Notes under the pieces: generated by a model | The model's input: only the letters and a program-made list of their open reading frames with translations | What the model was told of the DNA's origin: nothing | Database searches by the model: none | Translations under genes and position numbers: made by a program | Sequence record: MH464253 | Length of the DNA stretch: 40,387 nucleotides | Source of the DNA: Shigella phage SFPH2 | Direction: 5' to 3' (one strand) | Shown here: piece by piece, positions 1 to 40,387 of the stretch | Layout: every line of letters starts with the position of its first letter | How positions within the stretch are numbered: the stretch's first letter is position 1

Positions 1-909
1 GCGACCTTTAGCCCAGTACCCACCACCAACCACCCCGGTCCACGGCTTAGGTGGCACGACGCAGGGCTGGTAAACTGGGGCAATTCCTGCCAGAGAGAAA
101 CCACGCTGAGCCATCTTCTTGACCCAGAAGTCAGACAGGTGGACCATCTCAACGTCTGCCGCAGCGTTGCCTGCACCGTAGCGCTTAAGCTCGACCAGTT
201 GTGAGGACTGGATGACCAGCTCAAGCATCTTGATGCCTACGTGAACAGCCTCGGTCGGACTCCAAGTCCCCCACGCGTCAGCCAGTTGTCCCTGCTCAAG
301 CATAGACGCCTCGACTGCCTGCATGTAGGCCTTCTTGTAGCTTGCGCCAGCGCGTTTCTTCAGGTTCTCCGCGATGGTCTTCTTGAAGTGCTCCTGCTCC
401 TGCTCACGGATGCGACCAAAGCGGATTTCATCTTCCAGTGTGCGACCTATCGCGGATGCCATAGGAGTTATCGGAATGCCTTCAGGCTTGACCAGCTTGC
501 TGAGGATGACTTTCAGTATGATGACCGCAGCAGACTCCGCAGAGATTAGCAGAGAGCGGTCTTTGACAGCCTTCTCGTCAGTGCTCATCATGGTAAACGC
601 CACGCTTGGACGTGAGGTCGAGGACTTACCGTCCGGGCCTTCATGCCACTCACGCACAGCCTTAGCGATGGTCGGAACCAGTGTTTGCATCAGAGGTTTA
701 GCGACCTGATTGTCTGCCAGCTCCCCGCGCTCGGTCTGACGCTCAAGGTTCTTAATGAAACGTCGCTCACCTTCAGTGTATGCCTCATGCTCTAGCTGGA
801 GCTGTTTGACTGCGAGGTCTTGCCCGTAGTGGTCAGCCAGTACGTTGAAAGGTTCGATTGCATTCGACACATCAGAGAAGTCGTGTTTGTCAATTGAGAT
901 GACGCTCAT
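1..909 (-). CDS. gp1: DNA-directed RNA polymerase, N-terminal part (gene cut by window boundary; continues at 40387..38615)
   Basis: ATG at 909..907 with AAGGA 9 nt upstream; translation MSVISIDKHDFSD...FGRIREQEQEHFKK...PCVVPPKPWTGVVGGGYWAKGR is colinear with T7 RNAP N-terminus; frame runs off position 1 with a complete codon. Confidence 0.93.
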   Translation of the reverse strand, partial: MSVISIDKHDFSDVSNAIEPFNVLADHYGQDLAVKQLQLEHEAYTEGERRFIKNLERQTERGELADNQVAKPLMQTLVPTIAKAVREWHEGPDGKSSTSRPSVAFTMMSTDEKAVKDRSLLISAESAAVIILKVILSKLVKPEGIPITPMASAIGRTLEDEIRFGRIREQEQEHFKKTIAENLKKRAGASYKKAYMQAVEASMLEQGQLADAWGTWSPTEAVHVGIKMLELVIQSSQLVELKRYGAGNAAADVEMVHLSDFWVKKMAQRGFSLAGIAPVYQPCVVPPKPWTGVVGGGYWAKGR

Positions 910-984
910 ACTTAAAGTCCTTATAACTGTTGTCTTATCACTAAAGTCTTTCACTTCAGTCCTGACTTAGAGTCTTTCGACCTT

Positions 985-1007
985 GAGTCCTTTAGTGATA
1001 GTTTAGT
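985..1007 (-). promoter_or_regulatory. Phage-promoter-like element upstream of gene 1 (ACTAAACTATCACTAAAGGACTC); variant of the consensus, also half of a 10-bp inverted repeat
   Basis: 17 of 19 upstream positions match the phage promoter consensus but TATAGGG is replaced by TAAAGGA; ATCACTAAAG (plus 944-953 region) pairs with CTTTAGTGAT (988-997). Confidence 0.35.
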
Positions 1008-1011
1008 CCAA

Positions 1012-1338
1012 CTACTTGCATATCAGTGGGTTAGCGTGTAGATGACTGAAGTCACCGCGTGTAGTGTGCTTGATGTCTGACCGCTGGTCTATTGCCCTCC
1101 AGCCGGAGACCAGAAGTTTACCATCGTCAGTGCGAGGTCGTCCACCATACGCCAGACACATCAGCTCGGCCTTATGGCCCTCGGCCCGGAGTCTTGCTTG
1201 CAGCACCCGGTCGCGCTCCTGCTGTTGACGAATGGTGTGACTTGAGGTCCCGTGACGGTAGCCTGTAGCCAGTGCTGAAAGCAGGTTAAGGTCTGCGTCC
1301 AGCGCATGAACCAGATTAATCCCATATGACTTGCTCAT
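1012..1338 (-). CDS. Hypothetical protein, 108 aa, between kinase and RNAP
   Basis: Minus-strand ORF with ATG start overlapping upstream stop (TAATG); no recognisable homolog from memory. Confidence 0.45.
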   Translation of the reverse strand: MSKSYGINLVHALDADLNLLSALATGYRHGTSSHTIRQQQERDRVLQARLRAEGHKAELMCLAYGGRPRTDDGKLLVSGWRAIDQRSDIKHTTRGDFSHLHANPLICK

Positions 1339-1628
1339 TACAGTTTACTCCCTAAGGTTGCGATGTCCCAGACGTTTGCGAGGTTGCGCATGAATCGTCC
1401 GTTCGGTTGTCTTACAGTCCAGCGCCCAAGTGATACATACTGGAAGCGGTAGACTTTACGTGCCTTGATGATGTCCTTCGTGATTACTGCGAGTATTGAC
1501 CCGTAGCCGATGACCAGAAGTATCCAGCCCATTACAGAGACCCTCGCTTGATTGCATCCAGAAGACCCCAAGCTATCAGAAAGATGACCGGAGATAAGCA
1601 CACCCAGTACCCGATGTTCATAGTTCAC
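1338..1628 (-). CDS. Hypothetical protein, 96 aa (GTG start in track); contains hydrophobic segment WILLVIGYGSILAVI; may instead be two short ORFs (30 aa + 64 aa)
   Basis: Track start is GTG; an ATG with AGGTGA SD at ~1620 opens a 30-codon hydrophobic ORF whose TAA overlaps an internal ATG of this frame. Confidence 0.3.
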   Translation of the reverse strand: MNYEHRVLGVLISGHLSDSLGSSGCNQARVSVMGWILLVIGYGSILAVITKDIIKARKVYRFQYVSLGRWTVRQPNGRFMRNLANVWDIATLGSKL

Positions 1629-1688
1629 CTGCCTATATGTTGTGAGAAATAACCTTTGAGACCACTAGATGTAGTGGCCTCTCGTCTA

Positions 1689-2423
1689 TCACTCAGCTAT
1701 TGCGTTCAGCCTGCCTTGCAGCTCGTCTTGATGGTCTGCCTGAGTCCAAGACACTGGGTCTGTGATTATCAGTCGCCCGTTGTTATCAACCATCACATTA
1801 GCGCGGTGTGTGTCGAATGATGCCAGCCCGTAGAAGAAACTGTTAATCTTCTTAGCAGTCTGCGCAAGGTCCTTGATATACTGGGCCTCGACGTGTGCAA
1901 ACTCAGCCCGTGCGTCTTGGTCCAGCCACCAGCTCAGGGCCTCAGACGGTTGCTCGCAATGGTCTATTATCGCGTTGACTACACGCCACGACACGTTTAA
2001 GACTCGCTGCTCGTAGGTCTCACCATCCCGGCAGTAGTCACCGCCGATGTCATTCAGTGAGCGGTACTTATCCATAGCCACCATGTAGGCCCTGCTGAAG
2101 CGCTTGACCAGATGGATGACCGGAAGCCCAGCCAGACCCTCGTTCTCTCGGCAGAAGGCCGCATATGCAGCGCCTGAGTCATCCTTCTTAAAGCCTACCT
2201 TGATTGCATATCCCGGCAGGTCCTCATGCTCAAAGGCAGCGGCGAAATGTCCAAGGCCTAACAGCTTGTAACCATGTTCCCGCGCCAGTATCTCAAAGGC
2301 TCCCCAGCGAGGTTGACCAGCTATGCCAGCGCTAGAGTCTTCAATCTTGTAGCACTCCTCGCAGATGATAGCGTGGAGCTGAGACATCAGGTTATTCATG
2401 ATTACTTTATCGTGTGCGTTCAT
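1689..2423 (-). CDS. gp0.7: Serine/threonine protein kinase (T7 gp0.7-type kinase domain only)
   Basis: LGLGHFAAAF...AIKVGFKKDDSGAAYAAFCR...ITDPVS blocks match T7 gp0.7 kinase domain; ATG at 2423 (MNAHDK) has AAGGAAAC SD, the track start at 2456 is TTG; about 115 residues shorter than T7 gp0.7. Confidence 0.85.
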   Translation of the reverse strand: MNAHDKVIMNNLMSQLHAIICEECYKIEDSSAGIAGQPRWGAFEILAREHGYKLLGLGHFAAAFEHEDLPGYAIKVGFKKDDSGAAYAAFCRENEGLAGLPVIHLVKRFSRAYMVAMDKYRSLNDIGGDYCRDGETYEQRVLNVSWRVVNAIIDHCEQPSEALSWWLDQDARAEFAHVEAQYIKDLAQTAKKINSFFYGLASFDTHRANVMVDNNGRLIITDPVSWTQADHQDELQGRLNAIAE

Positions 2424-2454
2424 TACGTGTGTTTCCTTCTTGTGGTTAAGTGAC

Positions 2455-2495
2455 AATCAGTCAGGCCACCAGCATGGATGACCTGTAGTCTGGCA
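2455..2495 (-). promoter_or_regulatory. Conserved RNA hairpin A (candidate RNase III processing site)
   Basis: Minus-strand transcript CAGGUCAUCCA..UGGUGGCCUG, stem closed by G-U wobbles; member of a 5-copy family. Confidence 0.5.
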
Positions 2496-2515
2496 CTCGT
2501 CTACAGCGCTAGGCC

Positions 2516-2863
2516 CTAGACCTCCACCGCGATGGTCGTCATCTTGGTTACAGTAAGTCCGCCAGCCAGCTCGACTGCATAGCGTATCGCCTCTTCTTTG
2601 GACTTAAAGTCCTTACCAGCAAGGTGGTATGTGTCCCCTGTTATTACCTTAGATGGACTGCGACTTACCGCAATAGCGTTTTCCATGGCAAGCTCACCAC
2701 GGCTATACTGAGTAAACCAGCGCTTCACCGAACTCGTCCCCACCCCGAACTTTTGGGCTGTTTCCGTCACCCTATCCATAACGCCCTCAGGTAGAGAGGT
2801 GTAGTATTCAACAACGTTGAGTTTAAATGCTAACGAGAATACATTGCGAGTTTTAGCAGTCAT
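2516..2863 (-). CDS. Early protein with putative N-terminal helix-turn-helix (115 aa)
   Basis: ETAQKFGVGTSSVKRWFTQY resembles transposase/sigma-type HTH (A..GVS..T..RW); SD GAAGGAAAG upstream. Confidence 0.6.
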   Translation of the reverse strand: MTAKTRNVFSLAFKLNVVEYYTSLPEGVMDRVTETAQKFGVGTSSVKRWFTQYSRGELAMENAIAVSRSPSKVITGDTYHLAGKDFKSKEEAIRYAVELAGGLTVTKMTTIAVEV

Positions 2864-2884
2864 TATTCTTTCCTTCTATATTTG

Positions 2885-2940
2885 TCAAGTGGTAATCACT
2901 CAGGCCACCATGTAGATGACCTGTAGTTTAACACTCAGTA
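2885..2940 (-). promoter_or_regulatory. Conserved RNA hairpin B (candidate RNase III processing site)
   Basis: CAGGUCAUC-UACAU-GGUGGCCUG with two G-U wobbles, same flanks as hairpins A, C, D. Confidence 0.5.
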
Positions 2941-3060
2941 CCCGCCTGTCAGCGTTATGGTTAGCGCATGGTGGTTAGCCGTGTAGCAGGCCCCGCGCTT
3001 CATCAGCTCGACGAGACCATCATAGAACGCCTGCTCGCTGCTGTAGCTTATCGTGTACAT
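2935..3060 (-). CDS. Small hypothetical ORF (41 aa)
   Basis: ATG overlapping upstream stop (TGATG); MYTISYSSEQAFYDGLVELMKRGACYTANHHALTITLTGGY; below track length cutoff. Confidence 0.3.
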   Translation of the reverse strand: MYTISYSSEQAFYDGLVELMKRGACYTANHHALTITLTGGY

Positions 3061-3263
3061 CAGTAGAACCTCCTTGCGTACTTGAGGAAAGCGCCATCAC
3101 GCAGAATCTCCCAGTCTCCCCAGCTCAGGCTATAGCTATGCGGAAGTTTGAACTCCTTGTTAACGTGTATGCTTGACCGTATGGTCACAAACTTGGAGTC
3201 GCCCACGGTCTCAATATCAACCGTTATCCACGGCTTGATGTGATTAGGGTATGAGTTAATCAT
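3060..3263 (-). CDS. Hypothetical early protein (67 aa, 0.4 position)
   Basis: ATG at 3263 (MINSYPNH) directly after SAMase stop with GGGAGGTGG SD; track start at 3296 lies inside SAMase. Confidence 0.5.
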   Translation of the reverse strand: MINSYPNHIKPWITVDIETVGDSKFVTIRSSIHVNKEFKLPHSYSLSWGDWEILRDGAFLKYARRFY

Positions 3264-3264
3264 C

Positions 3265-3717
3265 TTACACCACCTCCCAGAACCGACCTTCAGCATCTTT
3301 CGTGAAGCATTCGCCCTTTGGTGCCTCGACTTGCTGGAATGCCCCGTTCAGACGTGTGGTCTTGTAGCCATCCAGACCTTTGCAGAACATCAGGCCAGCC
3401 GTGTGAGTCTGAGACTTGTAGACCATCACGCAGTCTTGCTCAAAGTCATTGCAGGCCAGCCGCGCAACGTTGATAGCCTGAGCTTTGGACTCACAGCGCA
3501 CACGATATGTTCTCTCCTCAGTGGCGACCTCTTGCCCTTCCTCGCGGTAGCATCCTGTAAGCCCAGTGCATTCGAGCACACCGTAGTAGTCTGGCTCAGC
3601 TTGTAGCAGTGCCTTAAGGTCTAACTGACGGCCCATGTTCACTATGTCTGACAGTCCAGCACGAGCGGCTGACACGAGCACATAGAAGACGTTAGCTGGT
3701 TCGTTAGTGTAAATCAT
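3265..3717 (-). CDS. gp0.3: S-adenosyl-L-methionine hydrolase/lyase (T3 gene 0.3-type SAMase, anti-restriction)
   Basis: MIYTNEPANVFYVLVSA...TGCYRE...VRC.SKAQAINVARLACN..EQDCVMVYKSQTHTAGL matches T3 SAMase as recalled, near-identical length (150 aa). Confidence 0.88.
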   Translation of the reverse strand: MIYTNEPANVFYVLVSAARAGLSDIVNMGRQLDLKALLQAEPDYYGVLECTGLTGCYREEGQEVATEERTYRVRCESKAQAINVARLACNDFEQDCVMVYKSQTHTAGLMFCKGLDGYKTTRLNGAFQQVEAPKGECFTKDAEGRFWEVV

Positions 3718-3931
3718 GATGTGTATCCTTTAAGTGTGAGTGATTATCATAAAGAGACCTGAGGCGCTCATCTTGAGCCTGACCCGCAGTAGCCAACAAG
3801 TCTCTTGAGTTAATCGCTTACTATCGGCGCACATTAAGAGTTATCCAGATTGTTAAAGAGCATTCGCTTGGCTGTCGTCGCCTCGCTAGCCTGTTTCAGT
3901 GTTAGGCTTCACTGTCGTTTCGATGTGGTTC

Positions 3932-3961
3932 ATACTACTTTAAGTCGTTACTGCTTGTCAA
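3932..3961 (-). promoter_or_regulatory. Candidate host sigma70 promoter (TTGACA-N18-TAGTAT), rightward/sense
   Basis: Hexamers read on minus strand upstream of the early genes. Confidence 0.3.
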
Positions 3962-4076
3962 CTACTTTCTTTCTGTCGGTTGCCTGTTTTTCGTATGTCT
4001 TACAGGCTGACTACTTAACCGGACCGACCCGGCGTCTTCACTATCCGGTTGTTGCCGTGTCGTGTTGACGGAAGCT

Positions 4077-4105
4077 ATTAAACCAAAAGTCAGACCTACT
4101 GTCAA
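4077..4105 (-). promoter_or_regulatory. Candidate host sigma70 early promoter (TTGACA-N17-TTTAAT), rightward/sense
   Basis: Perfect -35 and 17-bp spacer on minus strand, ~360 bp upstream of SAMase. Confidence 0.4.
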
Positions 4106-4168
4106 CAACTATTTATCATGGTAATTTATACAGTAGTCCAATGACTATATAATAACGACTACAGATGA

Positions 4169-4196
4169 TTGACTTTAAGTCTGGACTGTGGATAAT
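4169..4196 (+). promoter_or_regulatory. Candidate sigma70 promoter on the antisense strand (TTGACT-N16-GATAAT)
   Basis: TTGACTttaagtctggactgtgGATAAT on plus strand; closely resembles T7 A1 core (TTGACTtaaagtct...GATACT) but points opposite to all genes. Confidence 0.4.
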
Positions 4197-4199
4197 GAG

Positions 4200-4852
4200 A
4201 GTCCAGTTAGCAAGACACTAACTAATAACCCTAGTCAGCTATGGTCTCTGACTGCTAAACGGACCGGATGTGATAACCTGTGAGTCTAGACCTTAGGACT
4301 CTGATAAACTGAAGGTCGACATGGTGTCTATTGACTGTAGGTAGTGAGACTGTAGGTAGTCCCGTTACCAATGGATTGACTGTAGGTAGTGAGACTGAAG
4401 GTGATGACTCTAGGCTGATACAGATAGCGACTCAGGGACACAACATATAGTCCCGACCAATCGTCCCTACCACAAGATATAGGCCCTATCGGTCCAGACT
4501 TCGGGTCGACTTCGGGTCAAAGACTTGAGGTTTAGACCTTCGGTCTAGGGGTAGGGCCTTTGGTCGAGACTTAAAGAGGGCCTATGGGGAGACTTGAGGT
4601 TCTTGAACTGTGAGATGTGGTCTCAAACTTTTGGTCCAAAACTCATCGTCCCTACTGTAGGCCTCAGCCACTGTAGGTCAAGGACCGTAGGTCAGGCGAC
4701 ACTAGGGTAGACCAGTGAGTAGGATGACCCTAAGTGAGCTTCTCTTAAGGTGTTACCTAAAGTCCTTGACTACAGTAGCTAAGGTCAGTAGAGTAGCGTC
4801 AGCTATGAACTGACCTTAGGTCCGTCTTTCGTTGATTGTTACCATGATGGCG
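4200..4852. repeat. Repeat-rich non-coding terminal region (expected location of physical genome ends / terminal repeat / concatemer junction)
   Basis: No ORF of 60 codons or more on the coding strand; 22-bp perfect direct repeat TTGACTGTAGGTAGTGAGACTG at 4331-4352 and 4376-4397; recurring CTGTAGG, ATCGTCCCTAC, AGACTTGAGG, CTTCGGGTC motifs. Confidence 0.6.
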
Positions 4853-5011
4853 TTAATGACACTCAGACACCAGAGTACATACGAGAGTCTCGACCCACCC
4901 GACCCACTGACTTCCAGCAGTAACGCCAGCAGCAAGTAGAACAGCAGCAAGAAACCTGTATGTAGCTCTATTGGTCGCCAGAGCTTTAAGAACAGCTTTG
5001 GTCTTACCCAT
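4853..5011 (-). CDS. gp19.5: gp19.5-like small protein (52 aa)
   Basis: MGKTKAVLKALATNRATYRFLAAVLLAAGV... resembles T7 gp19.5 (..RVTYRFLVVLCAALGY..); AGGAGGT SD 7 nt upstream; lies downstream of the phiOR-position promoter. Confidence 0.65.
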   Translation of the reverse strand: MGKTKAVLKALATNRATYRFLAAVLLAAGVTAGSQWVGWVETLVCTLVSECH

Positions 5012-5185
5012 GCTACATACCTCCTGTCGCTTAGGGTCTACTTAAGTTATGAGGGTGTGATGATTACAATCACCCTCTCCATCGGTGCTAACCTTAGGTA
5101 AGAACTAAGGAGTCTGCCTCCTAAGGTCTTGCATAAAGTGTGCATATGCTTATTCATTGAGTCTTTACTATAAGTAACCGGGGGT

Positions 5186-5208
5186 CTTCCCTATAGTGAT
5201 AGTTAAGT
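5186..5208 (-). promoter_or_regulatory. Phage RNAP promoter (phiOR position): ACTTAACTATCACTATAGGGAAG
   Basis: Full consensus match between terminase large subunit and gene 19.5. Confidence 0.85.
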
Positions 5209-5301
5209 CCCTTTCCCTTTAGAATCATTAAATTACGAGAGATACCTAACGCACTACTTACTGCTTATACATGCAGATTTCATGCGTAGGTATTCATTAG
5301 G

Positions 5302-7065
5302 TTAGTGGAACTTGACGTAGGACCCTAAGCCTAAGTCATCATCTGTATTGAACTGGACCCGGACCCCATTGTCCCAATAGTCAGTCTCGATGGACTTAAA
5401 GCCTTTCCGAGGGTCTTCCATCTGTTCCTCAAGCCACTCTTCTGTTACTTCACGCTGTCCCTTGACGGCATCCTTCGCCATAGACTCTACGAAGAACTGT
5501 ACACCGATAGCCAGAGCATCAAGTCGGTCGTCATGAGCCAAGGCTCCACGTTCACGGCTGATACGGGTCATCTGGTAGAACAGAGAGTAGATAGGGTTAC
5601 GGACACCATCCTTATCGGCAGCAGTCTGGTAGTCAGACACAATGGTCGAGGAGTTCACGATGAGTCGGTGAGACCCCATGATAGGCTCCAGAACGTCGCA
5701 GATGCGCAGCTCCTTCTGACCCTTACTCTTGACCTCGGTAACTGCTGCCGGGTGAATACGGGCCGCTACAGGCTTGAAGAGTTCGAGATACATACCGTCA
5801 CCGAAGTTACCTTCAATCACGTACTCGTTGACCTTCCACTTACGACCAATCTTAGCCAGAGCCTCCAGCGTAGAGTCCTCATAGCCACCACGCATACCAC
5901 CCGCTTCCATCACGAAGATGTAGCCGTTGAGCTGGTACAGAACCGCATACCCGGTCTCATCCTTACCTCGACCACTTGGGTCAATGACCAGAATCTTCTG
6001 GGTGTACGAACTGAAGGCAGAACCTACAGTCTGATACGTATGGTAGGAATCGCCCATGAGTCCCACGTTAGGAACGTCATCACGCTTGTTCTGAAGGTTC
6101 GGCAGCCACTGGTATACCATAGGGCTAGACTCAGGGTCCAAGTCCGCTACGATAAGGTCACGCAGCTTCAGAGGGTATTTCTCGGCGTCCCCTAGGTTGG
6201 GGTTCAGCATGAACTGTAGGGCGAAGCCCGCCTTACCATAAGACAGCTCACGCTCCTTCAGGTCCTCATCGTCGAAGCGAACCTCATCGGTCGGTCTCCA
6301 GTAGTATCCCTCAGGGTCAGACTCCAGCTCGGCCTGAAGCATAGGAGCCAGACGGTCTCCGTAAGACTTCCAGTCCTTCTCATCACGTGGGTAGCGGGCA
6401 GGCCAGATGGTAGTTGAGTAACCACGACCCTCAAGCTGTCGATACAGGGTCATCTCGGTCTGAGGAGTACCCAGATAGATAACCGTACCACCCGGCTTCA
6501 GGATTGCGTCGAACTCTTTCACCAGCTCTGACAGTCTGTCACGTGCCGCCTGAGTAGCGGAGTTACCGGGGACCTCTACGTCATCGGCAATCAGGATGTC
6601 AGCACGGCTACCAGTTAACTGACCAGTGATACCAACGGACTTAACCGAGGGAGAGTGGTCAGGCTTGGCAGGCCCTACGTCAAAGCTGATTACTGCGTCT
6701 CGCTGCCCCTGCTTAGGCTTCAACTCTTGGAGCTGAGGCATGAGGTCGATGATACGCTTGATGAAGATTGAGTTCGCATCGGCTCGTTCCTTTGAGGCCG
6801 ACACAATCATGAACTTCAAGTCCGGGTTATTCCATAGCTTCCAGACCACGAAGGCACACGTAATGAAGGACTTCCCGATACCACGGAATGCCTGCAAGAT
6901 GAAGCGCCTGTTGTCCCCAGCCGATAGCTTCTTCGCCATGTCAATCTGACAGCGAGTCGGAACAGGAAGTGACAGAGCTTTCCACAGAACGAACAGGAAG
7001 AACACGAAGTCTGACTTCATACGGGCAGTCATAAGCGCCTGACGCGCTGCTAAGTCTTGACTCAA
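5302..7065 (-). CDS. gp19: Terminase large subunit (DNA maturase B)
   Basis: 587 aa; Walker A-like GIGKS, colinear with T7 gp19 (586 aa). Confidence 0.95.
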
Positions 7066-7511
7066 GGTTTCACCTCCTTCTCTTGCTGCAAGGCCCTGAT
7101 GGTCCCCTGCAAGGCCTTAATCCATTCGTCGCCTTTCAGTCCGATGGCGATAAGACGCTTAGCATCTCGCTCGTCAAGGTCGGCGTAGCCATCAACGAGG
7201 CATCGACCGTCACTCTGGACCGTTCCACTGGTAGGCTGGACTCTGATGCGCAGCCGCTTGTTATCGCGGTTAAGGTCAGCAATAATCCTATCAGTAGAGC
7301 CTTCCAGCTCGGACATCTTGTCTTGGTATTCTTTTGCAATACGTGACACCTCTCGCTGTACCGAAGTGCGCGTTCTGTCCTCTGCCTGTAGTTTAGTGAT
7401 GTACTCATCGTTTACCTTCGCCTCCCACTTTGTGTCCGCTACCCAGTAGCCTGAACAGAACAGGAGTCCTGCCACCAACCACGGGAGCGCTTTACGTAAA
7501 AGTTCGAGCAT
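7062..7511 (-). CDS. gp18.5: i-spanin (Rz-like, gp18.5)
   Basis: [19 protein letters not shown]-terminal TMD, ...[21 protein letters not shown]...DERDAKR matches T7 gp18.5. Confidence 0.9.
7136..7408 (-). CDS. gp18.7: o-spanin (Rz1-like lipoprotein) embedded in +1 frame of gp18.5; true start probably internal (TTG before KNTKTR)
   Basis: Embedded ORF with signal-like [17 protein letters not shown] followed by Cys (lipobox-like). Confidence 0.55.
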   Translation of the reverse strand: MSTSLNYRQRTERALRYSERCHVLQKNTKTRCPSWKALLIGLLLTLTAITSGCASESSLPVERSRVTVDASLMATPTLTSEMLSVLSPSD

Positions 7512-7560
7512 AGTTGCCCTCCTGTTTTAAAAGAATTCACGTAGAGTCACCTACGTTAGT

Positions 7561-7615
7561 GTTAATCATGAAGGCCACCCACTACATGTAGTAGATGACC
7601 TTGAGTCTAACACTT
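7561..7615 (-). promoter_or_regulatory. Conserved RNA hairpin C (R18.5-position candidate RNase III site)
   Basis: GGUCAUCUACUAC-AU-GUAGUGGGUGGCC, 13-bp stem with three G-U wobbles; flanks AGACUCAAGG / CCUUCAUGAUUAAC. Confidence 0.55.
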
Positions 7616-7877
7616 ACTGTACACCATACCCGGTGTCATTGTCCTCAGTAGCTGAGAGCACCTTATCGTACTCCCTGTTCAACGCCTCCATGTCAGCTAA
7701 CTGTTTCTCATCCACAGACACCTTGCTGAGTACAAAGTTGTGGCGAGCTAGCAGCTTCTCGATAGCGTTGTAAAGCTGAGGTGAACGCTTGGTGTCATCC
7801 CGCAGGTCTTGCAGCATGAGTCTAGCACGTTCAGTGTCCAGCATTAACAGGAACTTCTCTAAGTCCATCTGCGTCAT
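7614..7877 (-). CDS. gp18: Terminase small subunit (DNA maturase A)
   Basis: 87 aa; ...RSPQLYNAIEKLLARHN.VLSK matches T7 gp18. Confidence 0.9.
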   Translation of the reverse strand: MTQMDLEKFLLMLDTERARLMLQDLRDDTKRSPQLYNAIEKLLARHNFVLSKVSVDEKQLADMEALNREYDKVLSATEDNDTGYGVQ

Positions 7878-8068
7878 GTCTTACCTCCGCTCTTAATCGT
7901 CTTGTAAATCAGTACGCCAATCTGCACCACGGTATACGCGATAGCAGCGACGTAGAACCATTCGTTGAGTGTTAACCCAAAGAAGAACCGACTGGCACCA
8001 TCAGCCGCAGCGGTCCCGACGATAGGCGAGGCTTTGAGGACCTCATTCTTGAAGTCGAACTCAATCAT
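7874..8068 (-). CDS. gp17.5: Holin (class II, gp17.5)
   Basis: ...FFFGLTLNEWFYVAAIAYTVVQIG... near-identical to T7 gp17.5 core. Confidence 0.92.
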   Translation of the reverse strand: MIEFDFKNEVLKASPIVGTAAADGASRFFFGLTLNEWFYVAAIAYTVVQIGVLIYKTIKSGGKT

Positions 8069-8114
8069 ACTACCTCCATTGTTAAACGGGTCGTCCTTGA
8101 CCCAAAGTTATCGG

Positions 8115-10622
<2,508 letters not shown>

Positions 10623-10662
10623 TTAAGTGTTGAATTAAATGGGAGCCTATGGTAGCACTCCC

Positions 10663-10685
10663 GTTTCCTATAGTGATAGTTTAGT
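10663..10685 (-). promoter_or_regulatory. Phage RNAP promoter (phi17 position): ACTAAACTATCACTATAGGAAAC
   Basis: Consensus match overlapping gp16 stop, upstream of tail fibre. Confidence 0.85.
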
Positions 10686-13600
10686 CCTTGATGTGAATAC
10701 CTTGTTCCTCAAAGGTTCCCAGTAGGAGCTTCTGAGTAATCGGGTCGTTCGGGACTAGCTCGCGGAAAGTGTTATACATCCCGGTCATGTAGTCTCGTTC
10801 GTTCACTCTGGTATCAGCCTTCAAGTATCCAGCCAAGTTGTAGGCCGAAGCACCAACGTTAGCGGCGTATCCAAAAGCAGGAACCTGCTCAAGGAAGTTA
10901 CCGACCACATTCATCACCGGGTCACTCTTCGCAGCGCCATAGGTAATAGCACGTTCAGGTTTCTCGGTAGGTGAGCGCGGAAGGATTGACGAGCGGAGCA
11001 TCTTAGTGTCCTCATACCCAGCGATTCCACCCAGAATGTTGGCTACCCCAAGAGGACCACCTAAGTGGGAGCTACGGGACAGAGCCGCATAGCCAATCAT
11101 TGTCGGGTTAAGGGCTTGCTTCAGATACTCACGGTCACGACCGTCCTGCATAGCGTAGGCCTTGATGTGCGCCTGAGCCATGTAGTACATTCCAGCCAGA
11201 CCCATAGACATAACCGTTGATAGTGCAGCGTCCATCGCTCGGTTGTTCTTGGTGGCATTGTAGAAGGTACGCATGGTTCGACCGTTGATGGACTTGATAA
11301 CGAAGTTCTTAAACTGCAAGACAGTCTTCGCCATCGGTCCATACGCCTTGGCATCCATGTTGCTCAGCTTGTGCGGACGAATCATGGTCTCGTCAGCGAT
11401 GGCATCACCCATACGCCAGAGGTCCATAGCCCTTGGGTCCTGACTGAACGCCTTCTTATCCTTGATGGTGTACTTCCCGTCTGGGCCACGAGTCACTGAC
11501 TCACGGATGAGGGACTTAATGCCCTTCCACTGCTCGTCCGAAATACCAGCGGTCTTCAACCAGCGGTCATCAAACTTACGCTTACTTCCAGTCAGGCTGT
11601 GCTCCACGATGTCAGACAGGAAGCCTTGACGTCCAGCATCCAGCAGGTAGTTCGTCGTGCCGTTCAGGACCTTCGTAAACGGAGAGCGGACCGCAAGTTC
11701 ACCAGTGTAATACTTGGCAGAACCCAAAGCCGTAGCTGCTGGTTTACTCAAGGCACTGTACGCCCGCAGGCGGTCTATGACATCCTGTTTTGACGGACGG
11801 ATTGAGTCGTCCAGTTCCTTACCGAAGATAACATTGTGCAGGTCCTTAATCTCTGATGCCCCTACCTTCTTGTTACGGAAGGCTAGGTCACGGAACATAG
11901 GTACTCCATGTAGCAATGCACGAACGTTACCACGAGCCAGCATACCACCAATCTCCGTTAAATTCTGAACACCCATGTAGGCATTCTTAGCGAAGAAGGA
12001 CAGGTCTGTCATTGTGCGCATCACTGTAGCAAAGGCAGCATCGTCTGCACCATCACGTCGAGCACGACCAGTCAGAATCTTCAGGGTGTCACGCAGTGTT
12101 GAGACTTCACCCTTCAGTTTACCGTCATCACCAGCACGGTTCATCAGGGTCTCTACTGCGTCCTTCATCTCCTTCGTGGTCTTACCTGTCCCAGCCATGA
12201 TAGCAATGTCCCCATTGACTCGACGGTTGTACGCCGGGACAATCTTATCCATGTCCCACTCACGGAGGCTGTTCACACTGAACGGTTGACCGTTTGGCAG
12301 GATGATAGACATATCGCTATCGAACAGGTTACGGGCCTCAAGGAAGTTGTTGTTCTCCAGACCCACCAGACCGTTGATGTTCTCTTCCATGACAGACGAG
12401 CGCTCGAATAGGTCGGTGTGAGAGATACCGTAAGCCTTATCGTTGGCGTACTTCTCGACCGCAGCCGCGAGTCCTTCTGGAGTCAGATTAGGGTCAGCTT
12501 CCATCAAGGCCTCATCCACCCGCGCTTTGACCTCAGGTCTTGACGCATAGCTCGTTAGCCAAGACTTCTTGATTGCCTCCTGTAGCGCCTCAGGGCTTCC
12601 AAGCTCCTTGATGTACAGCTCCTTCATCTGGTTGCTGTAGACGTGAGGAACGTATGTCCCCTTGAAGCGGCTGCCGGGGAAGATAGACTTAGCGTCCACC
12701 CGACCGAACATCGCGGGGTTCTCCATCATCTCACGCTTGGCGTCGAACTGGTTCTTCAGCAGGTCGTAGACCTTCAGTTCGCCCGGAGTAAGCTCAGACT
12801 TCAGGTTTCCACTTCCGTCCTCGATAGCCAGAGCTACACGCTGGTAGATGTCCTGACGGAAAGCCCCTGTGTCCCGGTTGAAGTTGGTCTGGAAGTACGG
12901 GTCCTTCAGAGCCTCAGTCACCGCATCGTCGATGTCGTTGTAGAACCGATGGTCCACTGCACGAAGTCGCTCGAATACGTCTGACGCTGTAGTCCCAATC
13001 TTCCCGCTCGCACCCGACTGCATACCTGTAGGGGAACGCACCAAGTCAGCGGCAAGTCCGCGAATCTCAGGGTTCTCAGACCTCAAGAGTTTCAAGCCAA
13101 TCTCGGTAAGTCCACCAAGGTTTACACCAGCAGCAGCACGCTCAGGCTCAATCACCTCGTCGAAGACTTGGCGTGTCTTAGGGTTCAGAGGGTTCTCACC
13201 AATCAGGATTGAGCCATCTTCCAGTCGAACACTTCCCGGCTCGTTCGGAACGTCAGCAAACTTAACGCCTTGGTGACTGAAGGTCTGCTCTCCTTCACGG
13301 ATTGGTAGACGCGACAGGTCCTGACCGTCAACGTTACGAGCAGTCTCACGTGCCTCAAGACGTGTAGCTGGACCAGCGAACTCATTGGTAGACTTTCCAA
13401 GAGCCTTGCCAAGAGCGTCACCGATAGCAGTCATGCCACCACCGAAGAGCGCACCGCCCATAATTGCCTCAGACACGTGAGCATCGCCACCAGCAACAGA
13501 GGTACGAGCAATCTCAGACGCGCCAGCCAACGCACCAGACTGAGCAGCCACGGTGAACATCTTGTTAACCAGCTTACCGCCTTTACCTACCTGTCCGGCA

Positions 13601-14577
13601 ATAGGAACATAGGTCAGTGGGTCCACTCCAGCGCCAATCACACCAGCCGCAAGTTGAGCGCCAGTCCCGGCCTTAGCCTTCTCAGCGTCTAACTTCTGGT
13701 TCTCCAGCGCCAAGTTAATCAGCTCGGTCAGATTCTGAGGCGAACCACCAGTGATTACTCCGTAATACTGAGGAAGTACCCCAGCGTTACGAATCTGGTC
13801 TAACTCCTCGCGGGACCACTTGTGGTTATTCCAGCGGGTAGGGTTAAACACATCGCCAATGACATCGAGCGAGTCCTCAGTCTGACCAGCGCGGACAGCC
13901 ACGCCCACCAGAGAGTTCTTCACTTCAGCCTCAGCAGCTCCGCCGAAGCCGAACCATGTAGAGCGGTCAGCTCTTTGGTCCAGCGTCTCGCCAGTTGACT
14001 TATAGAACATCTCTCCGAAAGACTCGTTAGGAGCCTCAGGTTCCTGACCTTCGATGTTCATACCAGTAACGCCCGGAAGGTTCTCTCCAAGAGCGACTTT
14101 AGGTTTAGCCTTCAAGCCCTCCGTGAGAGCGTCGAAGACGTTAGCGCTTACTGGTGGGGTCTTTGGGGTGATGCCTCCAGCACCACTTAAGGCGCGAGAG
14201 ACTCCGAGCTTGTAGACCTCAGGGTCATACCGGGAACCAGTCTCGTGGTAGCCGATAGCCTCAGACAGAGAGGCGAGGACATCAGGGTTCGTCAGGTCGA
14301 TACTTTGGGACGCTGGAATGCCAGTGGCAGCCACAACAGAGTCGATGTAAGACTGAGTGTCGTTCTCGCTAGGTGGTGCCCATCGGTTGATAATCTTCTC
14401 GATTGAGTCGTAGCCTTGGCGACCGTAGGACATCAGGTTCTTCGCCAGAGCGCGGACGCCAGAGTCAGGAGTGTCGAACGTTACGAAAGACCCATCGTCT
14501 CCTGTAGCTCCTTCCCACTGGTCTTTGGAAACACGAATGTTCCCGATGTTATTGTTGCGAATACCACGAGTCGCCAT
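10681..14577 (-). CDS. gp16: Internal virion (core) protein D, gp16-type, with divergent N-terminal ~190 aa
   Basis: 1298 aa; from ...TWFGFGGAAEAEV... onward colinear with T7 gp16 (PATRLEARETARN, SPTGMQSGASGK, ARRVNGDIAIMAGTGKTTKE); N-terminus lacks the T7 lytic-transglycosylase motifs as recalled. Confidence 0.92.
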   Translation of the reverse strand: MATRGIRNNNIGNIRVSKDQWEGATGDDGSFVTFDTPDSGVRALAKNLMSYGRQGYDSIEKIINRWAPPSENDTQSYIDSVVAATGIPASQSIDLTNPDVLASLSEAIGYHETGSRYDPEVYKLGVSRALSGAGGITPKTPPVSANVFDALTEGLKAKPKVALGENLPGVTGMNIEGQEPEAPNESFGEMFYKSTGETLDQRADRSTWFGFGGAAEAEVKNSLVGVAVRAGQTEDSLDVIGDVFNPTRWNNHKWSREELDQIRNAGVLPQYYGVITGGSPQNLTELINLALENQKLDAEKAKAGTGAQLAAGVIGAGVDPLTYVPIAGQVGKGGKLVNKMFTVAAQSGALAGASEIARTSVAGGDAHVSEAIMGGALFGGGMTAIGDALGKALGKSTNEFAGPATRLEARETARNVDGQDLSRLPIREGEQTFSHQGVKFADVPNEPGSVRLEDGSILIGENPLNPKTRQVFDEVIEPERAAAGVNLGGLTEIGLKLLRSENPEIRGLAADLVRSPTGMQSGASGKIGTTASDVFERLRAVDHRFYNDIDDAVTEALKDPYFQTNFNRDTGAFRQDIYQRVALAIEDGSGNLKSELTPGELKVYDLLKNQFDAKREMMENPAMFGRVDAKSIFPGSRFKGTYVPHVYSNQMKELYIKELGSPEALQEAIKKSWLTSYASRPEVKARVDEALMEADPNLTPEGLAAAVEKYANDKAYGISHTDLFERSSVMEENINGLVGLENNNFLEARNLFDSDMSIILPNGQPFSVNSLREWDMDKIVPAYNRRVNGDIAIMAGTGKTTKEMKDAVETLMNRAGDDGKLKGEVSTLRDTLKILTGRARRDGADDAAFATVMRTMTDLSFFAKNAYMGVQNLTEIGGMLARGNVRALLHGVPMFRDLAFRNKKVGASEIKDLHNVIFGKELDDSIRPSKQDVIDRLRAYSALSKPAATALGSAKYYTGELAVRSPFTKVLNGTTNYLLDAGRQGFLSDIVEHSLTGSKRKFDDRWLKTAGISDEQWKGIKSLIRESVTRGPDGKYTIKDKKAFSQDPRAMDLWRMGDAIADETMIRPHKLSNMDAKAYGPMAKTVLQFKNFVIKSINGRTMRTFYNATKNNRAMDAALSTVMSMGLAGMYYMAQAHIKAYAMQDGRDREYLKQALNPTMIGYAALSRSSHLGGPLGVANILGGIAGYEDTKMLRSSILPRSPTEKPERAITYGAAKSDPVMNVVGNFLEQVPAFGYAANVGASAYNLAGYLKADTRVNERDYMTGMYNTFRELVPNDPITQKLLLGTFEEQGIHIKD

Positions 14578-14582
14578 TGTTA

Positions 14583-16865
14583 TTACTCCTTACCGATTAA
14601 GGTGTTTGCGATACCCTCCAGCGAGACATCACCGTACAGACCACCGCGTTTCTGGATGTTACCTTCACGCTCGGCTCGACGCTTATCACCAGCCGCTTTA
14701 GTCTCGACAATGCGAGCGCGGGTATTGGCTTTACGTTCAGCTTCAGCGTAGGCTTTATCCTCAGCTTGCTTCTGCTGTTCACGGTACAGTTTGCCCACCA
14801 GTTCCTTATCGTAGCGAATACGAATGGTCCCAGTGGCGTCTTGCAGGAAGACCGAGCCGTTCTGCTCAACTACAGAGAGCTGAGAGTTCACGACCCAAGG
14901 GTTAGTTTTGATTAGTTGCTTGCGAGCTGTGTCGATAATGTCTCGACCAACCTGCCACGACTCAGGGTTATCCCCGACCATAAGTTGATGTTTGGACACC
15001 ATGCCGATGGACTTACCGTCCTGACCATCATCATTAAAAGTCACGGTGTTCTCGTTCAGCCACTTCTGAGTGTTCTGGGTAGCTGCATCGGCGTTACCTG
15101 TGCGGTAATACCATGAGTCCCATACCTTACGAGCACTTGCGTCCAGACTCGTCGGGAGACGCGAGAGGTCCTTGTTCTTCGAGTCGTTCTTCAGCTCCTG
15201 CCACGCCTTGTCAGACTCAATGCGCATCTCACGGGACTGACTTGCAGCCTGTTTGTCAGCGTCAATCATAGTCTGAGGGTCCAGACCCATCTTGTCCATC
15301 TGCTCGAAAGTCGTGAACAATTGGGCCTGCTCAGGGTAGAGGGCCGCGAAGCTGGAAGGGTCCTGAGTGTAGACCTTACGCAGGGACTCGAAGCGCTGCA
15401 TCTTGTCTGGGTCGTATTGACCACGGATGACAGCAGCTTGCCACTCACCAGCAGCATCCTGAGTCAGCGTCTGGAAGGCGTTACGGAACGGGCCATTGTT
15501 GGTATCAGCTCGCAGCAGCGCTACCTTCTGAGCATCCTTAGCAGCCTGAGGTATATCCATCTGGTCAATCTGCTGGAGTTTACCCATGGCGTAGTTGTTC
15601 ATGTCCGAACGCTTGAACTCACCAGTGGCCTCGGATACCGGGAGGTCCTCATAGTTGGTGGACACGTTTTCGCCAGCCAGTCGTCTCTGATACACTTGGT
15701 CGATGACCAACTGCTTATTCTGAGTCTGGATGAGCTTAGTGTTCTCCTTAGCCTGCTCAGCGGACTTGCGCTTCACGGACTCTAAGAGGCTGGCCTCGGC
15801 ATTGATGAGCATCTGACGTTGTGGTGTCATTTCCTCACCCGGCTGAAGCTGGTTGTTCTGAGCCTTGAGTTTCTGGATTTGAGCCAGACCAATGGTCGGG
15901 TCATCCTGAAGTAGTGCAGACTGAACTCCCAGAGACAAGTCTTCCTGATACTTCGCTACCAGCTTATACTCGGTTCCTTGCGCCTCGACCACAGCAGCGT
16001 TGAAGACCTCAGGCCCAACAATCTCCTCAATCGTGGCGTCCACCCCGTTAAGGGTGATACGTTCCTGTCGAATCTGCTGGAGGAAGTTAGCGCCACCGGA
16101 CTTCTGGATTGCATCCCGTACCGTCTGTGTGATTACTTCAGTCGCCCTTTGGTCAGACGGAATGGCAGCAGTGGTCAGCCCATCGCGAAGATACGCCATG
16201 AAAGACTTGCCTGCCTCAGGTGAGCGCATCAGGTCCCCATCATTCAGGAACGAGTTCAGCTCTACACGGGTGTTCAGCATAGCAGTATTCTCTGACTGCT
16301 TAGAGAAATACTTATTGAACGACCCGTAGATGGCTATGTTTCGGTCCGTGATGTCTGCGTTAAATCCACGCTGGAAGTGCTCATCATTGGGGTTAATACC
16401 AGCCTCGTCAGCATAAGACTTAGCGGCATCCTGAAGTCGCTGGTGGCGGTACTCCTCCATTTCCTGACGGGTGCGGAACTCACCGTTCTGAATCTTGACG
16501 TTAATCTCATCGTCTACCGCATAGGCAGCGTTTCGACCAGTCTTGACTTTCAGTGCCTCCATTGCATACGGGTCGTCCTGATACAGCAGAGTACCATTCT
16601 GGATAGCCTCACGCCTTTGCTGGGGAGTCAGCTTACGGATAATCTCGTTAGACCGCTCGTCACCAAGGTTCTTGGACTTCTCTTGGAACTGCTTGTACAG
16701 ACCTGTGCCCGACTCAACGAAGTTAGTGAGCGCACGGGCAAGACCGGAGTCACCAGTCTGCCCCTGAATGTTCGCCGCCTGATAGTCCACACTGATAGCT
16801 TTGCCCGGAGCGCGACCACGGCCCATAGTCCGGTTAGCTAAAGCTGATTCGATATTACTAGCCAT
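14583..16865 (-). CDS. gp15: Internal virion (core) protein C
   Basis: 760 aa; DERSNEIIRKLTPQQRREAIQNGTLLYQDDPYAMEALKVKTGRNAAY matches T7 gp15. Confidence 0.93.
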   Translation of the reverse strand: MASNIESALANRTMGRGRAPGKAISVDYQAANIQGQTGDSGLARALTNFVESGTGLYKQFQEKSKNLGDERSNEIIRKLTPQQRREAIQNGTLLYQDDPYAMEALKVKTGRNAAYAVDDEINVKIQNGEFRTRQEMEEYRHQRLQDAAKSYADEAGINPNDEHFQRGFNADITDRNIAIYGSFNKYFSKQSENTAMLNTRVELNSFLNDGDLMRSPEAGKSFMAYLRDGLTTAAIPSDQRATEVITQTVRDAIQKSGGANFLQQIRQERITLNGVDATIEEIVGPEVFNAAVVEAQGTEYKLVAKYQEDLSLGVQSALLQDDPTIGLAQIQKLKAQNNQLQPGEEMTPQRQMLINAEASLLESVKRKSAEQAKENTKLIQTQNKQLVIDQVYQRRLAGENVSTNYEDLPVSEATGEFKRSDMNNYAMGKLQQIDQMDIPQAAKDAQKVALLRADTNNGPFRNAFQTLTQDAAGEWQAAVIRGQYDPDKMQRFESLRKVYTQDPSSFAALYPEQAQLFTTFEQMDKMGLDPQTMIDADKQAASQSREMRIESDKAWQELKNDSKNKDLSRLPTSLDASARKVWDSWYYRTGNADAATQNTQKWLNENTVTFNDDGQDGKSIGMVSKHQLMVGDNPESWQVGRDIIDTARKQLIKTNPWVVNSQLSVVEQNGSVFLQDATGTIRIRYDKELVGKLYREQQKQAEDKAYAEAERKANTRARIVETKAAGDKRRAEREGNIQKRGGLYGDVSLEGIANTLIGKE

Positions 16866-16876
16866 TGGTCCTCCTG

Positions 16877-17464
16877 TTAGCTGTGACCTGTAGGTGTGCC
16901 TTTAGCAGCACTAATTGGAGCAGCACCGCCAGACGGCTTAGCGCCAGAGATAGAGCTACCCATAGCGTAACCCTGCATACCAGCAGAGGTGACGTTAAGT
17001 GCATGAGCCAGAGGGCTGGTCTTGATGATTTTAGCCTGACCCTTGATGGCAGACTTGGTGTTCTCGATGTTGGCAATACGGTTCCCGAAGATAGCCGCAT
17101 AATCGCGGTTGTAACTTTCGGTGATGCCAGCACGTTCTTTCACAGTGTCTCCTTCCACTGAGCGCTCAATGCGTTTCATGGAGTTTCCTTCAAGACCGGA
17201 CTCAGCCACTGCTGCACGGACCATGCCCTGATTGCGAATACCGTTCAGGGTTGTCTCTGTCAGCTCAGCGACCTGTTGCTCTTTAAGGTCTCGCTCCTGC
17301 ATCGTCAGGTTGGCGTCAGAGTAGTTCATCTGCTTAATCATCTCCTGAGCCTGTCTGTTCTGAGCGTCGATGGCAGCACCCTCAGCCTTGGCCTGTTGAG
17401 ATGCGGACATAGTGGCCCCGGCTACAGCCAGTATACCCATTCCGATACTTACGGGTTCACACAT
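16877..17464 (-). CDS. gp14: Internal virion (core) protein B
   Basis: 195 aa; size and composition match T7 gp14 (196 aa, starts MCW/MCE, Ala/Gln-rich). Confidence 0.85.
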   Translation of the reverse strand: MCEPVSIGMGILAVAGATMSASQQAKAEGAAIDAQNRQAQEMIKQMNYSDANLTMQERDLKEQQVAELTETTLNGIRNQGMVRAAVAESGLEGNSMKRIERSVEGDTVKERAGITESYNRDYAAIFGNRIANIENTKSAIKGQAKIIKTSPLAHALNVTSAGMQGYAMGSSISGAKPSGGAAPISAAKGTPTGHS

Positions 17465-17919
17465 ACGTCCTCCTTAGAGATTGTGAATAGTTGAAAACGC
17501 TCACCTGTTACCGGACTAATAGTCACCTCAGGGTGAAACTTAGCTCCCAGCAACCGCAAGAATTTAATGTGAGACTTGTTGCCTGACCACACGTAGTTCC
17601 AGATGGTCCCGTATTGGTCTAACATTAAGTCCCTGTACTCAGAGATGCGCTGAATGAACTCACGCTTGTCTTTAGGACGTAACCTTTCGACAAGACTTGA
17701 AGTCAGGAACCACACGTTATCTCCTTGGTTCCCTCCATAGGCAAACACTTCGCCTACGCCATTCGTCAAAACCACAGATGACGGAGTTAGGTGACTGAGC
17801 ATTCTGTCTGTCAGACCCTTGGTCGACCCGAAGTTTGCCATGCACTCATTAACGTCATCCTGTGAGAGATGTCCCAATAGGTAGTGAACATCTGGTTCAG
17901 TAGCCTTACGAATATACAT
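17449..17919 (-). CDS. gp13: gp13-position virion assembly/internal protein
   Basis: 156 aa ORF between phi13-position promoter and gp14; assigned by synteny. Confidence 0.7.
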   Translation of the reverse strand: MYIRKATEPDVHYLLGHLSQDDVNECMANFGSTKGLTDRMLSHLTPSSVVLTNGVGEVFAYGGNQGDNVWFLTSSLVERLRPKDKREFIQRISEYRDLMLDQYGTIWNYVWSGNKSHIKFLRLLGAKFHPEVTISPVTGERFQLFTISKEDVCVNP

Positions 17920-17947
17920 AAAGTCTCCTATAACTTAAAGGGCCTAT

Positions 17948-17970
17948 AGTCCCTATAGTGATAGTTAAGT
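17948..17970 (-). promoter_or_regulatory. Phage RNAP promoter (phi13 position): ACTTAACTATCACTATAGGGACT
   Basis: Consensus match between gp12 and gp13. Confidence 0.85.
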
Positions 17971-17994
17971 TGAAACTATAGGCCATTCAATTAG

Positions 17995-20364
17995 TTAGAT
18001 AGCTTTGGCTTTACGGGCATATGAAGCCTCCCAGCCGCAACCAACGATGGACACTGGGGTCGGATAGTCTGACTCAAGGATTAACCGAGTGTGCAGAGCA
18101 TCTCCGTTCATTGGGAACCTGAACTGACCGTCACCAATGTTAACCTGACCGATGTCCTGTAGACCCAGCTTGTAGCCATTCAGAGTGTTCAGGAACTCAC
18201 GGTGCTGGTTGACAACTCGCATCACCAGAGCACCAGTTCGCTGATAGTTCACCCAAGCGCGGCGAAGCTGTAGTCGACCGGAGTCTTCCGTCACCGTCCC
18301 GTTCTGGTCTTCATACTTAATGAGGAACCGAGAGAAGGCGTAGGTGAACTTATAGACGCGACCAAGGAACACTGTCTTGCCTGACCAGTCCCCCTTCACA
18401 GTCACCCACCGAGTGCTGGACCATACGGTATCCGGCAGTTGGACGAATCGCCCACTGGAGTCTACCATTACGTACTTCCCTGCTGGTGGGAAAACTCCAC
18501 CATAAGCAGCGCCAACGTCGAATGACGAGGTGTATGTGTTAGGGTTAAACGCGTTAGTCGGAATGACCATAGTGGTTTTGCCATCAAGATGCAGGCGGTA
18601 GGGTTCGCCAGCGATGTCCACAGTCTCCTTGATGAACTCCAGCTTCTCCAAGTCCACGCCATAGCCATGCTTACGCACGATGTACATAGCGGACCCGATA
18701 CAGGCTGATGCCATAATCTGCTCGCCCTGCTCCAGCTCCCAGTGTGACCACGAGGCTTGAAGCTGTACGCCATCCTTGAAGAGGAACTTGTAGATGAACA
18801 GCTTGTTCGGAGCGCCCTCAGTCGACACGGTGATGAAGTTCTCAGTAGAGGACCCTTGGATGTCGAATACTCCATTAGGAATATAAGACAGCACATGCCC
18901 GGTCGTATCGTCTGCGTCCTTCACGTCTGTAACGTCAGCCACCGCAAAGTAACGGTTAATGCTGGTGAACGAGCCGCGAGGGGCAGCGAAGAAGACTGAA
19001 CGTCCAATGGCAAACGGTCGAGCATTATCACTAACAGCGAACTCAGAGCCTACATCAAGTTGGATGGACTTGGCTGTCAGCACCCCGGAGCTGGTCATCA
19101 CGAACTGCACCTCGTCAGACCACAGTAGTAGCTGTTCTGCGAATGGTACAGCATACTTCAGGATTGAGATTCGAGGGTGACTCACAGCCACGTCAATCGG
19201 GTCATCATCACTGAGGGTCGCCACGCTCTTAGGGAAGAACGCAAAGTATCCAGCAGACCGGGACATAATGACGTTCTCGCCGGAGAGGAACCCTAAGCGG
19301 TTACGATAGAAGAACACATCGTTAATCGTAGAGTTCACGAAGCTAGGCATCGGGTTGGTCTCATCGTTACCAGCACCACGCTCAGTCCAGTCTAGGGTCT
19401 GGAACCTAAAGTTACCATCTGCCTGTCTGACCAGAGCGTGTGGCATGGTGGAAGCGTCAAAGCCTGTTATGGTCCCCGGCTCCACAGTCTCACGCCAAGT
19501 CTTCTTCGCAGAGTCATACTTCACGAAATACTCATCGGCTGAGCTGTTGGTCTCTCCCTGAATACGGATTATGTATCCTTCAGGTGCTGCCAGAGGTAGC
19601 TTACTGATAGTCTGAACGGTGTCAAGGACTGCGTTGATTAGCTGGTTAGCGTAGCCATCTTCGGTCTCCACCGAGTTGATGGTGGTCCCTGCTGGTGCTT
19701 TAATCTCAATGTAGCCAGACCCAAGGGTGAACGTGTAGTTCGGATAGGCCACGACAAGCAGGTCCACTAACGCCTTGCCGATAGCCTGAGCGTCGACTTT
19801 AGGTGGGTCATCCTTGGCGTTATCTCCCGGAGGAAGCTGGTGCTCAACCTTTGTCCCGCCATTGATTCCTACCTTCAGCAATCTACCGTACTGACCACCA
19901 CGAAGGTTAATCAGTGCGCGGTTCTTCATGTTGTAAGTAGGGTTTGCCTTAGTTGTCCCCTGAGCCACCACAGTGCGGCGATTCACTACGAACGTGTAGT
20001 CAGCTACTGTAATGACCCGGATGTCGTCACGCGGCTTGGAAGTGTTCACGTAGTCCGTTACACCTGAGACAGCGTACTGGTTCCCCTCAAGGTCAAAGAC
20101 CATGATTTCCTTTCCTGTGAAGACGATGTAATACTGCTCGTTCTCGTCCCTGTTAATCAGATGGAACTTAGCGTTGTTCGGGATGACCCAGTTCACTGCT
20201 GAAAGTCTTTTCTTCCAGACGGTCGGTGGTCGCTTCTGAAGCCCGTCACTCTCGGATGACCAGCCGTTAATCTGCTGTTCACCTTGGTCAGAGAACCTCA
20301 GGATGTCCGGCTGTTGGCTAATGCCACCCTTCAGGTTCTTGATTGATTGCGTGTAAAGTGGCAT
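17995..20364 (-). CDS. gp12: Tail tubular protein B
   Basis: 789 aa; QSIKNLKGGISQQPDILR...HLINRDE.EQYY.VFTG...LRRAWVNY match T7 gp12. Confidence 0.95.
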   Translation of the reverse strand: MPLYTQSIKNLKGGISQQPDILRFSDQGEQQINGWSSESDGLQKRPPTVWKKRLSAVNWVIPNNAKFHLINRDENEQYYIVFTGKEIMVFDLEGNQYAVSGVTDYVNTSKPRDDIRVITVADYTFVVNRRTVVAQGTTKANPTYNMKNRALINLRGGQYGRLLKVGINGGTKVEHQLPPGDNAKDDPPKVDAQAIGKALVDLLVVAYPNYTFTLGSGYIEIKAPAGTTINSVETEDGYANQLINAVLDTVQTISKLPLAAPEGYIIRIQGETNSSADEYFVKYDSAKKTWRETVEPGTITGFDASTMPHALVRQADGNFRFQTLDWTERGAGNDETNPMPSFVNSTINDVFFYRNRLGFLSGENVIMSRSAGYFAFFPKSVATLSDDDPIDVAVSHPRISILKYAVPFAEQLLLWSDEVQFVMTSSGVLTAKSIQLDVGSEFAVSDNARPFAIGRSVFFAAPRGSFTSINRYFAVADVTDVKDADDTTGHVLSYIPNGVFDIQGSSTENFITVSTEGAPNKLFIYKFLFKDGVQLQASWSHWELEQGEQIMASACIGSAMYIVRKHGYGVDLEKLEFIKETVDIAGEPYRLHLDGKTTMVIPTNAFNPNTYTSSFDVGAAYGGVFPPAGKYVMVDSSGRFVQLPDTVWSSTRWVTVKGDWSGKTVFLGRVYKFTYAFSRFLIKYEDQNGTVTEDSGRLQLRRAWVNYQRTGALVMRVVNQHREFLNTLNGYKLGLQDIGQVNIGDGQFRFPMNGDALHTRLILESDYPTPVSIVGCGWEASYARKAKAI

Positions 20365-20375
20365 ATCACCTCCTA

Positions 20376-20942
20376 TTAGTCTCGACCGATGTCAGACATC
20401 ATGTTGTAGCGCCCGGTGTCCATCTCGTACTCCATCACCTGCTGGTACAGCTCTGCTTCCTGCTCCCGCAGATAGGCTTCAGACTCTGGGCTTCCGAAGA
20501 ACTTAGCGTTGAACTCACGGCTTGCCTTGGTAACGATGTAGTCCCGGAAGACCACAGGCATCTCTGAGAACGGCTTCATCTCCACCAGCTCGACTGTAAT
20601 CGGTCCAGTGAATGTTGTCGACTGAGTGCTGAGGTCATAGAGATAGCCACCCATATTACTGTAGTAGCTGGTAGCACCAGCAGTCATGACACGGAGGTAA
20701 GACGGGAGGAATCGAATCCTTTGGTCTTGGACATCCGGTGTTAGGACAGCGGCCTCGTTGATGTTAAAGTTCCAGCCTTTAGCTTGGACCTGACGATTGA
20801 CTCGATGTAGGATGCGCTGAGCGTTCGATACGTCTGCGTTACCTTCATCAAGCTGTAGGACTGCTGGTTCACCGATAGCAGCCAGCATATCGTTAACAGC
20901 ATCCAAGTCGTCATTAGCGTTAAGCGGAATGTATTGAGCCAT
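20376..20942 (-). CDS. gp11: Tail tubular protein A
   Basis: 188 aa; AVNDMLAAIGEP...GW.FNI.E...IVTKASR.FN..FFG.PE matches T7 gp11. Confidence 0.93.
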   Translation of the reverse strand: MAQYIPLNANDDLDAVNDMLAAIGEPAVLQLDEGNADVSNAQRILHRVNRQVQAKGWNFNINEAAVLTPDVQDQRIRFLPSYLRVMTAGATSYYSNMGGYLYDLSTQSTTFTGPITVELVEMKPFSEMPVVFRDYIVTKASREFNAKFFGSPESEAYLREQEAELYQQVMEYEMDTGRYNMMSDIGRD

Positions 20943-20956
20943 AGGCCCTCCTTAAG

Positions 20957-20996
20957 CAAAAAACCCCTCAAGCACCCGAAGGCACCCAAGGGGTTT
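20957..20996 (-). terminator. Intrinsic terminator (Tphi-like) after capsid gene
   Basis: Minus-strand AACCCCTTGGGTGCCTTCGGGTGCTTGAGGGGTTTTTTGC: GC-rich stem with G-U wobbles then U6; close to recalled T7 Tphi. Confidence 0.8.
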
Positions 20997-20999
20997 CAA

Positions 21000-21290
21000 T
21001 TAGTTTGTGAAAGATACGTTGAAGGAACGCACAGGCGAACCGTCATACCCAACAATCACCAGACCTTCCACGCCAGAGGTGGCCTTGAAGTAGAGACTGT
21101 TGGTTCTACGGGAGTAGCTAACACCATCAGGCGTAGTCACCTCAAGCAGCGACCAATCGGTCACGTCTGAAAGCTCAGGGAAGTCAACCTTCAAGCTGGT
21201 TCCCACCGTAGAACTGTATGTCTCTAAGGTAGGACCCTCTGTAGAGAGGGCCTTAAAGGTCGTTAGCCCGCTGACGCTGCTGTGAAAACC
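21000..21290 (-). CDS. gp10B: Capsid 10B C-terminal extension read in -1 frame from slippery GGTTTTC (minor capsid protein via programmed frameshift)
   Basis: -1 frame open from the GGUUUUC heptamer (plus 21284-21290) across the 10A stop for 94 codons to TAA at 21000. Confidence 0.6.
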   Translation of the reverse strand, partial: GFHSSVSGLTTFKALSTEGPTLETYSSTVGTSLKVDFPELSDVTDWSLLEVTTPDGVSYSRRTNSLYFKATSGVEGLVIVGYDGSPVRSFNVSFTN

Positions 21291-22312
21291 AGTGCGCCTG
21301 CCGCTTCTGGACGCAGACCGCCGTGACCCATAGCGTACTTACCGACAATCAGGTCGCCCTGAGCATCGACGTCGCGGTCACGTTCCAGCGCCAAGTCACG
21401 CAGCTTGACAGTACCAACAGCAGAACGGTGAGAGAACAGGCCCACAACGTTGTCCAGAGCAACCTTAACGGTAGAGCTGGAGGTCGCCGGGAATGCGTGT
21501 TTCTGACCAGAAGCAATGGAGATACCATCGTCACCACGGGTTTCGCCAGCACCACCCTGAGTCAGGTGAGGAACTTCAACCACAACGAAGCCCATTACGT
21601 TACGGATGTTGCCCGTCTCAGGGTCAATCAGCGCAGCGTAGTTAGCAGCGTTAGGCATCAGAGCCGCCAGAATCGCGGAGTAGTTGTCAGGGGTGGTGTA
21701 GAAGTAGCGGTCGCCAGCAGGCACGTAGTTGGAAGTCAGCTTCGCACGTGCGATGGTCAGTTGACCGATGATAGCTTCGCCCAGCTTGGCTGGAGTGTTC
21801 AGGTCGGCTTTTGCACCAACTTCCAGAACTGACGCCTTGCCCAGACCCGCGATGTTCTCGTCGGATGCAGCCGGGAGGTTACACAGAATCGCCATCTCAG
21901 CCAGTACAGCGCCATCAGCAGCGATAGCCAGAGCCTCACCGAGCTGGTTGGAATACTCGCCAGCCACGTCATAGTGGTTCATGGCGTCTTCGATGTCGAA
22001 AATCATCACGTCAGCGGTCAGCAGACCATCAATGGTGATAACCTTCTCAGTGTGTTTGATACCCTTGCGCTTATCGCTCAGGCGCTCACCGGGAGCAAGA
22101 TACACACCTGAGGTGCGACCCATTACCGGGAACTGTGCGGACTTACCGTTCTGAATGGTGCGGACAATATGTTTGTCAGCGGTAACAGAGCGGCGAGTGA
22201 AAGCTGTCAGGACTTCACCAGCGAAGACCTTAAGGAACAGTGCGAGCTGGTCTGCACTAGATTTGCCCTTACCTTGGTCTGCACCAATTTTCTGACCCGG
22301 AACGTTTGCCAT
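21263..22312 (-). CDS. gp10A: Major capsid protein 10A
   Basis: 349 aa; LALFLKVF.GEVLTAF.R.SVT...HTEKVITIDGLLTADV...DIEDAMNHYDV...ALMPNAANYAALIDPE...VGTVKLRDLALER match T7 gp10A. Confidence 0.97.
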   Translation of the reverse strand: MANVPGQKIGADQGKGKSSADQLALFLKVFAGEVLTAFTRRSVTADKHIVRTIQNGKSAQFPVMGRTSGVYLAPGERLSDKRKGIKHTEKVITIDGLLTADVMIFDIEDAMNHYDVAGEYSNQLGEALAIAADGAVLAEMAILCNLPAASDENIAGLGKASVLEVGAKADLNTPAKLGEAIIGQLTIARAKLTSNYVPAGDRYFYTTPDNYSAILAALMPNAANYAALIDPETGNIRNVMGFVVVEVPHLTQGGAGETRGDDGISIASGQKHAFPATSSSTVKVALDNVVGLFSHRSAVGTVKLRDLALERDRDVDAQGDLIVGKYAMGHGGLRPEAAGALVFTAASAG

Positions 22313-22409
22313 ATGATAATTCTCCTATTCGAATGAAAGAAATAAAGTTTAGTTACTTCGTTATGCCCAATCCGTATGGACTGAAGTTACAGGGAAACCT
22401 TGATCTTGG

Positions 22410-22432
22410 TCTCCCTATAGTGATAGTTTAGT
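22410..22432 (-). promoter_or_regulatory. Phage RNAP promoter (phi10 position): ACTAAACTATCACTATAGGGAGACC
   Basis: Full consensus; leader begins GGGAGACC and folds 5' stem-loop, SD GGAGA before capsid ATG. Confidence 0.9.
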
Positions 22433-22436
22433 CCTC

Positions 22437-23318
22437 TTACAGACTAGACGCTGCAACCTTAGCGCGTACCTCCATTGTGTACTTCGCGTCACGCAGGTAG
22501 CGTGGGTCACTCATTGCCTTGACCATATCAGCCTTGGAGCTGAAACCTTCGGTCTGGACCTTCGGCGTAGAAACCGCTGGCTTACCTTGAGTAGTCAGTG
22601 TACGCTGAGGTGCAACGCCACGGGTCTTACCGAGGTTACGACCAGCCAGATTCAGGATGGCCTTAGCGGTCGCAAGGTCCTTACGGATGATTGCAGACTC
22701 AAGGGCTTCCTTGGTTGACTTATCGTTCGCCTCAAGGTGTGACAGGATGCGGTTAAACTGCTCAGCCCCACCAGCGTAGCGAACCACACCAGCAGCGTAC
22801 TGCTCAGCCAGAGCTTCCTGACCACGGACGAATGAATCGACGAAACGCTTTGTGTAACCAGCTTCAGCCAGCTTAGCATAGGATGCCTCGGACAGCTCAC
22901 CTTTAGAGGCGTATTCGGCCTTAATAGCGGTGATGTCATCAGCAGTGACCTTGCCAGCCTCTACAGCAGCAGAAACCATGTCGTCGAAGGCAGCTTCGTT
23001 CTCGTTCAGAGCGGTGACACTTTCGGTCAGCTCTTTAGGAGTTTCACCCAGTTCGACAAACTCTTGGTCATCACCTTCGGTATCAGACTCATCGTCGTTA
23101 CCTTCGGTATCATCACCTTCAGTCTCTTCGACGTTATCGTCTTCTTCGGTAGCCTCTTCGTTCTCGGCTTCCAGTTGCTTGAAGGTAATAGCATCATCGC
23201 CATCGCGAACTGCTACGTCCTGTTCGAGCATAGACCGCTGGTGTTCGTTCAGGTCCTCAACGGAGCCAGTGATTGCATTAGGGCTAACGCCGAACTCGGC
23301 ATAAACTGATTGGGACAT
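22437..23318 (-). CDS. gp9: Capsid assembly scaffold protein
   Basis: 293 aa acidic protein; FGV...RDGDDAI, SYAKLAE.GYTK.F.DS..RGQEAL.EQY, KAMSDPRY match T7 gp9. Confidence 0.93.
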   Translation of the reverse strand: MSQSVYAEFGVSPNAITGSVEDLNEHQRSMLEQDVAVRDGDDAITFKQLEAENEEATEEDDNVEETEGDDTEGNDDESDTEGDDQEFVELGETPKELTESVTALNENEAAFDDMVSAAVEAGKVTADDITAIKAEYASKGELSEASYAKLAEAGYTKRFVDSFVRGQEALAEQYAAGVVRYAGGAEQFNRILSHLEANDKSTKEALESAIIRKDLATAKAILNLAGRNLGKTRGVAPQRTLTTQGKPAVSTPKVQTEGFSSKADMVKAMSDPRYLRDAKYTMEVRAKVAASSL

Positions 23319-23405
23319 TGAGTCGTTCTCCTTTGGTAGTTAATAGGTTACGGGACAGAGTATGGTAGCTCCCAGTGGCACACTCGCGGTGAATGTGTGT
23401 CCCGT

Positions 23406-23428
23406 TGTTCCTATAGTGATAGTTAAGC
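23406..23428 (-). promoter_or_regulatory. Phage RNAP promoter (phi9 position): CTTAACTATCACTATAGGAACAA
   Basis: Consensus match overlapping portal 3' end. Confidence 0.85.
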
Positions 23429-24991
23429 CTGAGCCATATCCTCACCAGCCCCTTGACCAACAGCAGCGCCCATGTTCGCACCAGCAGCACCAGCACCTTG
23501 GACTACTGCATTTTGGGACGACTGCTCAGCCATGCGCTGAATCTTCTCGTCCTGCGTCAGGAGTAGACCGGATGTGTCGATACCCAGAGCGTTGAGAAGT
23601 CTCAGCTTAAGGGTAGGTAAGTTAATGTCCGGGTCCTGAGCCAGAGGCTGAAGTCCAGTCATCATGTTCACCGCCTGAGTCAGCTTCTCCAAGTCCTGAC
23701 CACGACCCAACGCTTCCAGACCAGTGGAGACCGTAGGCTCTACCGCTTCTTTCGGAAGGTCGGGAATCATGCCAGCGGACTGAAGCTGGTTTAACAGCAC
23801 ACGGACCAGAGGCAACTGCATCTCCTGAGACTGCACAGAGTACACGCCACCTAAGGTCGCCTCCAGTTCGCCAGCAACATAACGAATCTCTTCAGCAGTC
23901 ACTCGCTCAGCATTACGCTGAACAGCACTATTAAGAAGGAAGGCCCAGCCTAGACGTTGCTCGATAGCGTCAGCCACCGACTTAGCAATCGTAAAGTCCT
24001 GACCTTTCGTCAGTTGCAGGAAGTTGATGTCCTCTACTCGACCCGCCACGAACTCACCTGTAGCCGCCTTGTTCAGACGTCGAGGTTGCGTGATACCGTT
24101 CGGGTTAACGAGGCCCACCACTTTGGAGGCTACCTTAGCCATTTTGGTGATAGCTTCTGTAATCGTCTCCAGCGAGTTCAGGTCTCCCAGATATTCCTCG
24201 CAGTAAGAACGACCATAGTCTTCACCATCCAGTCGAACCATTCGTACCGGGATGTAAGGACAGGCATTCAGCGGGTAGGAACCATCGGTCCCTTTCACCT
24301 CTATGCCCTCCACTTCCTCATATCGCAGGTACTCATCGTCCTGACGATAGATGTGCGTGTAGACTTCAAGCTCGGTGTCCGGCTCGTAGTCATCAGCGTT
24401 TAGCTGAGACTTAACGTCTTCCGGCAGTGCGCTGTAAGCCACCTTGTCTAGGGTGACAATCTGGAGCACGTTACCGAACGCATCACGCTGGACCACATAG
24501 GAGACCAGACGATACATGCGCATAGGACTATAGGTCCCTTGCTCAGGTTCAGGAACGTACAGTAGACAGTTGCCTGCGACGATAAGTTGCTTAAGGGCCT
24601 CGAACAGCGGGACACGGAAACTGTTAGTCTCCATGTAGGCCATCAGGACACGCTCGACCATAGCCAGACCCTCATCAACACGGGCAGCAGCCTCAGAGTC
24701 TTGACTCAGGGCCTTTGCCTCATATTCAGAGACGGTAAGTCTCATCCACGGGGCTTGTGGGAACAGGGCCAGCATCAGCTTGGCAGCGAGGTTGTTCAGA
24801 CAGCGAGCGCCCACCGCCTGCCACGGAGTCGTATACTCGGTTGAGGAGTTGTCAGACTCTTTCGGAAACAGCGACGGTATGGTGACAGCAGCGCAGTTCT
24901 GAGCACGGGTCTCATACGGCTGTCGTCCGTTCTTCAGTCGGTCATAGACCGCTTTGGCTCCTTCAGCAGCGAAGCCTTCACGTTCAGCCAT
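23423..24991 (-). CDS. gp8: Portal (head-tail connector) protein
   Basis: 522 aa; RLKN.R.PYETRAQNCA..TIPSLFPK.SDN.ST.Y.TPWQAVGAR and downstream blocks match T7 gp8. Confidence 0.96.
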   Translation of the reverse strand: MAEREGFAAEGAKAVYDRLKNGRQPYETRAQNCAAVTIPSLFPKESDNSSTEYTTPWQAVGARCLNNLAAKLMLALFPQAPWMRLTVSEYEAKALSQDSEAAARVDEGLAMVERVLMAYMETNSFRVPLFEALKQLIVAGNCLLYVPEPEQGTYSPMRMYRLVSYVVQRDAFGNVLQIVTLDKVAYSALPEDVKSQLNADDYEPDTELEVYTHIYRQDDEYLRYEEVEGIEVKGTDGSYPLNACPYIPVRMVRLDGEDYGRSYCEEYLGDLNSLETITEAITKMAKVASKVVGLVNPNGITQPRRLNKAATGEFVAGRVEDINFLQLTKGQDFTIAKSVADAIEQRLGWAFLLNSAVQRNAERVTAEEIRYVAGELEATLGGVYSVQSQEMQLPLVRVLLNQLQSAGMIPDLPKEAVEPTVSTGLEALGRGQDLEKLTQAVNMMTGLQPLAQDPDINLPTLKLRLLNALGIDTSGLLLTQDEKIQRMAEQSSQNAVVQGAGAAGANMGAAVGQGAGEDMAQA

Positions 24992-25005
24992 TTGTCACCT
25001 CCTGC

Positions 25006-25257
25006 TTAAATTGAGATACCGCCACCGGATGTGCGAGAGACCTGAAGTCCACGCTTACCAGTTGACTTGACCTTCTTCTTATCGGTCTCGGTCACATCGG
25101 TCTCAACGTCAGTCACTTGGTCCTGAGGCACTTCTACCGGAGCAGCAGCTACCTGAACGTCCTGAGCTTTAGGCTGAGGAGCAGAGGGTCCCAGACCAAC
25201 TGTGTTCAGTGCGCCACCGACAACTTTCTTAAAGGCTTTACTAATGGATTTACCCAC
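25006..25257 (-). CDS. gp7.3: gp7.3-like virion protein
   Basis: 83 aa, MGK..K..KKV start and C-terminal SGGGISI as in recalled T7 gp7.3. Confidence 0.7.
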   Translation of the reverse strand: MGKSISKAFKKVVGGALNTVGLGPSAPQPKAQDVQVAAAPVEVPQDQVTDVETDVTETDKKKVKSTGKRGLQVSRTSGGGISI

Positions 25258-25651
25258 GGTTAATCTCCTTGGTTGTAACGATGTCTACTGGCCCATTGTG
25301 CTTGACACGGGACCACCAGTTAAGACCCCATCGTCTGCACTCTCCGTCAATAATGTGTCTGACAGTCTCAAGAACCTTGCGGGAGGACTGCGAGTCACTA
25401 CGGATAGCGAGAATGGAAAGGTCAAGACCGGGAGTCTTTCGATGCCAAGACGATGAGGCCAGCATGTAGAGGTAGGCCACTGGCTTACACTCATCATCGT
25501 AGATTGTGTACTCCTCACCTTCAAGCTCATCAGCCATACGAAATGTATGTTGTTTGAACTCAGAGAATGAGGCGAAGTCAGACTGTCCGTCTTCCCAGAG
25601 GCGTTCAGCAGCCATGCGGCGACCGTCGCTTGAGTTTCGGTAGTGGAGCAT
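25250..25651 (-). CDS. gp7-position protein (133 aa)
   Basis: Synteny and identical length to T7 gp7; sequence not independently recognised. Confidence 0.55.
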   Translation of the reverse strand: MLHYRNSSDGRRMAAERLWEDGQSDFASFSEFKQHTFRMADELEGEEYTIYDDECKPVAYLYMLASSSWHRKTPGLDLSILAIRSDSQSSRKVLETVRHIIDGECRRWGLNWWSRVKHNGPVDIVTTKEINRG

Positions 25652-25655
25652 AGTC

Positions 25656-25880
25656 TTACCCCATGTTCACGCCGGAAGCTCGCATAGCGCGACTCACGGA
25701 CGATTTATCTTTCGGTGCAGACTCCTTCTTGACTTTCAGGTCTGAAATACCTTTGGTCTCTTTGGTGTCTGCGTCAGCCTCTGCCCCGATGTCGACACTG
25801 GCTACTTCCTCGCTCAGAGGTGCAGGCTCAGGTGCAGCGGTCGATGGCTTCGGAGTGCTAATCTTCGGGCTGAAACACAT
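25656..25880 (-). CDS. gp6.7: gp6.7-like virion protein
   Basis: 74 aa starting MCFSPKI as recalled for T7 gp6.7. Confidence 0.7.
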   Translation of the reverse strand: MCFSPKISTPKPSTAAPEPAPLSEEVASVDIGAEADADTKETKGISDLKVKKESAPKDKSSVSRAMRASGVNMG

Positions 25881-25889
25881 AGTCCCTCC

Positions 25890-26162
25890 TTAGTCGAACT
25901 GAATGTTGTCCTTCAGGTTCTGACGCTTAGCCAGCGCAGAGTCCACAGACTCCGAGGCATAGCCCAGACCAGCGATGAACCCAGCAATATAGGCATCACT
26001 GTAGCCAGCAGCCTTCAGGTCACGGATTGTCCCACAACGGGATACATACCGCTCGTTGAACAGAACGTGAAGGAATTGGATAGCGGACTCGGAGAATGCA
26101 GGGACCTTAAGTCTCTCGTCGAGTTGCTGATTAACAATATCATCAATGGCTTTCAGGCCCAT
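25890..26162 (-). CDS. gp6.5-position hypothetical protein (90 aa)
   Basis: First ORF after phi6.5-position promoter; SD GAGGAG upstream. Confidence 0.6.
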   Translation of the reverse strand: MGLKAIDDIVNQQLDERLKVPAFSESAIQFLHVLFNERYVSRCGTIRDLKAAGYSDAYIAGFIAGLGYASESVDSALAKRQNLKDNIQFD

Positions 26163-26224
26163 CTTAAAGTCTCCTCTTAAAGTATTAACTTAAGTTTATC
26201 TTATAGTCATAACTTAGGTCCTAA

Positions 26225-26247
26225 AGTCCCTATAGTGATAGTTTAGT
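26225..26247 (-). promoter_or_regulatory. Phage RNAP promoter (phi6.5 position): ACTAAACTATCACTATAGGGACT
   Basis: Full consensus in the gp6/gp6.5 intergenic region; preceded by GGGCC-loop-GGCCC hairpin (plus 26346-26363). Confidence 0.88.
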
Positions 26248-26369
26248 GTTTCACCCATGGGTAGCTGTAGGTCGATAGGTTATGACTATCGGTTAAACTC
26301 AATGCTTAGGACGGTTTGTCCCACTGAACGTGTACAGTAAGTAAAGGGCCAGAAGTCCGGCCCAATACA

Positions 26370-27239
26370 CTACATGGAGGGTGTCCACAGAATGACCTCC
26401 TTGGACTTAGGGTCGTAGTCAGATGCCCGACAGATGCGAGCGACCTGAGCTTGGACCAGTAGTTCCTGTTCGGTCATCCCGGCTTTAGCAGCCAGAGTCA
26501 CCATGCAGTCCCACAACGTCTGGTCTTCGCGCTTCGGATACTTCTTCCACTCTACCTTGAGCTGACCTTTGTTCTTACCAGTCTTCAGCTCGCGGGTCTC
26601 TTGCACGAAGTAGTACGGCTCGTCAAGGAAAGCACGGGTAGTGTCCTCACCGTACCCCGGAATACCGCCGTAACCATCCGTCATGTCACCCTTGATGGTC
26701 TGCTCCATGTGCCAGTAATCTGCCTCGGCAGTCGTGTGGCTCAGGATTTCACCAGTGGTTAACCAGAAGAACTCACAGTTCGGGATAGTCTTGAAGTCCT
26801 TATCACAGGACACCAGCACCGCATGGTCGCAGCCCACAATCTGAGGGCGCGTACCAATGATTCCCATACAGTCATCTCCCTCAAGCGTTGGCTTCAGGAA
26901 GCTGTTGAACCGTGGGTCAGCCATCACTTCAGCTACGAACTTCTTGTATCCTACAGGCTTTCGAGAACCTTTACGGTTGGCCTTATAGGTGGGAAGTACG
27001 TCCTTGCGCCAGTTGGCGTCATCGGTGAAGCACATCACAATCTTAGCGTCTTTCCACGCCTTGCGCTTCTTGACGATTTCAGCGATGGTGTTCTCAAGGA
27101 TACGACGGGCTTTCTCGTGGTCGCAGATAAGGGTCCAGATGTCGTCGCCCCAGTCAGTCTCATCTTCAGCCGCAGCCATAGAGGAGAAGACAAGATAGTC
27201 GCCATCAAGCACCAGAGCTATCTTCTTCTCAGAACCCAT
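26370..27239 (-). CDS. gp6: 5'-3' exonuclease
   Basis: 289 aa; DGD.LVF...CDH.KAR.ILE, NWRK...YKANRK..KPVGY, LEGDD.MG.I, SCDKDFKTIPNC.F.W.TTG, KGD.TDGY.GI.G, TLWDC...AKAGMTE match T7 gp6. Confidence 0.95.
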   Translation of the reverse strand: MGSEKKIALVLDGDYLVFSSMAAAEDETDWGDDIWTLICDHEKARRILENTIAEIVKKRKAWKDAKIVMCFTDDANWRKDVLPTYKANRKGSRKPVGYKKFVAEVMADPRFNSFLKPTLEGDDCMGIIGTRPQIVGCDHAVLVSCDKDFKTIPNCEFFWLTTGEILSHTTAEADYWHMEQTIKGDMTDGYGGIPGYGEDTTRAFLDEPYYFVQETRELKTGKNKGQLKVEWKKYPKREDQTLWDCMVTLAAKAGMTEQELLVQAQVARICRASDYDPKSKEVILWTPSM

Positions 27240-27678
27240 CGTCCAGACCTCCCGTAGCCATAGTGACCGTAGCTGGCATCAAGGAAACTTTAGGCTCCTC
27301 AATACGTTCCAGAGTTACCTCAGGCTTCAGCCATTTGTTGGCGAACTCATGGGCCATGTCATTGTCCTCTGAGTTGAGGTGTGACATCAGGCTCCAGAAG
27401 TTTGAAGACATCTCGGTCTCCTTCTCAACCGGGCGATATACGCCCCAGTCATTTACCTCTGAGCCGTAGCTGTCGCCCCACATACCACTGGCTACGATGG
27501 TCAGGCCGATGAACGGACGCCACTCGTAAGCCTCAGAGGGAGACTCGGCGTATGACTCAACGTCCTTCTCGGTCAGGGTGTATGACCAAGATGCGTAGAA
27601 CTCAGCGTACTTTCGGTGCTCCTTCTCGCACTCGCCCATTTCAAGGACCAGCTCTTTCAGACTTTCAGGTATCTTCAT
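27229..27678 (-). CDS. Acidic, aromatic-rich hypothetical protein (149 aa) at the gp5.9 locus
   Basis: ATG at 27678 in ATGA overlap with gp5.7 stop, GGAGG SD; about 29 Asp/Glu vs 13 Lys/Arg, many Trp/Tyr; track start at 27732 lies inside gp5.7. Confidence 0.6.
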   Translation of the reverse strand: MKIPESLKELVLEMGECEKEHRKYAEFYASWSYTLTEKDVESYAESPSEAYEWRPFIGLTIVASGMWGDSYGSEVNDWGVYRPVEKETEMSSNFWSLMSHLNSEDNDMAHEFANKWLKPEVTLERIEEPKVSLMPATVTMATGGLDDGF

Positions 27679-27884
27679 AGACAGCCTCCGTGTTGATTCA
27701 GGAACTTGGTGCCAGCAGCGGTAATCTCCCACGCACCGTTGTTACGCCCATCCATAGACAGGCAGCTTAGATGTCCACGACTCGCAGCCTCAGCCACAAG
27801 TGCAGCGTTGTTGCGCACATAGTTGGACTGAAAGGTCTTCGGGCAGGACTTAAGGGCCGCTAGGACCCGTAAGTATTCACTCAT
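27675..27884 (-). CDS. gp5.7: gp5.7 protein
   Basis: 69 aa; MSEYLRVLAALKSCPKTFQSNYVRNNAALVAEAASRGH.SCL...GRN.GAWEITA.GT.FL...GGC near-identical to T7 gp5.7. Confidence 0.92.
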   Translation of the reverse strand: MSEYLRVLAALKSCPKTFQSNYVRNNAALVAEAASRGHLSCLSMDGRNNGAWEITAAGTKFLNQHGGCL

Positions 27885-28165
27885 TGCTTGACCTCGAATC
27901 GCAGGTTGGATACTCCGAACTGGTCATCACCAAAGGCGTCTACCAGCTCTTCCTTGACGGTCTTCTTGACGGCAATTTCAAGGGCAGACTCAGGACCTGA
28001 CTCGATTGCTGTTTTGACCAGAGCCAACTGAAGTCCATCCAGCTTCTCACCCTCAGCATAGGCTTTAGTCATCTCAGCAAGCTGACGACACCTTGTCTCT
28101 TCTTCCTTTGAGCTAACAACCATCTTCAGGTCAAAACTCACACGAATACGTTTAGTAATAGCCAT
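27881..28165 (-). CDS. gp5.5-position protein (94 aa)
   Basis: Synteny and size similar to T7 gp5.5 (H-NS-binding protein); sequence only weakly recalled. Confidence 0.55.
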   Translation of the reverse strand: MAITKRIRVSFDLKMVVSSKEEETRCRQLAEMTKAYAEGEKLDGLQLALVKTAIESGPESALEIAVKKTVKEELVDAFGDDQFGVSNLRFEVKQ

Positions 28166-28170
28166 TAGTG

Positions 28171-28653
28171 TTACTCCTGTTTAAATTGTCCGTACTTCTT
28201 GTCAGACGTTAAGTTTATACACATAGAGGTCTTGACTCTAACCTCTTCAGTGAACGGTATAAGCCAGAGGCAATCCTGATAAACAACCGCTAGTAGGTCG
28301 ATGTCTCCCGGACTGTAAGTTGGCTTACCGCATCCTCCCAGCCTTACCTGTATGCTATTACAGTTCTTCAGCTTCGTTCCGGTCTTGACCTGAACCCTAG
28401 TAAGGGTCCCGTCTATATCGACCACCAAGTCTGCCTTTGACTGCGTGAATGCTGGGAGGAATACTTGATGCCCTTTGGCTGTCAGCCTATAGCTTACATA
28501 TAGCTCACTAGCAGCACCAGTGAAGTGCTGGGACTTTCCGTCAATGGCATTCTTTCCACGTTGGTCCAATCTTACCCTCCGTATCAAGTTCACACTTGAA
28601 GTTATAGAAGCGTCCGACCTCACGCATAGCCTCTTGAGCAATACGGACGACAT
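28171..28653 (-). CDS. Hypothetical protein overlapping DNA polymerase 3' end (160 aa); possible PD-(D/E)xK-like motif
   Basis: Only ATG (28653, SD AGGAGA) lies 113 nt inside gene 5 in another frame; SELYV...ADLVVDIDG...VQVK spacing resembles E..D..(E/Q)xK nuclease core. Confidence 0.45.
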   Translation of the reverse strand: MSSVLLKRLCVRSDASITSSVNLIRRVRLDQRGKNAIDGKSQHFTGAASELYVSYRLTAKGHQVFLPAFTQSKADLVVDIDGTLTRVQVKTGTKLKNCNSIQVRLGGCGKPTYSPGDIDLLAVVYQDCLWLIPFTEEVRVKTSMCINLTSDKKYGQFKQE

Positions 28654-30712
28654 CTTCTGCTATCTCCTGAGTACGACATGCAATCTGCAATTCATCGTGA
28701 ATCCAAGCCATTAGCGCAAAGTCACCGTCCCATCCGTTACCATAGCCAGCCTCTTCAAGTTTCTTCTCAGTCAGTACCATCCAGTGCTTACATACCACCG
28801 CACCGTCACCCTGAAGTAAGGCGTTAAGTGCTGAGTGTGGAGACCGGATGTGGATACGTCTACCGTCCAGACCTTTAAGCCAGCGGCGTTTCCACTTCAC
28901 GATGTTCTCACCGTCTACCCACTTGGACTCGGAGATGAGCGTGTTTTGCACCGCCTCTCGCAGGTCCTTGATAGCTGGTGTACCCTCAATGAATTTCTTC
29001 ATCAGGGCGGAACCTTCCTTCTTACCACCGCCAACTATCAGCCCAATCTTCGCGGCCCCTGCACCATACAGGAACGCATAGATGAACGTCTTGGCGTTGT
29101 TACGGAAAGCATCGTGGTCGTGGTTAGACTTGTCGCGTGGGATGTTAGGTGCTAACCCGGCGTTGACCGCATTAGCCCAGTGGATGTCTCCATCGACCAC
29201 AGTCTTCGCATATTCACCACCATCGAACGGGGACGCACGGTTCCCCAGACAGCGGAGTTCAAGACCTGAGGCATCGACGCCCACCTGAATCCAAGGGTCA
29301 GGCTTACCAGCGTTCTGGTTCCACTTGGCACCGAAAGCGCTACGGCATATTTCACCCCAAGGAGCACCGTTAGCCGGGACCTGAGCCATGTTCGGGGAAC
29401 TGTGAGTCGCACGTCCGGTTACAGCACCACAGGGGTTAATCGACCCGTGCATCCTTCCGTCAGGACCCACAAGTCGAAGCCATGCGTTCTTACCTTCAGC
29501 CGCCTGACCAATGCGCTTCTGGACCACCAGATACTCACGGACCAGCTCTACGCAAGCCTGAGCTTCTGGGTCTGCCAGCTTAACGTGCTCCAGAGTTTCG
29601 TCATCACACTTAGGCTTCCCTGTATCCGTGAACTCAGTAGGCTCCCAGCCCCGGTCCATCAGAACCTTAGCTAAGTGGTCGCCACTACCCGGATTAAACT
29701 CAACGAAGGTAATCGGTGTGAACGGTGCGCCTTCCATCGTATCTCGTGAGTCTCGTTCGCAAGGCTCCAGACCTAAGCGCTGAGCTTTGTTCTTCGGCTT
29801 CTTGAAGATTGCCCCTACCTTCGGGTAGATGACTCGCGGGTATTTCGGCAGGTCTACCCCGGTTCGTGGGTGCTTGAAGAACTCTTTGCCACCCTTAGGT
29901 GAATACCAACTACCGAACGTCGACCGCAGCTTATCCAAAAGCTCAGCACGTTTGACTGATAGCTCACGATACAAGCCCTCGACTATCTCCGAGTTCATCG
30001 GGTAGCCGTTACGTTCCATCTTAGCGCATGTCCACGCAGCATCATGTTCGAGACGCAGTGCGTACACAGCCTCAAGTCCGGCCTCAGGAGACCCAAAGTA
30101 GAACTTGTCAGTCAGGAACTTCTTGAACAAGGCCAAAGTGACCACAACGTCTTGGACGTTATAGTCCAGCATCTCTTGGCTTGGGAATAACCACTCGTCA
30201 CCAGCCTTATATTCGATACCTTCTGCCTTGCACTTGGCAATGTAATCGGTCTTGTACTCACCCTTCATCTCACCGAGACGGTAGCCCCATGCTTCAAGAG
30301 ACTGTCGTCCCATCATCTTAGGGGGGAGACGACCAGCTTTCACAGCACCCATGTCCGAGAACTTAATGTTCGGGTACATCAGGCGGCCCATGACAAGTGT
30401 GTCAATCATCTTGTGCTTCGGGAAGTTGAAACGTTTACCGAAATACTTACGCTTCAGGATGTCAATAGCCGGGACGTCATAGTTAATCCCGTTATGGAAG
30501 ACCAGAAGCCCATGCGGCGTGGCTGCAATCTCTTCTACCTTCTGCACATACTCTTTGAAGCCGCCGACGATACCTACCATCGGAGCTACCCCATACTTCA
30601 GGGTCTCATTCGACTCGGCGTTAATCAGGACCCCACAGTGGAACTGAGAGACGGTATCAAGAAGACCGTTGGTCTCGATGTCCGAACCCCAGATATTCTG
30701 TAAGTCAATCAT
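28541..30712 (-). CDS. gp5: DNA polymerase (family A, T7 gp5-type)
   Basis: 723 aa; DIE.N.LL, FHNG..YDVPA, YNVQDVVVT, HPRTG..LPKYP, IFKKPKNKAQR, GVDASGLELRC, AKTFIYAFLYGAG, WIHDE.Q..CRT, ends TWKECH as T7 ends WAICH. Confidence 0.97.
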   Translation of the reverse strand: MIDLQNIWGSDIETNGLLDTVSQFHCGVLINAESNETLKYGVAPMVGIVGGFKEYVQKVEEIAATPHGLLVFHNGINYDVPAIDILKRKYFGKRFNFPKHKMIDTLVMGRLMYPNIKFSDMGAVKAGRLPPKMMGRQSLEAWGYRLGEMKGEYKTDYIAKCKAEGIEYKAGDEWLFPSQEMLDYNVQDVVVTLALFKKFLTDKFYFGSPEAGLEAVYALRLEHDAAWTCAKMERNGYPMNSEIVEGLYRELSVKRAELLDKLRSTFGSWYSPKGGKEFFKHPRTGVDLPKYPRVIYPKVGAIFKKPKNKAQRLGLEPCERDSRDTMEGAPFTPITFVEFNPGSGDHLAKVLMDRGWEPTEFTDTGKPKCDDETLEHVKLADPEAQACVELVREYLVVQKRIGQAAEGKNAWLRLVGPDGRMHGSINPCGAVTGRATHSSPNMAQVPANGAPWGEICRSAFGAKWNQNAGKPDPWIQVGVDASGLELRCLGNRASPFDGGEYAKTVVDGDIHWANAVNAGLAPNIPRDKSNHDHDAFRNNAKTFIYAFLYGAGAAKIGLIVGGGKKEGSALMKKFIEGTPAIKDLREAVQNTLISESKWVDGENIVKWKRRWLKGLDGRRIHIRSPHSALNALLQGDGAVVCKHWMVLTEKKLEEAGYGNGWDGDFALMAWIHDELQIACRTQEIAEDVVRIAQEAMREVGRFYNFKCELDTEGKIGPTWKECH

Positions 30713-30724
30713 AATGTCTCCTAT

Positions 30725-30768
30725 AGTCTAATCATAAAGGCCACTCGAAGTGAATGGCCTTGAGTCTA
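30725..30768 (-). promoter_or_regulatory. Conserved RNA hairpin E directly downstream of promoter (transcript 5' stem-loop / candidate RNase III site)
   Basis: GGCCAUUC-ACUUC-GAGUGGCC with G-U wobble, flanks AGACUCAAGG / CCUUUAUGAUUAG as in hairpins C and D. Confidence 0.5.
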
Positions 30769-30788
30769 TCCTACAGTGATAGTTAAGC
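30766..30788 (-). promoter_or_regulatory. Phage RNAP promoter variant upstream of DNA polymerase: CTTAACTATCACTGTAGGATAGA
   Basis: Consensus with one substitution (TGTAGG for TATAGG). Confidence 0.7.
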
Positions 30789-31316
30789 CTTAGGTGGAGT
30801 CATGTCCGGGACCAATGGCTCTATGGTCTCCATAGGTTCAACTACAGGACTCGCGCCAGATGATACGCGCACTTCTGGGTAGCTTTGTTCCATGCTACTG
30901 ACTGGAACCGCTGGTCCTTCAGGATGTTGCTCAACACTGTAGCTTCGTGGTGATACCACTTCGCCAGCGAAAGGTGATACTTGGACTTTAACTTCTCGCA
31001 CAACCTCTTTAACATCTTGGTGCTCCTCGAATGGGTAATAGGACAGAACGTCACCTTCCAGCTTGAACCCTACGAGGCCCATCTGGTCGAGACGCTGAGT
31101 GATTTGATACTTCGTGCTGTCAACCTCTTGGTCTCCCAAGTTGCCACGCAGCGTCCCAATGTCAATCGACCCTTGGACCATAGCCGTAGAGATGAACAGC
31201 AGCGCCCTGCCCAGAGTTCGACCAGTGCAGCGAGAGGTGAAGACTTCAAGGCCCTCCTTCGGGCCAAGCTCAAGTTGCAATTCGGTCAGGGTCTTACCGT
31301 TGATTAAGTTTCGCAT
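30783..31316 (-). CDS. Hypothetical protein (177 aa) between primase-helicase and DNA polymerase; Pro/Val/Ser-rich C-terminal tail
   Basis: ATG at 31316 (MRNLINGK) with AGGAGA SD; track start at 31382 is inside gene 4. Confidence 0.6.
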   Translation of the reverse strand: MRNLINGKTLTELQLELGPKEGLEVFTSRCTGRTLGRALLFISTAMVQGSIDIGTLRGNLGDQEVDSTKYQITQRLDQMGLVGFKLEGDVLSYYPFEEHQDVKEVVREVKVQVSPFAGEVVSPRSYSVEQHPEGPAVPVSSMEQSYPEVRVSSGASPVVEPMETIEPLVPDMTPPKA

Positions 31317-31360
31317 TATCCACTCTCCTCTTAAGTGCTGCTTCAAGCCTAGCCTCAGGA

Positions 31361-33067
<1,707 letters not shown>

Positions 33068-33114
33068 TCACTCCTTAGTCAATAGTGCGAACAAAGGGAC
33101 AAGACTCATGGTCT

Positions 33115-33137
33115 CATCCCTAAGGTGATAGTTTAGC
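33115..33137 (-). promoter_or_regulatory. Phage RNAP promoter variant upstream of primase-helicase: GCTAAACTATCACCTTAGGGATG
   Basis: Consensus with 2 substitutions; transcript starts with GGGAUGAGAC-CAUGA-GUCUUGUCCC stem-loop. Confidence 0.65.
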
Positions 33138-33345
33138 TGAAGAAGCCTTTCAGTTGCTCGGCTTTCTTGTCAAGACCTTTGGCACGTAGGCCAGCGTCCA
33201 GAGACTTGATGCGCAGACTATCCGCTTCCGCAGCAGCCGCTTCCGCACCTTTAGCCGCAGCAGATGCGACTTTTCGTTCCACACTCGCAGCACGAGCATA
33301 GCCACGCACAACCAGACGACCCAGAAATTCAATAAACTTAATCAT
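33133..33345 (-). CDS. Hypothetical protein (70 aa), Ala-rich
   Basis: ATG with AAGGAG SD 7 nt upstream, immediately after amidase gene. Confidence 0.55.
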   Translation of the reverse strand: MIKFIEFLGRLVVRGYARAASVERKVASAAAKGAEAAAAEADSLRIKSLDAGLRAKGLDKKAEQLKGFFS

Positions 33346-33359
33346 GTTAGTGCTCCTTG

Positions 33360-33818
33360 TTAGCCTCGGTCGGAAGTGACCAGTTCGTTAGTATTCAGCC
33401 AGCGCTGCAAGTCAAAACTTGGGCAAGCCTTTGGTGCTACATCGTGGTGGGCCTTGATGTCTGCCTGAGGGTACAGTGCCTTCAGTTCAGCCAGCTTGTT
33501 TCGTAGAGCGCTCATCTGAGCAGGAGTGAAGTTGGCTTCAAACTTGCCCTTGGCGTCAATTCCACCTACAAGGCAGACGCCTACTGACCGGGAGTTCCAG
33601 TCCTTAACGTGGGACCCTACTACATCGACCGGGCGGCCTTCTTCCACAGTGCCATCACGCTTGATGACGAAGTGATAGCCTACGTCCAGCCAGCCCTGCT
33701 GCTTGTGCCACATGCGGATAGTGTCTACCCCGATGTCCTGAGACGGTTTGGTCGCACTACAATGGACGAAGATTGCGTCAGTTACTGTACGCGGTTTGAA
33801 CTGAACCTTACTTACCAT
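33360..33818 (-). CDS. gp3.5: N-acetylmuramoyl-L-alanine amidase (T7 lysozyme, RNAP inhibitor)
   Basis: 152 aa; VQFK.R..TDAIFVHCSATKPSQ..GV..IR.WHK.QGWLDVGYHF.IKRDGTVE.GR, GVCLVGGID.KGKF.ANFTPAQM, HH.VAPKACPSFDL.RW...NELVTSDRG match T7 gp3.5. Confidence 0.97.
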   Translation of the reverse strand: MVSKVQFKPRTVTDAIFVHCSATKPSQDIGVDTIRMWHKQQGWLDVGYHFVIKRDGTVEEGRPVDVVGSHVKDWNSRSVGVCLVGGIDAKGKFEANFTPAQMSALRNKLAELKALYPQADIKAHHDVAPKACPSFDLQRWLNTNELVTSDRG

Positions 33819-34032
33819 TGTACACCACCAGCTCGACGATTACGAGATTCAGGTGAGACTTGAAGCGCTCGCTAACGGTCGTGTGCATCTGGAGGCGCTT
33901 ATGGTTGAAGACATGCGAGTTGCTAATCTTCACGTACACTTCGTCCGGTCGACCATGCACGATGAACGCGTAGCCCACCGGGATTTTATCAATGGTCAGT
34001 CGCTCGCGGACTACCTGCACTTCTTTAGTCAT
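33808..34032 (-). CDS. Hypothetical protein (74 aa) inserted between endonuclease I and amidase
   Basis: ATG overlapping gp3 stop with AAGGAG SD 7 nt upstream; no equivalent gene recalled in T7. Confidence 0.5.
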   Translation of the reverse strand: MTKEVQVVRERLTIDKIPVGYAFIVHGRPDEVYVKISNSHVFNHKRLQMHTTVSERFKSHLNLVIVELVVYNGK

Positions 34033-34481
34033 TTCTTAGCTCCTTTCTTCGGGATGAGTATACCTGAGGGCAGACGCACAGTCGCCTCTTTCAGCCACTC
34101 AACCGGGATAAACTTGTCGGCAAACTTAAAGCCGTTCTTTTCGCACCATGCGCCATACGTGGTCGGGGACCCTTTGTACAGCTTGGAGCGGGAGGACGAG
34201 AACACGAACCGGATGTCCAGCTCAGGGTGTTGCTCGCGCACCAGCATATGCTTCTTACGGTCCTCACTGTCGAAGATACCTTTGGTCTCGACGATGATTC
34301 CGTTCGGAAGGATGAAGTCTGGTGTGTACTTGTGGTCGGAAGCCGGAATCACATAGTTGATATAATGGCTTTCGTACTCCGCTTTGACGCCGTTCTGCTC
34401 CAGCCACTGCTGGTTCTTGGCCTCAAGTCCAGAGCGGTAGGCACCCACAGAGTGCCCCCGTTTTGGTGTCCATGCAGCCAC
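34029..34481 (-). CDS. gp3: Endonuclease I (Holliday-junction resolvase)
   Basis: 150 aa; FRSGLE, YVIPAS.H.YTPDF.LPNGI.VETKG, DRKKH.L.REQHPELDIR.VFSSSR.KLYKGSPT.YG..CEK.G.KFADK.IP.EW.KE match T7 gp3. Confidence 0.96.
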   Translation of the reverse strand: MAAWTPKRGHSVGAYRSGLEAKNQQWLEQNGVKAEYESHYINYVIPASDHKYTPDFILPNGIIVETKGIFDSEDRKKHMLVREQHPELDIRFVFSSSRSKLYKGSPTTYGAWCEKNGFKFADKFIPVEWLKEATVRLPSGILIPKKGAKK

Positions 34482-34483
34482 GA

Positions 34484-35182
34484 TTAGAAGTCGTAATCGC
34501 CACCGGACTCAGAGTCATCACCACCCTCGGCATCTTCACCGAAGTCGTCAGACCCGAAGTCACCGTCAGTAGACGCTTTGTAGCCACCGGAGCCGATGTC
34601 TTCATCGTCACCCCAGCCACCATCGCCACCAGTGCCATCGCCGGACCACTCTTTCAGTTCGACCAGCAGGCAGGACTCCAGTTGCAGCTTCACGCTAGCA
34701 CCAGTCGCAGCGTTCCACTTGAACGGCAGGACTTTGAACTTGACCTTCAGCTTAGACCCTGAGCCAATATTCGGGACGTCACGGATGAGTTTAGCATCGG
34801 TGTCGTAGAACCGTAATACGATAGGCTCGGACTTGCCGTCTTTCAAGTAGGACGCAAAGCATTTGAACTTCAGGGTAACAGTGCCGTCACCGTTCTCAAT
34901 CCACGGCATGTCGCCTTCACGTGGTTCGATAGGCTTCTTGCCACGCTGAACCTGAGGCGGGTTCTTCTCGTGGTCTGCGAGTGCTTTTGCATACGCATCG
35001 TCGTGAATCTTCTGCAAGACATCAATCATCTTGCGGACCTTCGGGTCGCTCAGGTCGAATGTCAGGTTGACTTTATGCTCACCGCGCTCGTTGTACTTGG
35101 TGTCTGCTTTGTTAAGCCATGCGTAAGGCTCAACGATACCAGCTACCGGAGTGGTGAAAGTCTTCAGTTGCTCTTTAGCCAT
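34484..35182 (-). CDS. gp2.5: Single-stranded DNA-binding protein
   Basis: 232 aa (same as T7 gp2.5); EPYA, ANPP.V.RGKKP..P.EGDMP...NGDGT.T.KFKC.AS, IGSGSKLKVK..L.P.KWN...GASVKLQLES..LVEL, acidic C-tail ending DF. Confidence 0.96.
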   Translation of the reverse strand: MAKEQLKTFTTPVAGIVEPYAWLNKADTKYNERGEHKVNLTFDLSDPKVRKMIDVLQKIHDDAYAKALADHEKNPPQVQRGKKPIEPREGDMPWIENGDGTVTLKFKCFASYLKDGKSEPIVLRFYDTDAKLIRDVPNIGSGSKLKVKFKVLPFKWNAATGASVKLQLESCLLVELKEWSGDGTGGDGGWGDDEDIGSGGYKASTDGDFGSDDFGEDAEGGDDSESGGDYDF

Positions 35183-35211
35183 CGGTGTAAATCTCCTAGT
35201 TAAAGTTAAGG

Positions 35212-35234
35212 TGTTCCTAAAGTGATAGTTTAGT
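35212..35234 (-). promoter_or_regulatory. Phage RNAP promoter variant (phi2.5 position): ACTAAACTATCACTTTAGGAACA
   Basis: Consensus with one substitution, overlapping gp2 stop, upstream of SSB. Confidence 0.7.
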
Positions 35235-35394
35235 CGTGCAGCTCAGGTCGGATGCGGCCTACCACGAAACCAGCATCTTCATACTCCTGAGACTTTAGGG
35301 TCGCCTCGTCCAGAGACTTGGCGTATACCGGGACCTCAAAGGACTGAACGCGACCCTCAAGCTCCACGATGTACTTCTTTTCTTCAAGGCTCAT
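35230..35394 (-). CDS. gp2: Inhibitor of host RNA polymerase (T7 gp2-like)
   Basis: [34 protein letters not shown] matches T7 gp2 [35 protein letters not shown]; ATG at 35394 preferred over track GTG at 35412. Confidence 0.85.
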
Positions 35395-35472
35395 AGCCCT
35401 CTCCCCTTCCACAGGTTATACATTTCGAGATAGTCTGTGTTACCTGTCCTCTCGAACATCATCTCGCACCAT

Positions 35473-35780
35473 TCACTCGGAGTCATGACTACCAGCCTTA
35501 CTCTGAGCTACCATACGAGCACCGAAGAACTCGACTTTCTCTGCATCGTAAAGACCATCATCTTTAGCGCCAGCTTTACGCAGACCCAAGGTCCGCTGGG
35601 CGGCTCGACGCCATATTGCCTTGAACGCATTGCCTTCCGCGAAGTTCATACCAAGAGCTTCGATGATGTCGTTGCACTCAGCGATGTACTCAGGTCGACC
35701 GGGGGTAGTGGTGCTCTTTATGTGGACCTGATAGTAGTCAGCAGAACCGCCAGTGTAGATAGGCTGTTCATTTTAGTCAT
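35473..35780 (-). pseudogene. Apparent frameshifted gene: SD-ATG (35780) opens a 20-codon frame, while ~100 protein-like codons continue in the adjacent frame to TGA at 35473
   Basis: AAGGAGG 5 nt before ATG ACT AAA ATG...TAA; other frame reads NEQPIYTGGSADYYQVHIK...AIWRRAAQRTLGLRKAG...SHDSE; one extra A in the A4 run (plus 35771-35774) would fuse them. Confidence 0.4.
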
Positions 35781-36033
35781 TGACCACCTCCTTCACAAAC
35801 TCAATGAACAGACGAACGCGAGGCCACTTGGTGTAGACCACAGGTACGCTGGTCTCACGCTTCTGGCGAGCCTCTTCAGCTTTGCCCGGAGTAATCAGAG
35901 CGAAGACTGTAGGTGACAGCTTAATGGCCTTCCCGAAGTAGCCCAGCTTCTCGTTGCGCTTAATGCAAGCGAACGGGTTGTGGGACAGATGGAAGGTATT
36001 GGAATAACGGTTGAACATTAAGTTCTTAAACAT
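35773..36033 (-). CDS. Hypothetical protein (86 aa, gene 1.6 position)
   Basis: ATG with AAGGAGG SD 7 nt upstream. Confidence 0.65.
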   Translation of the reverse strand: MFKNLMFNRYSNTFHLSHNPFACIKRNEKLGYFGKAIKLSPTVFALITPGKAEEARQKRETSVPVVYTKWPRVRLFIEFVKEVVND

Positions 36034-36061
36034 GGTCGGCCTCCTTAGGTCGAAGTTATTG

Positions 36062-36084
36062 TTGTCCTATAGTGATAGCTTAGT
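36062..36084 (-). promoter_or_regulatory. Phage RNAP promoter (phi1.5/1.6 position): CTAAGCTATCACTATAGGACAAC
   Basis: Consensus match after ligase and early terminator. Confidence 0.8.
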
Positions 36085-36172
36085 CGTCTAGGCACTCCCC
36101 TACCAGCCACGTAAGGCCGTAGACCAGCAGGCATGACAACAAGAAAACTAATGTAATATAGAGCATAAGCAT
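36080..36172 (-). CDS. Small hydrophobic ORF (30 aa, gene 1.4 position)
   Basis: GGAGGA SD 8 nt before ATG; MLMLYITLVFLLSCLLVYGLTWLVGECLDD; below track cutoff. Confidence 0.35.
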   Translation of the reverse strand: MLMLYITLVFLLSCLLVYGLTWLVGECLDD

Positions 36173-36193
36173 GAGTATGGTCCTCCAGAATGC

Positions 36194-36224
36194 GAAAAGA
36201 CCCAGCAGTACGAAGACCACTGGG
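36194..36224 (-). terminator. Candidate intrinsic early terminator (TE position, after ligase)
   Basis: CCCAGUGG-ucuucgua-CUGCUGGG stem (with G-U pairs) followed by UCUUUUCG. Confidence 0.55.
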
Positions 36225-36235
36225 TTGACGTTTAG

Positions 36236-37276
36236 TTAACTCTTAACGGTTGGATTGTCTTCAGTTCCACGCCAGCACTTGAAGCTGGGATGACGAAGGG
36301 ATCCATCTGGGAACCGCTCCATGAAGAGGACTTCACACTGCCAGCCGTTGAAGAACTCCTCACCTTCTGGGTACTCTTTTACCGCTGCGGTGAACTCGTC
36401 CTTCTGTGTTTCAGTCAGACCACAGGCGTTAACCACCATGCCATCCTCCAGCAGAACCTCGAAGCCGATGACCTTACCTTCGTTGGCCTTACCCGGAGTC
36501 CCCCACACGAGGCCACACACGGTCCCGTCTACGGTCTCCTCAGGCTTCATCTTCCACATGCCTGACTTCTTGCCACGCTTGTACTTACCCAGCGGGTCCT
36601 TGACTACCAGACCCTCGTGTCCTTCCAGACGCTTCTCTTCGTACAGGGAGTTGAGCGACTCAAGGTCATAGACCGTGTGTGACTCAGACAGAACCCAGTC
36701 GATTTCCGGGAAGTATTTCTGGAGGAGAGGGACGATAGCTTCGGCCTTCAGGCGAGTGACGCTATGGATAGGACCTTCGGCTTTCGGGTCGTTGATGACG
36801 TTAAGGTCGATGACCCCGTAGACGATTACCTTGATGTGTTCTGGGTCCAGTCTGAATGGTGTAGTCTTTGACTTCAGGTCCCAGTCACCATCGTGGAAGT
36901 CGTAGTTCTTAGACTTGACGTACTTCGTTCGGATAAGACCGGATGATGTGTTGAAGTCCACACCCTTGACCATCACCTCGCCATCAATCATCAGGCCAGA
37001 TACTTCATGTCCTGCTTGCTTCAGGAACCATCGCCAGTCGGACGCACGGCACGCTCCGATGTCCTGACCAACTGTTGACAAATGGTCTAAGGCCGGAAGC
37101 GTCTTAGACTCACGGCTTAACCATTCAGTTCGCCCATCAGGGAAGACAGGAATATTCAACCGCACACCGTCATACTTCACTTCAGCTTCCAGCGACCCGG
37201 CAGCTTCCAGTGCTTTCTTAACGCCAGACTCAGAGTAATCTACAGCGCGGTGCGGGTTAGTTTTGATAGTTGTCAT
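36236..37276 (-). CDS. gp1.3: ATP-dependent DNA ligase
   Basis: 346 aa; IKTNP..AV...ES..KKAL, adenylation motif KYDGVR, MIDGEVMVKGVDFNTSSGL.RTK, FPEI.W, EGHEGLVVKDP...YKRGKKSG.WKMKPE, DGSLRHPSF match T7 ligase. Confidence 0.96.
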   Translation of the reverse strand: MTTIKTNPHRAVDYSESGVKKALEAAGSLEAEVKYDGVRLNIPVFPDGRTEWLSRESKTLPALDHLSTVGQDIGACRASDWRWFLKQAGHEVSGLMIDGEVMVKGVDFNTSSGLIRTKYVKSKNYDFHDGDWDLKSKTTPFRLDPEHIKVIVYGVIDLNVINDPKAEGPIHSVTRLKAEAIVPLLQKYFPEIDWVLSESHTVYDLESLNSLYEEKRLEGHEGLVVKDPLGKYKRGKKSGMWKMKPEETVDGTVCGLVWGTPGKANEGKVIGFEVLLEDGMVVNACGLTETQKDEFTAAVKEYPEGEEFFNGWQCEVLFMERFPDGSLRHPSFKCWRGTEDNPTVKS

Positions 37277-37293
37277 CGTTAATGTCTCCAGAA

Positions 37294-37581
37294 TTAAAGG
37301 AATCGACCAGTGTAGTCGTTGAACTGTTTGTTAAACCAAGTGGCAACCGCTACGGTCTGCACATCTTCGTCATGAATATTCGGGTACTCCGTGAAGTCCT
37401 TCTCGATGAGGACCTCTTTCGTATGGCTGTGGACTATAACCGCCCGGACGCAGTGCCTGTTCATCATTGGGTCGAACCAAGTGCTTACCACTGCGTTATA
37501 GTCGGTCTCGGACTGCCAGTTGTGAATAGCTCTGCGGAGGGTGTTCAGGTTTCCACTATGCGCTCTTGAGAACATGCCCAT
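37294..37581 (-). CDS. gp1.2: gp1.2-like protein (host dGTPase inhibitor in T7)
   Basis: 95 aa; SGNL, HDEDV and W..W features similar to recalled T7 gp1.2; synteny after gene 1.1. Confidence 0.7.
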   Translation of the reverse strand: MGMFSRAHSGNLNTLRRAIHNWQSETDYNAVVSTWFDPMMNRHCVRAVIVHSHTKEVLIEKDFTEYPNIHDEDVQTVAVATWFNKQFNDYTGRFL

Positions 37582-37584
37582 GTT

Positions 37585-37764
37585 TTACGCTCCTACGAAA
37601 TACTTCTCTTGGTTAACCAGCGAGTCTTTACCTTCAGCGTTACGGAAAGCACCCTTGACACCACCGCCACGCTTGGTCTTGTTCAGCTTGCGTCCCTTCG
37701 GAATGTAGCCTTCAGTCTGCTGACGTTCACGGATGCGCTCGAAGTTGATAGTGTTCTGATACAT
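37585..37764 (-). CDS. gp1.1: gp1.1-like small basic protein (59 aa)
   Basis: MYQNTINFERIRERQQTEGYIPKGRKLNKTKRGGG...; KGRKLNKTKR identical to T7 gp1.1 motif; AGGAG SD; below track cutoff. Confidence 0.75.
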   Translation of the reverse strand: MYQNTINFERIRERQQTEGYIPKGRKLNKTKRGGGVKGAFRNAEGKDSLVNQEKYFVGA

Positions 37765-37792
37765 GGTGTAGCTCCTGAGTGAATTGGTTAGG

Positions 37793-37838
37793 GTTAATCA
37801 TGAAGGCCACGACTTTGAGTCATGACCTTGAGTCTAAT
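37793..37838 (-). promoter_or_regulatory. Conserved RNA hairpin D (R1.1-position candidate RNase III site) at 5' end of phi1.1 transcript
   Basis: AAGGUCAUGACU-caa-AGUCGUGGCCUU: 12-bp stem with two G-U wobbles, 3-nt loop. Confidence 0.55.
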
Positions 37839-37857
37839 CCTATAGTGATAGTTTAGA
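37835..37857 (-). promoter_or_regulatory. Phage RNAP promoter (phi1.1 position): CTAAACTATCACTATAGGATTAG
   Basis: Consensus match upstream of gene 1.1, overlapping the stop of the 156-aa ORF. Confidence 0.85.
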
Positions 37858-38323
37858 TGACGACGCGAGGTCTTACCCGAACGAATGCCTGAAGCGCTCG
37901 CTCTCGTTCGGCCTCTTCTCCGTATACTTTAACTTGCTCATAGTCGTACTGGATTCGACCGTCGATGTCGCTAAGTCGATACTCAAAATCCTTCTGAGAG
38001 CCATCCGTGTGGTGCTGGTGGATAGTCAGCTCCCGCTCGGTCCGACTCGTGGTGAAGTGAGTCACTGTCTTGCCACATGGCCCCGGCCCGGTCTTGAACT
38101 CAGTCGGCTGATAGAGGCCATTGAACAGCGCCCTGAACTTCAGGCCTACCATACGCTTCACAGTCACAGGCTCTGGCGGCGTTAAGCGTCTGCGCTCGGA
38201 TTCAGCAAGTTTATCCTTCAGCCTCTCGTTGTCCTTGTCACGGACCTCTACGGCTCGCTCCAAGTATGCCGCCTTCATGCTCAACTCTTTGATTTGCGCT
38301 TTAAGTTTTGACTTACCGAACAT
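37853..38323 (-). CDS. Hypothetical protein (156 aa), predicted N-terminal coiled coil, inserted between gene 1 and phi1.1
   Basis: ATG with GAGG SD; KLKAQIKELSMKAAYLERAVEVRDKDNERLKDKLAESERRRL heptad-like N-terminus. Confidence 0.6.
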   Translation of the reverse strand: MFGKSKLKAQIKELSMKAAYLERAVEVRDKDNERLKDKLAESERRRLTPPEPVTVKRMVGLKFRALFNGLYQPTEFKTGPGPCGKTVTHFTTSRTERELTIHQHHTDGSQKDFEYRLSDIDGRIQYDYEQVKVYGEEAERERALQAFVRVRPRVVI

Positions 38324-38401
38324 ATGGTTAACCTCTTCTGCGTTGAATTAAAGTGTACACTGCTAAGAAGGCCAGCCATAAGGCCAGCCACTGAAGGTCC
38401 G

Positions 38402-38602
38402 TCATTTCGTCACAGCCTCGGTCAAGGCCTGTTCGTGTGACTTCTCAACCTGCTGCACCAGCCATTTGAATGGGACGTTAAGCTGCTTTGACATCTCGGT
38501 TGGAATGACCGTGGTCTTTACCAGACCCTTGCCATTATGTTCGGCCACGGTCACGATTTGAGTACCGCCTTTAACGCCAGTTTGCTTGTGTGCGAATTTC
38601 AT
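38402..38602 (-). CDS. Hypothetical protein (66 aa) immediately after RNAP
   Basis: ATG-start ORF 10 nt after RNAP stop. Confidence 0.55.
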   Translation of the reverse strand: MKFAHKQTGVKGGTQIVTVAEHNGKGLVKTTVIPTEMSKQLNVPFKWLVQQVEKSHEQALTEAVTK

Positions 38603-38614
38603 GTAGGTGCCTCC

Positions 38615-40387
38615 TTAGGCGAATGCAAAGTCAGATAGCAGAATGTCTTCGATGTTCAGTTTACCGCGCTTCGGCAGCTCAGGCAATTTGTCGCGCTGGC
38701 TCTCATGAAGCTGGTCCTCGAACTGCTCGTAGAAGTCTTGCAGAACATCGTTGTCTCGGTAGGTCTCGACCATCGTCTCACGGACTCCCTTGAACAGGAA
38801 CTCAGCGTCTGCCGGGATGGTCCCAAAGCTGTCGTGAATCACCGCGAAGGACATCACGCCATACTTGCGGTGGGTATGGACTACAGTCTTCCTCAGGTGA
38901 CTGCCATCCTGTGAGTGTACAAAGTTAGGGCTGATACCGGACTCCTGCTTGTGCTTGTCCAGCTCTTTCTTCGACCCTTTGTTGACTGTCGGTTGCAGGT
39001 TGAACGACCCAAGGAACAGGAGGTTCAGCCGTGTGGTGTCTTTCTTGCGGTATTCCTGCCAGACCGGGAACCCATCAGGTGTTACCCAGTGTACCGGAAG
39101 GCAAGGCTTCAGGATTTCGCCAGTCTTCTTGTCCTTCACTTCAGCAGCCAGTAGCTTGGCAGCGCCTTGAAGCCACTTCATCGCGTCAACCGCAGCAACT
39201 ACGGTCACACTCACGGCGTCCCATATCATCTTAGCCATGAAGCGAGACGCTTGGCTTGGGTCGGTGAACATTGCGCCTTTACCGCTGTCAATCGCTGGCA
39301 TCACGGTGTCCTCAAACACTTGGTCCGCGAACCCGTATTCTTTCGACCCGTAGGCCAGAGTCATGACCGAGCGTTTAGTGACCGAGCGTGACATCCCGTA
39401 GGTCAGCCACTGTCGAGCCAGCTCACGGGTCCCAAGGACCAGACGCTCAGTAATCTCGCCTGTCTTCTTGTCCTCAAAGGTCTTCATTTCGTTGTCGCTC
39501 CCGTTGACCAGCAGTTCCTTGAGCTGTTCTTCCACCCGGTCGGACACAATGCGGTAGATGTCTTGGACCTTCCCGCTTGGCGTCAGGTTTACCGCATGTC
39601 CACCAACGTGGTCACGGAGCATAGCGCTGAAGTGCTGAATCCCGGAGCAGGACCCATCGAACGCGATAGGCAGTGAGCAGGAGTAACTCAGCCCGTGGTG
39701 CATGACTCCAGCATACTCAAAGCAGAACGCTAGGAAGCAGAACGGAGAGTCTAACCGGCCCCACCAATCAATGCTGTCCATCGGATTCTTTGCTGCTGAG
39801 AGGATGTTGTCGTGGTTGTCTTCGACCCACTTGATGCGCTCCTCAAAGGTGACTTTATCGACACCCGCGCAGTTTGCACCATGTACCTTCAGCCATTTGA
39901 AGCCGTCCGCACCGATTGGTTTACCGACCGCCAGAGTCAGCAGGCCCTTCTGCATATCGTTGCCTTGAGGGTTGAACATCGGGACAGCGTACACTCGGCC
40001 CCGCCAGTCCATGTTGTACGGGAACCAGATGGCCTTAAACTGAGAGAACTTGTTAGCCTGTGAGACGATGAAGCTCAGGGACAAGCGGCGCGACTGTCGG
40101 GCCTTCTCGCGTCGATAGATGCCAGCCGCAGACTTCTTCCAAGCCTTAAGCTCCTCCTCGGTCTCACCCGCATAGTCTTCAGGCTTCAGTGGCTCCATCT
40201 GAGGGATGTCAGCGATAGGCGTGTTATTCAGCTTCTCGACCATGTTCACCACTTCCAGCACCTTCTTGTTTACCTTCCAAGGAGTCTGCTGAATGATGTT
40301 CACTGCCTCTACCACTTCAGGCATGTACACGTCTTCGTAGCGCTGGACCGCAGCCTTAGACCCTAAGCGAATCAGTGGTAGAGGTCT
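38615..40387 (-). CDS. gp1: DNA-directed RNA polymerase, C-terminal part (continuation of 909..1 across the circular junction)
   Basis: Frame open to window edge; ...RYEDVYMPEV, FPYNMDWRGRVYAV.MFNPQGNDM.KGLLTLA, SPFCFLAFCFEYAGV.HHGLSY, GIQHFSAMLRD, SVMTLAYGSKE, HDSFGT, ends DFAFA as T7 RNAP. Confidence 0.97.
   Translation of the reverse strand, partial: RPLPLIRLGSKAAVQRYEDVYMPEVVEAVNIIQQTPWKVNKKVLEVVNMVEKLNNTPIADIPQMEPLKPEDYAGETEEELKAWKKSAAGIYRREKARQSRRLSLSFIVSQANKFSQFKAIWFPYNMDWRGRVYAVPMFNPQGNDMQKGLLTLAVGKPIGADGFKWLKVHGANCAGVDKVTFEERIKWVEDNHDNILSAAKNPMDSIDWWGRLDSPFCFLAFCFEYAGVMHHGLSYSCSLPIAFDGSCSGIQHFSAMLRDHVGGHAVNLTPSGKVQDIYRIVSDRVEEQLKELLVNGSDNEMKTFEDKKTGEITERLVLGTRELARQWLTYGMSRSVTKRSVMTLAYGSKEYGFADQVFEDTVMPAIDSGKGAMFTDPSQASRFMAKMIWDAVSVTVVAAVDAMKWLQGAAKLLAAEVKDKKTGEILKPCLPVHWVTPDGFPVWQEYRKKDTTRLNLLFLGSFNLQPTVNKGSKKELDKHKQESGISPNFVHSQDGSHLRKTVVHTHRKYGVMSFAVIHDSFGTIPADAEFLFKGVRETMVETYRDNDVLQDFYEQFEDQLHESQRDKLPELPKRGKLNIEDILLSDFAFA

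Follow-up and report, generated by a model that had tools for sequence, protein, structure and literature searches.

The stretch of DNA that we analyzed (the window; 40,387 nucleotides of Shigella phage SFPH2, sequence record MH464253) is a complete genome of a Kayfunavirus, one of the K1F-like relatives of T7, in reverse-complemented and circularly permuted form. At the nucleotide level, it is 91-96% identical to Kayfunavirus records, among them SH4, Dev2, and GW1. The two closest nucleotide matches are ESh23 (96.0%) and EP1 (95.1%). A note in the Ro45lw record cites MH464253.1 with the coordinates 16877..17464 (complement), and these coincide with an ORF of the window. The genes follow the same order as in K1F and Ro45lw. 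The gene for the RNA polymerase (gene 1) runs across the ends of the window, so the window is a circular permutation: the N-terminal 303 residues, including the region of the AT-rich recognition loop, are encoded at 1..909 (minus strand), and the C-terminal 590 residues, including the specificity loop TTRLNLLFLGSFNLQPTV (coding positions about 39040-38980), are encoded at 38615..40387 (minus strand). When 909..1 is joined to 40387..38615, the result is an uninterrupted reading frame of 893 amino acids. Over its full length, this polymerase is 99% identical to that of SH4, 98% to Ro45lw, 94% to K1F, and 63-64% to the enzymes of T7 and T3; 214 phage records encode a polymerase that is at least 90% identical to it. 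The SAMase that an earlier reading of this DNA (the sequence-only reading) had called was correctly identified (PF23780, E = 1.2e-39). A scan of the early region for sigma-70 promoters gave 12 sites, versus 6.3 ± 2.5 expected from shuffles, and a terminator scan gave 4, versus 5.1 ± 2.1 expected. Within the window, we found no Rfam match at the gathering thresholds and no tRNA.

Across the whole window, twelve minus-strand sites match the consensus aCTaAACTATCACTATAGGra. The sequence-only reading had listed twelve minus-strand copies, and all of them are present where it placed them. A search with its 21-mer that allowed up to 3 mismatches recovered 11 sites, while 0.00 are expected from 100 dinucleotide-preserving shuffles. 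The twelfth site, at 30788 (GCTTAACTATCACTGTAGGAT), has 4 mismatches to this 21-mer and was recovered by direct reading and by a PWM scan. The PWM scores of the 12 sites are 29.9-37.0 bits; the runner-up on either strand of the window has 10.0 bits, so that a 20-bit gap separates the twelfth site from the following match, and the best score among 50 shuffles was 20.7 bits. The same scan of the whole window found no promoter site on the plus strand, and no phiOL-type site near the left end on either strand. Since no PWM score on either strand falls between 10 and 29.9 bits, we take the twelve as the full set, without a phiOL-type site. The motif scan, which had been named as a check, thus confirmed the set, with an information content of ~31.6 bits over -17..+6.

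The motif has two parts. TCAC at -8..-5 and AGG at -1..+2 are present in all 12 sites. The initiation core (-7..+2) is exactly CACTATAGG in 8 of the 12, and each of the other 4 departs from it at one position (-4, -3, or -2). Positions -12..-8 are ACTAT in every site except the one at 36084 (11/12), which has GCTAT, as do its orthologues in K1F and Ro45lw. The sequence-only reading had given CTATC for -12..-8, which is one base off: if +1 is the first G after TATA, then CTATC occupies -11..-7 and ACTAT is correct.

All twelve sites lie on the coding (minus) strand, 34-180 nt 5' of start codons, at junctions that are syntenic with T7. The downstream genes are 1, 1.1, 1.6, 2.5, 4, 5, 6.5, 9, 10, 13, 17, and 19.5. 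The annotated genes of K1F and Ro45lw support the placements that had been proposed (phi1.1, 1.6, 2.5, the gene 4 region, 6.5, 9, 10, 13, 17, and OR). The site at 1007, which had been listed as a weaker variant, is real, but it is the promoter before gene 1 and lies outside the right-end region; the span given by the sequence-only reading, which started at 5186, left it out. (In what follows, all sites are on the minus strand, PWM scores are in bits, and +1 positions are predicted.)

The promoter upstream of gene 1, ACTAAACTATCACTAAAGGAC (987..1007, PWM 31.9), has its +1 at 990, and the ATG of gene 1 is 81 nt on, at 909. The identical 21-mer lies before gene 1 in Ro45lw (2400), and K1F has an orthologous site (2474). 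The phi1.1-type promoter, TCTAAACTATCACTATAGGAT (37837..37857, PWM 32.4), has its +1 at 37840; it is followed by a hairpin similar to the R1.1 RNase III site of T7, and a small gene begins 76 nt on, at 37764. It is orthologous to K1F 5552 and to an annotated Ro45lw promoter (5483-5505). The phi1.6-type promoter, ACTAAGCTATCACTATAGGAC (36064..36084, PWM 31.9), is the one with G at -12; its +1 is at 36067 and a homologue of gene 1.6 is 34 nt on. In Ro45lw, phi1.6 is annotated at 7178-7200, and the AGCTATC variant is present in both Ro45lw and K1F. The phi2.5-type promoter, ACTAAACTATCACTTTAGGAA (35214..35234, PWM 34.9), overlaps the end of gene 2 and is annotated as phi2.5 in Ro45lw; its +1 is at 35217, with gene 2.5 (single-stranded DNA-binding protein) 35 nt on. 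The gene 4 promoter, GCTAAACTATCACCTTAGGGA (33117..33137, PWM 29.9), has its +1 at 33120, 56 nt from the primase/helicase gene. Its CACCTTAGGGA variant is shared with K1F only (10866); the orthologous site in Ro45lw (10130) has CACCTAAGGGA. The gene 5 promoter, GCTTAACTATCACTGTAGGAT (30768..30788, PWM 29.9), has its +1 at 30771 and the DNA polymerase gene 59 nt on; the identical 21-mer is at Ro45lw 12445, and K1F has no counterpart.

The phi6.5 promoter matches the consensus exactly (ACTAAACTATCACTATAGGGA; 26227..26247, PWM 36.5) and is annotated as phi6.5 in Ro45lw; its +1 is at 26230 and gene 6.5 is 68 nt on. The phi9 promoter, GCTTAACTATCACTATAGGAA (23408..23428, PWM 34.7), overlaps the stop codon of gene 8, with +1 at 23411 and the scaffold gene 93 nt on. 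The phi10 promoter (22412..22432, PWM 36.5) is again an exact consensus, followed by GA (GGGAGA); its +1 is at 22415, the major capsid gene is 103 nt on, and its Ro45lw counterpart is annotated as a promoter (20967-20989). The phi13 promoter, ACTTAACTATCACTATAGGGA (17950..17970, PWM 35.5), has its +1 at 17953, 34 nt from gene 13. Read-through RNA could form a 13-bp hairpin here (z = -3.4), whose loop and 3' arm are spanned by the promoter. The phi17 promoter, ACTAAACTATCACTATAGGAA (10665..10685, PWM 37.0), overlaps the stop codon of gene 16, with +1 at 10668 and the tail-fibre gene 55 nt on; the identical 21-mer is found in K1F and in Ro45lw, where it is annotated as phi17. Finally, the site at 5208, whose listing we can clarify, is a phiOR-type promoter past the large terminase gene (ACTTAACTATCACTATAGGGA; 5188..5208, PWM 35.5), with +1 at 5191 and a homologue of gene 19.5 180 nt on.

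A promoter-like sequence of 10 bits lies at 26218..26198, 29 nt downstream of phi6.5, and is conserved in K1F and Ro45lw. We did not count it as a promoter because it does not have the invariant TCAC and AGG and because the region folds no better than shuffles (z = -0.29).

The repeats are almost certainly promoters of a phage single-subunit RNA polymerase, as the sequence-only reading had proposed, and the 893-amino-acid enzyme is their likely cognate. Its claim that the specificity region differs from T7 and T3 also held up on the records of both phages (CGACT in T7, ACCCT in T3). Furthermore, the window contains no T7-consensus promoter and no T3-consensus promoter with up to 3 mismatches. 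A comparison of loop residues with T7 and T3, which had been suggested as well, gave a distinct loop: in an alignment, the specificity loop differs from both at T7 positions 744, 754, 756, and 761. The window, K1F, Ro45lw, and SH4 all have S754, N756, and V761 (T7 numbering) in place of the Q, R, and I of T7 and T3. We rejected the T7 specificity class (CGACT, Q754, R756), as the loop has S754 and N756 and there is no T7-consensus site. We also rejected the T3 class (ACCCT, D at T7 position 748), as the loop has N748 and there is no T3-consensus site.

This specificity, which is distinct from T7 and T3, is not the phage's own, however, as it is already found in Ro45lw and K1F. Escherichia phage Ro45lw and Citrobacter phage SH4 have exactly the same 45-residue loop string, PDGFPVWQEYRKKDTTRLNLLFLGSFNLQPTVNKGSKKELDKHKQ. 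The polymerases of the window and Ro45lw differ at about 2% of their residues, but the specificity loop and the intercalating hairpin are unaffected; one of the changes, M for L, is in the insertion adjoining the AT-rich recognition loop. The polymerase of Ro45lw has been purified and characterized in vitro (Takatsuki et al., J Biol Chem 2025, PMC12272871; the phage is spelled Ro45Iw there). Its minimal promoter is ACTTAACTATCACTATAGGGA, with transcription from +1 = G (PMC12272871), and this 21-mer is identical to the window's sites at 5208 and 17970. As for K1F, its loop and the ACTAT promoter have been paired in an engineered orthogonal variant of T7 since 2012 (Temme et al. 2012, PMC3458549). 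According to Table 2 of PMC11880802, from which we also took the sequence of the engineered PK1F promoter, that graft pairs 754S, 756N, and 761V with ACTAT; these loop residues and promoter bases are the same in the window. The native K1F polymerase and the PK1F promoter are also in use as an orthogonal system (PMC12218169).

The orthology is directly visible site by site, as are the sites themselves with their strand and positions, and the identity of the loop. Every site in K1F (11/11) and in Ro45lw (12/12) pairs with a site in the window at the matching gene junction, and 7 of the Ro45lw sites carry a promoter annotation in its record. Variants that are specific to one site are held in common: AGCTATC at phi1.6, CACTAAAGGAC before gene 1, and CACTGTAGGAT before gene 5. 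At several orthologous sites the flanks diverge while the motif is retained. In IMG/VR, 74 stretches contain the 18-mer CTAAACTATCACTATAGG; they come from about two dozen contigs, of which almost all are 39-40 kb long.

The promoter and polymerase pair therefore belongs to the K1F/Ro45lw specificity class, which is already characterized and is not new. The sequence-only reading had said that identity to a characterized phage RNA polymerase system would refute its proposal, and Ro45lw is identical in loop and promoter: the loop is the same in Ro45lw and SH4, the minimal promoter is the same as the sites at 5208 and 17970, and the K1F graft is known. The idea of a possibly useful orthogonal pair is sound, but it has already been realized, with K1F grafts since 2012 and with the Ro45lw enzyme.

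We considered that the pair might nevertheless be a truly new specificity that is distinct even from K1F and Ro45lw, and hence a new orthogonal pair. The window and K1F do differ at position 750 (L versus M) and at one residue past the hairpin (S versus T), and position 750 influences how active the engineered K1F fragment is (M750R; Segall-Shapiro et al. 2014, PMC4299498). However, K1F promoters keep the same -16..+2 core despite M750, the entire 45-residue loop is identical to Ro45lw and SH4, and the promoters match those of Ro45lw site by site, with two of them equal to its minimal promoter. So we consider a new specificity to be very improbable.

Hairpins at or after some of the sites (phi13 has the 13-bp stem, z = -3.4, and both phi1.1 and phi5 are followed by R1.1-like hairpins) raise another explanation, that the repeats are mainly RNase III sites, replication-origin elements, or recombination hot spots and merely resemble promoters. 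The phi1.1 and phiOR promoters of T7 also act in replication initiation. However, the conserved unit is the 21-mer, while the hairpins vary between sites; all copies are oriented with transcription and lie just 5' of genes; and the same 21-mer drives in vitro transcription by a near-identical enzyme (PMC12272871). Any additional functions would supplement the promoter function rather than supplant it, and we give this explanation hardly any credence. We give none at all to recurrence of the motif by chance or in low-complexity sequence, given the 11 sites found against 0.00 in shuffles and the 20-bit gap below the twelfth.

Thus, the twelve repeats are almost certainly the middle and late promoters of a Kayfunavirus phage's own polymerase, in a pair of the known K1F/Ro45lw class, and none of our observations argues against this. 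We propose that the 893-residue single-subunit polymerase binds to every site (21-23 bp) and initiates transcription at the first G that follows TATA; the activity of the promoters and the location of +1 are predicted by analogy with published work on the 98%-identical Ro45lw enzyme. The initiation half (-7..+2, CACTATAGG) is common to the window and T7, while the specificity-loop hairpin would recognize the binding half (-12..-8, ACTAT) in the major groove. The S754, N756, and V761 of this hairpin, instead of T7's Q, R, and I, would explain why the sites differ from those of T7 and T3. We infer both this assignment of bases to residues and a split into promoter classes. Late structural genes would be served by phi6.5 and phi10 (exact), by phi13, phi17, and phiOR (near-consensus), and by phi9 (two deviations). 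More deviant copies (before gene 1, phi1.1, 1.6, 2.5, 4, and 5) are predicted to serve DNA-metabolism genes. This split between consensus and deviant sites would mirror the class III and class II promoters of T7.

All 35 sites from the window, K1F, and Ro45lw have C at -16 and T at -15, where T7 has A A. We speculate, with somewhat less than even confidence, that native Kayfunavirus polymerases have a second specificity determinant that is missed by T7(K1F) grafts and that the gene 1 promoter is for autoregulation. If the N-terminal domain reads CT at -16/-15, then orthogonality to T7 would be greater for the native enzymes than for the grafts. The conserved promoter directly 5' of gene 1 would give the polymerase positive autoregulation, a feature that is absent from T7. 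Both ideas apply to the whole genus and not to the window alone. Otherwise, the result is a full promoter map of a Kayfunavirus genome, with twelve sites and their predicted +1 positions. Its significance is mostly for annotation, and it offers no new specificity: orthogonal pairs have already been realized with K1F-loop grafts since 2012, with native K1F systems, and with the Ro45lw enzyme, which was characterized in 2025.

Compared to T7 and T3, the window shares the 23-bp architecture, the -7..+2 core CACTATAGG with a start at G, the gene-by-gene placement (phi1.1, 1.6, 2.5, 4, 6.5, 9, 10, 13, 17, and OR), and a Tphi-like terminator past gene 10. R746, N748, and Q758 of T7 are conserved in its polymerase. 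It differs from T7 and T3 in having T744, S754, N756, and V761 in the loop, 2-aa and 11-aa insertions beside the AT-rich recognition loop, and a promoter immediately 5' of gene 1, with no phiOL-type site found; it also has CT instead of T7's AA at -16/-15. K1F is closer, with S754, N756, V761, and ACTAT at -12..-8 as in the window, and 11 sites in its genome that share the core and lie at syntenic positions. But within the hairpin, T7 position 750 is M in K1F and L in the window, and just past the hairpin K1F has T instead of S. K1F also lacks the promoter before gene 5; its tailspike is an endosialidase, and its gene 0.3 is Ocr-like. At -17..-13, the engineered PK1F retains the TAATA of T7, where the native sites have aCTaA. 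Ro45lw differs from the window in having C at -17 of five sites (A, G, or T in the window), in further positions of the phi9, phi2.5, and gene 4 sites, in an Ocr-like early gene where the window has the SAMase, and in the C-terminus of its tail fibre. Yet its characterized enzyme has L750, as in the window, and its 12 genomic sites are at the same junctions: 5 have 21-mers identical to the window's, and 3 more share the 21-mer of a pair partner (phi6.5/phi10 or phi13/phiOR).

A scan of the window with the 21-mer ACTAAACTATCACTATAGGGA, allowing up to three mismatches, gave 11 matches, and 11 of 11 were on the minus strand; the same search found none across 100 dinucleotide-preserving shuffles. 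A twelfth site, at 30788 (sites are named by the plus-strand coordinate of their minus-strand start), is GCTTAACTATCACTGTAGGAT, which has four mismatches to ACTAAACTATCACTATAGGGA and is plainly the same element. We built a position-weight matrix (PWM) from these twelve sites and scanned both strands. The twelve sites score 29.9–37.0 bits, and beyond them the top position in the window reaches only 10.0 bits. (The highest score in 50 shuffled windows was 20.7.) Given this gap between the twelve sites and the remaining window positions, the twelve form a closed set.

Aligning the sites gives the consensus aCTaAACTATCACTATAGGra, with an information content of about 31.6 bits. If +1 is the first G after TATA, then positions -16, -15, -13, -11 to -5, -1, +1, and +2 are invariant. 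The sequence-only reading had correctly recognised a family of phage promoters with a T7-like initiation half and a binding half unlike that of T7 or T3. The T7 and T3 records show that the specificity regions it had given for those phages (CGACT and ACCCT) are also correct, and consensus scans found no T7 or T3 promoters in the window. The specificity region does differ from those of T7 and T3, but the proposed CTATC is shifted by one base: positions -12 to -8 are ACTAT.

Coding is on the minus strand. The ends of the window cut the RNA polymerase gene in two (1–909 and 38615–40387, minus strand), and joining minus 909..1 to 40387..38615 yields a single uninterrupted polymerase of 893 residues. 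Because this frame is continuous across the ends, the window is a complete genome that has been circularly permuted and reverse-complemented. By similarity to the ends of Ro45lw, we placed the direct terminal repeat (~190 bp, present as a single copy) at about 4615..4426. The Ro45lw record also has a note that points to MH464253.1:16877..17464 (complement); these coordinates coincide exactly with an ORF of the window and suggest that the two are one GenBank record. Megablast found 91–96% nucleotide identity to Shigella phage ESh23, Enterobacter phage EP1, Cronobacter phages Dev2 and GW1, and Citrobacter phages SH4 and SH5. The records of SH4, K1F, and Ro45lw classify them as Kayfunavirus, and descriptions of Dev2 and SH5 call them K1F-like. 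K1F and Ro45lw have their genes in the same order as the window from gene 1 to gene 19.5.

All twelve promoters are on the minus strand, and each ends 34–180 nt from the downstream start codon. They lie before gene 1 (site 1007, at 987–1007), a gene 1.1-like ORF (37857), gene 1.6 (36084), gene 2.5 (35234), gene 4 (33137), gene 5 (30788), gene 6.5 (26247), gene 9 (23428), gene 10 (22432), gene 13 (17970), gene 17 (10685), and gene 19.5 (5208, a phiOR-type site). The T7-style positions that had been assigned from the sequence hold. We add that site 1007, which had been listed as a weaker variant, is a promoter directly before the polymerase gene: it has the CACTAAAGGAC variant and lies 81 nt upstream of the polymerase's start codon. 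Most late genes have an exact or near-exact consensus (6.5, 10, 13, 17, and the right-end site; phi9 is two bases off), and the deviant copies precede genes for DNA metabolism. T7 promoters divide into class III and class II, and we infer that the late near-consensus copies and the deviant copies mirror this division.

With the window's PWM, K1F yields 11 sites and Ro45lw 12; every one is on the coding strand and falls at a gene junction that also carries a site in the window. Several of the deviations are shared as well. AGCTATC at phi1.6 is common to all three phages; before gene 4, the window and K1F have CACCTTAGGGA and Ro45lw has CACCTAAGGGA; and the window and Ro45lw share CACTAAAGGAC before gene 1 and CACTGTAGGAT before gene 5. 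The site-specific variants are thus inherited among the three phages. Furthermore, at several sites the motif is retained while its flanks have diverged (for example, 3' of phi9, 3' of phi10, and around phiOR), which points to selection acting on the motif itself. The Ro45lw record annotates seven of its sites as promoters and names four of them (phi1.6, phi2.5, phi6.5, and phi17); for another Kayfunavirus, a genome paper from 2026 reported the consensus CTWAACTATCACTATAGG and interpreted it as the promoter (PMC13298934). More broadly, about two dozen IMG/VR contigs, nearly all 39–40 kb long, contain the 18-mer CTAAACTATCACTATAGG, in 74 stretches in total, and 214 records of a phage collection encode a polymerase with 90% or higher identity to the window's.

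Some of the promoters adjoin hairpins. The phi13 promoter covers the loop and the 3' arm of a 13-bp hairpin, GGCCUAUAGU...ACUAUAGGCC (17938–17985, minus strand; -21 kcal/mol, z = -3.4), whose arms are kept in K1F and Ro45lw. This hairpin explains why three copies of ACTATAGG cluster at 17938–17985. Only read-through RNA could fold into it, and it probably corresponds to the R13 RNase III site of T7. Strong hairpins, ACTCAAGGTCAT...TGGCCTTCATGATT, also lie just 3' of the phi1.1 and gene 5 promoters (at ~37790–37830 and 30735–30765, minus strand). They are conserved in K1F and Ro45lw, and the T7 sequence that follows phi1.1A, the R1.1 RNase III site, is a close match to them. At 26198–26218 (minus strand), 29 nt 3' of phi6.5, there is a degenerate promoter-like sequence, CCTAAGTTATGACTATAAGAT, which scores 10 bits and is conserved in K1F and Ro45lw. 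The invariant TCAC and AGG are missing from it, and the region folds no better than shuffles. A Tphi-like intrinsic terminator, with stem CCTTCGGGTGCTTGAGGG followed by a T run (20982..20965, minus strand), lies between gene 11 and a short ORF after gene 10. Rfam and tRNA scans of the window gave no matches.

The accessory genes at 3265–3717, 37853–38323, and 28171–28653 (minus strand) differ from those of K1F and Ro45lw. The SAMase noticed earlier is real (a SAM lyase, PF23780); K1F and Ro45lw have an Ocr-like gene in its place. A homologue of T3 gene 1.05 (PF25755) lies upstream of phi1.1. Directly past the DNA polymerase gene is a PD-(D/E)XK endonuclease ORF (PF11645), whereas in K1F and Ro45lw an HNH endonuclease lies inside or after gene 5. 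The tail fibre gp17 (832 amino acids; 8115–10613, minus strand) resembles the K1F and Ro45lw fibres only across its N-terminal 145–251 residues. The receptor-binding part differs, as is usual when a host-range module has been swapped.

The window's polymerase is 99% identical to that of SH4, 98% to Ro45lw, and 94% to K1F, but only 63–64% to T7 and T3. In T7 numbering, its specificity hairpin reads T744 T R746 L N748 L L750 F L G S754 F N756 L Q758 P T V761. T7 has Q744, M750, Q754, R756, and I761 instead, and T3 additionally has D748. So the loop is changed relative to T7 and T3, as the sequence-only reading had predicted from the altered binding half. R746, N748, R756, and Q758 are the usual base-contact residues in the T7 promoter complex, and given these contacts, R756N would fit the altered base at -9 and adjacent positions.

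However, this specificity is not the phage's own, as had been claimed. The 45-residue stretch of the specificity loop that the claim rested on is unchanged in Ro45lw and SH4, and K1F has M at 750 and, four residues past the hairpin, T in place of S. Temme et al. (2012) swapped the K1F hairpin into T7 polymerase in place of Q744–I761 and gave positions -12 to -7 of the T7 promoter the K1F consensus, which yielded an orthogonal pair (PMC3458549). Table 2 of PMC11880802 describes this variant as 754S, 756N, and 761V with promoter ACTAT, which are the residues and bases found in the window. The K1F fragment was developed further by Segall-Shapiro et al. (2014; PMC4299498), and the native K1F polymerase with its PK1F promoter serves as an orthogonal system for expression and mutagenesis in Halomonas and E. 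coli (PMC12218169). With the Ro45lw polymerase that they had purified, Takatsuki et al. (2025) found that +1 is a G and shortened the promoter to a minimal ACTTAACTATCACTATAGGGA (PMC12272871); this is the sequence of sites 5208 and 17970, and it is one base from the window's consensus. Thus, the window's specificity is of the K1F class, which has already been described, engineered, and biochemically characterised. It is the kind of match that the sequence-only reading had itself named as grounds for refuting its claim.

Two comparisons with T7 raise questions at the level of the genus. K1F has a conserved counterpart of the promoter before gene 1 (2474), and Ro45lw has an identical one (2400). 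In T7, by contrast, no phage promoter lies directly before gene 1, where the T7 record lists only the E. coli C promoter. The window's promoter at this place suggests that the polymerase can transcribe its own gene. We found no phiOL-type site near the left end of the window. The other question concerns the upstream end of the promoter. Across the window, K1F, and Ro45lw, 35/35 sites carry C-16 and T-15, positions that are A A in T7, and at residues ~90–125 the polymerase has insertions of 2 and 11 amino acids, relative to T7 and T3, that adjoin the AT-rich recognition loop. When the Ro45lw promoter was trimmed, bases could be removed at the 3' end only and none at the 5' end (PMC12272871). 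Since TAATA was carried over from T7 at the upstream end of the engineered PK1F, the native enzyme may have an additional determinant there: the CT and the insertions may together form a second determinant of specificity that is absent from the engineered K1F loop grafts.

What the first reader, a model, noticed from the sequence alone, without database searches (positions are those of the whole stretch)
21000..21290. Candidate programmed -1 frameshift producing capsid protein 10B
Seven codons before the 10A stop the sequence CTG GTT TTC contains the heptamer G GUU UUC, and the -1 frame is open from there for 94 codons to a TAA at 21000, immediately followed by the Tphi-like terminator. I recall T7 making 10B by a -1 shift at the same type of site, but the extension here is longer (about 94 versus 53 residues). 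The ORF-track entry 21000..21206 is the distal part of this frame.
Basis: partly seen in the sequence, partly recalled or inferred. Interest (0 to 1): 0.45.

Follow-up and report, generated by a model that had tools for sequence, protein, structure and literature searches.

The report
Capsid gene frameshift adds Ig-like domain
This T7-like phage almost certainly makes a longer, minor version of its main capsid protein by a programmed -1 ribosomal slip at the same site phage T7 uses, adding an Ig-like domain; this is a well-known trick that near-identical phages already have annotated, so it is real but ordinary.

Summary
The heptamer G_GTT_TTC lies in register at window 21290-21284 (- strand), six sense codons before the gene 10A stop. 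The -1 frame is open for 94 codons to TAA at 21002-21000, followed by a Tphi-like terminator. The predicted 10B is 437 aa (46.0 kDa) against 349 aa (36.4 kDa) for 10A.

The window is a Kayfunavirus-type T7-like phage. T7 and K1F carry the same heptamer at the homologous Val-Phe codons. In 81 of 81 related loci the downstream domain lies in the -1 frame of gene 10, its ORF overlaps the slip site, and GTTTTC is invariant. The extension evolves as protein (domain dN/dS 0.07-0.27). It has no in-frame ATG and no conserved start. It folds as a disordered linker plus a seven-strand Ig-like sandwich whose first strand precedes every candidate start.

A branched RNA structure begins about 5 nt after the heptamer. 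It is thermodynamically unusual (z about -3.5) and is supported by covariation in the sister Przondovirus lineage only.

Phage Peacock (95.7% identical extension) and CR8 already annotate this as a joined -1 frameshift CDS, but most records call it a separate small ORF. I found no junction-peptide data. Verdict: interpretation supported, known biology, low interest.

The parts
21263..22312 (-). Gene 10A, the major capsid protein (349 aa, 36.4 kDa), read in the zero frame
   Evidence: ORF list; Pfam PF21703 Gp10A-like, E=1.7e-105; 92-98.6% nt identity to annotated major capsid genes of Kayfunavirus-type phages
21284..21290 (-). Slippery heptamer G_GTT_TTC (Val-Phe codons 342-343 of 10A), the proposed site of tandem -1 tRNA slippage
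   Evidence: Position and register. Identical heptamer at the homologous codons in T7 and K1F. GTT-TTC is invariant in 50 of 50 distinct relatives, while neighbouring synonymous sites vary.
21000..21284 (-). -1 frame extension of 10B: 94 codons plus TAA. The fused product is 437 aa, 46.0 kDa, with junction ...AGALVF|HSSVSGL...
   Evidence: Translation; conserved in 453 phage records by tblastn; always in the -1 frame of gene 10
21225..21284 (-). Linker part of the extension (residues 1 to about 20), predicted disordered, fast-evolving as peptide, and overlapping the RNA structure
   Evidence: AF2 pLDDT below 50 for residues 1-16; linker dN/dS 0.1-1.2 depending on the pair
21003..21224 (-). Ig-like beta-sandwich domain of 10B (extension residues 21-94; phrog_7473, no Pfam family)
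   Evidence: AF2 gives seven strands with pLDDT about 88-90. Best Foldseek match is the lambda gpV C-terminal Ig-like domain 2l04, E=3e-3, TM 0.55. PHROG 7473, E=3e-37. Domain dN/dS 0.07-0.27.
21172..21278 (-). Predicted branched RNA structure (candidate 3' frameshift stimulator). The closing helix starts 5 nt after the heptamer (5' strand 21278-21267, 3' strand 21181-21172). The inner helix 3' strand is at 21195-21185, hairpin A at 21251-21234 and hairpin B at 21233-21202.
   Evidence: MFE -46.5 kcal/mol, z=-3.46, 0 of 200 shuffles as stable. The same architecture appears in the consensus folds of the Kayfunavirus set and the Przondovirus-type set. Covariation is significant only in the latter and uninformative in the window's own clade. 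The outermost helix has an alternative partner in a full-length fold.
20958..20993 (-). Tphi-like intrinsic terminator for the phage RNA polymerase, seven bases after the 10B stop
   Evidence: Sequence read; terminator scan hit; both stem arms and the T-run match T7 Tphi
22410..22427 (-). T7-type late promoter upstream of gene 10 (ACTATCACTATAGGGAGA), which drives the 10A/10B mRNA
   Evidence: Motif found 8 times on the - strand against 0.03 expected; the only perfect copy is here

Best explanation
This is gene 10 of a Kayfunavirus-type T7-like phage, and it encodes two capsid proteins from one mRNA.

Most ribosomes read through G_GUU_UUC and stop six codons later, giving 10A (349 aa). A minority slip back one base while tRNA-Val and tRNA-Phe occupy GUU and UUC, re-pairing on GGU and UUU. 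Those ribosomes then read CAC AGC ... in the -1 frame for 94 codons, giving 10B (437 aa, 46 kDa).

10B is 10A with its last six residues replaced by a flexible linker of about 20 residues and a 73-residue Ig-like beta-sandwich. By analogy with T7 and T3, 10B co-assembles into the shell as a minor species and displays the domain on the capsid surface. There it probably gives weak accessory adhesion to carbohydrate or mucin-like surfaces.

Slippage is probably enhanced by a branched RNA structure whose base starts about 5 nt after the heptamer and which is encoded in the linker region.

What is shown: the sequence anatomy; the homology of the site to T7; the conservation of site and frame; purifying selection on the -1 frame; the lack of an independent start; and the predicted fold.

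What is inferred: that slippage actually occurs, and its efficiency; the stimulatory role of the RNA structure (I put this at about 0.5); and the surface-adhesion function.
For: - The anatomy is as described.
- T7 and K1F have the same heptamer at the homologous ...AGA(L/V)VF codons. T7 frameshifting at G_GUU_UUC is established (Atkins 2016 review, PMC5009743). A -1 shift at TTTTCA in Kvp1 was confirmed by mass spectrometry (PMC2579914). K1F gene10b tolerates a GFP fusion (PMC6277420).
- In 81 of 81 loci the domain ORF is in the -1 frame, overlaps the slip site by at least 31 nt, and GTTTTC is invariant. The first base is G in 47 of 50 distinct sequences.
- Domain dN/dS is 0.07-0.27 in the -1 frame, and the other two frames are full of stops.
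- 51 of 62 distinct sequences have no in-frame ATG before the domain. GTG/TTG candidates sit at different codons in different lineages, with SD duplex energies of +1.2 to -7.2 kcal/mol against -7.3 to -12.6 for real genes here.
- The first beta-strand in the AF2 model (residues 21-26) lies upstream of the window's only candidate starts, at codons 27 and 31.
- All 120 listed database homologues are ORF calls of 64-87 aa on ~40-kb T7-like contigs. The domain is not seen in any other context.
- RNA structure: z=-3.5 to -3.7. In the Przondovirus-type set 99.1% of cells are paired, two adjacent pairs show three fully complementary haplotypes (AC/GU, GU/AC, GC/GC), and 0 of 500 shuffles reach the observed score.
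- Phage Peacock annotates the same gene as a two-piece -1 frameshift CDS.
Against: - There is no protein-level evidence for this extension family in anything I could search. The CR8 'shown to be produced by -1 frameshifting' note is not backed by data in its announcement.
- SH4 virion LC-MS/MS listed only the 36-kDa capsid protein, although its database lacked the extension.
- G_GUU_UUC is a weak slip site by bacterial standards (my own background knowledge, not a tool result), so the yield depends on a stimulator that is unproven here.
- RNA covariation is uninformative in the window's own clade.
- The GA2A/CR8 lineage fold is not unusual (z=-0.33).
- A single alignment across lineages gives no consensus structure.
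- The outer helix has an alternative partner.
- Some relatives carry a TAATG stop/start overlap that could allow separate expression of the extension.
Confidence: 0.85

Rival explanations
1. The distal ORF is an independent small gene ('gp10.1', 64-68 aa), as most GenBank records annotate it. It would be translated from its own GTG (21206) or TTG (21194) start and would not be joined to the capsid protein.
For: Dev2, Ro103C3lw, NS1, SFP20, KP32_195, JA10 and others annotate a stand-alone CDS. The window's TTG at codon 31 has a weak SD-like GGTGGGA upstream (-5.6 kcal/mol).
Against: Start positions differ between lineages and annotators (64 to 87 aa). There is no conserved ATG. SD energies are weaker than for real genes here. 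The -1 frame stays open and in phase back to the heptamer in 81 of 81 loci, which an independent gene would not need. The linker shows purifying selection at moderate divergence (dN/dS 0.11-0.33). Starting at codon 27 or 31 would delete the first beta-strand of the predicted fold.
Confidence: 0.06
2. The extension is made after termination of 10A, by reinitiation or translational coupling near the 10A stop. This would give a stand-alone protein of about 87 aa rather than a fusion.
For: ECG4, L036 and SFP20 have GGGTTAATGACC, a TAATG stop/start overlap with the ATG in the extension frame. ECG4's record starts its CDS there.
Against: The window and most Kayfunavirus relatives have ACG, not ATG, at that codon. 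The Przondovirus-type sequences have no start codon there either. This rival also does not explain the invariant GTTTTC.
Confidence: 0.03
3. The frame change happens at the RNA level: the phage RNA polymerase slips on the T-run and makes a fraction of mRNAs with one base more or fewer, so the ribosome itself does not slip.
For: The site contains a short homopolymer (TTTT), and transcriptional slippage is a known route to two-frame products (Atkins 2016 review, PMC5009743).
Against: The run is only four T. From general knowledge (not tested here), productive transcriptional slippage needs much longer runs. The conserved feature is a heptamer in codon register with a conserved first G (47 of 50), which matters for tRNA re-pairing and not for polymerase slippage. 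The identical T7 site is established as ribosomal.
Confidence: 0.03
4. The -1 ORF is an unexpressed relic, and the heptamer is conserved only because Leu-Val-Phe is needed in 10A and the codons are the preferred ones.
For: The gene has strong codon bias, and several neighbouring codons are also invariant (CTG, CAC). Dinucleotide-level chance cannot be excluded for the heptamer alone.
Against: Domain dN/dS of 0.07-0.27 across lineages with dS above 1 means the frame is translated. The ORF is intact in 81 of 81 loci from several genera. The domain is predicted to fold confidently.
Confidence: 0.02

Closest known systems
Phage T7 gene 10A/10B programmed -1 frameshift (Condron, Atkins and Gesteland 1991; reviewed in PMC5009743)
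   Same: Identical heptamer G_GUU_UUC at the homologous Val-Phe codons a few codons before the 10A stop. The -1 ORF ends just before a Tphi terminator with near-identical stem arms. Gene order is the same: 9, 10, Tphi, 11.
   Different: The T7 extension is 56 codons, matches no Pfam family and is described as not Ig-like (PMC5009743). Here it is 94 codons ending in an Ig-like sandwich. T7's reported stimulator involves CCCC in the terminator more than 200 nt away. Here the candidate stimulator is a local branched structure within about 110 nt.
Phage T3 gene 10B (Ig-like extension added by -1 frameshift; Fraser et al. 2006, cited in PMC5009743 and PMC13320782)
   Same: A -1 frameshift at the end of the major capsid gene appends an Ig-like domain of about 90 residues.
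   Different: The slip site is C_CCA_AAG, two codons further downstream. The T3 domain is Pfam Big_2 (E=4e-10). The window's domain has no Pfam hit and no detectable sequence similarity to T3's (hhalign probability 0.1%).
Escherichia phage Peacock CPT_Peacock_041 and Citrobacter phage CR8 YP_009004195.1 (GenBank joined 'minor capsid protein' CDS)
   Same: Same genus-level group, same heptamer and same extension family (Peacock extension 95.7% identical). Already annotated as produced by a -1 frameshift.
   Different: The annotation is by analogy only. The CR8 announcement reports no frameshift experiment.
Phage K1F gene10b (type Kayfunavirus)
   Same: Same genus and the same G_GTT_TTC at the same codons. 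The -1 product was used to display GFP on the capsid.
   Different: K1F carries a T7-type 48-codon extension (...EEETLTPQQKAARTRAAN...), not the Ig-like module.
Kluyvera phage Kvp1 10B
   Same: A -1 shift on the U-run (TTTTCA) at the end of gene 10, demonstrated by MALDI MS/MS of a 43.6-kDa band (PMC2579914).
   Different: A different, shorter extension (10B calculated at 42.1 kDa). That paper placed a potential pseudoknot 144 bp downstream of the capsid gene.
IS911 three-way-junction frameshift stimulator (mentioned in PMC5009743)
   Same: A branched, non-pseudoknot structure 3' of a -1 slip site, used as a stimulator.
   Different: An unrelated sequence and system. The stimulatory role of the structure found here is untested.

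Membership tests
T7-type gene 10 (10A/10B) programmed -1 ribosomal frameshift | X_XXY_YYZ-type slippery heptamer in zero-frame register near the 3' end of the major capsid gene | tested here: met
   G_GTT_TTC at 21290-21284, with TTC seven codons before the stop
T7-type gene 10 (10A/10B) programmed -1 ribosomal frameshift | Site homologous to the experimentally defined T7 site | tested here: met
   T7 has ...AAGAVVF|KVE* with GGTTTTC; the window has ...AAGALVF|TAASAG* with GGTTTTC
T7-type gene 10 (10A/10B) programmed -1 ribosomal frameshift | -1 ORF open across the heptamer and extending past the 10A stop, conserved in frame among relatives | tested here: met
   94 codons; 81 of 81 loci in the -1 frame, with an overlap of at least 31 nt covering the site
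T7-type gene 10 (10A/10B) programmed -1 ribosomal frameshift | Extension is translated (purifying selection in the -1 frame) | tested here: met
   Domain dN/dS 0.07-0.27; whole extension 0.13-0.35
T7-type gene 10 (10A/10B) programmed -1 ribosomal frameshift | 3' stimulatory RNA element | tested here: inconclusive
   A branched structure starts 5 nt after the site, z=-3.5. Covariation supports the analogous structure in the Przondovirus-type set but is uninformative in the window's clade. There is no common consensus across lineages.
T7-type gene 10 (10A/10B) programmed -1 ribosomal frameshift | Two capsid species with a common N-terminus, and a junction peptide | not testable with these tools
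   This needs SDS-PAGE or LC-MS/MS. The only related proteomics (SH4) used a database without the extension.
Phage Ig-like domains appended to structural proteins by frameshift (Fraser et al. 2006 class) | Ig-like beta-sandwich fold at the C-terminus of a virion protein | tested here: met
   The AF2 model has seven strands with pLDDT about 88-90. The best PDB match is the lambda gpV Ig-like domain, followed by filamin Ig repeats and N4 capsid chains, but no hit has E<=1e-3, so support is moderate.
Phage Ig-like domains appended to structural proteins by frameshift (Fraser et al. 2006 class) | Sequence membership of a recognised Ig-like family (Big_2, I-set or FN3) | tested here: not met
   No Pfam hit; no similarity to the T3 Big_2 extension; the only match is phrog_7473, 'unknown function'
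Independent small gene 'gp10.1' | Conserved start codon with a Shine-Dalgarno sequence | tested here: not met
   No in-frame ATG in 51 of 62 distinct sequences; alternative starts are not positionally conserved; SD energies are weak

The most novel reading that the evidence does not exclude
The slip site is a fixed docking point at which at least three unrelated C-terminal modules have been exchanged among Studiervirinae: the T7/K1F-type tail, the T3 Big_2 domain, and this phrog_7473 Ig-like domain. The phrog_7473 module may travel with its own built-in stimulator, a roughly 105-nt three-way-junction RNA encoded in the 'linker'. In that linker, RNA pairing rather than peptide sequence would be the selected trait, because amino-acid-changing substitutions (Thr to Val or Ala, Ser to Pro) are compensatory in the helix.
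Probability: 0.35. Interest if true: 0.4.

Novelty: already known. Interest (0 to 1): 0.2.

Why it matters
The main value is for annotation. Most of the several hundred public records that carry this module call it a stand-alone 'hypothetical protein' or 'minor capsid protein' of 64-87 aa, with arbitrary GTG/TTG starts. A few even annotate a spurious 'XRE regulator' on the opposite strand. The comparative evidence says it should instead be a two-piece -1 frameshift CDS fused to gene 10.

There is also a practical use. As in T7 and K1F, the 10B C-terminus is a natural low-copy display site on the capsid for phage engineering.

Finally, the conserved RNA structure in the linker gives a testable candidate for the poorly understood 3' stimulator of gene 10 frameshifting. 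None of this changes the existing understanding of how these phages work.

Tried and rejected
- I tried using the length of the -1 open frame as a chance test. It is uninformative, because many genes here have long -1 open stretches where the next gene lies in that frame.
- One codon-aware alignment of all 63 distinct sequences gave essentially no consensus RNA structure (-1.6 kcal/mol). The hairpins are offset by 2-3 nt between lineages, so I analysed lineages separately.
- The GA2A/CR8 lineage fold is not more stable than shuffles (z=-0.33).
- An Rfam scan of 20900-21400 gave only sub-threshold noise.
- Pfam on the extension gave nothing.
- A PDB sequence search with the family profile gave only a designed protein at E=0.036.
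- hhalign against the T3 extension gave no similarity.
- I looked for in-frame fusions of the domain to a capsid protein, which would be Rosetta-stone evidence. None appeared among the 120 listed homologues.
- I looked for experimental proof in the CR8 announcement, the SH1-SH5 paper, the vB_YenP_AP5 genome paper, the KN1-1/KN3-1/KN4-1 Klebsiella phage paper and a Kayfunavirus search. None addresses this extension.
- My first K1F fetch used the wrong coordinates and was repeated.
- One literature query failed on a term that was too short, and one structure string was a character short.

Full report
**What is in the sequence.** The genes in this window run on the - strand. Gene 10A occupies 22312..21263 (349 aa) and matches Pfam Gp10A-like at E=1.7e-105. 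The single GGTTTTC in the gene lies at 21290..21284 in register G_GTT_TTC. It is followed by six sense codons and TAA. Re-reading the final C in the -1 frame gives 94 codons (HSSVSGL...VSFTN) up to TAA at 21002..21000. The predicted fusion is 437 aa and 46.0 kDa, against 36.4 kDa for 10A. A hairpin and T-run at 20993..20958 has both stem arms matching T7 Tphi. Gene 11 starts at 20942. A perfect copy of the phage promoter motif lies just upstream of gene 10.

**Is it more than chance?** The length of the -1 ORF alone proves nothing in this genome. Many genes are followed by long -1 open stretches because the next gene lies in that frame. Three facts do discriminate. Only nine in-register slippery heptamers occur in about 12,000 codons, and this is the only one near a gene's end. 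The -1 frame is open across the heptamer. The extension contains no in-frame ATG at all.

**Identity of the phage and comparison with relatives.** The region is 92-98.6% identical to Kayfunavirus-type phages such as Enterobacter EP1, Cronobacter Dev2 and Citrobacter SH4. The extension peptide is found in 453 phage records by tblastn. These include Przondovirus (KP32-like, about 45% identity over all 94 residues), Pektosvirus and Ningirsuvirus.

I fetched 81 loci that contain both the 10A C-terminus and the domain. In all 81 the domain is in the -1 frame of gene 10, its ORF reaches back over the slip site (overlap of at least 31 nt), and GTTTTC is present. Among 50 distinct sequences the Val-Phe codons are always GTT-TTC, and the preceding base is G in 47. 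Neighbouring Ala and Gly codons use up to three synonymous forms. This last point is only moderately informative, because the gene has strong codon bias.

T7 and K1F have the same heptamer at the homologous codons but carry a different, T7-type extension of 56 and 48 codons. T3 uses C_CCA_AAG two codons downstream and adds a Big_2 domain. The slip site is therefore shared with T7, while the appended module belongs to a third type.

**Is the extension translated, and from where?** Nei-Gojobori estimates in the -1 frame give dN/dS of 0.07-0.27 for the domain part, in pairs whose dS ranges from 0.16 to above 1. For the first ~29 codons the value is 0.11-0.33 at moderate divergence and rises towards 1 between lineages. 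The other two frames are full of stops.

Candidate internal starts are not conserved. 51 of 62 distinct sequences have no ATG before the domain. GTG/TTG candidates fall at codons 13, 20, 21, 23, 24, 25, 26, 27 or 31 depending on lineage. Their SD duplex energies (+1.2 to -7.2 kcal/mol) are weaker than those of genes 8-12 here (-7.3 to -12.6). Gene callers accordingly give products of 64 to 87 aa for the same ORF.

AlphaFold2 with a 52-sequence alignment predicts residues 1-16 as disordered and residues 21-93 as a seven-strand sandwich (pLDDT about 88-90). The first strand (21-26) lies upstream of the window's only candidate starts, at codons 27 and 31. This argues against the stand-alone 'gp10.1' reading.

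Foldseek places the fold among Ig-like domains. The best match is the lambda gpV C-terminal domain (E=3e-3, TM 0.55), followed by filamin repeats and phage N4 capsid chains. No match reaches E<=1e-3. There is no Pfam hit and no similarity to the T3 Big_2 extension. The family is phrog_7473, 'unknown function'.

**Candidate stimulator.** The 118 nt after the heptamer fold into a branched structure. A closing helix starts 5 nt after the site. Inside it are an inner helix and two hairpins. The MFE is -46.5 kcal/mol with z=-3.46, and 0 of 200 shuffles fold as well.

The Kayfunavirus set (17 sequences) and the Przondovirus-type set (40 sequences) give the same architecture at the same distance from the site. 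In the Przondovirus-type set 99.1% of cells are paired and every common polymorphism inside the helices preserves pairing. Two adjacent pairs of the long hairpin occur as three fully complementary haplotypes. None of 500 shuffles reaches the observed covariation score or percentage paired. Those changes alter amino acids (Thr/Val/Ala and Ser/Pro), which suggests that RNA pairing is the constrained trait in the linker.

The caveats are substantial. In the window's own clade the sequences are too similar for covariation to be informative. The GA2A/CR8 lineage fold is not unusual (z=-0.33). No single consensus spans the lineages. In a full-length fold the outermost helix switches to another partner. 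Rfam has no matching family. I therefore treat the stimulator as plausible, at about 0.5, and not established.

**What is already known.** Frameshifting at G_GUU_UUC in T7 gene 10 is textbook, and the T3 extension is described as Ig-like (PMC5009743). Kvp1 10B was proven by mass spectrometry (PMC2579914). K1F gene10b has been used for GFP display (PMC6277420).

For this exact module, Escherichia phage Peacock (95.7% identical extension) annotates a two-piece 'minor capsid protein' CDS citing Citrobacter phage CR8. The CR8 announcement contains no frameshift experiment. SH4 virion proteomics could not have detected 10B, because the ORF was not in the search database. I found no paper reporting the junction peptide for this family.

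**Function.** By analogy only, Ig-like capsid appendages are proposed to give weak accessory adhesion; the Peru-2 preprint notes that the predicted Ig-like domain of T3's extension interacts with mucins (PMC13320782). One natural relative (L022) has lost the distal half of the domain, which suggests it is dispensable. That matches my own recollection, which I did not check here, that T7 10B is non-essential.

**Verdict.** This is known biology that near-identical phages already have annotated, so interest is low (0.2). The residual value lies in correcting widespread mis-annotation and in the testable RNA structure.

Noticed in passing
L022 (IMGVR_UViG_2974604219), about 1495-1775: A relative keeps the heptamer and the first 53 extension codons (96% identical). 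The rest of the Ig-like domain and the Tphi region are replaced by unrelated sequence, and the -1 ORF then reads a hydrophobic stretch (EWFFLLKVRMIMFYLL...). This looks like a natural truncation and hints that the domain is dispensable.
   Followed up: partly
L011 (ECG4), L036 and L004 (SFP20); alignment A3 columns 26-36; window equivalent 21268-21258: Some relatives read GGGTTAATGACC, so the 10A stop TAA overlaps an ATG in the extension frame (TAATG). This could allow termination-reinitiation and a stand-alone 87-aa product. The window has ACG at that codon.
   Followed up: partly
window 20934..21170 (+): A 78-aa ORF lies antisense to the 10B extension. The equivalent ORF is annotated 'XRE family transcriptional regulator' in the EcpYZU01 and IMM-002 records. 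This is probably a spurious call opposite a real coding region.
   Followed up: no
window - strand: 5186-5203, 10663-10680, 17948-17965, 22410-22427, 23406-23423, 26225-26242, 35212-35229, 37835-37852: The phage RNA polymerase promoter-like motif ACTATCACTATAGGGAGA recurs 8 times on the coding strand, against 0.03 expected. The only perfect copy precedes gene 10.
   Followed up: partly
L087 (K1F, NC_007456), about 1260-1420: The type Kayfunavirus K1F has the same heptamer but a T7-type 48-codon extension. Extension modules have therefore been exchanged at a fixed slip site within one genus.
   Followed up: partly
window 21281-21268 with about 21160-21145 (- strand): In a fold of the whole 327-nt stretch from the slip site to the terminator, the sequence right after the heptamer (AGCAGCG...) pairs with CGCUGCU in the Ser-Leu-Leu codons about 130 nt downstream, not with the CCCUGAGCU partner. 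This gives two competing closing helices around the same inner junction.
   Followed up: no
window 14167 (- strand, in the 1298-aa gene 14577..10681) and 17773 (in gene 17919..17449): Two other in-register slippery heptamers occur deep inside other genes: C_CCA_AAG (the T3-type site) and G_GTT_TTG. I did not examine their -1 frames.
   Followed up: no
window 21263..22312: The SH4 paper lists its major capsid gene at 21263-22312 on the forward strand, the same two numbers as gene 10A here on the reverse strand. This is probably a coincidence of numbering; I could not explain it.
   Followed up: no

What the first reader, a model, noticed from the sequence alone, without database searches (positions are those of the whole stretch)
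27229..27678. Strongly acidic, Trp/Tyr-rich 149-aa protein at the gp5.9 locus: candidate DNA-mimic anti-defence protein
The protein between gp5.7 and the exonuclease has about 29 acidic versus 13 basic residues and many aromatics. T7 encodes the small acidic RecBCD inhibitor gp5.9 at this position and the acidic DNA mimic Ocr elsewhere; this larger acidic protein may play an analogous role against RecBCD or restriction/BREX-type systems, especially as this phage has a SAMase rather than an Ocr at gene 0.3.
Basis: inference. Interest (0 to 1): 0.6.

Follow-up and report, generated by a model that had tools for sequence, protein, structure and literature searches.

The report
Acidic orphan protein in gp5.9 slot
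A real, dispensable phage gene sits where phage T7 keeps its RecBCD inhibitor and encodes a strongly acidic protein from an uncharacterised, phage-only family, which makes it a reasonable but unproven candidate host-enzyme inhibitor.

Summary
On the minus strand, 27229-27678 encodes a 149-aa protein with 29 acidic and 13 basic residues, pI 4.45 and 6 Trp. It is the most acidic protein per residue in this phage, which appears to be Shigella phage SFPH2, a Kayfunavirus. The gene is translationally coupled to gene 5.7 and to the gene 6 exonuclease.

The protein belongs to PHROG 4382, of unknown function. It has no Pfam or PDB sequence match. Its confident AlphaFold model is mixed alpha/beta and matches no solved fold, including Ocr, gp5.9, Gam, ArdA and Ugi. 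Acidity is conserved across 106 relatives.

The gene is accessory. K1F has nothing at this site, and the site is hypervariable. Four of the five other proteins examined there, including T7 gp5.9, are strongly acidic. This phage has no recognisable RecBCD inhibitor elsewhere. Short relatives in unrelated phages lie next to the same type of exonuclease.

An acidic host-enzyme inhibitor, with RecBCD the leading target, is the best reading. The evidence is only circumstantial, and DNA mimicry is untested. The protein's charge density is lower than that of T7 gp5.9 and the Berlinvirus-type gp5.9. The SAMase argument is weak, because T3 carries a gp5.9 98% identical to T7's.

The parts
27229..27678 (-). 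Coding sequence of the 149-aa acidic protein (called X here), corresponding to HOT79_gp30 of Shigella phage SFPH2. It is a member of PHROG 4382.
   Evidence: ORF and translation; phrog_4382 E 5e-48; a 149-aa cluster member named SFPH2 gp30 on a 40387-bp contig.
27685..27689 (-). GGAGG ribosome-binding site 6 nt upstream of the ATG. It lies inside the end of gene 5.7.
   Evidence: Upstream sequence printed.
27415..27678 (-). Residues 1-88, the conserved core of the family: one helix, a beta hairpin carrying E-H-R-K-Y-x-x-F-Y, two helices, and a second hairpin carrying G-x-W-x-D-x-x-G-x-E.
   Evidence: AlphaFold2 model, pLDDT about 90 in this part; the only part shared by all 51 representative clusters.
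27331..27414 (-). Residues 89-116, a helix-loop-helix module (FWSLMSHLNSEDNDMAHEF). It is present in only part of the family and is shared with an unrelated protein family found at the same slot (phrog_6163).
   Evidence: phrog_6163 hit at residues 90-115, E 4e-4; BLASTP to Hafnia phage yong1 slot protein, 50% over 26 aa, E 6e-6; a circularly permuted relative, P0093, has the module at its N terminus.
27232..27288 (-). Residues 131-149, a disordered tail (PATVTMATGGLDDGF). Its last codons are dictated by the overlapping ribosome-binding site and start codon of gene 6.
   Evidence: pLDDT below 50; junction sequence GGGAGGTCTGGACGATGGGTTCTGA; tail absent from the Klebsiella-phage and Mooglevirus homologues.
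27229..27239 (-). 11-nt overlap between the end of X and the start of the gene 6 exonuclease, indicating translational coupling.
27675..27884 (-). Upstream neighbour: gp5.7-like gene. Its stop overlaps the start of X as ATGA.
   Evidence: phrog_1334 E 7e-39; coordinates.
26370..27239 (-). Downstream neighbour: gene 6-type 5'-3' exonuclease.
   Evidence: phrog_107 E 2e-79 and PF02739.

Best explanation
X is a dispensable, horizontally exchanged accessory protein of the class II (DNA-metabolism) gene block. It is made together with gp5.7 and the gene 6 exonuclease.

I think it most likely acts stoichiometrically. It would use its negatively charged surface to bind and block the nucleic-acid-binding site of a host DNA-processing enzyme. 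RecBCD is the leading candidate target, so X would be a functional analogue of T7 gp5.9 but not a relative of it.

Shown here:
- The gene is real.
- Acidity is conserved across the family.
- The gene is accessory.
- It occupies the gp5.9 slot.
- The phage lacks any recognisable RecBCD inhibitor.
- The family recurs next to gp6-type exonucleases.
- The predicted fold matches nothing known.

Inferred only:
- That X binds a host protein.
- That binding works by nucleic-acid mimicry.
- That the target is RecBCD. I put that last step alone at roughly 0.15-0.2.
For: (1) Slot equivalence. T7 and T3 encode gp5.9 between 5.7 and 6, overlapping gene 6. X has the same placement and overlaps.

(2) The slot behaves as an accessory hot spot. 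In a spread sample of Kayfunavirus-like records the insert between the flanks is 8, about 225-235, about 270, 333 or 450 nt, and K1F has none. Six unrelated or mosaic protein types occupy the slot. Five of them are strongly acidic:
- T7 gp5.9, pI 4.08
- Berlinvirus-type gp5.9, pI 4.05
- phrog_6163, pI 4.06
- phrog_18166, pI 4.33
- X, pI 4.45

(3) A chain of shared modules links X to gp5.9. X residues 87-112 match the yong1 slot protein (E 6e-6). The yong1 protein weakly matches PHROGs annotated as RecBCD inhibitor and the C-terminal half of Berlinvirus-type gp5.9 (E about 1e-3 and 0.013). The N-terminal half of Berlinvirus-type gp5.9 matches T7 gp5.9 (E 5e-8).

(4) Acidity is conserved. All but one of 106 family members have pI 4.1-5.0 and net charge -7 to -20, although identity falls to about 20%.

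(5) No gp5.9, phrog_6234 or phrog_4790 homologue exists elsewhere in the window. Homologues of other T7-type host-takeover genes are present: 0.7 kinase, 1.2 dGTPase inhibitor, gp2 RNA polymerase inhibitor, 5.5 and 5.7.

(6) In an unrelated lineage of about 90-kb environmental phages, a short form of X lies immediately downstream of a phrog_107 exonuclease in 15 of 26 loci where X was located. In other lineages it lies 0.9-3.6 kb from one. From my own knowledge, known RecBCD inhibitors are typically encoded beside the phage's own recombination nuclease: lambda gam-bet-exo, P22 abc2-erf, T7 5.9-6.

(7) No strictly invariant catalytic-looking residue set exists. His21 is replaced by Phe in a quarter of members. 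That favours a binding protein over an enzyme.

(8) All cultured hosts are Enterobacterales, which encode RecBCD.
Against: - Net charge per residue (-0.107) is lower than T7 gp5.9 (-0.154) and the Berlinvirus-type gp5.9 (-0.169). It barely exceeds the next most acidic ORF in the phage, which I read as the scaffold protein.
- The fold is a compact alpha/beta domain, not an elongated helical rod.
- The most conserved position is basic (Lys/Arg23, 100%).
- Position in a hot spot says a gene is accessory, not what it targets. One slot occupant, SH4 gp26, is not acidic.
- The link in the module chain that reaches gp5.9 is weak. The PHROG label 'RecBCD inhibitor' may itself have been assigned by position.
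- In Mooglevirus and Suspvirus the homologue sits between nrdD and nrdG, with no exonuclease nearby.
- K1F does without any gene at this site.
Confidence: 0.35

Rival explanations
1. X is an auxiliary subunit or regulator of the phage's own DNA machinery. It would bind the gene 6 exonuclease or the DNA polymerase, for example to modulate end resection or recombination, and would not target a host protein.
For: - X is tightly coupled to gene 6 by an 11-nt overlap.
- Adjacency to a phrog_107 exonuclease is kept in two distant lineages with the gene order reversed. In T7-like phages X is upstream of the exonuclease. In the about 90-kb environmental phages the exonuclease is immediately upstream of X in 15 of 26 loci. 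In three further lineages the two lie within 0.9-3.6 kb.
- The disordered tail ends in DDGF. This resembles the acidic, Phe-terminated tails of this phage's gp2.5 (DYDF) and gp4 (DQDF). In T7 those tails dock on the DNA polymerase (my own knowledge).
Against: - Close relatives with about 90% identical gene 6 and 5.7 flanks lack X or carry unrelated genes in its place. The exonuclease therefore does not need it.
- The tail is missing from most of the family. Its last residues are forced by the gene 6 start codon in another frame.
- The Mooglevirus copies are not near an exonuclease.
- Proximity may only reflect the clustering of replication genes.
Confidence: 0.15
2. X inhibits a different host system through its acidic surface: restriction-modification, BREX, MukBEF, or another DNA-binding defence or nucleoid protein. 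RecBCD would not be the target.
For: - The same charge and accessory-slot evidence applies.
- gp5.9 itself also inhibits MukBEF (title and abstract of PMC7617805, listed).
- DNA-mimic anti-defence proteins are reported to act broadly (bioRxiv 10.1101/2025.06.06.658234).
- The phage's only recognisable anti-restriction function is a SAM lyase.
Against: - X is a middle (class II) gene, so it is expressed too late to protect entering DNA from restriction. Ocr and SAMase are the first genes expressed.
- No similarity to Ocr, ArdA or Arn folds was found.
Confidence: 0.15
3. X binds a small molecule, for example as a sponge for an immune signalling nucleotide, or it is a small enzyme.
For: - X is rich in Trp and Tyr.
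- Conserved positions include Lys/Arg23, His21, Trp67, Asp69 and Glu74, which sit on two neighbouring hairpins.
Against: - No fold match to any solved structure was found, and none of the listed hits was a nucleotide sponge or a small enzyme of that kind. Tad1, Tad2 and Acb2 were not looked for individually.
- His21 and Trp67 are each replaced in about a quarter of members.
- There is no Pfam, NCBIfam or PADLOC match.
Confidence: 0.08

Closest known systems
T7/T3 gp5.9 (PHROG 9014), RecBCD and MukBEF inhibitor
   Same: Same genomic slot between 5.7 and 6, with the same overlap onto gene 6. Small, acidic, non-essential and a class II gene. There is a weak, indirect link through shared modules via phrog_6163 and Berlinvirus-type gp5.9.
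   Different: No detectable homology. X is 149 aa against 52 aa. It is predicted to be an alpha/beta domain, whereas gp5.9 is a parallel coiled-coil dimer (PMC9836394). pI is 4.45 against 4.0-4.1, and charge density is lower.
phrog_6163 slot proteins (e.g. the Hafnia phage yong1 78-aa protein; some copies are annotated 'putative host recBCD nuclease inhibitor')
   Same: They share the LMSHLNxEDxxMAxEF helix-loop-helix module. They occupy the same slot in other Kayfunavirus, Pectobacterium and Klebsiella phages, and also occur in Ounavirinae phages. They are very acidic.
   Different: They lack the PHROG 4382 core. Their function is also untested, and the annotation appears to be transferred rather than demonstrated.
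Ocr (T7 gp0.3) and other DNA mimics (ArdA, Gam, Ugi)
   Same: Small acidic phage proteins with no enzymatic motifs.
PHROG 4382 (unknown function)
   Same: X is a full-length member (E 5e-48). Family members occur in Kayfunavirus, Przondovirus, Eapunavirus, Jarilovirus, Mooglevirus, Suspvirus-type phages (phiSUSP1, SUSP2), Proteus phages and uncultured phages.
   Different: Nothing is known about the family. X is the longest form: core, then helical module, then a tail.

Membership tests
PHROG 4382 | Full-length match to the family profile | tested here: met
   E 5.3e-48, residues 1-130 against profile positions 6-129 of 130.
T7 gp5.9 family (PHROG 9014) | Sequence homology to gp5.9 | tested here: not met
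   No phrog_9014 hit for X. tblastn of T7 gp5.9 against the whole window gave a best E of 0.38.
T7 gp5.9 family (PHROG 9014) | Parallel coiled-coil dimer of about 50 residues | tested here: not met
   The model is a 130-residue alpha/beta domain with five strands. The gp5.9 architecture is taken from PMC9836394. Oligomeric state of X was not tested.
T7 gp5.9 family (PHROG 9014) | Gene located between 5.7 and 6 and overlapping gene 6 | tested here: met
T7 gp5.9 family (PHROG 9014) | Binds RecBCD and blocks DNA binding | not testable with these tools
   Needs biochemistry or co-folding with RecBCD. RecBCD sequences could not be submitted to the structure tool.
DNA-mimic proteins (functional class) | Strongly negative net charge, pI about 4 | tested here: inconclusive
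   pI 4.45 and -0.107 charge per residue. X is the most acidic protein in the phage and acidity is conserved family-wide. It is still weaker than T7 gp5.9 (-0.154) and the Berlinvirus-type gp5.9 (-0.169).
DNA-mimic proteins (functional class) | Surface carboxylates arranged like DNA phosphates | not testable with these tools
Conserved acidic positions are 13, 16, 20, 38, 52, 69, 74, 77 and 90.
Ocr / ArdA / Gam / Ugi folds | Structural similarity to a solved mimic | tested here: not met
Nucleotide-signal sponges (Tad1, Tad2, Acb2) | Structural or sequence similarity | tested here: inconclusive
   The general searches returned no significant hit of any kind: PDB fold searches, PDB sequence and profile searches and Pfam. 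These families were not queried individually.
phrog_6163 family | Full-length match | tested here: not met
   Only residues 90-115 match profile positions 3-28 of 84 (E 3.8e-4). This is a shared module, not membership.

The most novel reading that the evidence does not exclude
PHROG 4382 is a new structural class of phage inhibitor of RecBCD, or more broadly of DNA-end-processing and DNA-binding host complexes. It would belong to a guild of unrelated or mosaic acidic proteins that replace one another at the 5.7|6 slot of T7-like phages. In other phage families it travels next to gp6/FEN-type exonucleases, as gam travels with exo and bet in lambda.
Probability: 0.2. Interest if true: 0.6.

Novelty: new variant of a known kind. 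Interest (0 to 1): 0.45.

Why it matters
If X blocks RecBCD or another DNA-binding defence hub, it would add a structurally new family to the few known RecBCD inhibitors (Gam, gp5.9, Abc2). It would also explain how the many T7-like phages of Shigella, Salmonella, Escherichia and Klebsiella that lack gp5.9 protect their linear DNA.

The 5.7|6 junction would then be marked as a compact counter-defence hot spot that can be mined. At least five alternative families sit there, all but T7 gp5.9 untested.

There is a practical side. These phages are candidates for therapy, and RecBCD inhibitors are known triggers of retron-type abortive infection. Which slot allele a phage carries could therefore affect its host range.

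If the rival reading is right and X partners the exonuclease, the result would bear on T7-type recombination instead.

Tried and rejected
Searches that found nothing useful:
- Pfam, NCBIfam and PADLOC scans of X gave nothing significant.
- PDB sequence searches with the single protein and with a 35-sequence profile gave nothing.
- BFVD returned only family members. The AFDB library was unavailable.
- An HMMER search of 1.84 billion representative proteins found 51 small single-domain proteins and no annotated relative.
- Source names for cluster members are almost all 'hypothetical'. The few others are stray labels: tail tube, baseplate hub, DNA methylase, Rho-GAP.
- Literature searches found no study of this family. 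The searches covered gp5.9 and DNA mimics, Kayfunavirus with anti-defence, the phrog id, the SFPH2 genome paper, two accessory-gene screens and the EVADES catalogue. The last three included supplement searches for sequence motifs or accessions.
- The scan of bacterial genomes could not be run because the alignments lacked a conserved enough stretch. Absence from bacterial chromosomes therefore rests only on the cluster sources.

Ideas considered and set aside:
- A polymerase-docking role for the tail ending in DDGF. The tail is not conserved, and the gene 6 start dictates it.
- An enzyme. No invariant catalytic set exists.
- The longer GTG start at 27732. Homologues and the ribosome-binding site support the ATG at 27678.
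- Submitting fusion constructs (X-X or X-gp6) to the structure tool.
Full report
**The object.**
The window is a T7-type phage genome read on the minus strand and circularly permuted. The RNA polymerase gene runs across the window ends. A 149-aa cluster member named hypothetical protein HOT79_gp30 of Shigella phage SFPH2 sits on a contig of exactly 40387 bp. The DNA is 90-95% identical to many Kayfunavirus genomes. I therefore take the window to be SFPH2 or a near-identical phage.

The finding's ORF is on the minus strand at 27229..27678. Its ATG has a GGAGG 6 nt upstream and overlaps the stop of the gp5.7-like gene as ATGA. Its last 11 nt overlap the start of the gene 6 exonuclease. It is the most acidic of 46 minus-strand ORFs per residue, just ahead of the 293-aa ORF at 22437..23318, which I read as the scaffold protein. 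It is among the three richest in Trp.

**What it is by homology.**
X matches PHROG 4382 (unknown function) over its whole ordered length (E 5e-48). Residues 90-115 also match the start of phrog_6163. There is no Pfam, NCBIfam or PADLOC match. There is no PDB sequence match, either with the single protein or with a family profile.

Relatives fall into several groups:
- Kayfunavirus: 85-95% identity.
- Klebsiella/Enterobacter Przondovirus and Eapunavirus: 127 aa, about 44% identity.
- Jarilovirus: 139 aa.
- The myovirus genus Mooglevirus and Suspvirus-type phages (phiSUSP1, SUSP2): 130-132 aa, about 30% identity.
- Proteus phages: 141 aa.

An exhaustive HMMER search of 1.84 billion representative proteins found only 51 clusters. 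All are single-domain proteins of 68-163 aa. Source names are almost all 'hypothetical protein', with a few stray labels such as tail tube protein.

**Structure.**
With a 35-sequence alignment, AlphaFold2 gives mean pLDDT 80, and about 90 over residues 1-120. The elements in order are: helix 5-14, strands 16-21 and 26-34, helices 37-43 and 47-56, strands 60-68 and 72-86, helices 89-100 and 107-116, strand 120-125. Residues 131-149 are disordered.

**Family anatomy.**
A 57-sequence alignment shows a core (residues 1-88) shared by all members. In most members this core is followed by one or two strands (...VPE..IPAH..W..). A subfamily that includes X has a helix-loop-helix module (LMSHLNSEDNDMAHEF) inserted before the last strand. 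One relative, P0093, carries that module at the N terminus instead.

Conserved positions:
- Lys/Arg23: 100%.
- Gly72: 98%.
- Asp/Glu74: 95%.
- Gly65: 89%.
- Acidic residues at 13, 16 and 20: 82-86%.
- His21, Ser25, Phe27 and Trp67: about 75% each.

His21 is Phe in a quarter of members, so there is no invariant catalytic-looking set. Acidity is conserved. Across 106 members, all but one fragment have pI 4.1-5.0 and net charge -7 to -20, with a mean of -0.106 per residue.

The C-terminal tail of X is not conserved. Its sequence encodes the ribosome-binding site and start codon of gene 6 in another frame. I treat it as a by-product of the junction. I note that it ends in DDGF, much as this phage's gp2.5 ends in DYDF and gp4 in DQDF.

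**Genomic context: the slot.**
T7 carries gene 5.9 between 5.7 and 6, overlapping gene 6. gp5.9 homologues occur only in T7-, T3- and Yersinia-phage-type genomes. The window has none anywhere; the best tblastn E is 0.38. A PHROG scan of 20 other small ORFs found no RecBCD-inhibitor family. It did find the 0.7 kinase, the 1.2 dGTPase inhibitor and the gp2 RNA polymerase inhibitor.

K1F, the type Kayfunavirus, has no gene between 5.7 and 6. I built an artificial 'empty site' query by joining the end of 5.7 to the start of gene 6. With it, 257 records matched at 80% identity or more. In a spread sample the distance between the flanks implied inserts of 8, 223-234, 267-276, 333 or 450 nt. About 54 records carry X itself, roughly a fifth.

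The alternative occupants I examined are:
- a 91-aa phrog_2251 protein (SH4);
- a 110-aa phrog_18166 protein (ST34);
- a 78-aa phrog_6163 protein (Hafnia phage yong1);
- a 59-aa protein annotated gp5.9 in the Berlinvirus Yep-phi.

Counting X and T7 gp5.9, that makes six occupant types. Five of the six are strongly acidic, pI 4.05-4.45. The exception is SH4 gp26 at pI 5.4.

The occupants are partly mosaic:
- X residues 87-112 match yong1 residues 3-28 (50% identity, E 6e-6).
- The C-terminal part of the yong1 protein weakly matches two PHROGs labelled 'host RecBCD nuclease inhibitor' and the C-terminal half of Berlinvirus-type gp5.9 (E about 1e-3 and 0.013).
- The N-terminal half of Berlinvirus-type gp5.9 is clearly related to T7 gp5.9 (E 5e-8).

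Only T7 gp5.9 has been tested experimentally. The PHROG labels may have been assigned from gene position.

**Genomic context: other lineages.**
In Mooglevirus and the Suspvirus-type contig the homologue lies between nrdD and nrdG. In a Proteus phage it follows a family A DNA polymerase and a macro-domain gene. There, a 5'-3' exonuclease lies 3.6 kb downstream.

A scan of IMG/VR returned 36 loci. Many come from a lineage of uncultured phages of about 85-105 kb. In that lineage a 112-113-aa short form lies immediately downstream of, and overlapping, a 313-370-aa protein. This arrangement holds in 15 of the 26 loci where X could be located. The upstream protein matches phrog_107, the same exonuclease PHROG as the window's gp6, at E 3e-36. 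An HNH endonuclease gene follows X.

In three further lineages the same exonuclease type lies 0.9-1.4 kb away. So X tends to travel with a gp6/FEN-type exonuclease, and in two lineages the two genes are adjacent in opposite order. This could reflect a functional link. It could equally reflect the compactness of replication modules.

All cultured hosts are Enterobacterales. One Staphylococcus record and one Enterococcus record are exceptions; the matching Enterococcus phage EFA-1 protein entry is flagged UNVERIFIED_ORG.

**Interpretation.**
The evidence establishes a real, conserved, phage-only, dispensable and horizontally mobile small acidic protein. It is expressed with the DNA-metabolism genes and sits at a site where acidic proteins, including the one proven RecBCD inhibitor, replace one another. 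The phage has no other recognisable RecBCD inhibitor.

Acidity is conserved far beyond sequence, and no invariant catalytic-looking residue set was found. Both points favour a stoichiometric binding protein whose negative surface matters. By analogy with gam-exo-bet, abc2-erf and 5.9-6 (my own knowledge), the association with phage exonucleases fits a protein that deals with DNA ends.

My best explanation is therefore an acidic inhibitor of a host nucleic-acid-processing enzyme, with RecBCD as the first candidate. I give the general statement about 0.35 and the RecBCD target about 0.15-0.2.

**Weaknesses.**
- Nothing links the fold to any known mimic.
- The charge density is moderate.
- The best-conserved residue is basic.
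- Position in a hot spot does not identify a target.
- One link in the module chain is weak.
- The Mooglevirus context differs from the others.

**Rivals.**
- A partner of the phage exonuclease or replisome: 0.15.
- An inhibitor of another DNA-binding host system: 0.15.
- A small-molecule binder or enzyme: 0.08.

The positional analogy and the charge argument hold up. The SAMase argument does not carry weight, because T3 carries a gp5.9 98% identical to T7's and is the classic SAMase phage (my own knowledge). As a class II gene, X would also be made too late to protect entering DNA from restriction in the way Ocr does.

**Novelty and score.**
The protein family is already present, unannotated, in many deposited genomes. 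I found no functional study of it in the literature available to me. If the proposed role is right, it would be a structurally new variant of a known kind of phage counter-measure. It is a sensible, cheaply testable candidate and not a surprise. Interest: 0.45.

Noticed in passing
window 1-905 and 38615-40387 (minus strand): The T7-type RNA polymerase gene is split by the window ends. The N-terminal part reads from about 905 down to 1 and continues in frame from 40387 down to 38615. The record is therefore circularly permuted, with its junction inside gene 1. The '571-aa GTG ORF' in the ORF list is an artefact of this split.
   Followed up: partly
window 27229-27884, compared with L005, L010-L013: The junction between gene 5.7 and gene 6 is a hypervariable accessory slot in Kayfunavirus and its relatives. 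It can be empty (K1F, CR44b) or hold one of at least five different small genes. Most of these are very acidic and some share short modules with each other. All except T7 gp5.9 are uncharacterised.
   Followed up: yes
window 28171-28653 (minus strand): A PD-(D/E)XK endonuclease-like ORF (PF11645, E 1e-10; phrog_5018) lies between the DNA polymerase gene and gene 5.5, and its 5' end overlaps the polymerase gene. Its DNA is missing from many otherwise close relatives, whose matches stop at about query position 1879. K1F instead has an HNH endonuclease inside gene 5. It looks like a free-standing homing endonuclease.
   Followed up: no
window 34484-35182, 31361-33064 and 27232-27250 (minus strand): The gp2.5-like single-stranded DNA-binding protein ends in ...GGDYDF. 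The gp4-like primase-helicase ends in ...WEDQDF. X ends in ...GGLDDGF. All three have acidic tails ending in Phe. For X, the last residues are dictated by the overlapping gene 6 start.
   Followed up: partly
L021-L047 (IMG/VR contigs of about 85-105 kb), around position 4000 of each locus: An uncultured phage lineage has a T7-like replication module: a gp2.5-like binding protein with an acidic tail ending in F, and a phrog_107 exonuclease. It carries a 112-113-aa short form of X directly after the exonuclease, followed by an HNH endonuclease gene.
   Followed up: partly
P0093 (L051, a 733-bp metagenome contig): This is a 163-aa relative in which the LMSHLNSEEN.MAEEF helix-loop-helix module sits at the N terminus, ahead of the core. 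That is a circular permutation relative to X and suggests the module is an independent unit.
   Followed up: no
window 3265-3717 and 3060-3296 (minus strand): A SAM lyase gene (PF23780) is followed by an overlapping DUF7300 gene (PF23974, phrog_4445) at the start of the early region. An HTH protein (2516-2863) and a 0.7-type protein kinase (1689-2423) follow.
   Followed up: no
window 27675-28165 (minus strand): The gp5.5-like and gp5.7-like ORFs both match phrog_17900, a 170-aa family that spans both. This is consistent with a 5.5-5.7 fusion product, as annotated for T7.
   Followed up: no
L011 (Salmonella phage ST34) 507-839, with relatives: The 110-aa acidic slot protein of ST34-type phages (phrog_18166) is called gp5.8 in Erwinia phage L1. 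In some Klebsiella phages it is annotated 'ribonucleotide reductase', probably an annotation artefact carried over from a weak match to phrog_2294.
   Followed up: no

What the first reader, a model, noticed from the sequence alone, without database searches (positions are those of the whole stretch)
28171..28653. 160-aa ORF overlapping the 3' end of the DNA polymerase gene with nuclease-like motif spacing
Its only possible start (ATG 28653, SD AGGAGA) lies 113 nt inside gene 5 in another frame, so the two genes must be co-translated from overlapping sequence. The product has E(LYV)...D(LVV)DID...(Q)VK spacing reminiscent of PD-(D/E)xK endonucleases. It could be a small nuclease or homing-endonuclease-like accessory gene.
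Basis: partly seen in the sequence, partly recalled or inferred. Interest (0 to 1): 0.5.

Follow-up and report, generated by a model that had tools for sequence, protein, structure and literature searches.

The report
T7 gene 5.3-type homing endonuclease gene
The ORF is a real small nuclease gene, the counterpart of phage T7 gene 5.3 and a relative of the homing endonuclease I-Ssp6803I. It sits as an optional, apparently mobile insert just after the DNA polymerase gene, and it most likely starts at a TTG 29 nt inside that gene, not at the ATG 113 nt inside.

Summary
The window is a T7-like (Kayfunavirus) phage genome read on the minus strand. The 160-codon ORF 28171-28653(-) exists as described, and the nuclease guess is correct. 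It matches Pfam PDDEXK_5 above threshold. A family profile hits I-Ssp6803I (PDB 2OST) at E=2.8e-10, and the AlphaFold model's best structural match is 2OST. E, D and Q-x-K are conserved. It is the ortholog of T7 gene 5.3 (48% identity, same position).

The "only possible start" claim is wrong. ATG 28653 is missing in most close relatives. In three of them a TAG closes the frame 5 codons upstream of a conserved TTG (28569), which follows GGAGG by 6 nt. The 84 nt between ATG and TTG evolve as polymerase codons only. The likely product is 132 aa, with a 29-nt overlap.

Among 29 related loci the polymerase-5.5 junction is empty in 13. It carries this gene in 5, a deleted remnant in 1 and an HNH endonuclease ORF in 3. 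Occupied alleles carry recoded polymerase tails and mosaic flanks. Best reading: a free-standing homing endonuclease gene. This is an ordinary member of a known family, and cleavage is untested.

The parts
28171..28569 (-). Preferred CDS of the endonuclease: 132 aa, TTG start 28569-28567, TAA stop 28173-28171. Ortholog of T7 gene 5.3.
   Evidence: Pfam PF11645; tblastn to T7 5.3 at 48% identity, E=4e-24; TTG is the only start candidate in L005, L036 and L038; dN/dS 0.03-0.23.
28576..28580 (-). Shine-Dalgarno GGAGG, 6 nt upstream of the TTG, lying inside polymerase codons (ACG GAG GGT).
   Evidence: Sequence. Present in all 5 PD-(D/E)xK-carrying, 3 HNH-carrying and 1 remnant alleles of the 29-locus survey; all 13 empty-site alleles have CGAAGG instead. 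Zappy (L037), a carrier fetched later, has only GAGG.
28541..28569 (-). 29-nt overlap between the endonuclease CDS (first 10 codons, MDQRGKNAID) and the last polymerase codons plus the TGA stop.
28570..28653 (-). Most likely polymerase coding sequence only.
   Evidence: ATG absent in L001, L005 and L008. Between close relatives, substitutions are synonymous in the polymerase frame and non-synonymous in the ORF frame, e.g. WIN-L008: 6 syn/0 non versus 0 syn/7 non.
28504..28506 (-). Codon of conserved Glu (E22 of the 132-aa form, E50 of the 160-aa form).
   Evidence: At least 90% conserved in 56 homologs.
28429..28431 (-). Codon of conserved Asp (D47). Aligns with the D of YDLVF in 2OST.
28384..28392 (-). 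Codons Q60-V61-K62. Align with the QVK of 2OST.
28541..28555 (-). Recoded polymerase tail AAAGAATGCCATTGA (K-E-C-H-stop). Empty-site phages have AAGGAGTGTCACTAA.
28165..28179 (-). Degenerate second copy of the polymerase tail (CAGGAGTAACACTAA) at the 3' edge of the insert. It supplies the endonuclease stop codon and keeps the GGAG and TAATG context of gene 5.5.
28166..28540 (-). 375-nt insert relative to empty-site relatives, in which the polymerase stop overlaps the gene 5.5 start (TAATG).
28570..28885 (-). Mosaic tract at the polymerase 3' end: about 81% identical to SFP20, while the polymerase sequence upstream and the genes downstream of the insert are about 98% identical.
28541..30712 (-). 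DNA polymerase (gene 5), 723 aa.
   Evidence: annotated homologs.
27881..28165 (-). Gene 5.5 homolog (H-NS-binding protein family), directly downstream.
   Evidence: the Pfam match is weak.

Best explanation
The locus is a free-standing homing endonuclease gene (HEG) of the PD-(D/E)xK, I-Ssp6803I-like family (Pfam PF11645). It is the Kayfunavirus ortholog of T7 gene 5.3, inserted between the DNA polymerase gene and gene 5.5.

Shown:
- It encodes a protein under purifying selection with the family's fold and its conserved E/D/QxK residues.
- It is optional among close relatives and always sits at the same site.
- Occupied alleles have a synonymously recoded polymerase tail that creates a GGAGG-N6-TTG start inside the polymerase gene.
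- A degenerate copy of the polymerase tail lies at the 3' edge of the insert.
- The flanks are mosaic.

Inferred:
- Translation starts at TTG 28569 on the polymerase mRNA and gives a 132-aa enzyme.
- In mixed infections the enzyme cuts the intact polymerase/5.5 junction (...TGGAAGGAGTGTCACTAATGGCT...) of relatives that lack the gene.
- Repair from the HEG-carrying genome copies in the gene plus a variable length of flanking polymerase sequence (co-conversion).
- The phage's own genome is immune because the site is split by the insert and recoded.
For: Family and fold:
- PF11645 at 42.2 bits against a cut-off of 26.1.
- Profile versus PDB: 2OST at E=2.8e-10, profile positions 8-125 against chain residues 5-130.
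- AlphaFold model with pLDDT 85.1 and pTM 0.79; top Foldseek hits are the 2OST chains at TM 0.68-0.73.
- E22, D47, Q60, V61 and K62 are at least 90% conserved in 56 homologs.

Orthology: T7 gene 5.3 at 48% identity, E=4e-24, itself PF11645, and in the same position between genes 5 and 5.5.

Selection: dN/dS is 0.03-0.23; WIN versus SAKp10309 has 55.8 synonymous and 15.2 non-synonymous differences.

Start codon: see the observation check. Two independent deposits annotate the CDS from this TTG.

Mobility signature:
- In 29 loci the junction is empty in 13, carries this gene in 5, an internally deleted remnant in 1 and an HNH ORF in 3.
- The tail allele ACGGAGGG...AAAGAATGCCATTGA is found with all occupied sites; the allele ACCGAAGG...AAGGAGTGTCACTAA is found with all empty sites.
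- The window equals SFP20 (98%) except for about 316 nt upstream of the insert (81%). YZ1 switches to the HEG-type sequence only about 15 nt before the TTG, yet carries a 98.5% identical protein.

Context elsewhere: homologs sit directly 3' of DNA polymerase genes in Przondovirus, Berlinvirus, Molineuxvirinae and Bruynoghevirus phages, and inside a tRNA cluster in Vibrio phages. These are typical free-standing HEG niches.

Dispensability: T7 gene 5.3 is deletable (PMC12153263, PMC9825161).
Against: - No cleavage activity, target site or biased inheritance has been measured for this gene. I found no such data for T7 gp5.3 in the searchable literature either.
- The link between the tail allele and occupancy could be simple linkage by descent, because the loci are phylogenetically non-independent.
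- The mosaic polymerase tract (28570-28885) also spans the site where relatives carry a group I intron with an HNH ORF (window 28697|28696). Part of that mosaicism could therefore come from the other element or from ordinary recombination.
- TTG is a weak start codon, and nothing here shows translation.
- In the profile alignment the family's conserved Glu aligns with a Gln in the deposited 2OST chain. I could not check whether that chain is a mutant.
Confidence: 0.72

Rival explanations
1. One reading: translation starts at ATG 28653 (SD AGGAGA) and gives a 160-aa protein whose first 38 codons are read from polymerase coding sequence (113-nt overlap).
For: The ATG and an AGGAGA 9 nt upstream are present in the window and in L006. 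One metagenomic gene call (P0001, 160 aa) uses this start.
Against: The ATG is AAG in YZ1, SAKp10309 and L008. The frame is closed by TAG upstream of the TTG in SAKp10309, 6925 and ST37. The 28-residue extension shows no constraint in this frame. The Pfam and family alignments start after it. The AGGAGA is conserved as polymerase codons in all relatives, whether or not they carry the insert.
Confidence: 0.1
2. A domesticated nuclease that serves the phage itself, for example Hjc-like junction resolution, host DNA breakdown or recombination, and is not a selfish mobile gene.
For: The second-best structural matches are the archaeal Holliday junction resolvases Hjc. Purifying selection is strong. 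Placement among replication and recombination genes is conserved.
Against: The gene is absent from 13 of 29 close relatives and replaced by an unrelated HNH ORF in 3. The phage already encodes endonuclease I (34029-34481, PF05367, 1e-80) and a gene 6 exonuclease. T7 5.3 deletions are viable and even rose to dominance in serial transfer (PMC9825161).
Confidence: 0.1
3. An inter-phage competition or anti-defence nuclease. It cuts co-infecting relatives (marker exclusion) or host or plasmid DNA, and its own copying is not the selected effect.
For: The biochemistry would be the same as homing. The PF11645-like fold also occurs in defence effectors: SPARDA structures appear among the fold hits, and there is a weak PADLOC hit at E=0.0026.
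Against: The site-specific presence/absence pattern, the recoded flank and the mosaic tracts are what homing predicts. The PADLOC match is marginal.
Confidence: 0.06
4. A decaying, inactive remnant of a homing endonuclease gene.
For: Remnants do exist at this site. Penshu1 has a 271-nt internal deletion, and truncated products P0007, P0010 and P0011 are on record.
Against: The window copy is full length with all conserved residues, and dN/dS is well below 1.
Confidence: 0.02

Closest known systems
Bacteriophage T7 gene 5.3 protein (118 aa; V01146 16483-16839)
   Same: 48% identical (E=4e-24). Same Pfam family (PF11645). Same position between gene 5 (DNA polymerase) and gene 5.5. Non-essential in T7.
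   Different: T7 5.3 starts 16 nt after the polymerase stop. The window gene starts at a TTG 29 nt inside the polymerase gene and is 14 aa longer. T7 5.3 is present in the T7 records searched, whereas the window gene is patchy among Kayfunavirus relatives.
I-Ssp6803I (PDB 2OST), the PD-(D/E)xK homing endonuclease of the Synechocystis tRNA-fMet group I intron
   Same: Same Pfam family. Profile E=2.8e-10 over nearly the whole chain. Best structural match, TM about 0.7. The D...QxK motif is aligned.
   Different: Only about 16-21% identical. I-Ssp6803I is intron-encoded in a bacterial tRNA gene, whereas this gene is free-standing in a phage with no intron detected. Tetramer formation and a long pseudo-palindromic target (PMC3384342) are untested here.
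Free-standing homing endonuclease genes of T-even phages (seg and mob genes; reviewed in PMC2988022, seen in search only)
   Same: Optional intergenic genes next to conserved genes. From my own knowledge of that literature: they spread by double-strand-break repair with co-conversion of flanking markers, and different endonuclease families can occupy the same slot in different phages.
   Different: Those enzymes are GIY-YIG or HNH proteins. This one has a PD-(D/E)xK fold, and its expression signals are embedded in the coding sequence of the neighbouring essential gene.
HNH endonuclease ORF at the same site in Citrobacter phage SH3 and relatives (L004, L009, L010)
   Same: Same insertion site. 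Same GGAGG-TTG start inside the polymerase gene and the same first 10 codons. It ends in the duplicated polymerase tail (KKECH*, then TAATG of gene 5.5).
   Different: Unrelated nuclease fold (HNH_3, 5e-19).

Membership tests
Pfam PF11645 (PDDEXK_5; I-Ssp6803I-like PD-(D/E)xK endonucleases) | Match to the family HMM above the curated gathering score. | tested here: met
   42.2 bits against a cut-off of 26.1, E=1e-10, profile positions 3-121 of 138.
Pfam PF11645 (PDDEXK_5; I-Ssp6803I-like PD-(D/E)xK endonucleases) | Conserved catalytic-motif residues (acidic residue in helix 1, D, and Q/E-x-K on the following strands). | tested here: met
   E22, D47, Q60 and K62 are present and at least 90% conserved in 56 homologs. 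D47, Q60 and K62 align with the D..QVK of 2OST. A catalytic role is inferred, not assayed.
Pfam PF11645 (PDDEXK_5; I-Ssp6803I-like PD-(D/E)xK endonucleases) | Restriction-endonuclease-like alpha/beta fold resembling I-Ssp6803I. | tested here: met
   AlphaFold model with pLDDT 85.1 and pTM 0.79. Foldseek top hits are 2OST chains A-D at E=9e-8 to 2e-6, TM 0.68-0.73, followed by Hjc. This is a predicted structure.
Pfam PF11645 (PDDEXK_5; I-Ssp6803I-like PD-(D/E)xK endonucleases) | Tetrameric assembly that recognises one long DNA target. | not testable with these tools
   Property of I-Ssp6803I described in PMC3384342. No oligomer modelling or assay was done here.
Group I intron-encoded homing endonuclease | The ORF lies inside a self-splicing intron. 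| tested here: not met
   No Rfam match in 27500-31000 at E<=0.1. The polymerase ORF is uninterrupted and the gene lies after its stop codon. A relative (L024) does carry a group I intron elsewhere in the polymerase gene.
Free-standing homing endonuclease gene (functional class) | Presence/absence polymorphism at one fixed site among closely related genomes. | tested here: met
   13 empty, 5 occupied, 1 remnant and 3 HNH-occupied junctions in 29 loci.
Free-standing homing endonuclease gene (functional class) | Sequence differences at the putative target in HEG-carrying genomes (self-immunity). | tested here: inconclusive
   7 synonymous or stop-codon differences in the last 42 nt of the polymerase gene separate all occupied alleles from all empty alleles. 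The cleavage site is unknown, and linkage by descent could explain the pattern.
Free-standing homing endonuclease gene (functional class) | Co-conversion of flanking markers. | tested here: inconclusive
   Mosaic tracts of about 316 nt (window versus SFP20) and about 45 nt (YZ1) adjoin the insert. This is consistent with co-conversion, but an intron insertion site lies in the same tract.
Free-standing homing endonuclease gene (functional class) | Site-specific cleavage of the HEG-less allele and super-Mendelian inheritance. | not testable with these tools
   Needs enzyme assays and phage crosses.
T7 gene 5.3 orthologous group | Sequence homology plus synteny (gene 5 - 5.3 - 5.5). | tested here: met
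   tblastn at 48% identity, E=4e-24 to T7. Kvp1 '5.3' at 52%, and KP32, with the same gene order.

The most novel reading that the evidence does not exclude
The T7 gene 5.3 family are active free-standing PD-(D/E)xK homing endonucleases that target the 3' end of DNA polymerase genes across several phage lineages (Studiervirinae, Molineuxvirinae, Bruynoghevirus). In Kayfunavirus the polymerase tail acts as a shared docking cassette. Its recoded last codons provide the SD, the TTG start and the first 10 codons, and a duplicated old polymerase tail provides the stop codon and the gene 5.5 ribosome site. Unrelated nuclease bodies (PD-(D/E)xK or HNH) are swapped in between. The selfish element would thus rewrite, and be expressed from, the coding sequence of an essential gene.
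Probability: 0.45. Interest if true: 0.45.

Novelty: new member of a known kind. Interest (0 to 1): 0.28.

Why it matters
Practical value:
- It fixes an annotation that is inconsistent in public records. The gene is missing in YZ1 and Zappy, truncated in ST37, and called from the TTG in 6925 and SAKp10309.
- It assigns a fold and a likely role to the long-uncharacterised T7 gene 5.3 family.

Biological value:
- The locus is a compact natural series of a homing-endonuclease life cycle at one site: empty, occupied, deleted remnant, and replaced by another nuclease family.
- The element's start signals are written into synonymous sites of the polymerase gene.
- If cleavage is shown, this would be a free-standing phage example of the PD-(D/E)xK homing endonuclease class, which is known mainly from one intron-encoded enzyme.
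- It would also explain the mosaicism at the 3' end of Kayfunavirus polymerase genes.

None of this would surprise a specialist.

Tried and rejected
- NCBIfam gave no hit for the 132-aa protein. PHROGs gave only an 'unknown function' family, phrog_5018.
- PADLOC gave one marginal hit (E=0.0026) to the nuclease core of a candidate system, which is not informative.
- RNA folding around the TTG start showed no structure beyond shuffled controls (z=0.10). I therefore make no claim of RBS sequestration.
- Rfam found no intron or other RNA family in 27500-31000.
- The sigma-70 promoter and intrinsic terminator scan of 27800-29000 found nothing above chance.
- A single-sequence phmmer search against PDB was only marginal (E=0.43). 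A family profile was needed to reach E=2.8e-10.
- The primary I-Ssp6803I papers (PMC1864971, PMC3008403) are not held. The catalytic-residue numbering of I-Ssp6803I, and whether the 2OST chain carries a Glu-to-Gln change, could not be checked.
- Literature searches for 'gene 5.3' or 'gp5.3' with endonuclease terms found only dispensability data and no biochemical study.
- A polymerase-endonuclease fusion by frameshifting was considered. The endonuclease frame is +1 relative to the polymerase frame, but nothing supports frameshifting, and relatives with an upstream in-frame TAG or a non-overlapping start (T7, ZK1, Kvp1) do not need it.

Full report
**What the window is.** The ORFs around the finding are those of a T7-like phage read on the minus strand. 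They are primase/helicase (31361-33064), DNA polymerase (28541-30712, 723 aa), the finding, a gene 5.5 homolog (27881-28165), a 5.7-like ORF and the gene 6 exonuclease (26370-27239). Megablast places the region among Kayfunavirus phages (Autographiviridae, Studiervirinae). The best full-length match is Escherichia phage YZ1 at 89.9%.

**Checking the observation.**
- The ORF 28171-28653(-) of 160 aa with an ATG start is real. It overlaps the polymerase ORF by 113 nt in another frame.
- It is not a chance ORF. It matches Pfam PF11645 (PDDEXK_5) at 42.2 bits against a cut-off of 26.1.
- The statement that ATG 28653 is the only possible start does not hold.
  - The frame also contains TTG 28569-28567, preceded by GGAGG (28580-28576) with a 6-nt spacer.
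  - In relatives carrying the same gene (90-98% protein identity), the ATG is AAG in YZ1, SAKp10309 and L008.
  - In SAKp10309, phage 6925 and Salmonella phage ST37 a TAG closes the frame 5 codons upstream of the TTG, which is then the only ATG/GTG/TTG available.
  - Between close relatives, the 84 nt separating the ATG from the TTG change only synonymously in the polymerase frame and non-synonymously in the ORF frame. For WIN-L008 the counts are 6 syn/0 non versus 0 syn/7 non. By contrast, the body of the gene has dN/dS of 0.03-0.23.
  - Family members in other phages begin about 0-20 residues before the conserved HFTGAASE motif, and the Pfam match starts at residue 42 of the 160-aa form.
  - Two deposits (SAKp10309 'endonuclease' and phage 6925) already annotate the CDS from this TTG.
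- I therefore take the gene as 28171-28569, encoding 132 aa with a 29-nt overlap with the polymerase gene. Minor use of the ATG in this particular phage cannot be excluded.

**What the protein is.**
- A profile of 56 homologs hits one solved family, I-Ssp6803I (2OST), at E=2.8e-10 over positions 8-125.
- An AlphaFold model built on that alignment has pLDDT 85.1 and pTM 0.79. Its best PDB matches are the four 2OST chains (TM 0.68-0.73), followed by archaeal Hjc resolvases.
All are at least 90% conserved in the family. D47, Q60 and K62 align with the D...QVK of I-Ssp6803I.
- tblastn shows the gene is the ortholog of T7 gene 5.3 (48% identity, E=4e-24). T7 5.3 lies in the same place between genes 5 and 5.5 and is itself PF11645.
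- T7 5.3 is dispensable (PMC12153263, PMC9825161).

**Evidence that it behaves as a mobile gene.** I collected 29 polymerase-3'-end loci from annotated phages and IMG/VR and classified the polymerase/5.5 junction.
- Empty: 13 loci, where the polymerase stop overlaps the 5.5 start (CACTAATGG).
- This gene: 5 loci, as a 375-nt insert.
- Remnant: Penshu1 keeps a remnant with a 271-nt internal deletion between two TTCACTG repeats, leaving a 27-codon ORF.
- HNH ORF: three loci carry an unrelated HNH ORF at the same site.
- Other inserts: the remaining loci carry other short inserts.

All occupied alleles, including the remnant and the HNH ones, share the polymerase tail ACGGAGGGTAAGATTGG...AAAGA(A/G)TG(C/T)CATTGA. 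All empty alleles have ACCGAAGG(T/G)AAGATTGG...AAGGAGTGTCACTA(A/G). That is seven differences, all synonymous or stop-to-stop, and two of them create the GGAGG.

The 3' edge of the insert (CAGGAGTAACACTAATGG) is a degenerate second copy of the ancestral polymerase tail (AAGGAGTGTCACTAATGG). It supplies the endonuclease stop codon and preserves the ribosome site of gene 5.5. The HNH ORF opens at the same TTG (LDQRGKSAID...) and ends KKECH*, reading that old tail.

**Mosaic flanks.**
- The window's polymerase gene is 98% identical to that of the empty-site phage SFP20 upstream of about 28885 (7 mismatches in 384 nt).
- It is 81% identical from 28885 to the insert (63 mismatches in 340 nt).
- It is 98% identical again immediately downstream of the insert (11 mismatches in about 500 nt).
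- YZ1 has a different polymerase background, switches to the HEG-type sequence only about 15 nt before the TTG, and carries a 98.5% identical protein.
- These are the patterns expected from double-strand-break repair with co-conversion tracts of variable length.
- Caveats: ordinary recombination could give the same picture. A group I intron with an HNH ORF, present in a relative (L024), inserts within the same tract, at window 28697|28696.

**Wider context.** Homologs lie directly 3' of the DNA polymerase gene in KP32 (Przondovirus), Kvp1 (Berlinvirus), ZK1 (Molineuxvirinae) and BUCT640 (Bruynoghevirus, overlapping the end of a split polymerase gene). In a group of Vibrio phages they lie inside the tRNA gene cluster. 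These are classic niches for free-standing homing endonuclease genes.

**Rivals.**
- A housekeeping resolvase-like role is unlikely. The phage has its own endonuclease I (34029-34481, PF05367, 1e-80), and the gene is absent from nearly half of the close relatives.
- A decaying pseudogene is contradicted by the intact motifs and low dN/dS.
- A defence or competition role is biochemically the same act and cannot be separated from homing without crosses.

**Verdict.** The feature is an ordinary but tidy member of a known family, the T7 5.3 / PF11645 group. Cleavage, target site and start codon remain to be shown experimentally.

Noticed in passing
L004 (Citrobacter phage SH3) 2132-2475; also L009 and L010 3372 onward: An HNH endonuclease ORF (HNH_3, E=5e-19) occupies the same polymerase/5.5 site. 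Read from the same GGAGG-TTG inside the polymerase gene it is 113-117 aa and ends KKECH*, reading a perfect copy of the ancestral polymerase tail. The SH3 RefSeq record annotates only a 72-aa fragment from an internal ATG.
   Followed up: partly
L002 (Escherichia phage Penshu1) 2161-2264; window repeats TTCACTG at 28518-28524 and 28248-28254: Penshu1 retains a remnant of the endonuclease gene with a 271-nt internal deletion. The deletion end points coincide with a 7-nt direct repeat (TTCACTG) and leave a 27-codon ORF. This looks like a microhomology-mediated loss step of the HEG life cycle.
   Followed up: partly
L024 3235-3832 (IMGVR_UViG_2974590285_000001); equivalent window position 28697|28696: A relative carries an insertion of about 600 nt in the polymerase gene after the WVH codons of the conserved HDE motif. 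It matches Rfam group I intron RF00028 below the gathering score (35.8 bits against 50, E=2.5e-7, full model length) and contains a 131-aa HNH-like ORF. The window has no intron here, but the site lies inside its mosaic tract.
   Followed up: partly
L007, L017, L018, L021 (about 160-nt insert after the polymerase stop); L037 (Zappy) 805-963: A different small ORF (starting ATGGCTAAAACTTATAG..., about 52 aa) occupies the polymerase/5.5 junction in several relatives. In Zappy it follows the endonuclease gene. Its function is unknown.
   Followed up: no
L033 (Vibrio phage Pylo) 2495-2887: A PF11645-family homolog (36% identity) sits between tRNA-Asp and tRNA-Pro in a large tRNA gene cluster of about 127-kb Vibrio phages, many of which carry it. 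The prototype I-Ssp6803I also targets a tRNA gene.
   Followed up: no
window 27229-27732 (-): A 167-codon ORF lies between the 5.7-like gene and the exonuclease gene and has no Pfam match above threshold. The slot is variable in relatives: 450 nt in YZ1, 333 nt in SFP20, absent in Penshu1 and SAKp10309. This suggests another accessory-gene hot spot.
   Followed up: no
Public records YZ1 (L001), Zappy (L037), ST37 (L038), 6925 (L036), SAKp10309 (L005): Annotation of this gene is inconsistent across deposits. It is not called in YZ1 and Zappy, called as a 72-aa fragment in ST37, and called from the TTG in 6925 and SAKp10309. The likely cause is that the start is a TTG inside the polymerase gene.
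   Followed up: yes

What the first reader, a model, noticed from the sequence alone, without database searches (positions are those of the whole stretch)
33133..34032. Small accessory ORFs flanking the amidase gene (74 aa and 70 aa)
A 74-aa ORF with a strong SD is inserted between endonuclease I and the amidase (overlapping both), and a 70-aa Ala-rich ORF follows the amidase just before the primase promoter. T7 has no gene between 3 and 3.5; positions like this in T7-like phages often hold moron-like host-interaction genes.
Basis: inference. Interest (0 to 1): 0.3.

Follow-up and report, generated by a model that had tools for sequence, protein, structure and literature searches.

The report
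Two small conserved Kayfunavirus genes
The two small reading frames beside the amidase gene are real genes (3.2 and 3.7) already annotated in K1F-like T7-family phages; their function is unknown, one is a relocated copy of T7 gene 4.3, and the finding is ordinary rather than new.

Summary
The window is a K1F-like phage (genus Kayfunavirus), 98.6% identical here to Cronobacter phage Dev2, with its genes on the minus strand. A 74-aa ORF (33808-34032) lies between endonuclease I and the amidase. A 70-aa, 23% alanine ORF (33133-33345) follows the amidase and ends inside the phage promoter for the primase gene.

Both are real genes. They have AAGGAG ribosome-binding sites 7 nt from the ATG. They occur in 219 and 189 of about 225 related phage records, and dN/dS is below 1 (0.01-0.21 and about 0.3-0.6). 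They are already annotated as gp3.2 and gp3.7 in K1F, Dev2 and SH4/SH5, with no function assigned.

The 70-aa protein belongs to the T7 gp4.3 family (phrog_1950; hhalign 95%). It is predicted as one long helix and lies upstream rather than downstream of gene 4. The 74-aa protein is the bare conserved C-terminal domain of K1F gp3.2 (157 aa). Relatives carry at least seven unrelated N-terminal modules, or none. The family has only 14 clusters among 1.84 billion representatives.

The "moron" reading fails: no own promoter or terminator, no GC anomaly, near-universal presence in the genus. Function remains inferred: small binding proteins of the middle infection period.

The parts
33808..34032 (-). 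Gene 3.2 (74 aa): the short form, holding only the conserved C-terminal core domain of Kayfunavirus gp3.2
   Evidence: ORF. phrog_15211 at E 7.5e-52, and residues 88-157 of phrog_16385. Annotated as gp3.2 in Dev2. Aligns to residues 88-157 of K1F gp3.2. dN/dS 0.01-0.21.
34040..34045 (-). Shine-Dalgarno AAGGAG of gene 3.2, 7 nt before the ATG; the ATG overlaps the gene 3 stop as ATGA
   Evidence: Read directly from the sequence. The same SD is listed for the SH4/SH5 ORF in PMC4925675.
33133..33345 (-). Gene 3.7 (70 aa, 23% Ala): homologue of T7 gp4.3, predicted as a single long alpha-helix
   Evidence: ORF. phrog_1950 at E 3.9e-23; T7 gp4.3 hits the same family at E 6.3e-31. hhalign 95%, E 2.6e-8. 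AlphaFold2 helix over residues 2-69, pLDDT 91.9. dN/dS 0.3-0.6.
33353..33358 (-). Shine-Dalgarno AAGGAG of gene 3.7, 7 nt before the ATG
   Evidence: Read directly from the sequence.
33118..33142 (-). Phage RNA polymerase promoter for gene 4 (minus strand CTTCAGCTAAACTATCACCTTAGGG); the stop codon of gene 3.7 lies inside it
   Evidence: One of 12 copies of repeat family D1. The transcript start folds into an 11-bp hairpin.
35215..35239 (-). Phage promoter upstream of gene 2.5: the likely start of the transcript carrying genes 2.5, 3, 3.2, 3.5 and 3.7
   Evidence: Copy of repeat family D1. No promoter copy or terminator-like site lies between it and 33142.
34029..34481 (-). Gene 3, endonuclease I (flanking gene)
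   Evidence: Pfam Phage_endo_I at E 1.3e-80, full length.
33360..33818 (-). Gene 3.5, N-acetylmuramoyl-L-alanine amidase (flanking gene)
   Evidence: Pfam Amidase_2 at E 5.5e-17; phrog_822 at E 1.4e-80.
31361..33064 (-). Gene 4, primase/helicase (flanking gene)
   Evidence: ORF; annotated as gp4 in Dev2.

Best explanation
The two ORFs are genes 3.2 and 3.7 of a Kayfunavirus (K1F-like T7-family phage). They lie in the middle-period (class II, DNA-metabolism) transcription unit that runs from the phage promoter upstream of gene 2.5 to the promoter of gene 4, in the order 2.5, 3, 3.2, 3.5, 3.7. Both are translated from strong ribosome-binding sites. Gene 3.2 is translationally coupled to endonuclease I (ATGA) and overlaps the amidase start.

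gp3.7 is the Kayfunavirus counterpart of T7 gp4.3, a 70-aa protein that T7 does not need for growth. It is predicted as one long helix. Its amphipathic N-terminus (MIKFIEFLGRLVVRGY) and its C-terminal L..FF are conserved, while the Ala-rich middle evolves fast.

gp3.2 here is the minimal form of a family restricted to this genus and a few neighbours. It consists only of the roughly 70-aa C-terminal domain that every member keeps, with the invariant residues G, F, Y, SNSH-x-FN, QMHTT and RF. Relatives add any of at least seven unrelated N-terminal modules.

Shown here: the genes are real, under purifying selection, homologous as stated, and co-transcribed. Inferred: both are small non-enzymatic binding proteins that act on host or host-defence proteins during the middle of infection. 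For gp3.7 this follows the report that T7 gp4.3 weakly counters a RADAR defence system.
For: - Identity of the phage and existing annotation of both genes.
- Conservation: 219 and 189 phage records.
- Purifying selection on gp3.2: dN/dS 0.01-0.21, for example 21 synonymous against 1 non-synonymous difference versus Ro45lw. This matches gp3 and gp3.5 at about 0.1.
- Selection on gp3.7: 0.3-0.6 overall; against the K1F-type alleles, 0.27-0.28 for the first 26 codons and 0.63-0.83 for the rest.
- gp3.7 and T7 gp4.3 are one family: both hit phrog_1950 over their full length; BLASTP gives 32% identity; hhalign gives 95%.
- Helix model for gp3.7: pLDDT 91.9.
- gp3.2 is the C-terminal core. N-terminal modules fall into at least seven unrelated classes, and the K1F-type module is in only 56 records.
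- Transcription unit.
- T7 gp4.3 is dispensable: the 4.3-4.7 block has been deleted from T7 (PMC12664982; PMC12153263), and the T7 record notes 'not essential'.
- T7 gp4.3 as a weak RADAR2 counter: deletion lowers plating efficiency by about 70%, and complementation restores it (bioRxiv 10.1101/2024.10.10.617714).
Against: - No functional evidence exists for either protein in any Kayfunavirus.
- gp3.2 has no hit in Pfam, NCBIfam, PADLOC or PDB sequences, and its AlphaFold2 model failed (pLDDT 37). Its fold and activity are therefore unknown. Its invariant His, Ser and Asn residues could equally mark a catalytic or metal site.
- The RADAR effect of T7 gp4.3 is small and comes from a single preprint.
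- The window protein is only 32% identical to T7 gp4.3.
- Some relatives lack gene 3.7 altogether, such as STP-SP3, so it is dispensable at least in some hosts.
Confidence: 0.8

Rival explanations
1. One reading: the ORFs are moron-like, recently and independently acquired genes inserted between core genes to manipulate the host.
For: - T7 has no gene between 3 and 3.5.
- The gp3.2 family is confined to Kayfunavirus and a few Providencia-type phages, with 14 clusters in 1.84 billion representatives.
- Its N-terminal half is swapped between relatives.
- Homing HNH endonucleases insert at several spots in this region in relatives, so the region is recombinationally active.
Against: - There is no sigma-70 promoter beyond chance and no terminator.
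- The only phage promoters are at 35215-35239 and 33118-33142.
- GC content equals that of the neighbours.
- The genes are present in 219 and 189 of about 225 related records.
- gp3.7 has homologues across the Studiervirinae: 513 further records matched by T7 gp4.3.
Confidence: 0.07
2. gp3.2 works with the phage's own neighbouring enzymes. For example, it could modulate or restrain endonuclease I, to whose translation it is coupled, or it could modulate the amidase.
For: - The ATGA overlap with gene 3 is kept in both the short and the long forms.
- The position between genes 3 and 3.5 is fixed in all relatives seen, including the distant Providencia phage PSTRCR_120.
- There is a weak sub-threshold Pfam match to the immunity-protein family Imm11 (E 0.057, 13.2 bits against a 22.1 cut-off). 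This is only a lead.
Against: - T7, T3 and Przondovirus run the same endonuclease I and amidase without any gp3.2.
- The Imm11 match is below threshold and covers only 27 residues.
- Tight gene packing and overlaps are the rule throughout T7-like genomes (established knowledge), so they do not imply partnership.
Confidence: 0.12
3. gp3.7 and gp4.3 are accessory factors of the primase/helicase rather than host-directed proteins.
For: The gene is adjacent to gene 4 in every genus examined, although on opposite sides. It is upstream in Kayfunavirus. It is downstream in T7 (about 90 nt after gene 4, partly overlapped by gene 4.2) and in Przondovirus.
Against: - The gene is dispensable in T7, whereas gene 4 is essential (established knowledge of T7).
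- It is absent from some Kayfunaviruses that keep gene 4 (STP-SP3).
- Its fast-evolving middle segment (dN/dS 0.6-0.8) fits an arms race better than a replication cofactor.
Confidence: 0.12
4. One or both ORFs are chance reading frames that gene callers have annotated by habit, and no protein is made.
For: - ORFs of this length are common in non-coding frames of this window.
- No expression data were found for any Kayfunavirus. The mass spectrometry in PMC4925675 detected structural proteins only.
Against: - dN/dS is far below 1 for gp3.2 and below 1 for gp3.7, with many synonymous changes.
- The reading frames stay intact across genomes with dS above 1.
- Both have canonical AAGGAG sites at ideal spacing.
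- The gp3.7 alignment of 42 clusters keeps helical periodicity and gives a pLDDT 92 model.
Confidence: 0.02

Closest known systems
T7 gene 4.3 protein (gp4.3; phrog_1950)
   Same: - Both are 70 aa, and both match the same PHROG profile end to end.
- Both share the N-terminal M-x-K-x-I-x-x-LG-x-L-x-VR-x-Y motif and the C-terminal QL..FF.
- Both are middle-period genes next to gene 4.
- The family is dispensable in T7.
   Different: - Identity is only 32%.
- The gene lies upstream of gene 4 and has no promoter of its own. In T7 it lies downstream of gene 4, behind promoter phi4.3.
- The middle of the protein is Ala-rich here.
K1F gene 3.2 protein (157 aa; phrog_16385) and Dev2 gp3.2 (74 aa; phrog_15211)
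   Same: - It occupies the same locus between genes 3 and 3.5, with the same ATGA coupling to gene 3.
- The C-terminal domain is about 80% identical to K1F gp3.2 over residues 5-74.
- It is 100% identical to the proteins of Dev2, Salmonella phage ST10 and Shigella phage SFP21A.
   Different: It lacks the 84-aa N-terminal module of K1F gp3.2. The first roughly 20 residues of the core belong to a distinct 'short-form' allele, EVQVVRERLTIDKIPVGYAF against PPVTVKREVLTIDKIGVGQTF.
Small middle-period host-takeover proteins of T7 (gp2, gp5.5, gp5.7, gp5.9, gp4.5; named from established knowledge of T7)
   Same: The resemblance covers small size, the class II location among replication genes, non-essentiality of the family (shown for gp4.3), and the absence of enzyme domains.
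   Different: There is no sequence or structural relationship to any of them, and no target is known. This is a comparison of kind, not of family.
Mitochondrial ATPase inhibitor IF1, proposed as a structural analogue of T7 gp4.3 in bioRxiv 10.1101/2024.10.10.617714
   Same: Both are short proteins predicted or known to be a single long helix.
   Different: The family profile gives no PDB match at E up to 1. Foldseek returned no hit against PDB or BFVD. Any long helix resembles IF1, so the similarity carries little information.

Membership tests
T7 gp4.3 family (phrog_1950) | Full-length match to the family profile, shared with T7 gp4.3 itself | tested here: met
   Window protein: E 3.9e-23 over residues 1-69 of 70. 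T7 gp4.3: E 6.3e-31. hhalign of the 42-sequence profile against T7 gp4.3: 95.2%, E 2.6e-8.
T7 gp4.3 family (phrog_1950) | About 70 aa, all-helical | tested here: met
   70 aa; AlphaFold2 gives a helix over residues 2-69 with pLDDT 91.9. T7 gp4.3 itself was not modelled here.
T7 gp4.3 family (phrog_1950) | Gene located downstream of gene 4, behind its own promoter (phi4.3 in T7) | tested here: not met
   Here it lies upstream of gene 4, after gene 3.5, with no promoter copy in front of it. It is downstream of gene 4 in T7 and Przondovirus. Synteny is not part of the PHROG definition, so homology stands.
T7 gp4.3 family (phrog_1950) | Non-essential, with a conditional contribution against the RADAR defence system | not testable with these tools
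   Reported for T7 only.
Kayfunavirus gp3.2 (phrog_15211 / phrog_16385) | Conserved C-terminal domain with the invariant residues G, F, Y, SNSHxFN, QMHTT and RF | tested here: met
   phrog_15211 at E 7.5e-52. All invariant columns are present.
Kayfunavirus gp3.2 (phrog_15211 / phrog_16385) | Locus between endonuclease I and the amidase, with the start overlapping the gene 3 stop | tested here: met
Kayfunavirus gp3.2 (phrog_15211 / phrog_16385) | K1F-type N-terminal module, giving a 157-aa protein | tested here: not met
   Absent: the window protein starts 4 residues before the core. The module is found in 56 of 219 records. The short form is itself under purifying selection (dN/dS 0.01 against Ro45lw).
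Moron (independently transcribed insert in a phage genome) | Own promoter and terminator | tested here: not met
   One sigma-70-like site, on the wrong strand and at the chance level, and 0 terminators. There is no phage-promoter copy between 35239 and 33142.
Moron (independently transcribed insert in a phage genome) | Sporadic presence among close relatives, and deviant base composition | tested here: not met
   219 and 189 of about 225 records carry them. GC is 0.51-0.54 against 0.50-0.57 around them.
IF1-type ATPase inhibitor | Detectable sequence or fold similarity to IF1 | tested here: inconclusive
   No PDB sequence hit and no Foldseek hit. Foldseek is not informative for a lone helix.
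Imm11 immunity protein (Pfam PF07791) | Score at or above the Pfam gathering threshold | tested here: not met
   13.2 bits against a cut-off of 22.1, E 0.057, covering 27 residues.

The most novel reading that the evidence does not exclude
The roughly 70-aa gp3.2 core could be a new small fold that acts as a constant effector or anchor domain, with the freely exchanged N-terminal modules (at least seven unrelated kinds, or none) retargeting it to different host or defence proteins. That would make it a compact, polymorphic counter-defence cassette peculiar to Kayfunaviruses. In parallel, gp3.7 and gp4.3 would be a pan-Studiervirinae helical inhibitor of a host defence ATPase.
Probability: 0.12. 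Interest if true: 0.5.

Novelty: already known. Interest (0 to 1): 0.15.

Why it matters
As a discovery it matters little. Both genes are already in GenBank and in a 2016 paper as hypothetical proteins.

Three points are modestly useful:
- Kayfunavirus "gp3.7" should be read as the orthologue of T7 gp4.3. Anything learned about gp4.3, such as the reported RADAR effect, then transfers to about 190 more phages, many of them therapy candidates.
- The window carries the minimal form of gp3.2. This defines the conserved functional core, and its invariant polar motif, of a genus-restricted protein whose N-terminus is modular. It is a convenient 74-aa construct for structural and interaction work.
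- The region can be annotated as part of the class II operon rather than as foreign inserts.

Tried and rejected
- AlphaFold2 on gp3.2 with its 8-sequence alignment failed (pLDDT 37). No fold search was run on that model because it would be meaningless.
- Foldseek on the gp3.7 helix model gave no hits against BFVD or PDB.
- Pfam, NCBIfam, PADLOC and PDB-sequence searches gave nothing significant for either protein. The sub-threshold hits (Imm11; FMN_red; and a chloride-channel model for T7 gp4.3) were rejected as chance.
- An exhaustive HMM search found only 14 clusters, and a second profile search that included the most distant members found 10 proteins. Neither extended the gp3.2 family beyond these phages.
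- Rfam found no RNA family anywhere in the window.
- The leader of the gene 4 transcript folds into a hairpin, but the region as a whole is not unusually stable (z = -1.2).
- Literature searches for gp3.2 or 'gene 3.2' with K1F found nothing functional.
- One search failed on a term-length rule, and one repeat finder failed on strand syntax.

Full report
**What the window is.** The 1.6 kb around the finding is 98.6% identical to Cronobacter phage Dev2 and 98.3% identical to Citrobacter phage SH4. It matches 225 phage records, nearly all of them Kayfunavirus (K1F-like Studiervirinae). The genes run on the minus strand, in this order:
- gene 2.5, ssDNA-binding protein, 34484-35182
- gene 3, endonuclease I, 34029-34481
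- the 74-aa ORF, 33808-34032
- gene 3.5, amidase, 33360-33818
- the 70-aa ORF, 33133-33345
- gene 4, primase/helicase, 31361-33064

**Check of the observation.**
- The ATG of the 74-aa ORF overlaps the TGA of gene 3 as ATGA, and its last 11 nt overlap the amidase start.
- AAGGAG lies 7 nt upstream of each ATG.
- The 70-aa protein has 16 alanines.
- A 12-copy repeat, which reads TAAACTATCACTATAGGGA on the minus strand, is evidently the phage RNA polymerase promoter. One copy lies at 33118-33142, so the TAA stop of the 70-aa ORF forms the first bases of the promoter in front of gene 4. The previous copy is at 35215-35239, upstream of gene 2.5.
- T7 has genes 3 and 3.5 directly adjacent.
- ORF length by itself means nothing here. 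Antisense ORFs of 84-167 aa occur in the same stretch.

**Are they genes?** Yes.
- tblastn finds the 74-aa protein in 219 phage records and the 70-aa protein in 189.
- I made codon alignments against K1F, PE3-1, STP-SP3, SH3, EPr2 and Ro45lw. For the 74-aa ORF they give dN/dS of 0.01-0.21 at dS up to and above 1. Against Ro45lw there are 21 synonymous differences and 1 non-synonymous difference. This is the same range as endonuclease I and the amidase, about 0.1.
- The 70-aa ORF gives 0.3-0.6 in the well-diverged pairs. Against the K1F-type alleles the first 26 codons give 0.27-0.28 and the remainder 0.63-0.83.
- Both are already annotated: gp3.2 and gp3.7 in Dev2 and K1F, and ORF18 and ORF20 in Table 5 (the SH4/SH5/SH3 ORF table) of Hamdi et al. 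2016, with the same Shine-Dalgarno sequence for the gp3.2 ORF (the gp3.7 ORF's listed SD differs by two bases) and no function assigned (PMC4925675).
- Identical proteins exist in Salmonella phage ST10, Shigella phage SFP21A and others.

**The 70-aa protein (gp3.7).**
- It matches phrog_1950 over its full length (E 3.9e-23). T7 gp4.3 matches the same family (E 6.3e-31).
- Direct BLASTP gives 32% identity. A profile of 42 homologue clusters aligns to T7 gp4.3 end to end with 95% hhalign probability.
- The shared features are the N-terminal amphipathic segment (MIKFIEFLGRLVVRGY here, MFKLIKKLGQLLVRMY in T7) and the C-terminal QL..FF.
- AlphaFold2 predicts one continuous helix over residues 2-69 with pLDDT 91.9. 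There is no transmembrane-grade hydrophobicity.
- T7-type gp4.3 is found in 513 further Studiervirinae records. In T7 and in a Przondovirus it lies downstream of gene 4. In Kayfunaviruses it lies directly upstream of gene 4, and nothing like it follows gene 4. So "gp3.7" is a relocated gp4.3 homologue, not a lineage-specific insert.
- T7 4.3 is dispensable.
- One preprint reports that deleting it lowers plating on a Pluralibacter RADAR system by about 70%, with rescue by complementation. The authors liken its helix to the ATPase inhibitor IF1 (10.1101/2024.10.10.617714). I could not confirm any IF1 relationship: there was no PDB sequence hit and no Foldseek hit.

**The 74-aa protein (gp3.2).**
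- It matches phrog_15211 (E 7.5e-52), and it matches only residues 88-157 of phrog_16385.
- K1F gp3.2 is 157 aa, and the window protein corresponds to its C-terminal 70 residues.
- An exhaustive HMM search of 1.84 billion representatives found only 14 clusters. In all of them the domain is at the C-terminus. A second profile search that included the most distant members added nothing outside these phages.
- Across all members, including Providencia-type phages at about 36-40% identity, the invariant residues are G20, F23, Y33, S37-N38-S39-H40, F42, N43, Q48-M49-H50-T51-T52 and R56-F57.
- The N-terminal halves fall into at least seven classes with no detectable similarity to each other. One protein carries two modules in tandem, and there are truncation series running down to nothing.
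- The K1F-type module occurs in 56 of the 219 records. Roughly four in ten records appear to carry the short form, judged from an evenly spaced sample of hits.
- The short form is itself under strong purifying selection. It is therefore a functional minimal version, not a remnant.
- No Pfam, NCBIfam, PADLOC or PDB-sequence relative exists.
- The AlphaFold2 model failed (pLDDT 37). The fold is unknown, although the sequence pattern suggests a small all-beta domain (my inference).

**How it most likely works.**
- Shown here: both genes belong to one phage-polymerase transcription unit, in the order 2.5, 3, 3.2, 3.5, 3.7. There is no internal promoter, no terminator and no compositional anomaly. 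Translation signals are strong, and gene 3.2 is coupled to gene 3.
- Inferred: both are small, non-enzymatic binding proteins made in the middle period. Like the other small class II proteins of T7, they would act on host or defence proteins.
- For gp3.7 the only experimental lead is the weak RADAR effect of its T7 homologue.
- For gp3.2 the invariant polar patch suggests one conserved target, and the exchangeable N-terminal modules suggest optional additions.
- Rivals are listed separately: a partner of endonuclease I or the amidase, a partner of gp4, a moron, or a chance ORF.

**Comparison and verdict.**
- The "moron" reading fails each defining test that I could run.
- The genes are already known as hypothetical proteins, so novelty is "already known" and interest is low.
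- What this analysis adds is the gp3.7 = gp4.3 equivalence, with the switch of side relative to gene 4, and the definition of the gp3.2 core domain with its modular N-terminus.

Noticed in passing
window 34449-34481 (-): Gene 3 (endonuclease I) has no ATG start in this phage. The full-length frame, which matches Pfam Phage_endo_I over positions 1-149, begins with GTG at 34481, two bases after the gene 2.5 stop. K1F has ATG there (MAQWSAKRGH against VAAWTPKRGH). Annotations disagree: Dev2 RefSeq starts 11 codons later, and Hamdi et al. list only a 72-aa 'endonuclease' in their SH4/SH5 ORF table.
   Followed up: partly
window, 12 sites: 988, 5189, 10666, 17951, 22413, 23409, 26228, 30769, 33118, 35215, 36065, 37838 (each about 25 nt, minus strand): These are the phage RNA polymerase promoter family, with minus-strand consensus TAAACTATCACTATAGGGA. 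The gene 4 copy has two mismatches near the start site (CACCTTAGGG), and its transcript begins with an 11-bp hairpin, GGGAUGAGAC...GUCUUGUCCC.
   Followed up: partly
L004 613-810; L005 1703-2152; L008 2470-2835: HNH homing-endonuclease genes sit at different points of this same region in relatives. In PE3-1 one lies before gene 3. In STP-SP3 one lies between 3.2 and 3.5, and that phage also lacks gene 3.7. In EPr2 one lies between 3.7 and 4, and the SH4/SH5 ORF table of PMC4925675 lists a T7 gp3.8-like HNH there too. The region is a recombination hot spot, which may explain the shuffling of the gp3.2 N-terminus.
   Followed up: partly
window 33133-33345 (-) versus L010 1761-1973: There is a mosaic breakpoint inside gene 3.7. 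Against Ro45lw the first 26 codons are nearly identical (dS 0.05), while the rest is saturated (dS 1.9).
   Followed up: no
L009 1195-2012 (Providencia phage PSTRCR_120): A non-Kayfunavirus member of the Studiervirinae carries a 153-aa distant gp3.2 homologue after endonuclease I. It is followed by an extra 117-aa acidic ORF before the endolysin gene, and neither has a known function.
   Followed up: no
one search hit H21 (OR786095.1), one search hit H173 (MT350292.1): Records labelled 'Staphylococcus phage MBBL139' and 'Enterococcus phage EFA-1' carry this enterobacterial Kayfunavirus region. MBBL139 is about 90% identical at the DNA level. EFA-1 is known here only from a 58% protein match to the K1F gp3.2 N-terminal module. 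The host labels in those database records are probably wrong.
   Followed up: no

What the first reader, a model, noticed from the sequence alone, without database searches (positions are those of the whole stretch)
35473..35780. Middle gene with start codon and body in different frames (frameshift, pseudogene or sequencing error in an A4 run)
A strong SD (AAGGAGG) precedes ATG at 35780, but that frame stops after 20 codons. The adjacent frame carries about 100 protein-like codons (…TGGSADYYQVHIKSTTTPGRPEYIAECNDIIEALGMNFAEGNAFKAIWRRAAQRTLGLRKAGAKDDGLYDAEKVEFFGARMVAQSKAGSHDSE) with no start until an internal ATG. ATG ACT AAA A(A)TG AAC: one extra A would give a single ~120-aa protein at the T7 gene 1.7 position. 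It may be a homopolymer assembly error, a genuine inactivation, or a programmed shift.
Basis: seen in the sequence. Interest (0 to 1): 0.5.

Follow-up and report, generated by a model that had tools for sequence, protein, structure and literature searches.

The report
One-base deletion breaks phage accessory gene
A small, non-essential-type gene of a T7-like phage is split across two reading frames because one A is missing from a run that is AAAAA in every related phage; this is an ordinary homopolymer deletion (a sequencing miscall or a fresh mutation), not a programmed frameshift.

Summary
On the minus strand, SD AAGGAGG (35793-35787) precedes ATG 35780. That frame stops after 20 codons (TAA 35720-35718), and the -1 frame carries 99 protein-like codons (35772-35476, stop 35475-35473).

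All 11 related sequences with this gene (at least 9 distinct) read ATG ACT AAA AAT GAA with A5 and encode an intact 102-aa protein, not ~120 aa. The window has A4 (35774-35771). In the three closest alignments the missing A is the only gap in 1.2-2 kb.

The repaired protein is 100% identical to two orthologs, and differences from relatives are mostly synonymous, so the gene body shows no decay. There is no slippery heptamer, no downstream RNA structure and no conservation of the split, so programmed recoding is rejected.

The other 42 of 43 genes with a counterpart in phage Dev2 are frame-intact, so this is a single isolated indel. Whether it is a consensus miscall or a recent true null allele cannot be decided without reads. 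I lean slightly towards miscall.

The gene sits in the T7 gene 1.7 slot. It belongs to a large unnamed phage domain family whose predicted fold weakly resembles DUF3310/SaV-like/gp1.7 kinase proteins. Ordinary; low interest.

The parts
36062..36084 (-). Phage-RNAP promoter (phi1.6-like) driving the 1.6 / 1.7-slot / 1.8 / 2 gene block
   Evidence: One mismatch to the promoter annotated as phi1.6 in phage Ro45lw, with 0 matches expected by chance. It lies 28 nt upstream of the gene 1.6 start.
35773..36033 (-). Gene 1.6 homolog (86 aa), intact. Its TAA stop (35775-35773) overlaps the start region of the broken gene.
   Evidence: ORF. phrog_1777 at 2.8e-33. 95% identical to Dev2 gp1.6. BLASTP against T7 gp1.6 gives E=1e-11.
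35787..35793 (-). Shine-Dalgarno AAGGAGG, 6 nt upstream of ATG 35780
   Evidence: Sequence. The same SD and ATG are used by the intact annotated CDSs in Ro45lw, SFP21A and SFP21B.
35718..35780 (-). True start of the gene plus the out-of-frame 20-codon remnant (MTKMNSLSTLAVLLTTIRST, then stop). Only MTK is authentic.
   Evidence: Relatives read MTKNEQPIYTGGS... from the same ATG.
35771..35774 (-). A4 run; the ancestral state is A5 (AAA AAT = Lys-Asn). This is the site of the one-base deletion.
   Evidence: Junction alignment: 11 of 11 orthologous sequences have A5. It is the only gap in the blastn alignments to L017 (2058 nt), L001 (1702 nt) and L003 (1185 nt).
35473..35772 (-). Body of the gene: 99 codons plus TGA in the -1 frame, encoding the conserved ~90-aa domain (YTGGSxDYY...AECNDIIEALGMNFAEGNAFKAIWRR...DGLYDAEKVEFFG)
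   Evidence: Translation. phrog_35442 at 1.3e-57. More than 1000 homologs. Invariant columns in alignments A1-A3. 100% amino-acid identity to the BHUENT8 ortholog after repair.
35473..35649 (-). Longest ORF callable in the body as written (58 aa from internal Met45). It is probably not expressed and lacks half the domain.
   Evidence: The upstream sequence CATCGAAGCTCTTGGT has no SD. The missing residues 1-44 include invariant Y16, Y17, Y32, E35, C36, D38 and I40.
35391..35486 (-). Gene 1.8 homolog (31 aa), overlapping the last 14 nt of the body
   Evidence: phrog_1312 at 1.2e-12. BLASTP against T7 gp1.8 gives E=1e-10.
35230..35394 (-). Gene 2 (host RNA polymerase inhibitor, 54 aa from ATG 35394), intact
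   Evidence: Pfam PF16857 at 1.7e-20. Dev2 gp2 residues 1-54 map to 35394..35233 at 94% identity.

Best explanation
The gene in the T7 gene-1.7 slot of this Kayfunavirus-type (T7-like) phage genome has lost one A from an ancestral A5 run spanning codons 3-4 (AAA AAT became AAA AT). This is a plain, non-programmed one-base deletion.

As the sequence is written, ribosomes that load on the strong SD and start at ATG 35780 read MTK, enter the wrong frame and terminate after 20 codons. The conserved ~90-aa domain is not made, so the allele is null.

Shown: the deletion relative to every relative; the intact and perfectly conserved body; the absence of recoding signals; and the frame integrity of the rest of the genome.

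Inferred: the origin of the deletion. The body carries no further damage (100% amino-acid identity to two orthologs, and only synonymous differences from them). The event is therefore either not biological at all (a homopolymer miscall in the consensus) or extremely recent (a fresh null mutation in a dispensable accessory gene). I lean about 55:45 towards a consensus miscall. A neutral or deleterious null allele young enough to show no decay should be rare unless its loss was selected.

The intact protein is a stand-alone copy of a widespread, unnamed phage domain. In other phages this domain is fused behind the same N-terminal modules that precede the DUF3310 kinase domain in T7 gp1.7. Its predicted fold weakly resembles DUF3310/SaV-like proteins, so its most likely role is gp1.7-like: an accessory function in nucleotide metabolism that is non-essential in the laboratory. 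That role is inferred and not shown.
For: - A5 versus A4: 6 GenBank records, 3 IMG/VR contigs, 1 metagenome contig and 1 Logan contig all read ATGA(C/T)TAAAAATGAACAGCC and encode 102 aa. The gene is annotated as an intact CDS in Ro45lw, SFP21A and SFP21B.
- A pattern scan allowing A3-A6 found no A4 copy in IMG/VR, JGI metagenomes or GTDB genomes.
- The missing A is the sole gap in 1.2-2 kb alignments to the three closest relatives.
- The repaired protein is 100% identical to L005 and L010, with 5 nucleotide differences, all synonymous. Across the 11 orthologs, 95 codons differ synonymously and 22 non-synonymously.
- The family is large and strongly conserved.
- There is no X_XXY_YYZ heptamer in the overlap, the downstream fold has z=-0.9 and Rfam finds nothing.
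- The rest of the genome is clean. Of the 43 Dev2 CDSs that find a counterpart in the window by tblastn, all are frame-consistent: 40 map as a single HSP over essentially their full length, gp1 is split only by the circular permutation, gp0.2 is mosaic, and gp0.38 matches only over its C-terminal half at 56% identity. A G6 run inside the DNA polymerase gene is intact.
- The ancestral A5 would be one of only about three A/T runs of 5 or more in the 40-kb genome, so it is a natural slippage or miscall site.
- Synteny with T7 1.6, 1.8, 2 and 2.5. T7 gene 1.7 is non-essential (PMC7697293).
Against: - No reads are available, so 'deletion' is inferred only from comparison with relatives, and the split between artefact and mutation is a judgement.
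- A very low level of spontaneous -1 slippage of tRNA-Lys on U-AAA-A (2 of 3 positions re-pair) cannot be excluded and could yield traces of full-length protein.
- The functional assignment is weak. The family has no Pfam, NCBIfam or PADLOC hit. BLASTP and hhalign against T7 gp1.7/DUF3310 are not significant. The fold hits to DUF3310/SaV-like proteins are marginal, with E=0.02-0.1.
Confidence: 0.92

Rival explanations
1. Origin sub-hypothesis A (inside the best explanation). The phage really has A5, and the A4 is a homopolymer under-call in the consensus or assembly, for example from Nanopore, Ion Torrent or 454 data or a low-coverage spot. The gene is intact in the real phage.
For: The gene body is undamaged and, after repair, identical in protein to orthologs. 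The site is a homopolymer and the change is a 1-nt deletion, which is the typical direction of such errors. A null allele young enough to show no decay should be rare. Error-laden records exist in this clade: ESh23 is flagged UNVERIFIED and carries many 'nonfunctional due to mutation' features. The window looks like an unrotated circular assembly cut inside gene 1.
Against: No other coding homopolymer is wrong, including a G6 in the DNA polymerase gene and several C5 runs. A5 is short for a systematic miscall, and on Illumina data such an error would be very unlikely. The sequencing platform is unknown.
Confidence: 0.5
2. Origin sub-hypothesis B (inside the best explanation). The A4 is real: a recent replication-slippage deletion has knocked out a dispensable accessory gene. 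It was either carried along by a plaque-purification bottleneck or selected because losing the protein helps on the isolation host.
For: The assembly is otherwise clean. The equivalent T7 gene 1.7 is non-essential and can be replaced (PMC7697293). The slot is evolutionarily plastic, with at least four different alleles among close relatives. Loss-of-function mutations in SaV, a DUF3310 protein, let lactococcal phages escape AbiV (PMC13064643).
Against: No second sequence with A4 was found in any collection. The body shows no decay at all, which requires the event to be very recent. Without selection, fixation of such a mutation is a priori rare.
Confidence: 0.42
3. Programmed recoding. A -1 ribosomal frameshift at ACU AAA AUG, or RNA-polymerase slippage that adds an A in the A4 run, regularly produces the full 102-aa protein from the sequence as written.
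For: The two frames overlap exactly where a -1 shift, or one extra A in the mRNA, would rebuild the conserved N-terminus MTKNEQ. tRNA-Lys on AAA can re-pair at 2 of 3 positions in the -1 frame.
Against: There is no X_XXY_YYZ heptamer anywhere in the 20-codon overlap. The downstream RNA structure is not significant (z=-0.9). Rfam finds no recoding element. Eleven of 11 relatives encode the protein in one frame with A5, so the arrangement is not conserved. From my own knowledge, not tested here: an A4 run is far shorter than the runs on which transcriptional slippage is known to occur, about 8 or more.
Confidence: 0.03
4. The body is expressed another way: by read-through of the gene 1.6 TAA stop (35775-35773), giving an ~186-aa gp1.6-domain fusion because both are now in one frame, or by initiation at the internal ATG 35649, giving a 58-aa fragment.
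For: Gene 1.6 and the body share a frame and are separated by one stop codon. An ATG-initiated 58-aa ORF exists.
Against: The shared frame is simply a by-product of the deletion; in relatives the two genes are in different frames and overlap by 8 nt. No relative has a fusion. There is no SD before ATG 35649. The 58-aa fragment lacks the N-terminal half of the domain, including 7 invariant residues. From my own knowledge: UAA is the most efficient stop codon in enterobacteria.
Confidence: 0.02

Closest known systems
Intact orthologs annotated as hypothetical proteins: Ro45lw_12 (AZS13000.1), SFP21A_028 (WBF69770.1), SFP21B_029 (WBF69724.1), and the unannotated copies in Enterobacter phage BHUENT8 and Shigella phage ESh23
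   Same: They share the same SD, the same ATG and the same 8-nt overlap with gene 1.6. Protein identity after repair is 94-100%, and the neighbours are the same (1.6, 1.8, 2, 2.5).
   Different: They have A5 and a single 309-nt ORF. The window has A4, which splits the gene.
T7 gene 1.7 nucleotide kinase (NP_041967.1; Pfam DUF3310, PF11753) and its Kayfunavirus ortholog Dev2 gp1.7
   Same: The genomic slot is identical, between genes 1.6 and 1.8/2. Dev2 gp1.7 even starts MTKHEQ from the same ATG. Longer members of the window's family carry N-terminal modules homologous to T7 gp1.7 residues 14-37 and 49-99, at E=4e-6 and 2e-10. With the pLDDT-84 model, the best fold hits outside the family itself are mostly 'SaV-like', 'DUF3310' or 'nucleotide kinase' proteins, with probability at least 0.9 and TM about 0.45-0.58. 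Both proteins share a (F/Y)xxGNxxKxxxR motif.
   Different: There is no significant sequence similarity: BLASTP gives E=2.4 and 0.07, hhalign gives probability 0.2%, and none of 58 family members hits Pfam DUF3310. The window's version lacks the Cys-rich N-terminal region. Kinase activity has never been tested for this family.
SaV of lactococcal phage p2 (DUF3310), the phage protein sensed by the AbiV abortive-infection system
   Same: Both are small early or middle phage proteins. 'SaV-like' models appear among the sub-threshold fold hits. Loss-of-function mutations in SaV are a known, selected phenotype (PMC13064643).
   Different: The link is only at marginal fold level, the host and phage group differ, and no defence system is known to sense this protein. 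PADLOC finds nothing.
Genuine programmed frameshift sites (for example T7 gene 10A/10B -1 frameshift, or dnaX A AAA AAG)
   Same: One gene is spread over two overlapping frames near an A-run.
   Different: Here there is no slippery heptamer, no stimulatory structure and no conservation, and all relatives use a single frame.

Membership tests
Ro45lw_12-like / phrog_35442 C-terminal domain family (unnamed ~90-aa phage domain) | Full-length, high-scoring match to the family profile and homologs | tested here: met
   phrog_35442 at 1.3e-57 over residues 5-98. 1075 homologs at E<=1e-3 and 1087 representatives. The best hit is 99% identical and 102 aa long.
Ro45lw_12-like / phrog_35442 C-terminal domain family (unnamed ~90-aa phage domain) | Invariant residues present (Y16, Y17, Y32, E35, C36, D38, I40, E49, A55, W57, R58, K69, D79, K82) | tested here: met
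   The invariant columns come from alignments A2 and A3. The window's body translation contains all of them.
Ro45lw_12-like / phrog_35442 C-terminal domain family (unnamed ~90-aa phage domain) | Encoded as one uninterrupted ORF from the SD-linked ATG | tested here: not met
   The window has A4 in place of A5, and the start frame stops after 20 codons. As written, it is a frameshifted allele of a family member.
T7 gp1.7 nucleotide kinase / Pfam DUF3310 (PF11753) | Match to the Pfam DUF3310 model at or above the gathering score | tested here: not met
   The repaired protein and 58 diverse family members give no hit. T7 gp1.7 and Dev2 gp1.7 hit at 4.5e-23 and 1.3e-21.
T7 gp1.7 nucleotide kinase / Pfam DUF3310 (PF11753) | Profile-profile or pairwise sequence homology to the gp1.7 C-terminal domain | tested here: not met
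   hhalign gives probability 0.2% and aligns only a 12-residue motif; both profiles are shallow, with Neff about 2. BLASTP gives E=2.4.
T7 gp1.7 nucleotide kinase / Pfam DUF3310 (PF11753) | Same fold | tested here: inconclusive
   The AF2 model has pLDDT 84. In the Foldseek BFVD search, about a dozen of the hits ranked 19-50 are named SaV-like, DUF3310 or nucleotide kinase, with E=0.02-0.1, probability 0.9-1.0 and TM 0.42-0.58. No solved structure exists for either family.
T7 gp1.7 nucleotide kinase / Pfam DUF3310 (PF11753) | Genomic position between genes 1.6 and 1.8/2 of a T7-like phage | tested here: met
T7 gp1.7 nucleotide kinase / Pfam DUF3310 (PF11753) | dTMP/dGMP kinase activity | not testable with these tools
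   This needs a biochemical assay. The activity is cited for T7 gp1.7 in PMC7693777.
Programmed -1 ribosomal frameshift site | Slippery heptamer X XXY YYZ in the zero frame within the overlap of the two frames | tested here: not met
   None is found in 35780-35718. The best single-codon re-pairing is AAA to UAA, at 2 of 3 positions.
Programmed -1 ribosomal frameshift site | Downstream stimulatory RNA structure | tested here: not met
   MFE -21.1 kcal/mol against a shuffle mean of -18.4, z=-0.90, with 37 of 200 shuffles folding as well. Rfam finds no recoding element.
Programmed -1 ribosomal frameshift site | The two-frame arrangement is conserved in relatives | tested here: not met
   0 of 11 orthologous sequences show the split; all have A5 and one frame.
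Transcriptional (RNA polymerase) slippage site | Long homopolymeric A/T run (about 8 or more; from my own knowledge) | tested here: not met
   The run is only 4 A long.

The most novel reading that the evidence does not exclude
The A4 allele is real and was selected. Losing this SaV-like/gp1.7-like protein lets the phage escape a host abortive-infection or other defence system that senses it, in the way sav mutants escape AbiV in Lactococcus. That would make this unnamed ~90-aa domain family a defence trigger in enterobacterial T7-like phages.
Probability: 0.05. Interest if true: 0.45.

Novelty: already known. Interest (0 to 1): 0.1.

Why it matters
This matters mainly for annotation quality. 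The locus should be annotated as one gene with a frameshift, either corrected after checking the reads or flagged as a pseudogene. It should not be annotated as a 20-aa ORF plus a 58-aa ORF, and it should not be reported as a recoding event.

There is a minor side value. The intact gene belongs to a large phage domain family (over 1000 representatives at 50% identity) that has no Pfam or NCBIfam model. The family is often labelled '3'-phosphatase, 5'-polynucleotide kinase' with no support that I could find. It alternates with the DUF3310 kinase domain in the gene-1.7 slot behind shared N-terminal modules. That makes it a reasonable candidate for a divergent gp1.7-type domain worth a biochemical test.

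Tried and rejected
- Programmed -1 frameshift: a heptamer scan, the downstream RNA fold and Rfam were all negative, and no relative conserves the split.
- Read-through fusion of gp1.6 with the body: the shared frame is a by-product of the deletion.
- Internal start at ATG 35649: no SD, and half the domain would be lost.
- Search for an independent A4 allele: pattern scans of IMG/VR, JGI metagenomes and GTDB genomes allowing A3-A6 returned only A5 copies or nothing.
- Exact-protein look-ups of the window's 58-aa ORF, gp1.6, ligase and SSB found nothing on record, so no sister assembly of this phage is available.
- Looking for other homopolymer errors to diagnose a bad assembly: none in coding sequence. 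The apparent second broken gene (Dev2 gp0.2 matching in two pieces) is mosaicism across two intact ORFs.
- Sequence-level link to T7 gp1.7/DUF3310: BLASTP, Pfam and hhalign were all negative.
- NCBIfam and PADLOC gave no hit, and the PDB gave none by sequence or by fold.
- The first AF2 model (pLDDT 71) was too poor for fold inference and was replaced by a deeper-alignment model.
- Tran et al. 2012 (PMC3436134) on the gp1.7 enzyme could not be read because it is not held.

Full report
**What the window is.** tblastn of the 44 annotated proteins of Cronobacter phage Dev2 against the window shows a complete T7-like genome of the genus Kayfunavirus. All genes lie on the minus strand, and the genome is circularly permuted, so the RNA polymerase gene runs across the ends (40387..38618 and 909..1). 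The finding lies in the class II region. The order on the minus strand is:
- DNA ligase (37276-36236);
- a phage promoter with one mismatch to the annotated phi1.6 promoter of Ro45lw (36084-36062);
- a gene 1.6 homolog (36033-35773; E=1e-11 against T7 gp1.6);
- the gene in question;
- a gene 1.8 homolog (35486-35391; E=1e-10);
- gene 2, the host-RNAP inhibitor (35394-35230; Pfam PF16857);
- gene 2.5, the SSB (35182-34484).

So the gene does occupy the T7 gene 1.7 slot (T7 map).

**Checking the observation.** The sequence reads GTGAAGGAGGTGGTCAATGACTAAAATGAACAGCC. SD AAGGAGG is at 35793-35787 and ATG at 35780. The frame ATG ACT AAA ATG AAC ... ends at TAA 35720-35718 after 20 codons. The -1 frame is open from AAT (35772-35770) to the TGA at 35475-35473. 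That is 99 codons, with no ATG/GTG/TTG before ATG 35649. One addition: the body shares its frame with gene 1.6 and is separated from it only by that gene's TAA stop.

**What relatives show.** A megablast of the region finds 220 phage records. Six GenBank records carry the same gene: ESh23, Ro45lw, SFP21A, BHUENT8, SFP21B and a mislabelled 'IME_EF3' fragment. So do three IMG/VR contigs, one metagenome contig and one Logan contig. All of them read ATGA(C/T)TAAAAATGAACAGCC, that is ATG ACT AAA AAT GAA CAG with A5, and encode one 102-aa protein from the same SD and ATG.
- One IMG/VR contig is probably Ro45lw itself, and the IME_EF3 fragment is nearly the same as BHUENT8, so at least nine of the eleven are distinct.
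- The gene is annotated as an intact 309-nt CDS overlapping gene 1.6 by 8 nt in Ro45lw, SFP21A and SFP21B.
- A pattern scan that allowed A3 to A6 found no A4 copy in IMG/VR, JGI metagenomes or GTDB genomes.
- In blastn alignments to the three closest relatives, the missing A is the only gap in 2058, 1702 and 1185 aligned bases.

The window therefore carries a one-base deletion in an A5 run. Adding one A restores a 102-aa protein, not ~120 aa.

**State of the gene body.** After repair the protein is 100% identical to the BHUENT8 and IME_EF3-fragment orthologs, with 5 nucleotide differences, all synonymous. Across the 11 orthologs, 95 codons differ synonymously and 22 non-synonymously. All 14 invariant residues of the wider family are present. 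The body shows no sign of decay, so the frameshift is either very recent or not biological.

**Is it programmed?** No.
- There is no X XXY YYZ heptamer anywhere in the 20-codon stretch where both frames are open. The best single-codon re-pairing is AAA to UAA, at 2 of 3 positions.
- The 93 nt downstream fold no better than shuffles (z=-0.9).
- Rfam finds no element.
- The split is present in 0 of 11 relatives.
- A run of four A is far too short for RNA-polymerase slippage (my own knowledge).
- Read-through of the gene 1.6 TAA, or initiation at ATG 35649, are formally possible but unsupported. There is no SD at the internal ATG, the 58-aa product would lack half the domain, and the shared frame is simply a consequence of the deletion.

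**Error or mutation?** This cannot be settled without reads.

In favour of a clean assembly, and therefore a real mutation:
- Of the 43 Dev2 CDSs with a counterpart in the window, all are frame-consistent. Forty map as a single HSP over essentially their full length, gp1 is split only by the circular permutation, gp0.2 is mosaic across two intact ORFs, and gp0.38 matches only over its C-terminal half.
- A G6 run inside the DNA polymerase gene is intact, and no other coding homopolymer differs.
- T7 gene 1.7 is dispensable (PMC7697293).

In favour of a miscall:
- The site is a homopolymer, and the ancestral A5 would be one of only about three A/T runs of 5 or more in the genome.
- The change is a one-base under-call.
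- The body is pristine.
- No second A4 sequence exists anywhere.
- An unselected null allele that young should be rare.

I put it at roughly 55:45 for miscall against genuine recent mutation. Exact-protein look-ups for the window's neighbouring genes found nothing, so no sister assembly can arbitrate.

**What the gene is.** The repaired protein has no Pfam, NCBIfam or PADLOC match. It does match the C-terminal halves of phrog_35442 (1.3e-57), phrog_4521 and phrog_7063. It has over 1000 homologs and 1087 representatives at 50% identity. The conserved unit is a ~90-aa domain, YTGGSxDYY...AECNDIIEALGMNFAEGNAFKAIWRR...DGLYDAEKVEFFG, found alone or behind variable N-terminal extensions.

Close relatives fill the same slot with at least four alleles:
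- the domain alone (102 aa);
- a CxxC extension plus the domain (125 aa; Pisces, GW1);
- 163-168-aa versions (ST20, VIPECLMC06);
- a DUF3310 'nucleotide kinase' (Dev2 gp1.7, 116 aa), which starts MTKHEQ from the same ATG.

T7 gp1.7 and Dev2 gp1.7 are DUF3310 proteins. The window's family shows no significant sequence similarity to them: BLASTP gives E=2.4 and 0.07, and hhalign gives probability 0.2%. Two lines of evidence still link the families.
- Long members of the window's family carry N-terminal modules homologous to T7 gp1.7 residues 14-37 and 49-99, at E=4e-6 and 2e-10.
- With a pLDDT-84 AlphaFold model, the Foldseek hits beyond the family itself are mostly 'SaV-like', 'DUF3310' or 'nucleotide kinase' proteins, with E=0.02-0.1, probability at least 0.9 and TM about 0.5.

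No solved structure exists for either family. The most likely reading is a divergent, stand-alone gp1.7-type domain with an accessory role in nucleotide metabolism. This is an inference, and membership of DUF3310 is not established.

**Verdict.** The mechanism is an ordinary one-base homopolymer deletion that, as written, kills a small accessory gene. It is not recoding. The practical action is to check the reads and then either correct the base or annotate a pseudogene. Interest is low. The only mildly novel reading left open is selected loss of a SaV-like protein to escape a host defence (precedent: AbiV/SaV, PMC13064643), which I rate at about 5%.

Noticed in passing
window 1-909 and 38618-40387 (minus strand): The window is a whole phage genome in circularly permuted, reverse orientation. 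The gene 1 RNA polymerase is cut by the ends: residues 304-893 lie at 40387..38618 and residues 1-303 at 909..1, abutting exactly. This suggests an unrotated circular assembly with the terminal repeat collapsed.
   Followed up: partly
window 35473-35780; loci L004, L006, L008, L009, L014: The gene-1.7 slot is a cassette-swapping hot spot in Kayfunaviruses. At least four alleles use the same SD and ATG: 102-aa domain-only, 125-aa CxxC plus domain, 163-168-aa, and a 116-aa DUF3310 'nucleotide kinase' starting MTKHEQ.
   Followed up: partly
repaired protein from window 35473-35780; alignments A1-A3: The ~90-aa domain family is large (1087 representatives at 50% identity) but has no Pfam or NCBIfam model. 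Database names such as '3'-phosphatase, 5'-polynucleotide kinase', or 'host RNA polymerase inhibitor' (SFP20), look like propagated or misplaced annotations. The predicted fold is a beta-hairpin plus three helices with weak DUF3310/SaV-like similarity.
   Followed up: partly
whole window; A6 at 20958-20963, T5 at 3987-3991: The genome is strikingly poor in A/T homopolymers. It has only one A-run of 5 or more and one T5 in 40 kb, against 6 C5, 2 G5 and 1 G6.
   Followed up: no
window 2516-2863 and 3265-3717 (minus strand): The early region is mosaic relative to Dev2. The C-terminal part of Dev2 'gp0.2' (aa 46-105) matches a 115-aa ORF at 98%, and its N-terminal part (aa 1-78) matches a 150-aa ORF at 56%. 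Both window ORFs are intact, so this reflects recombination and not a frameshift.
   Followed up: partly
locus L010 (PQ520215.1, 'Enterococcus phage IME_EF3', UNVERIFIED partial): A 2.5-kb record labelled as an Enterococcus phage carries Kayfunavirus ligase-1.6-1.7 sequence that is 90% identical to the window and nearly identical to Enterobacter phage BHUENT8 at the gene-1.7 locus (same junction sequence and the same 5 synonymous differences from the window). This is probably contamination or mislabelling.
   Followed up: no
locus L001 (ON528733.1, Shigella phage ESh23): ESh23 is the closest relative in this region. It is an UNVERIFIED record with many 'nonfunctional ... due to mutation' features, and it carries a DNA-polymerase misc_feature laid over the ligase-to-gene-2 region on the wrong strand. 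The record is error-laden, yet its gene-1.7-slot gene has the intact A5.
   Followed up: no
window ~4589 (non-coding region between gene 19.5 and the early region): This is the only other homopolymer-length difference from Dev2: C4 in the window against C5 in Dev2. It lies in non-coding sequence, so it says nothing about assembly quality.
   Followed up: no
window 35391-35486 (minus strand): The gene 1.8 homolog starts 14 nt before the end of the broken gene's body. If its translation is coupled to the upstream gene, the frameshift could also lower gp1.8 expression. This is an untested inference.
   Followed up: no
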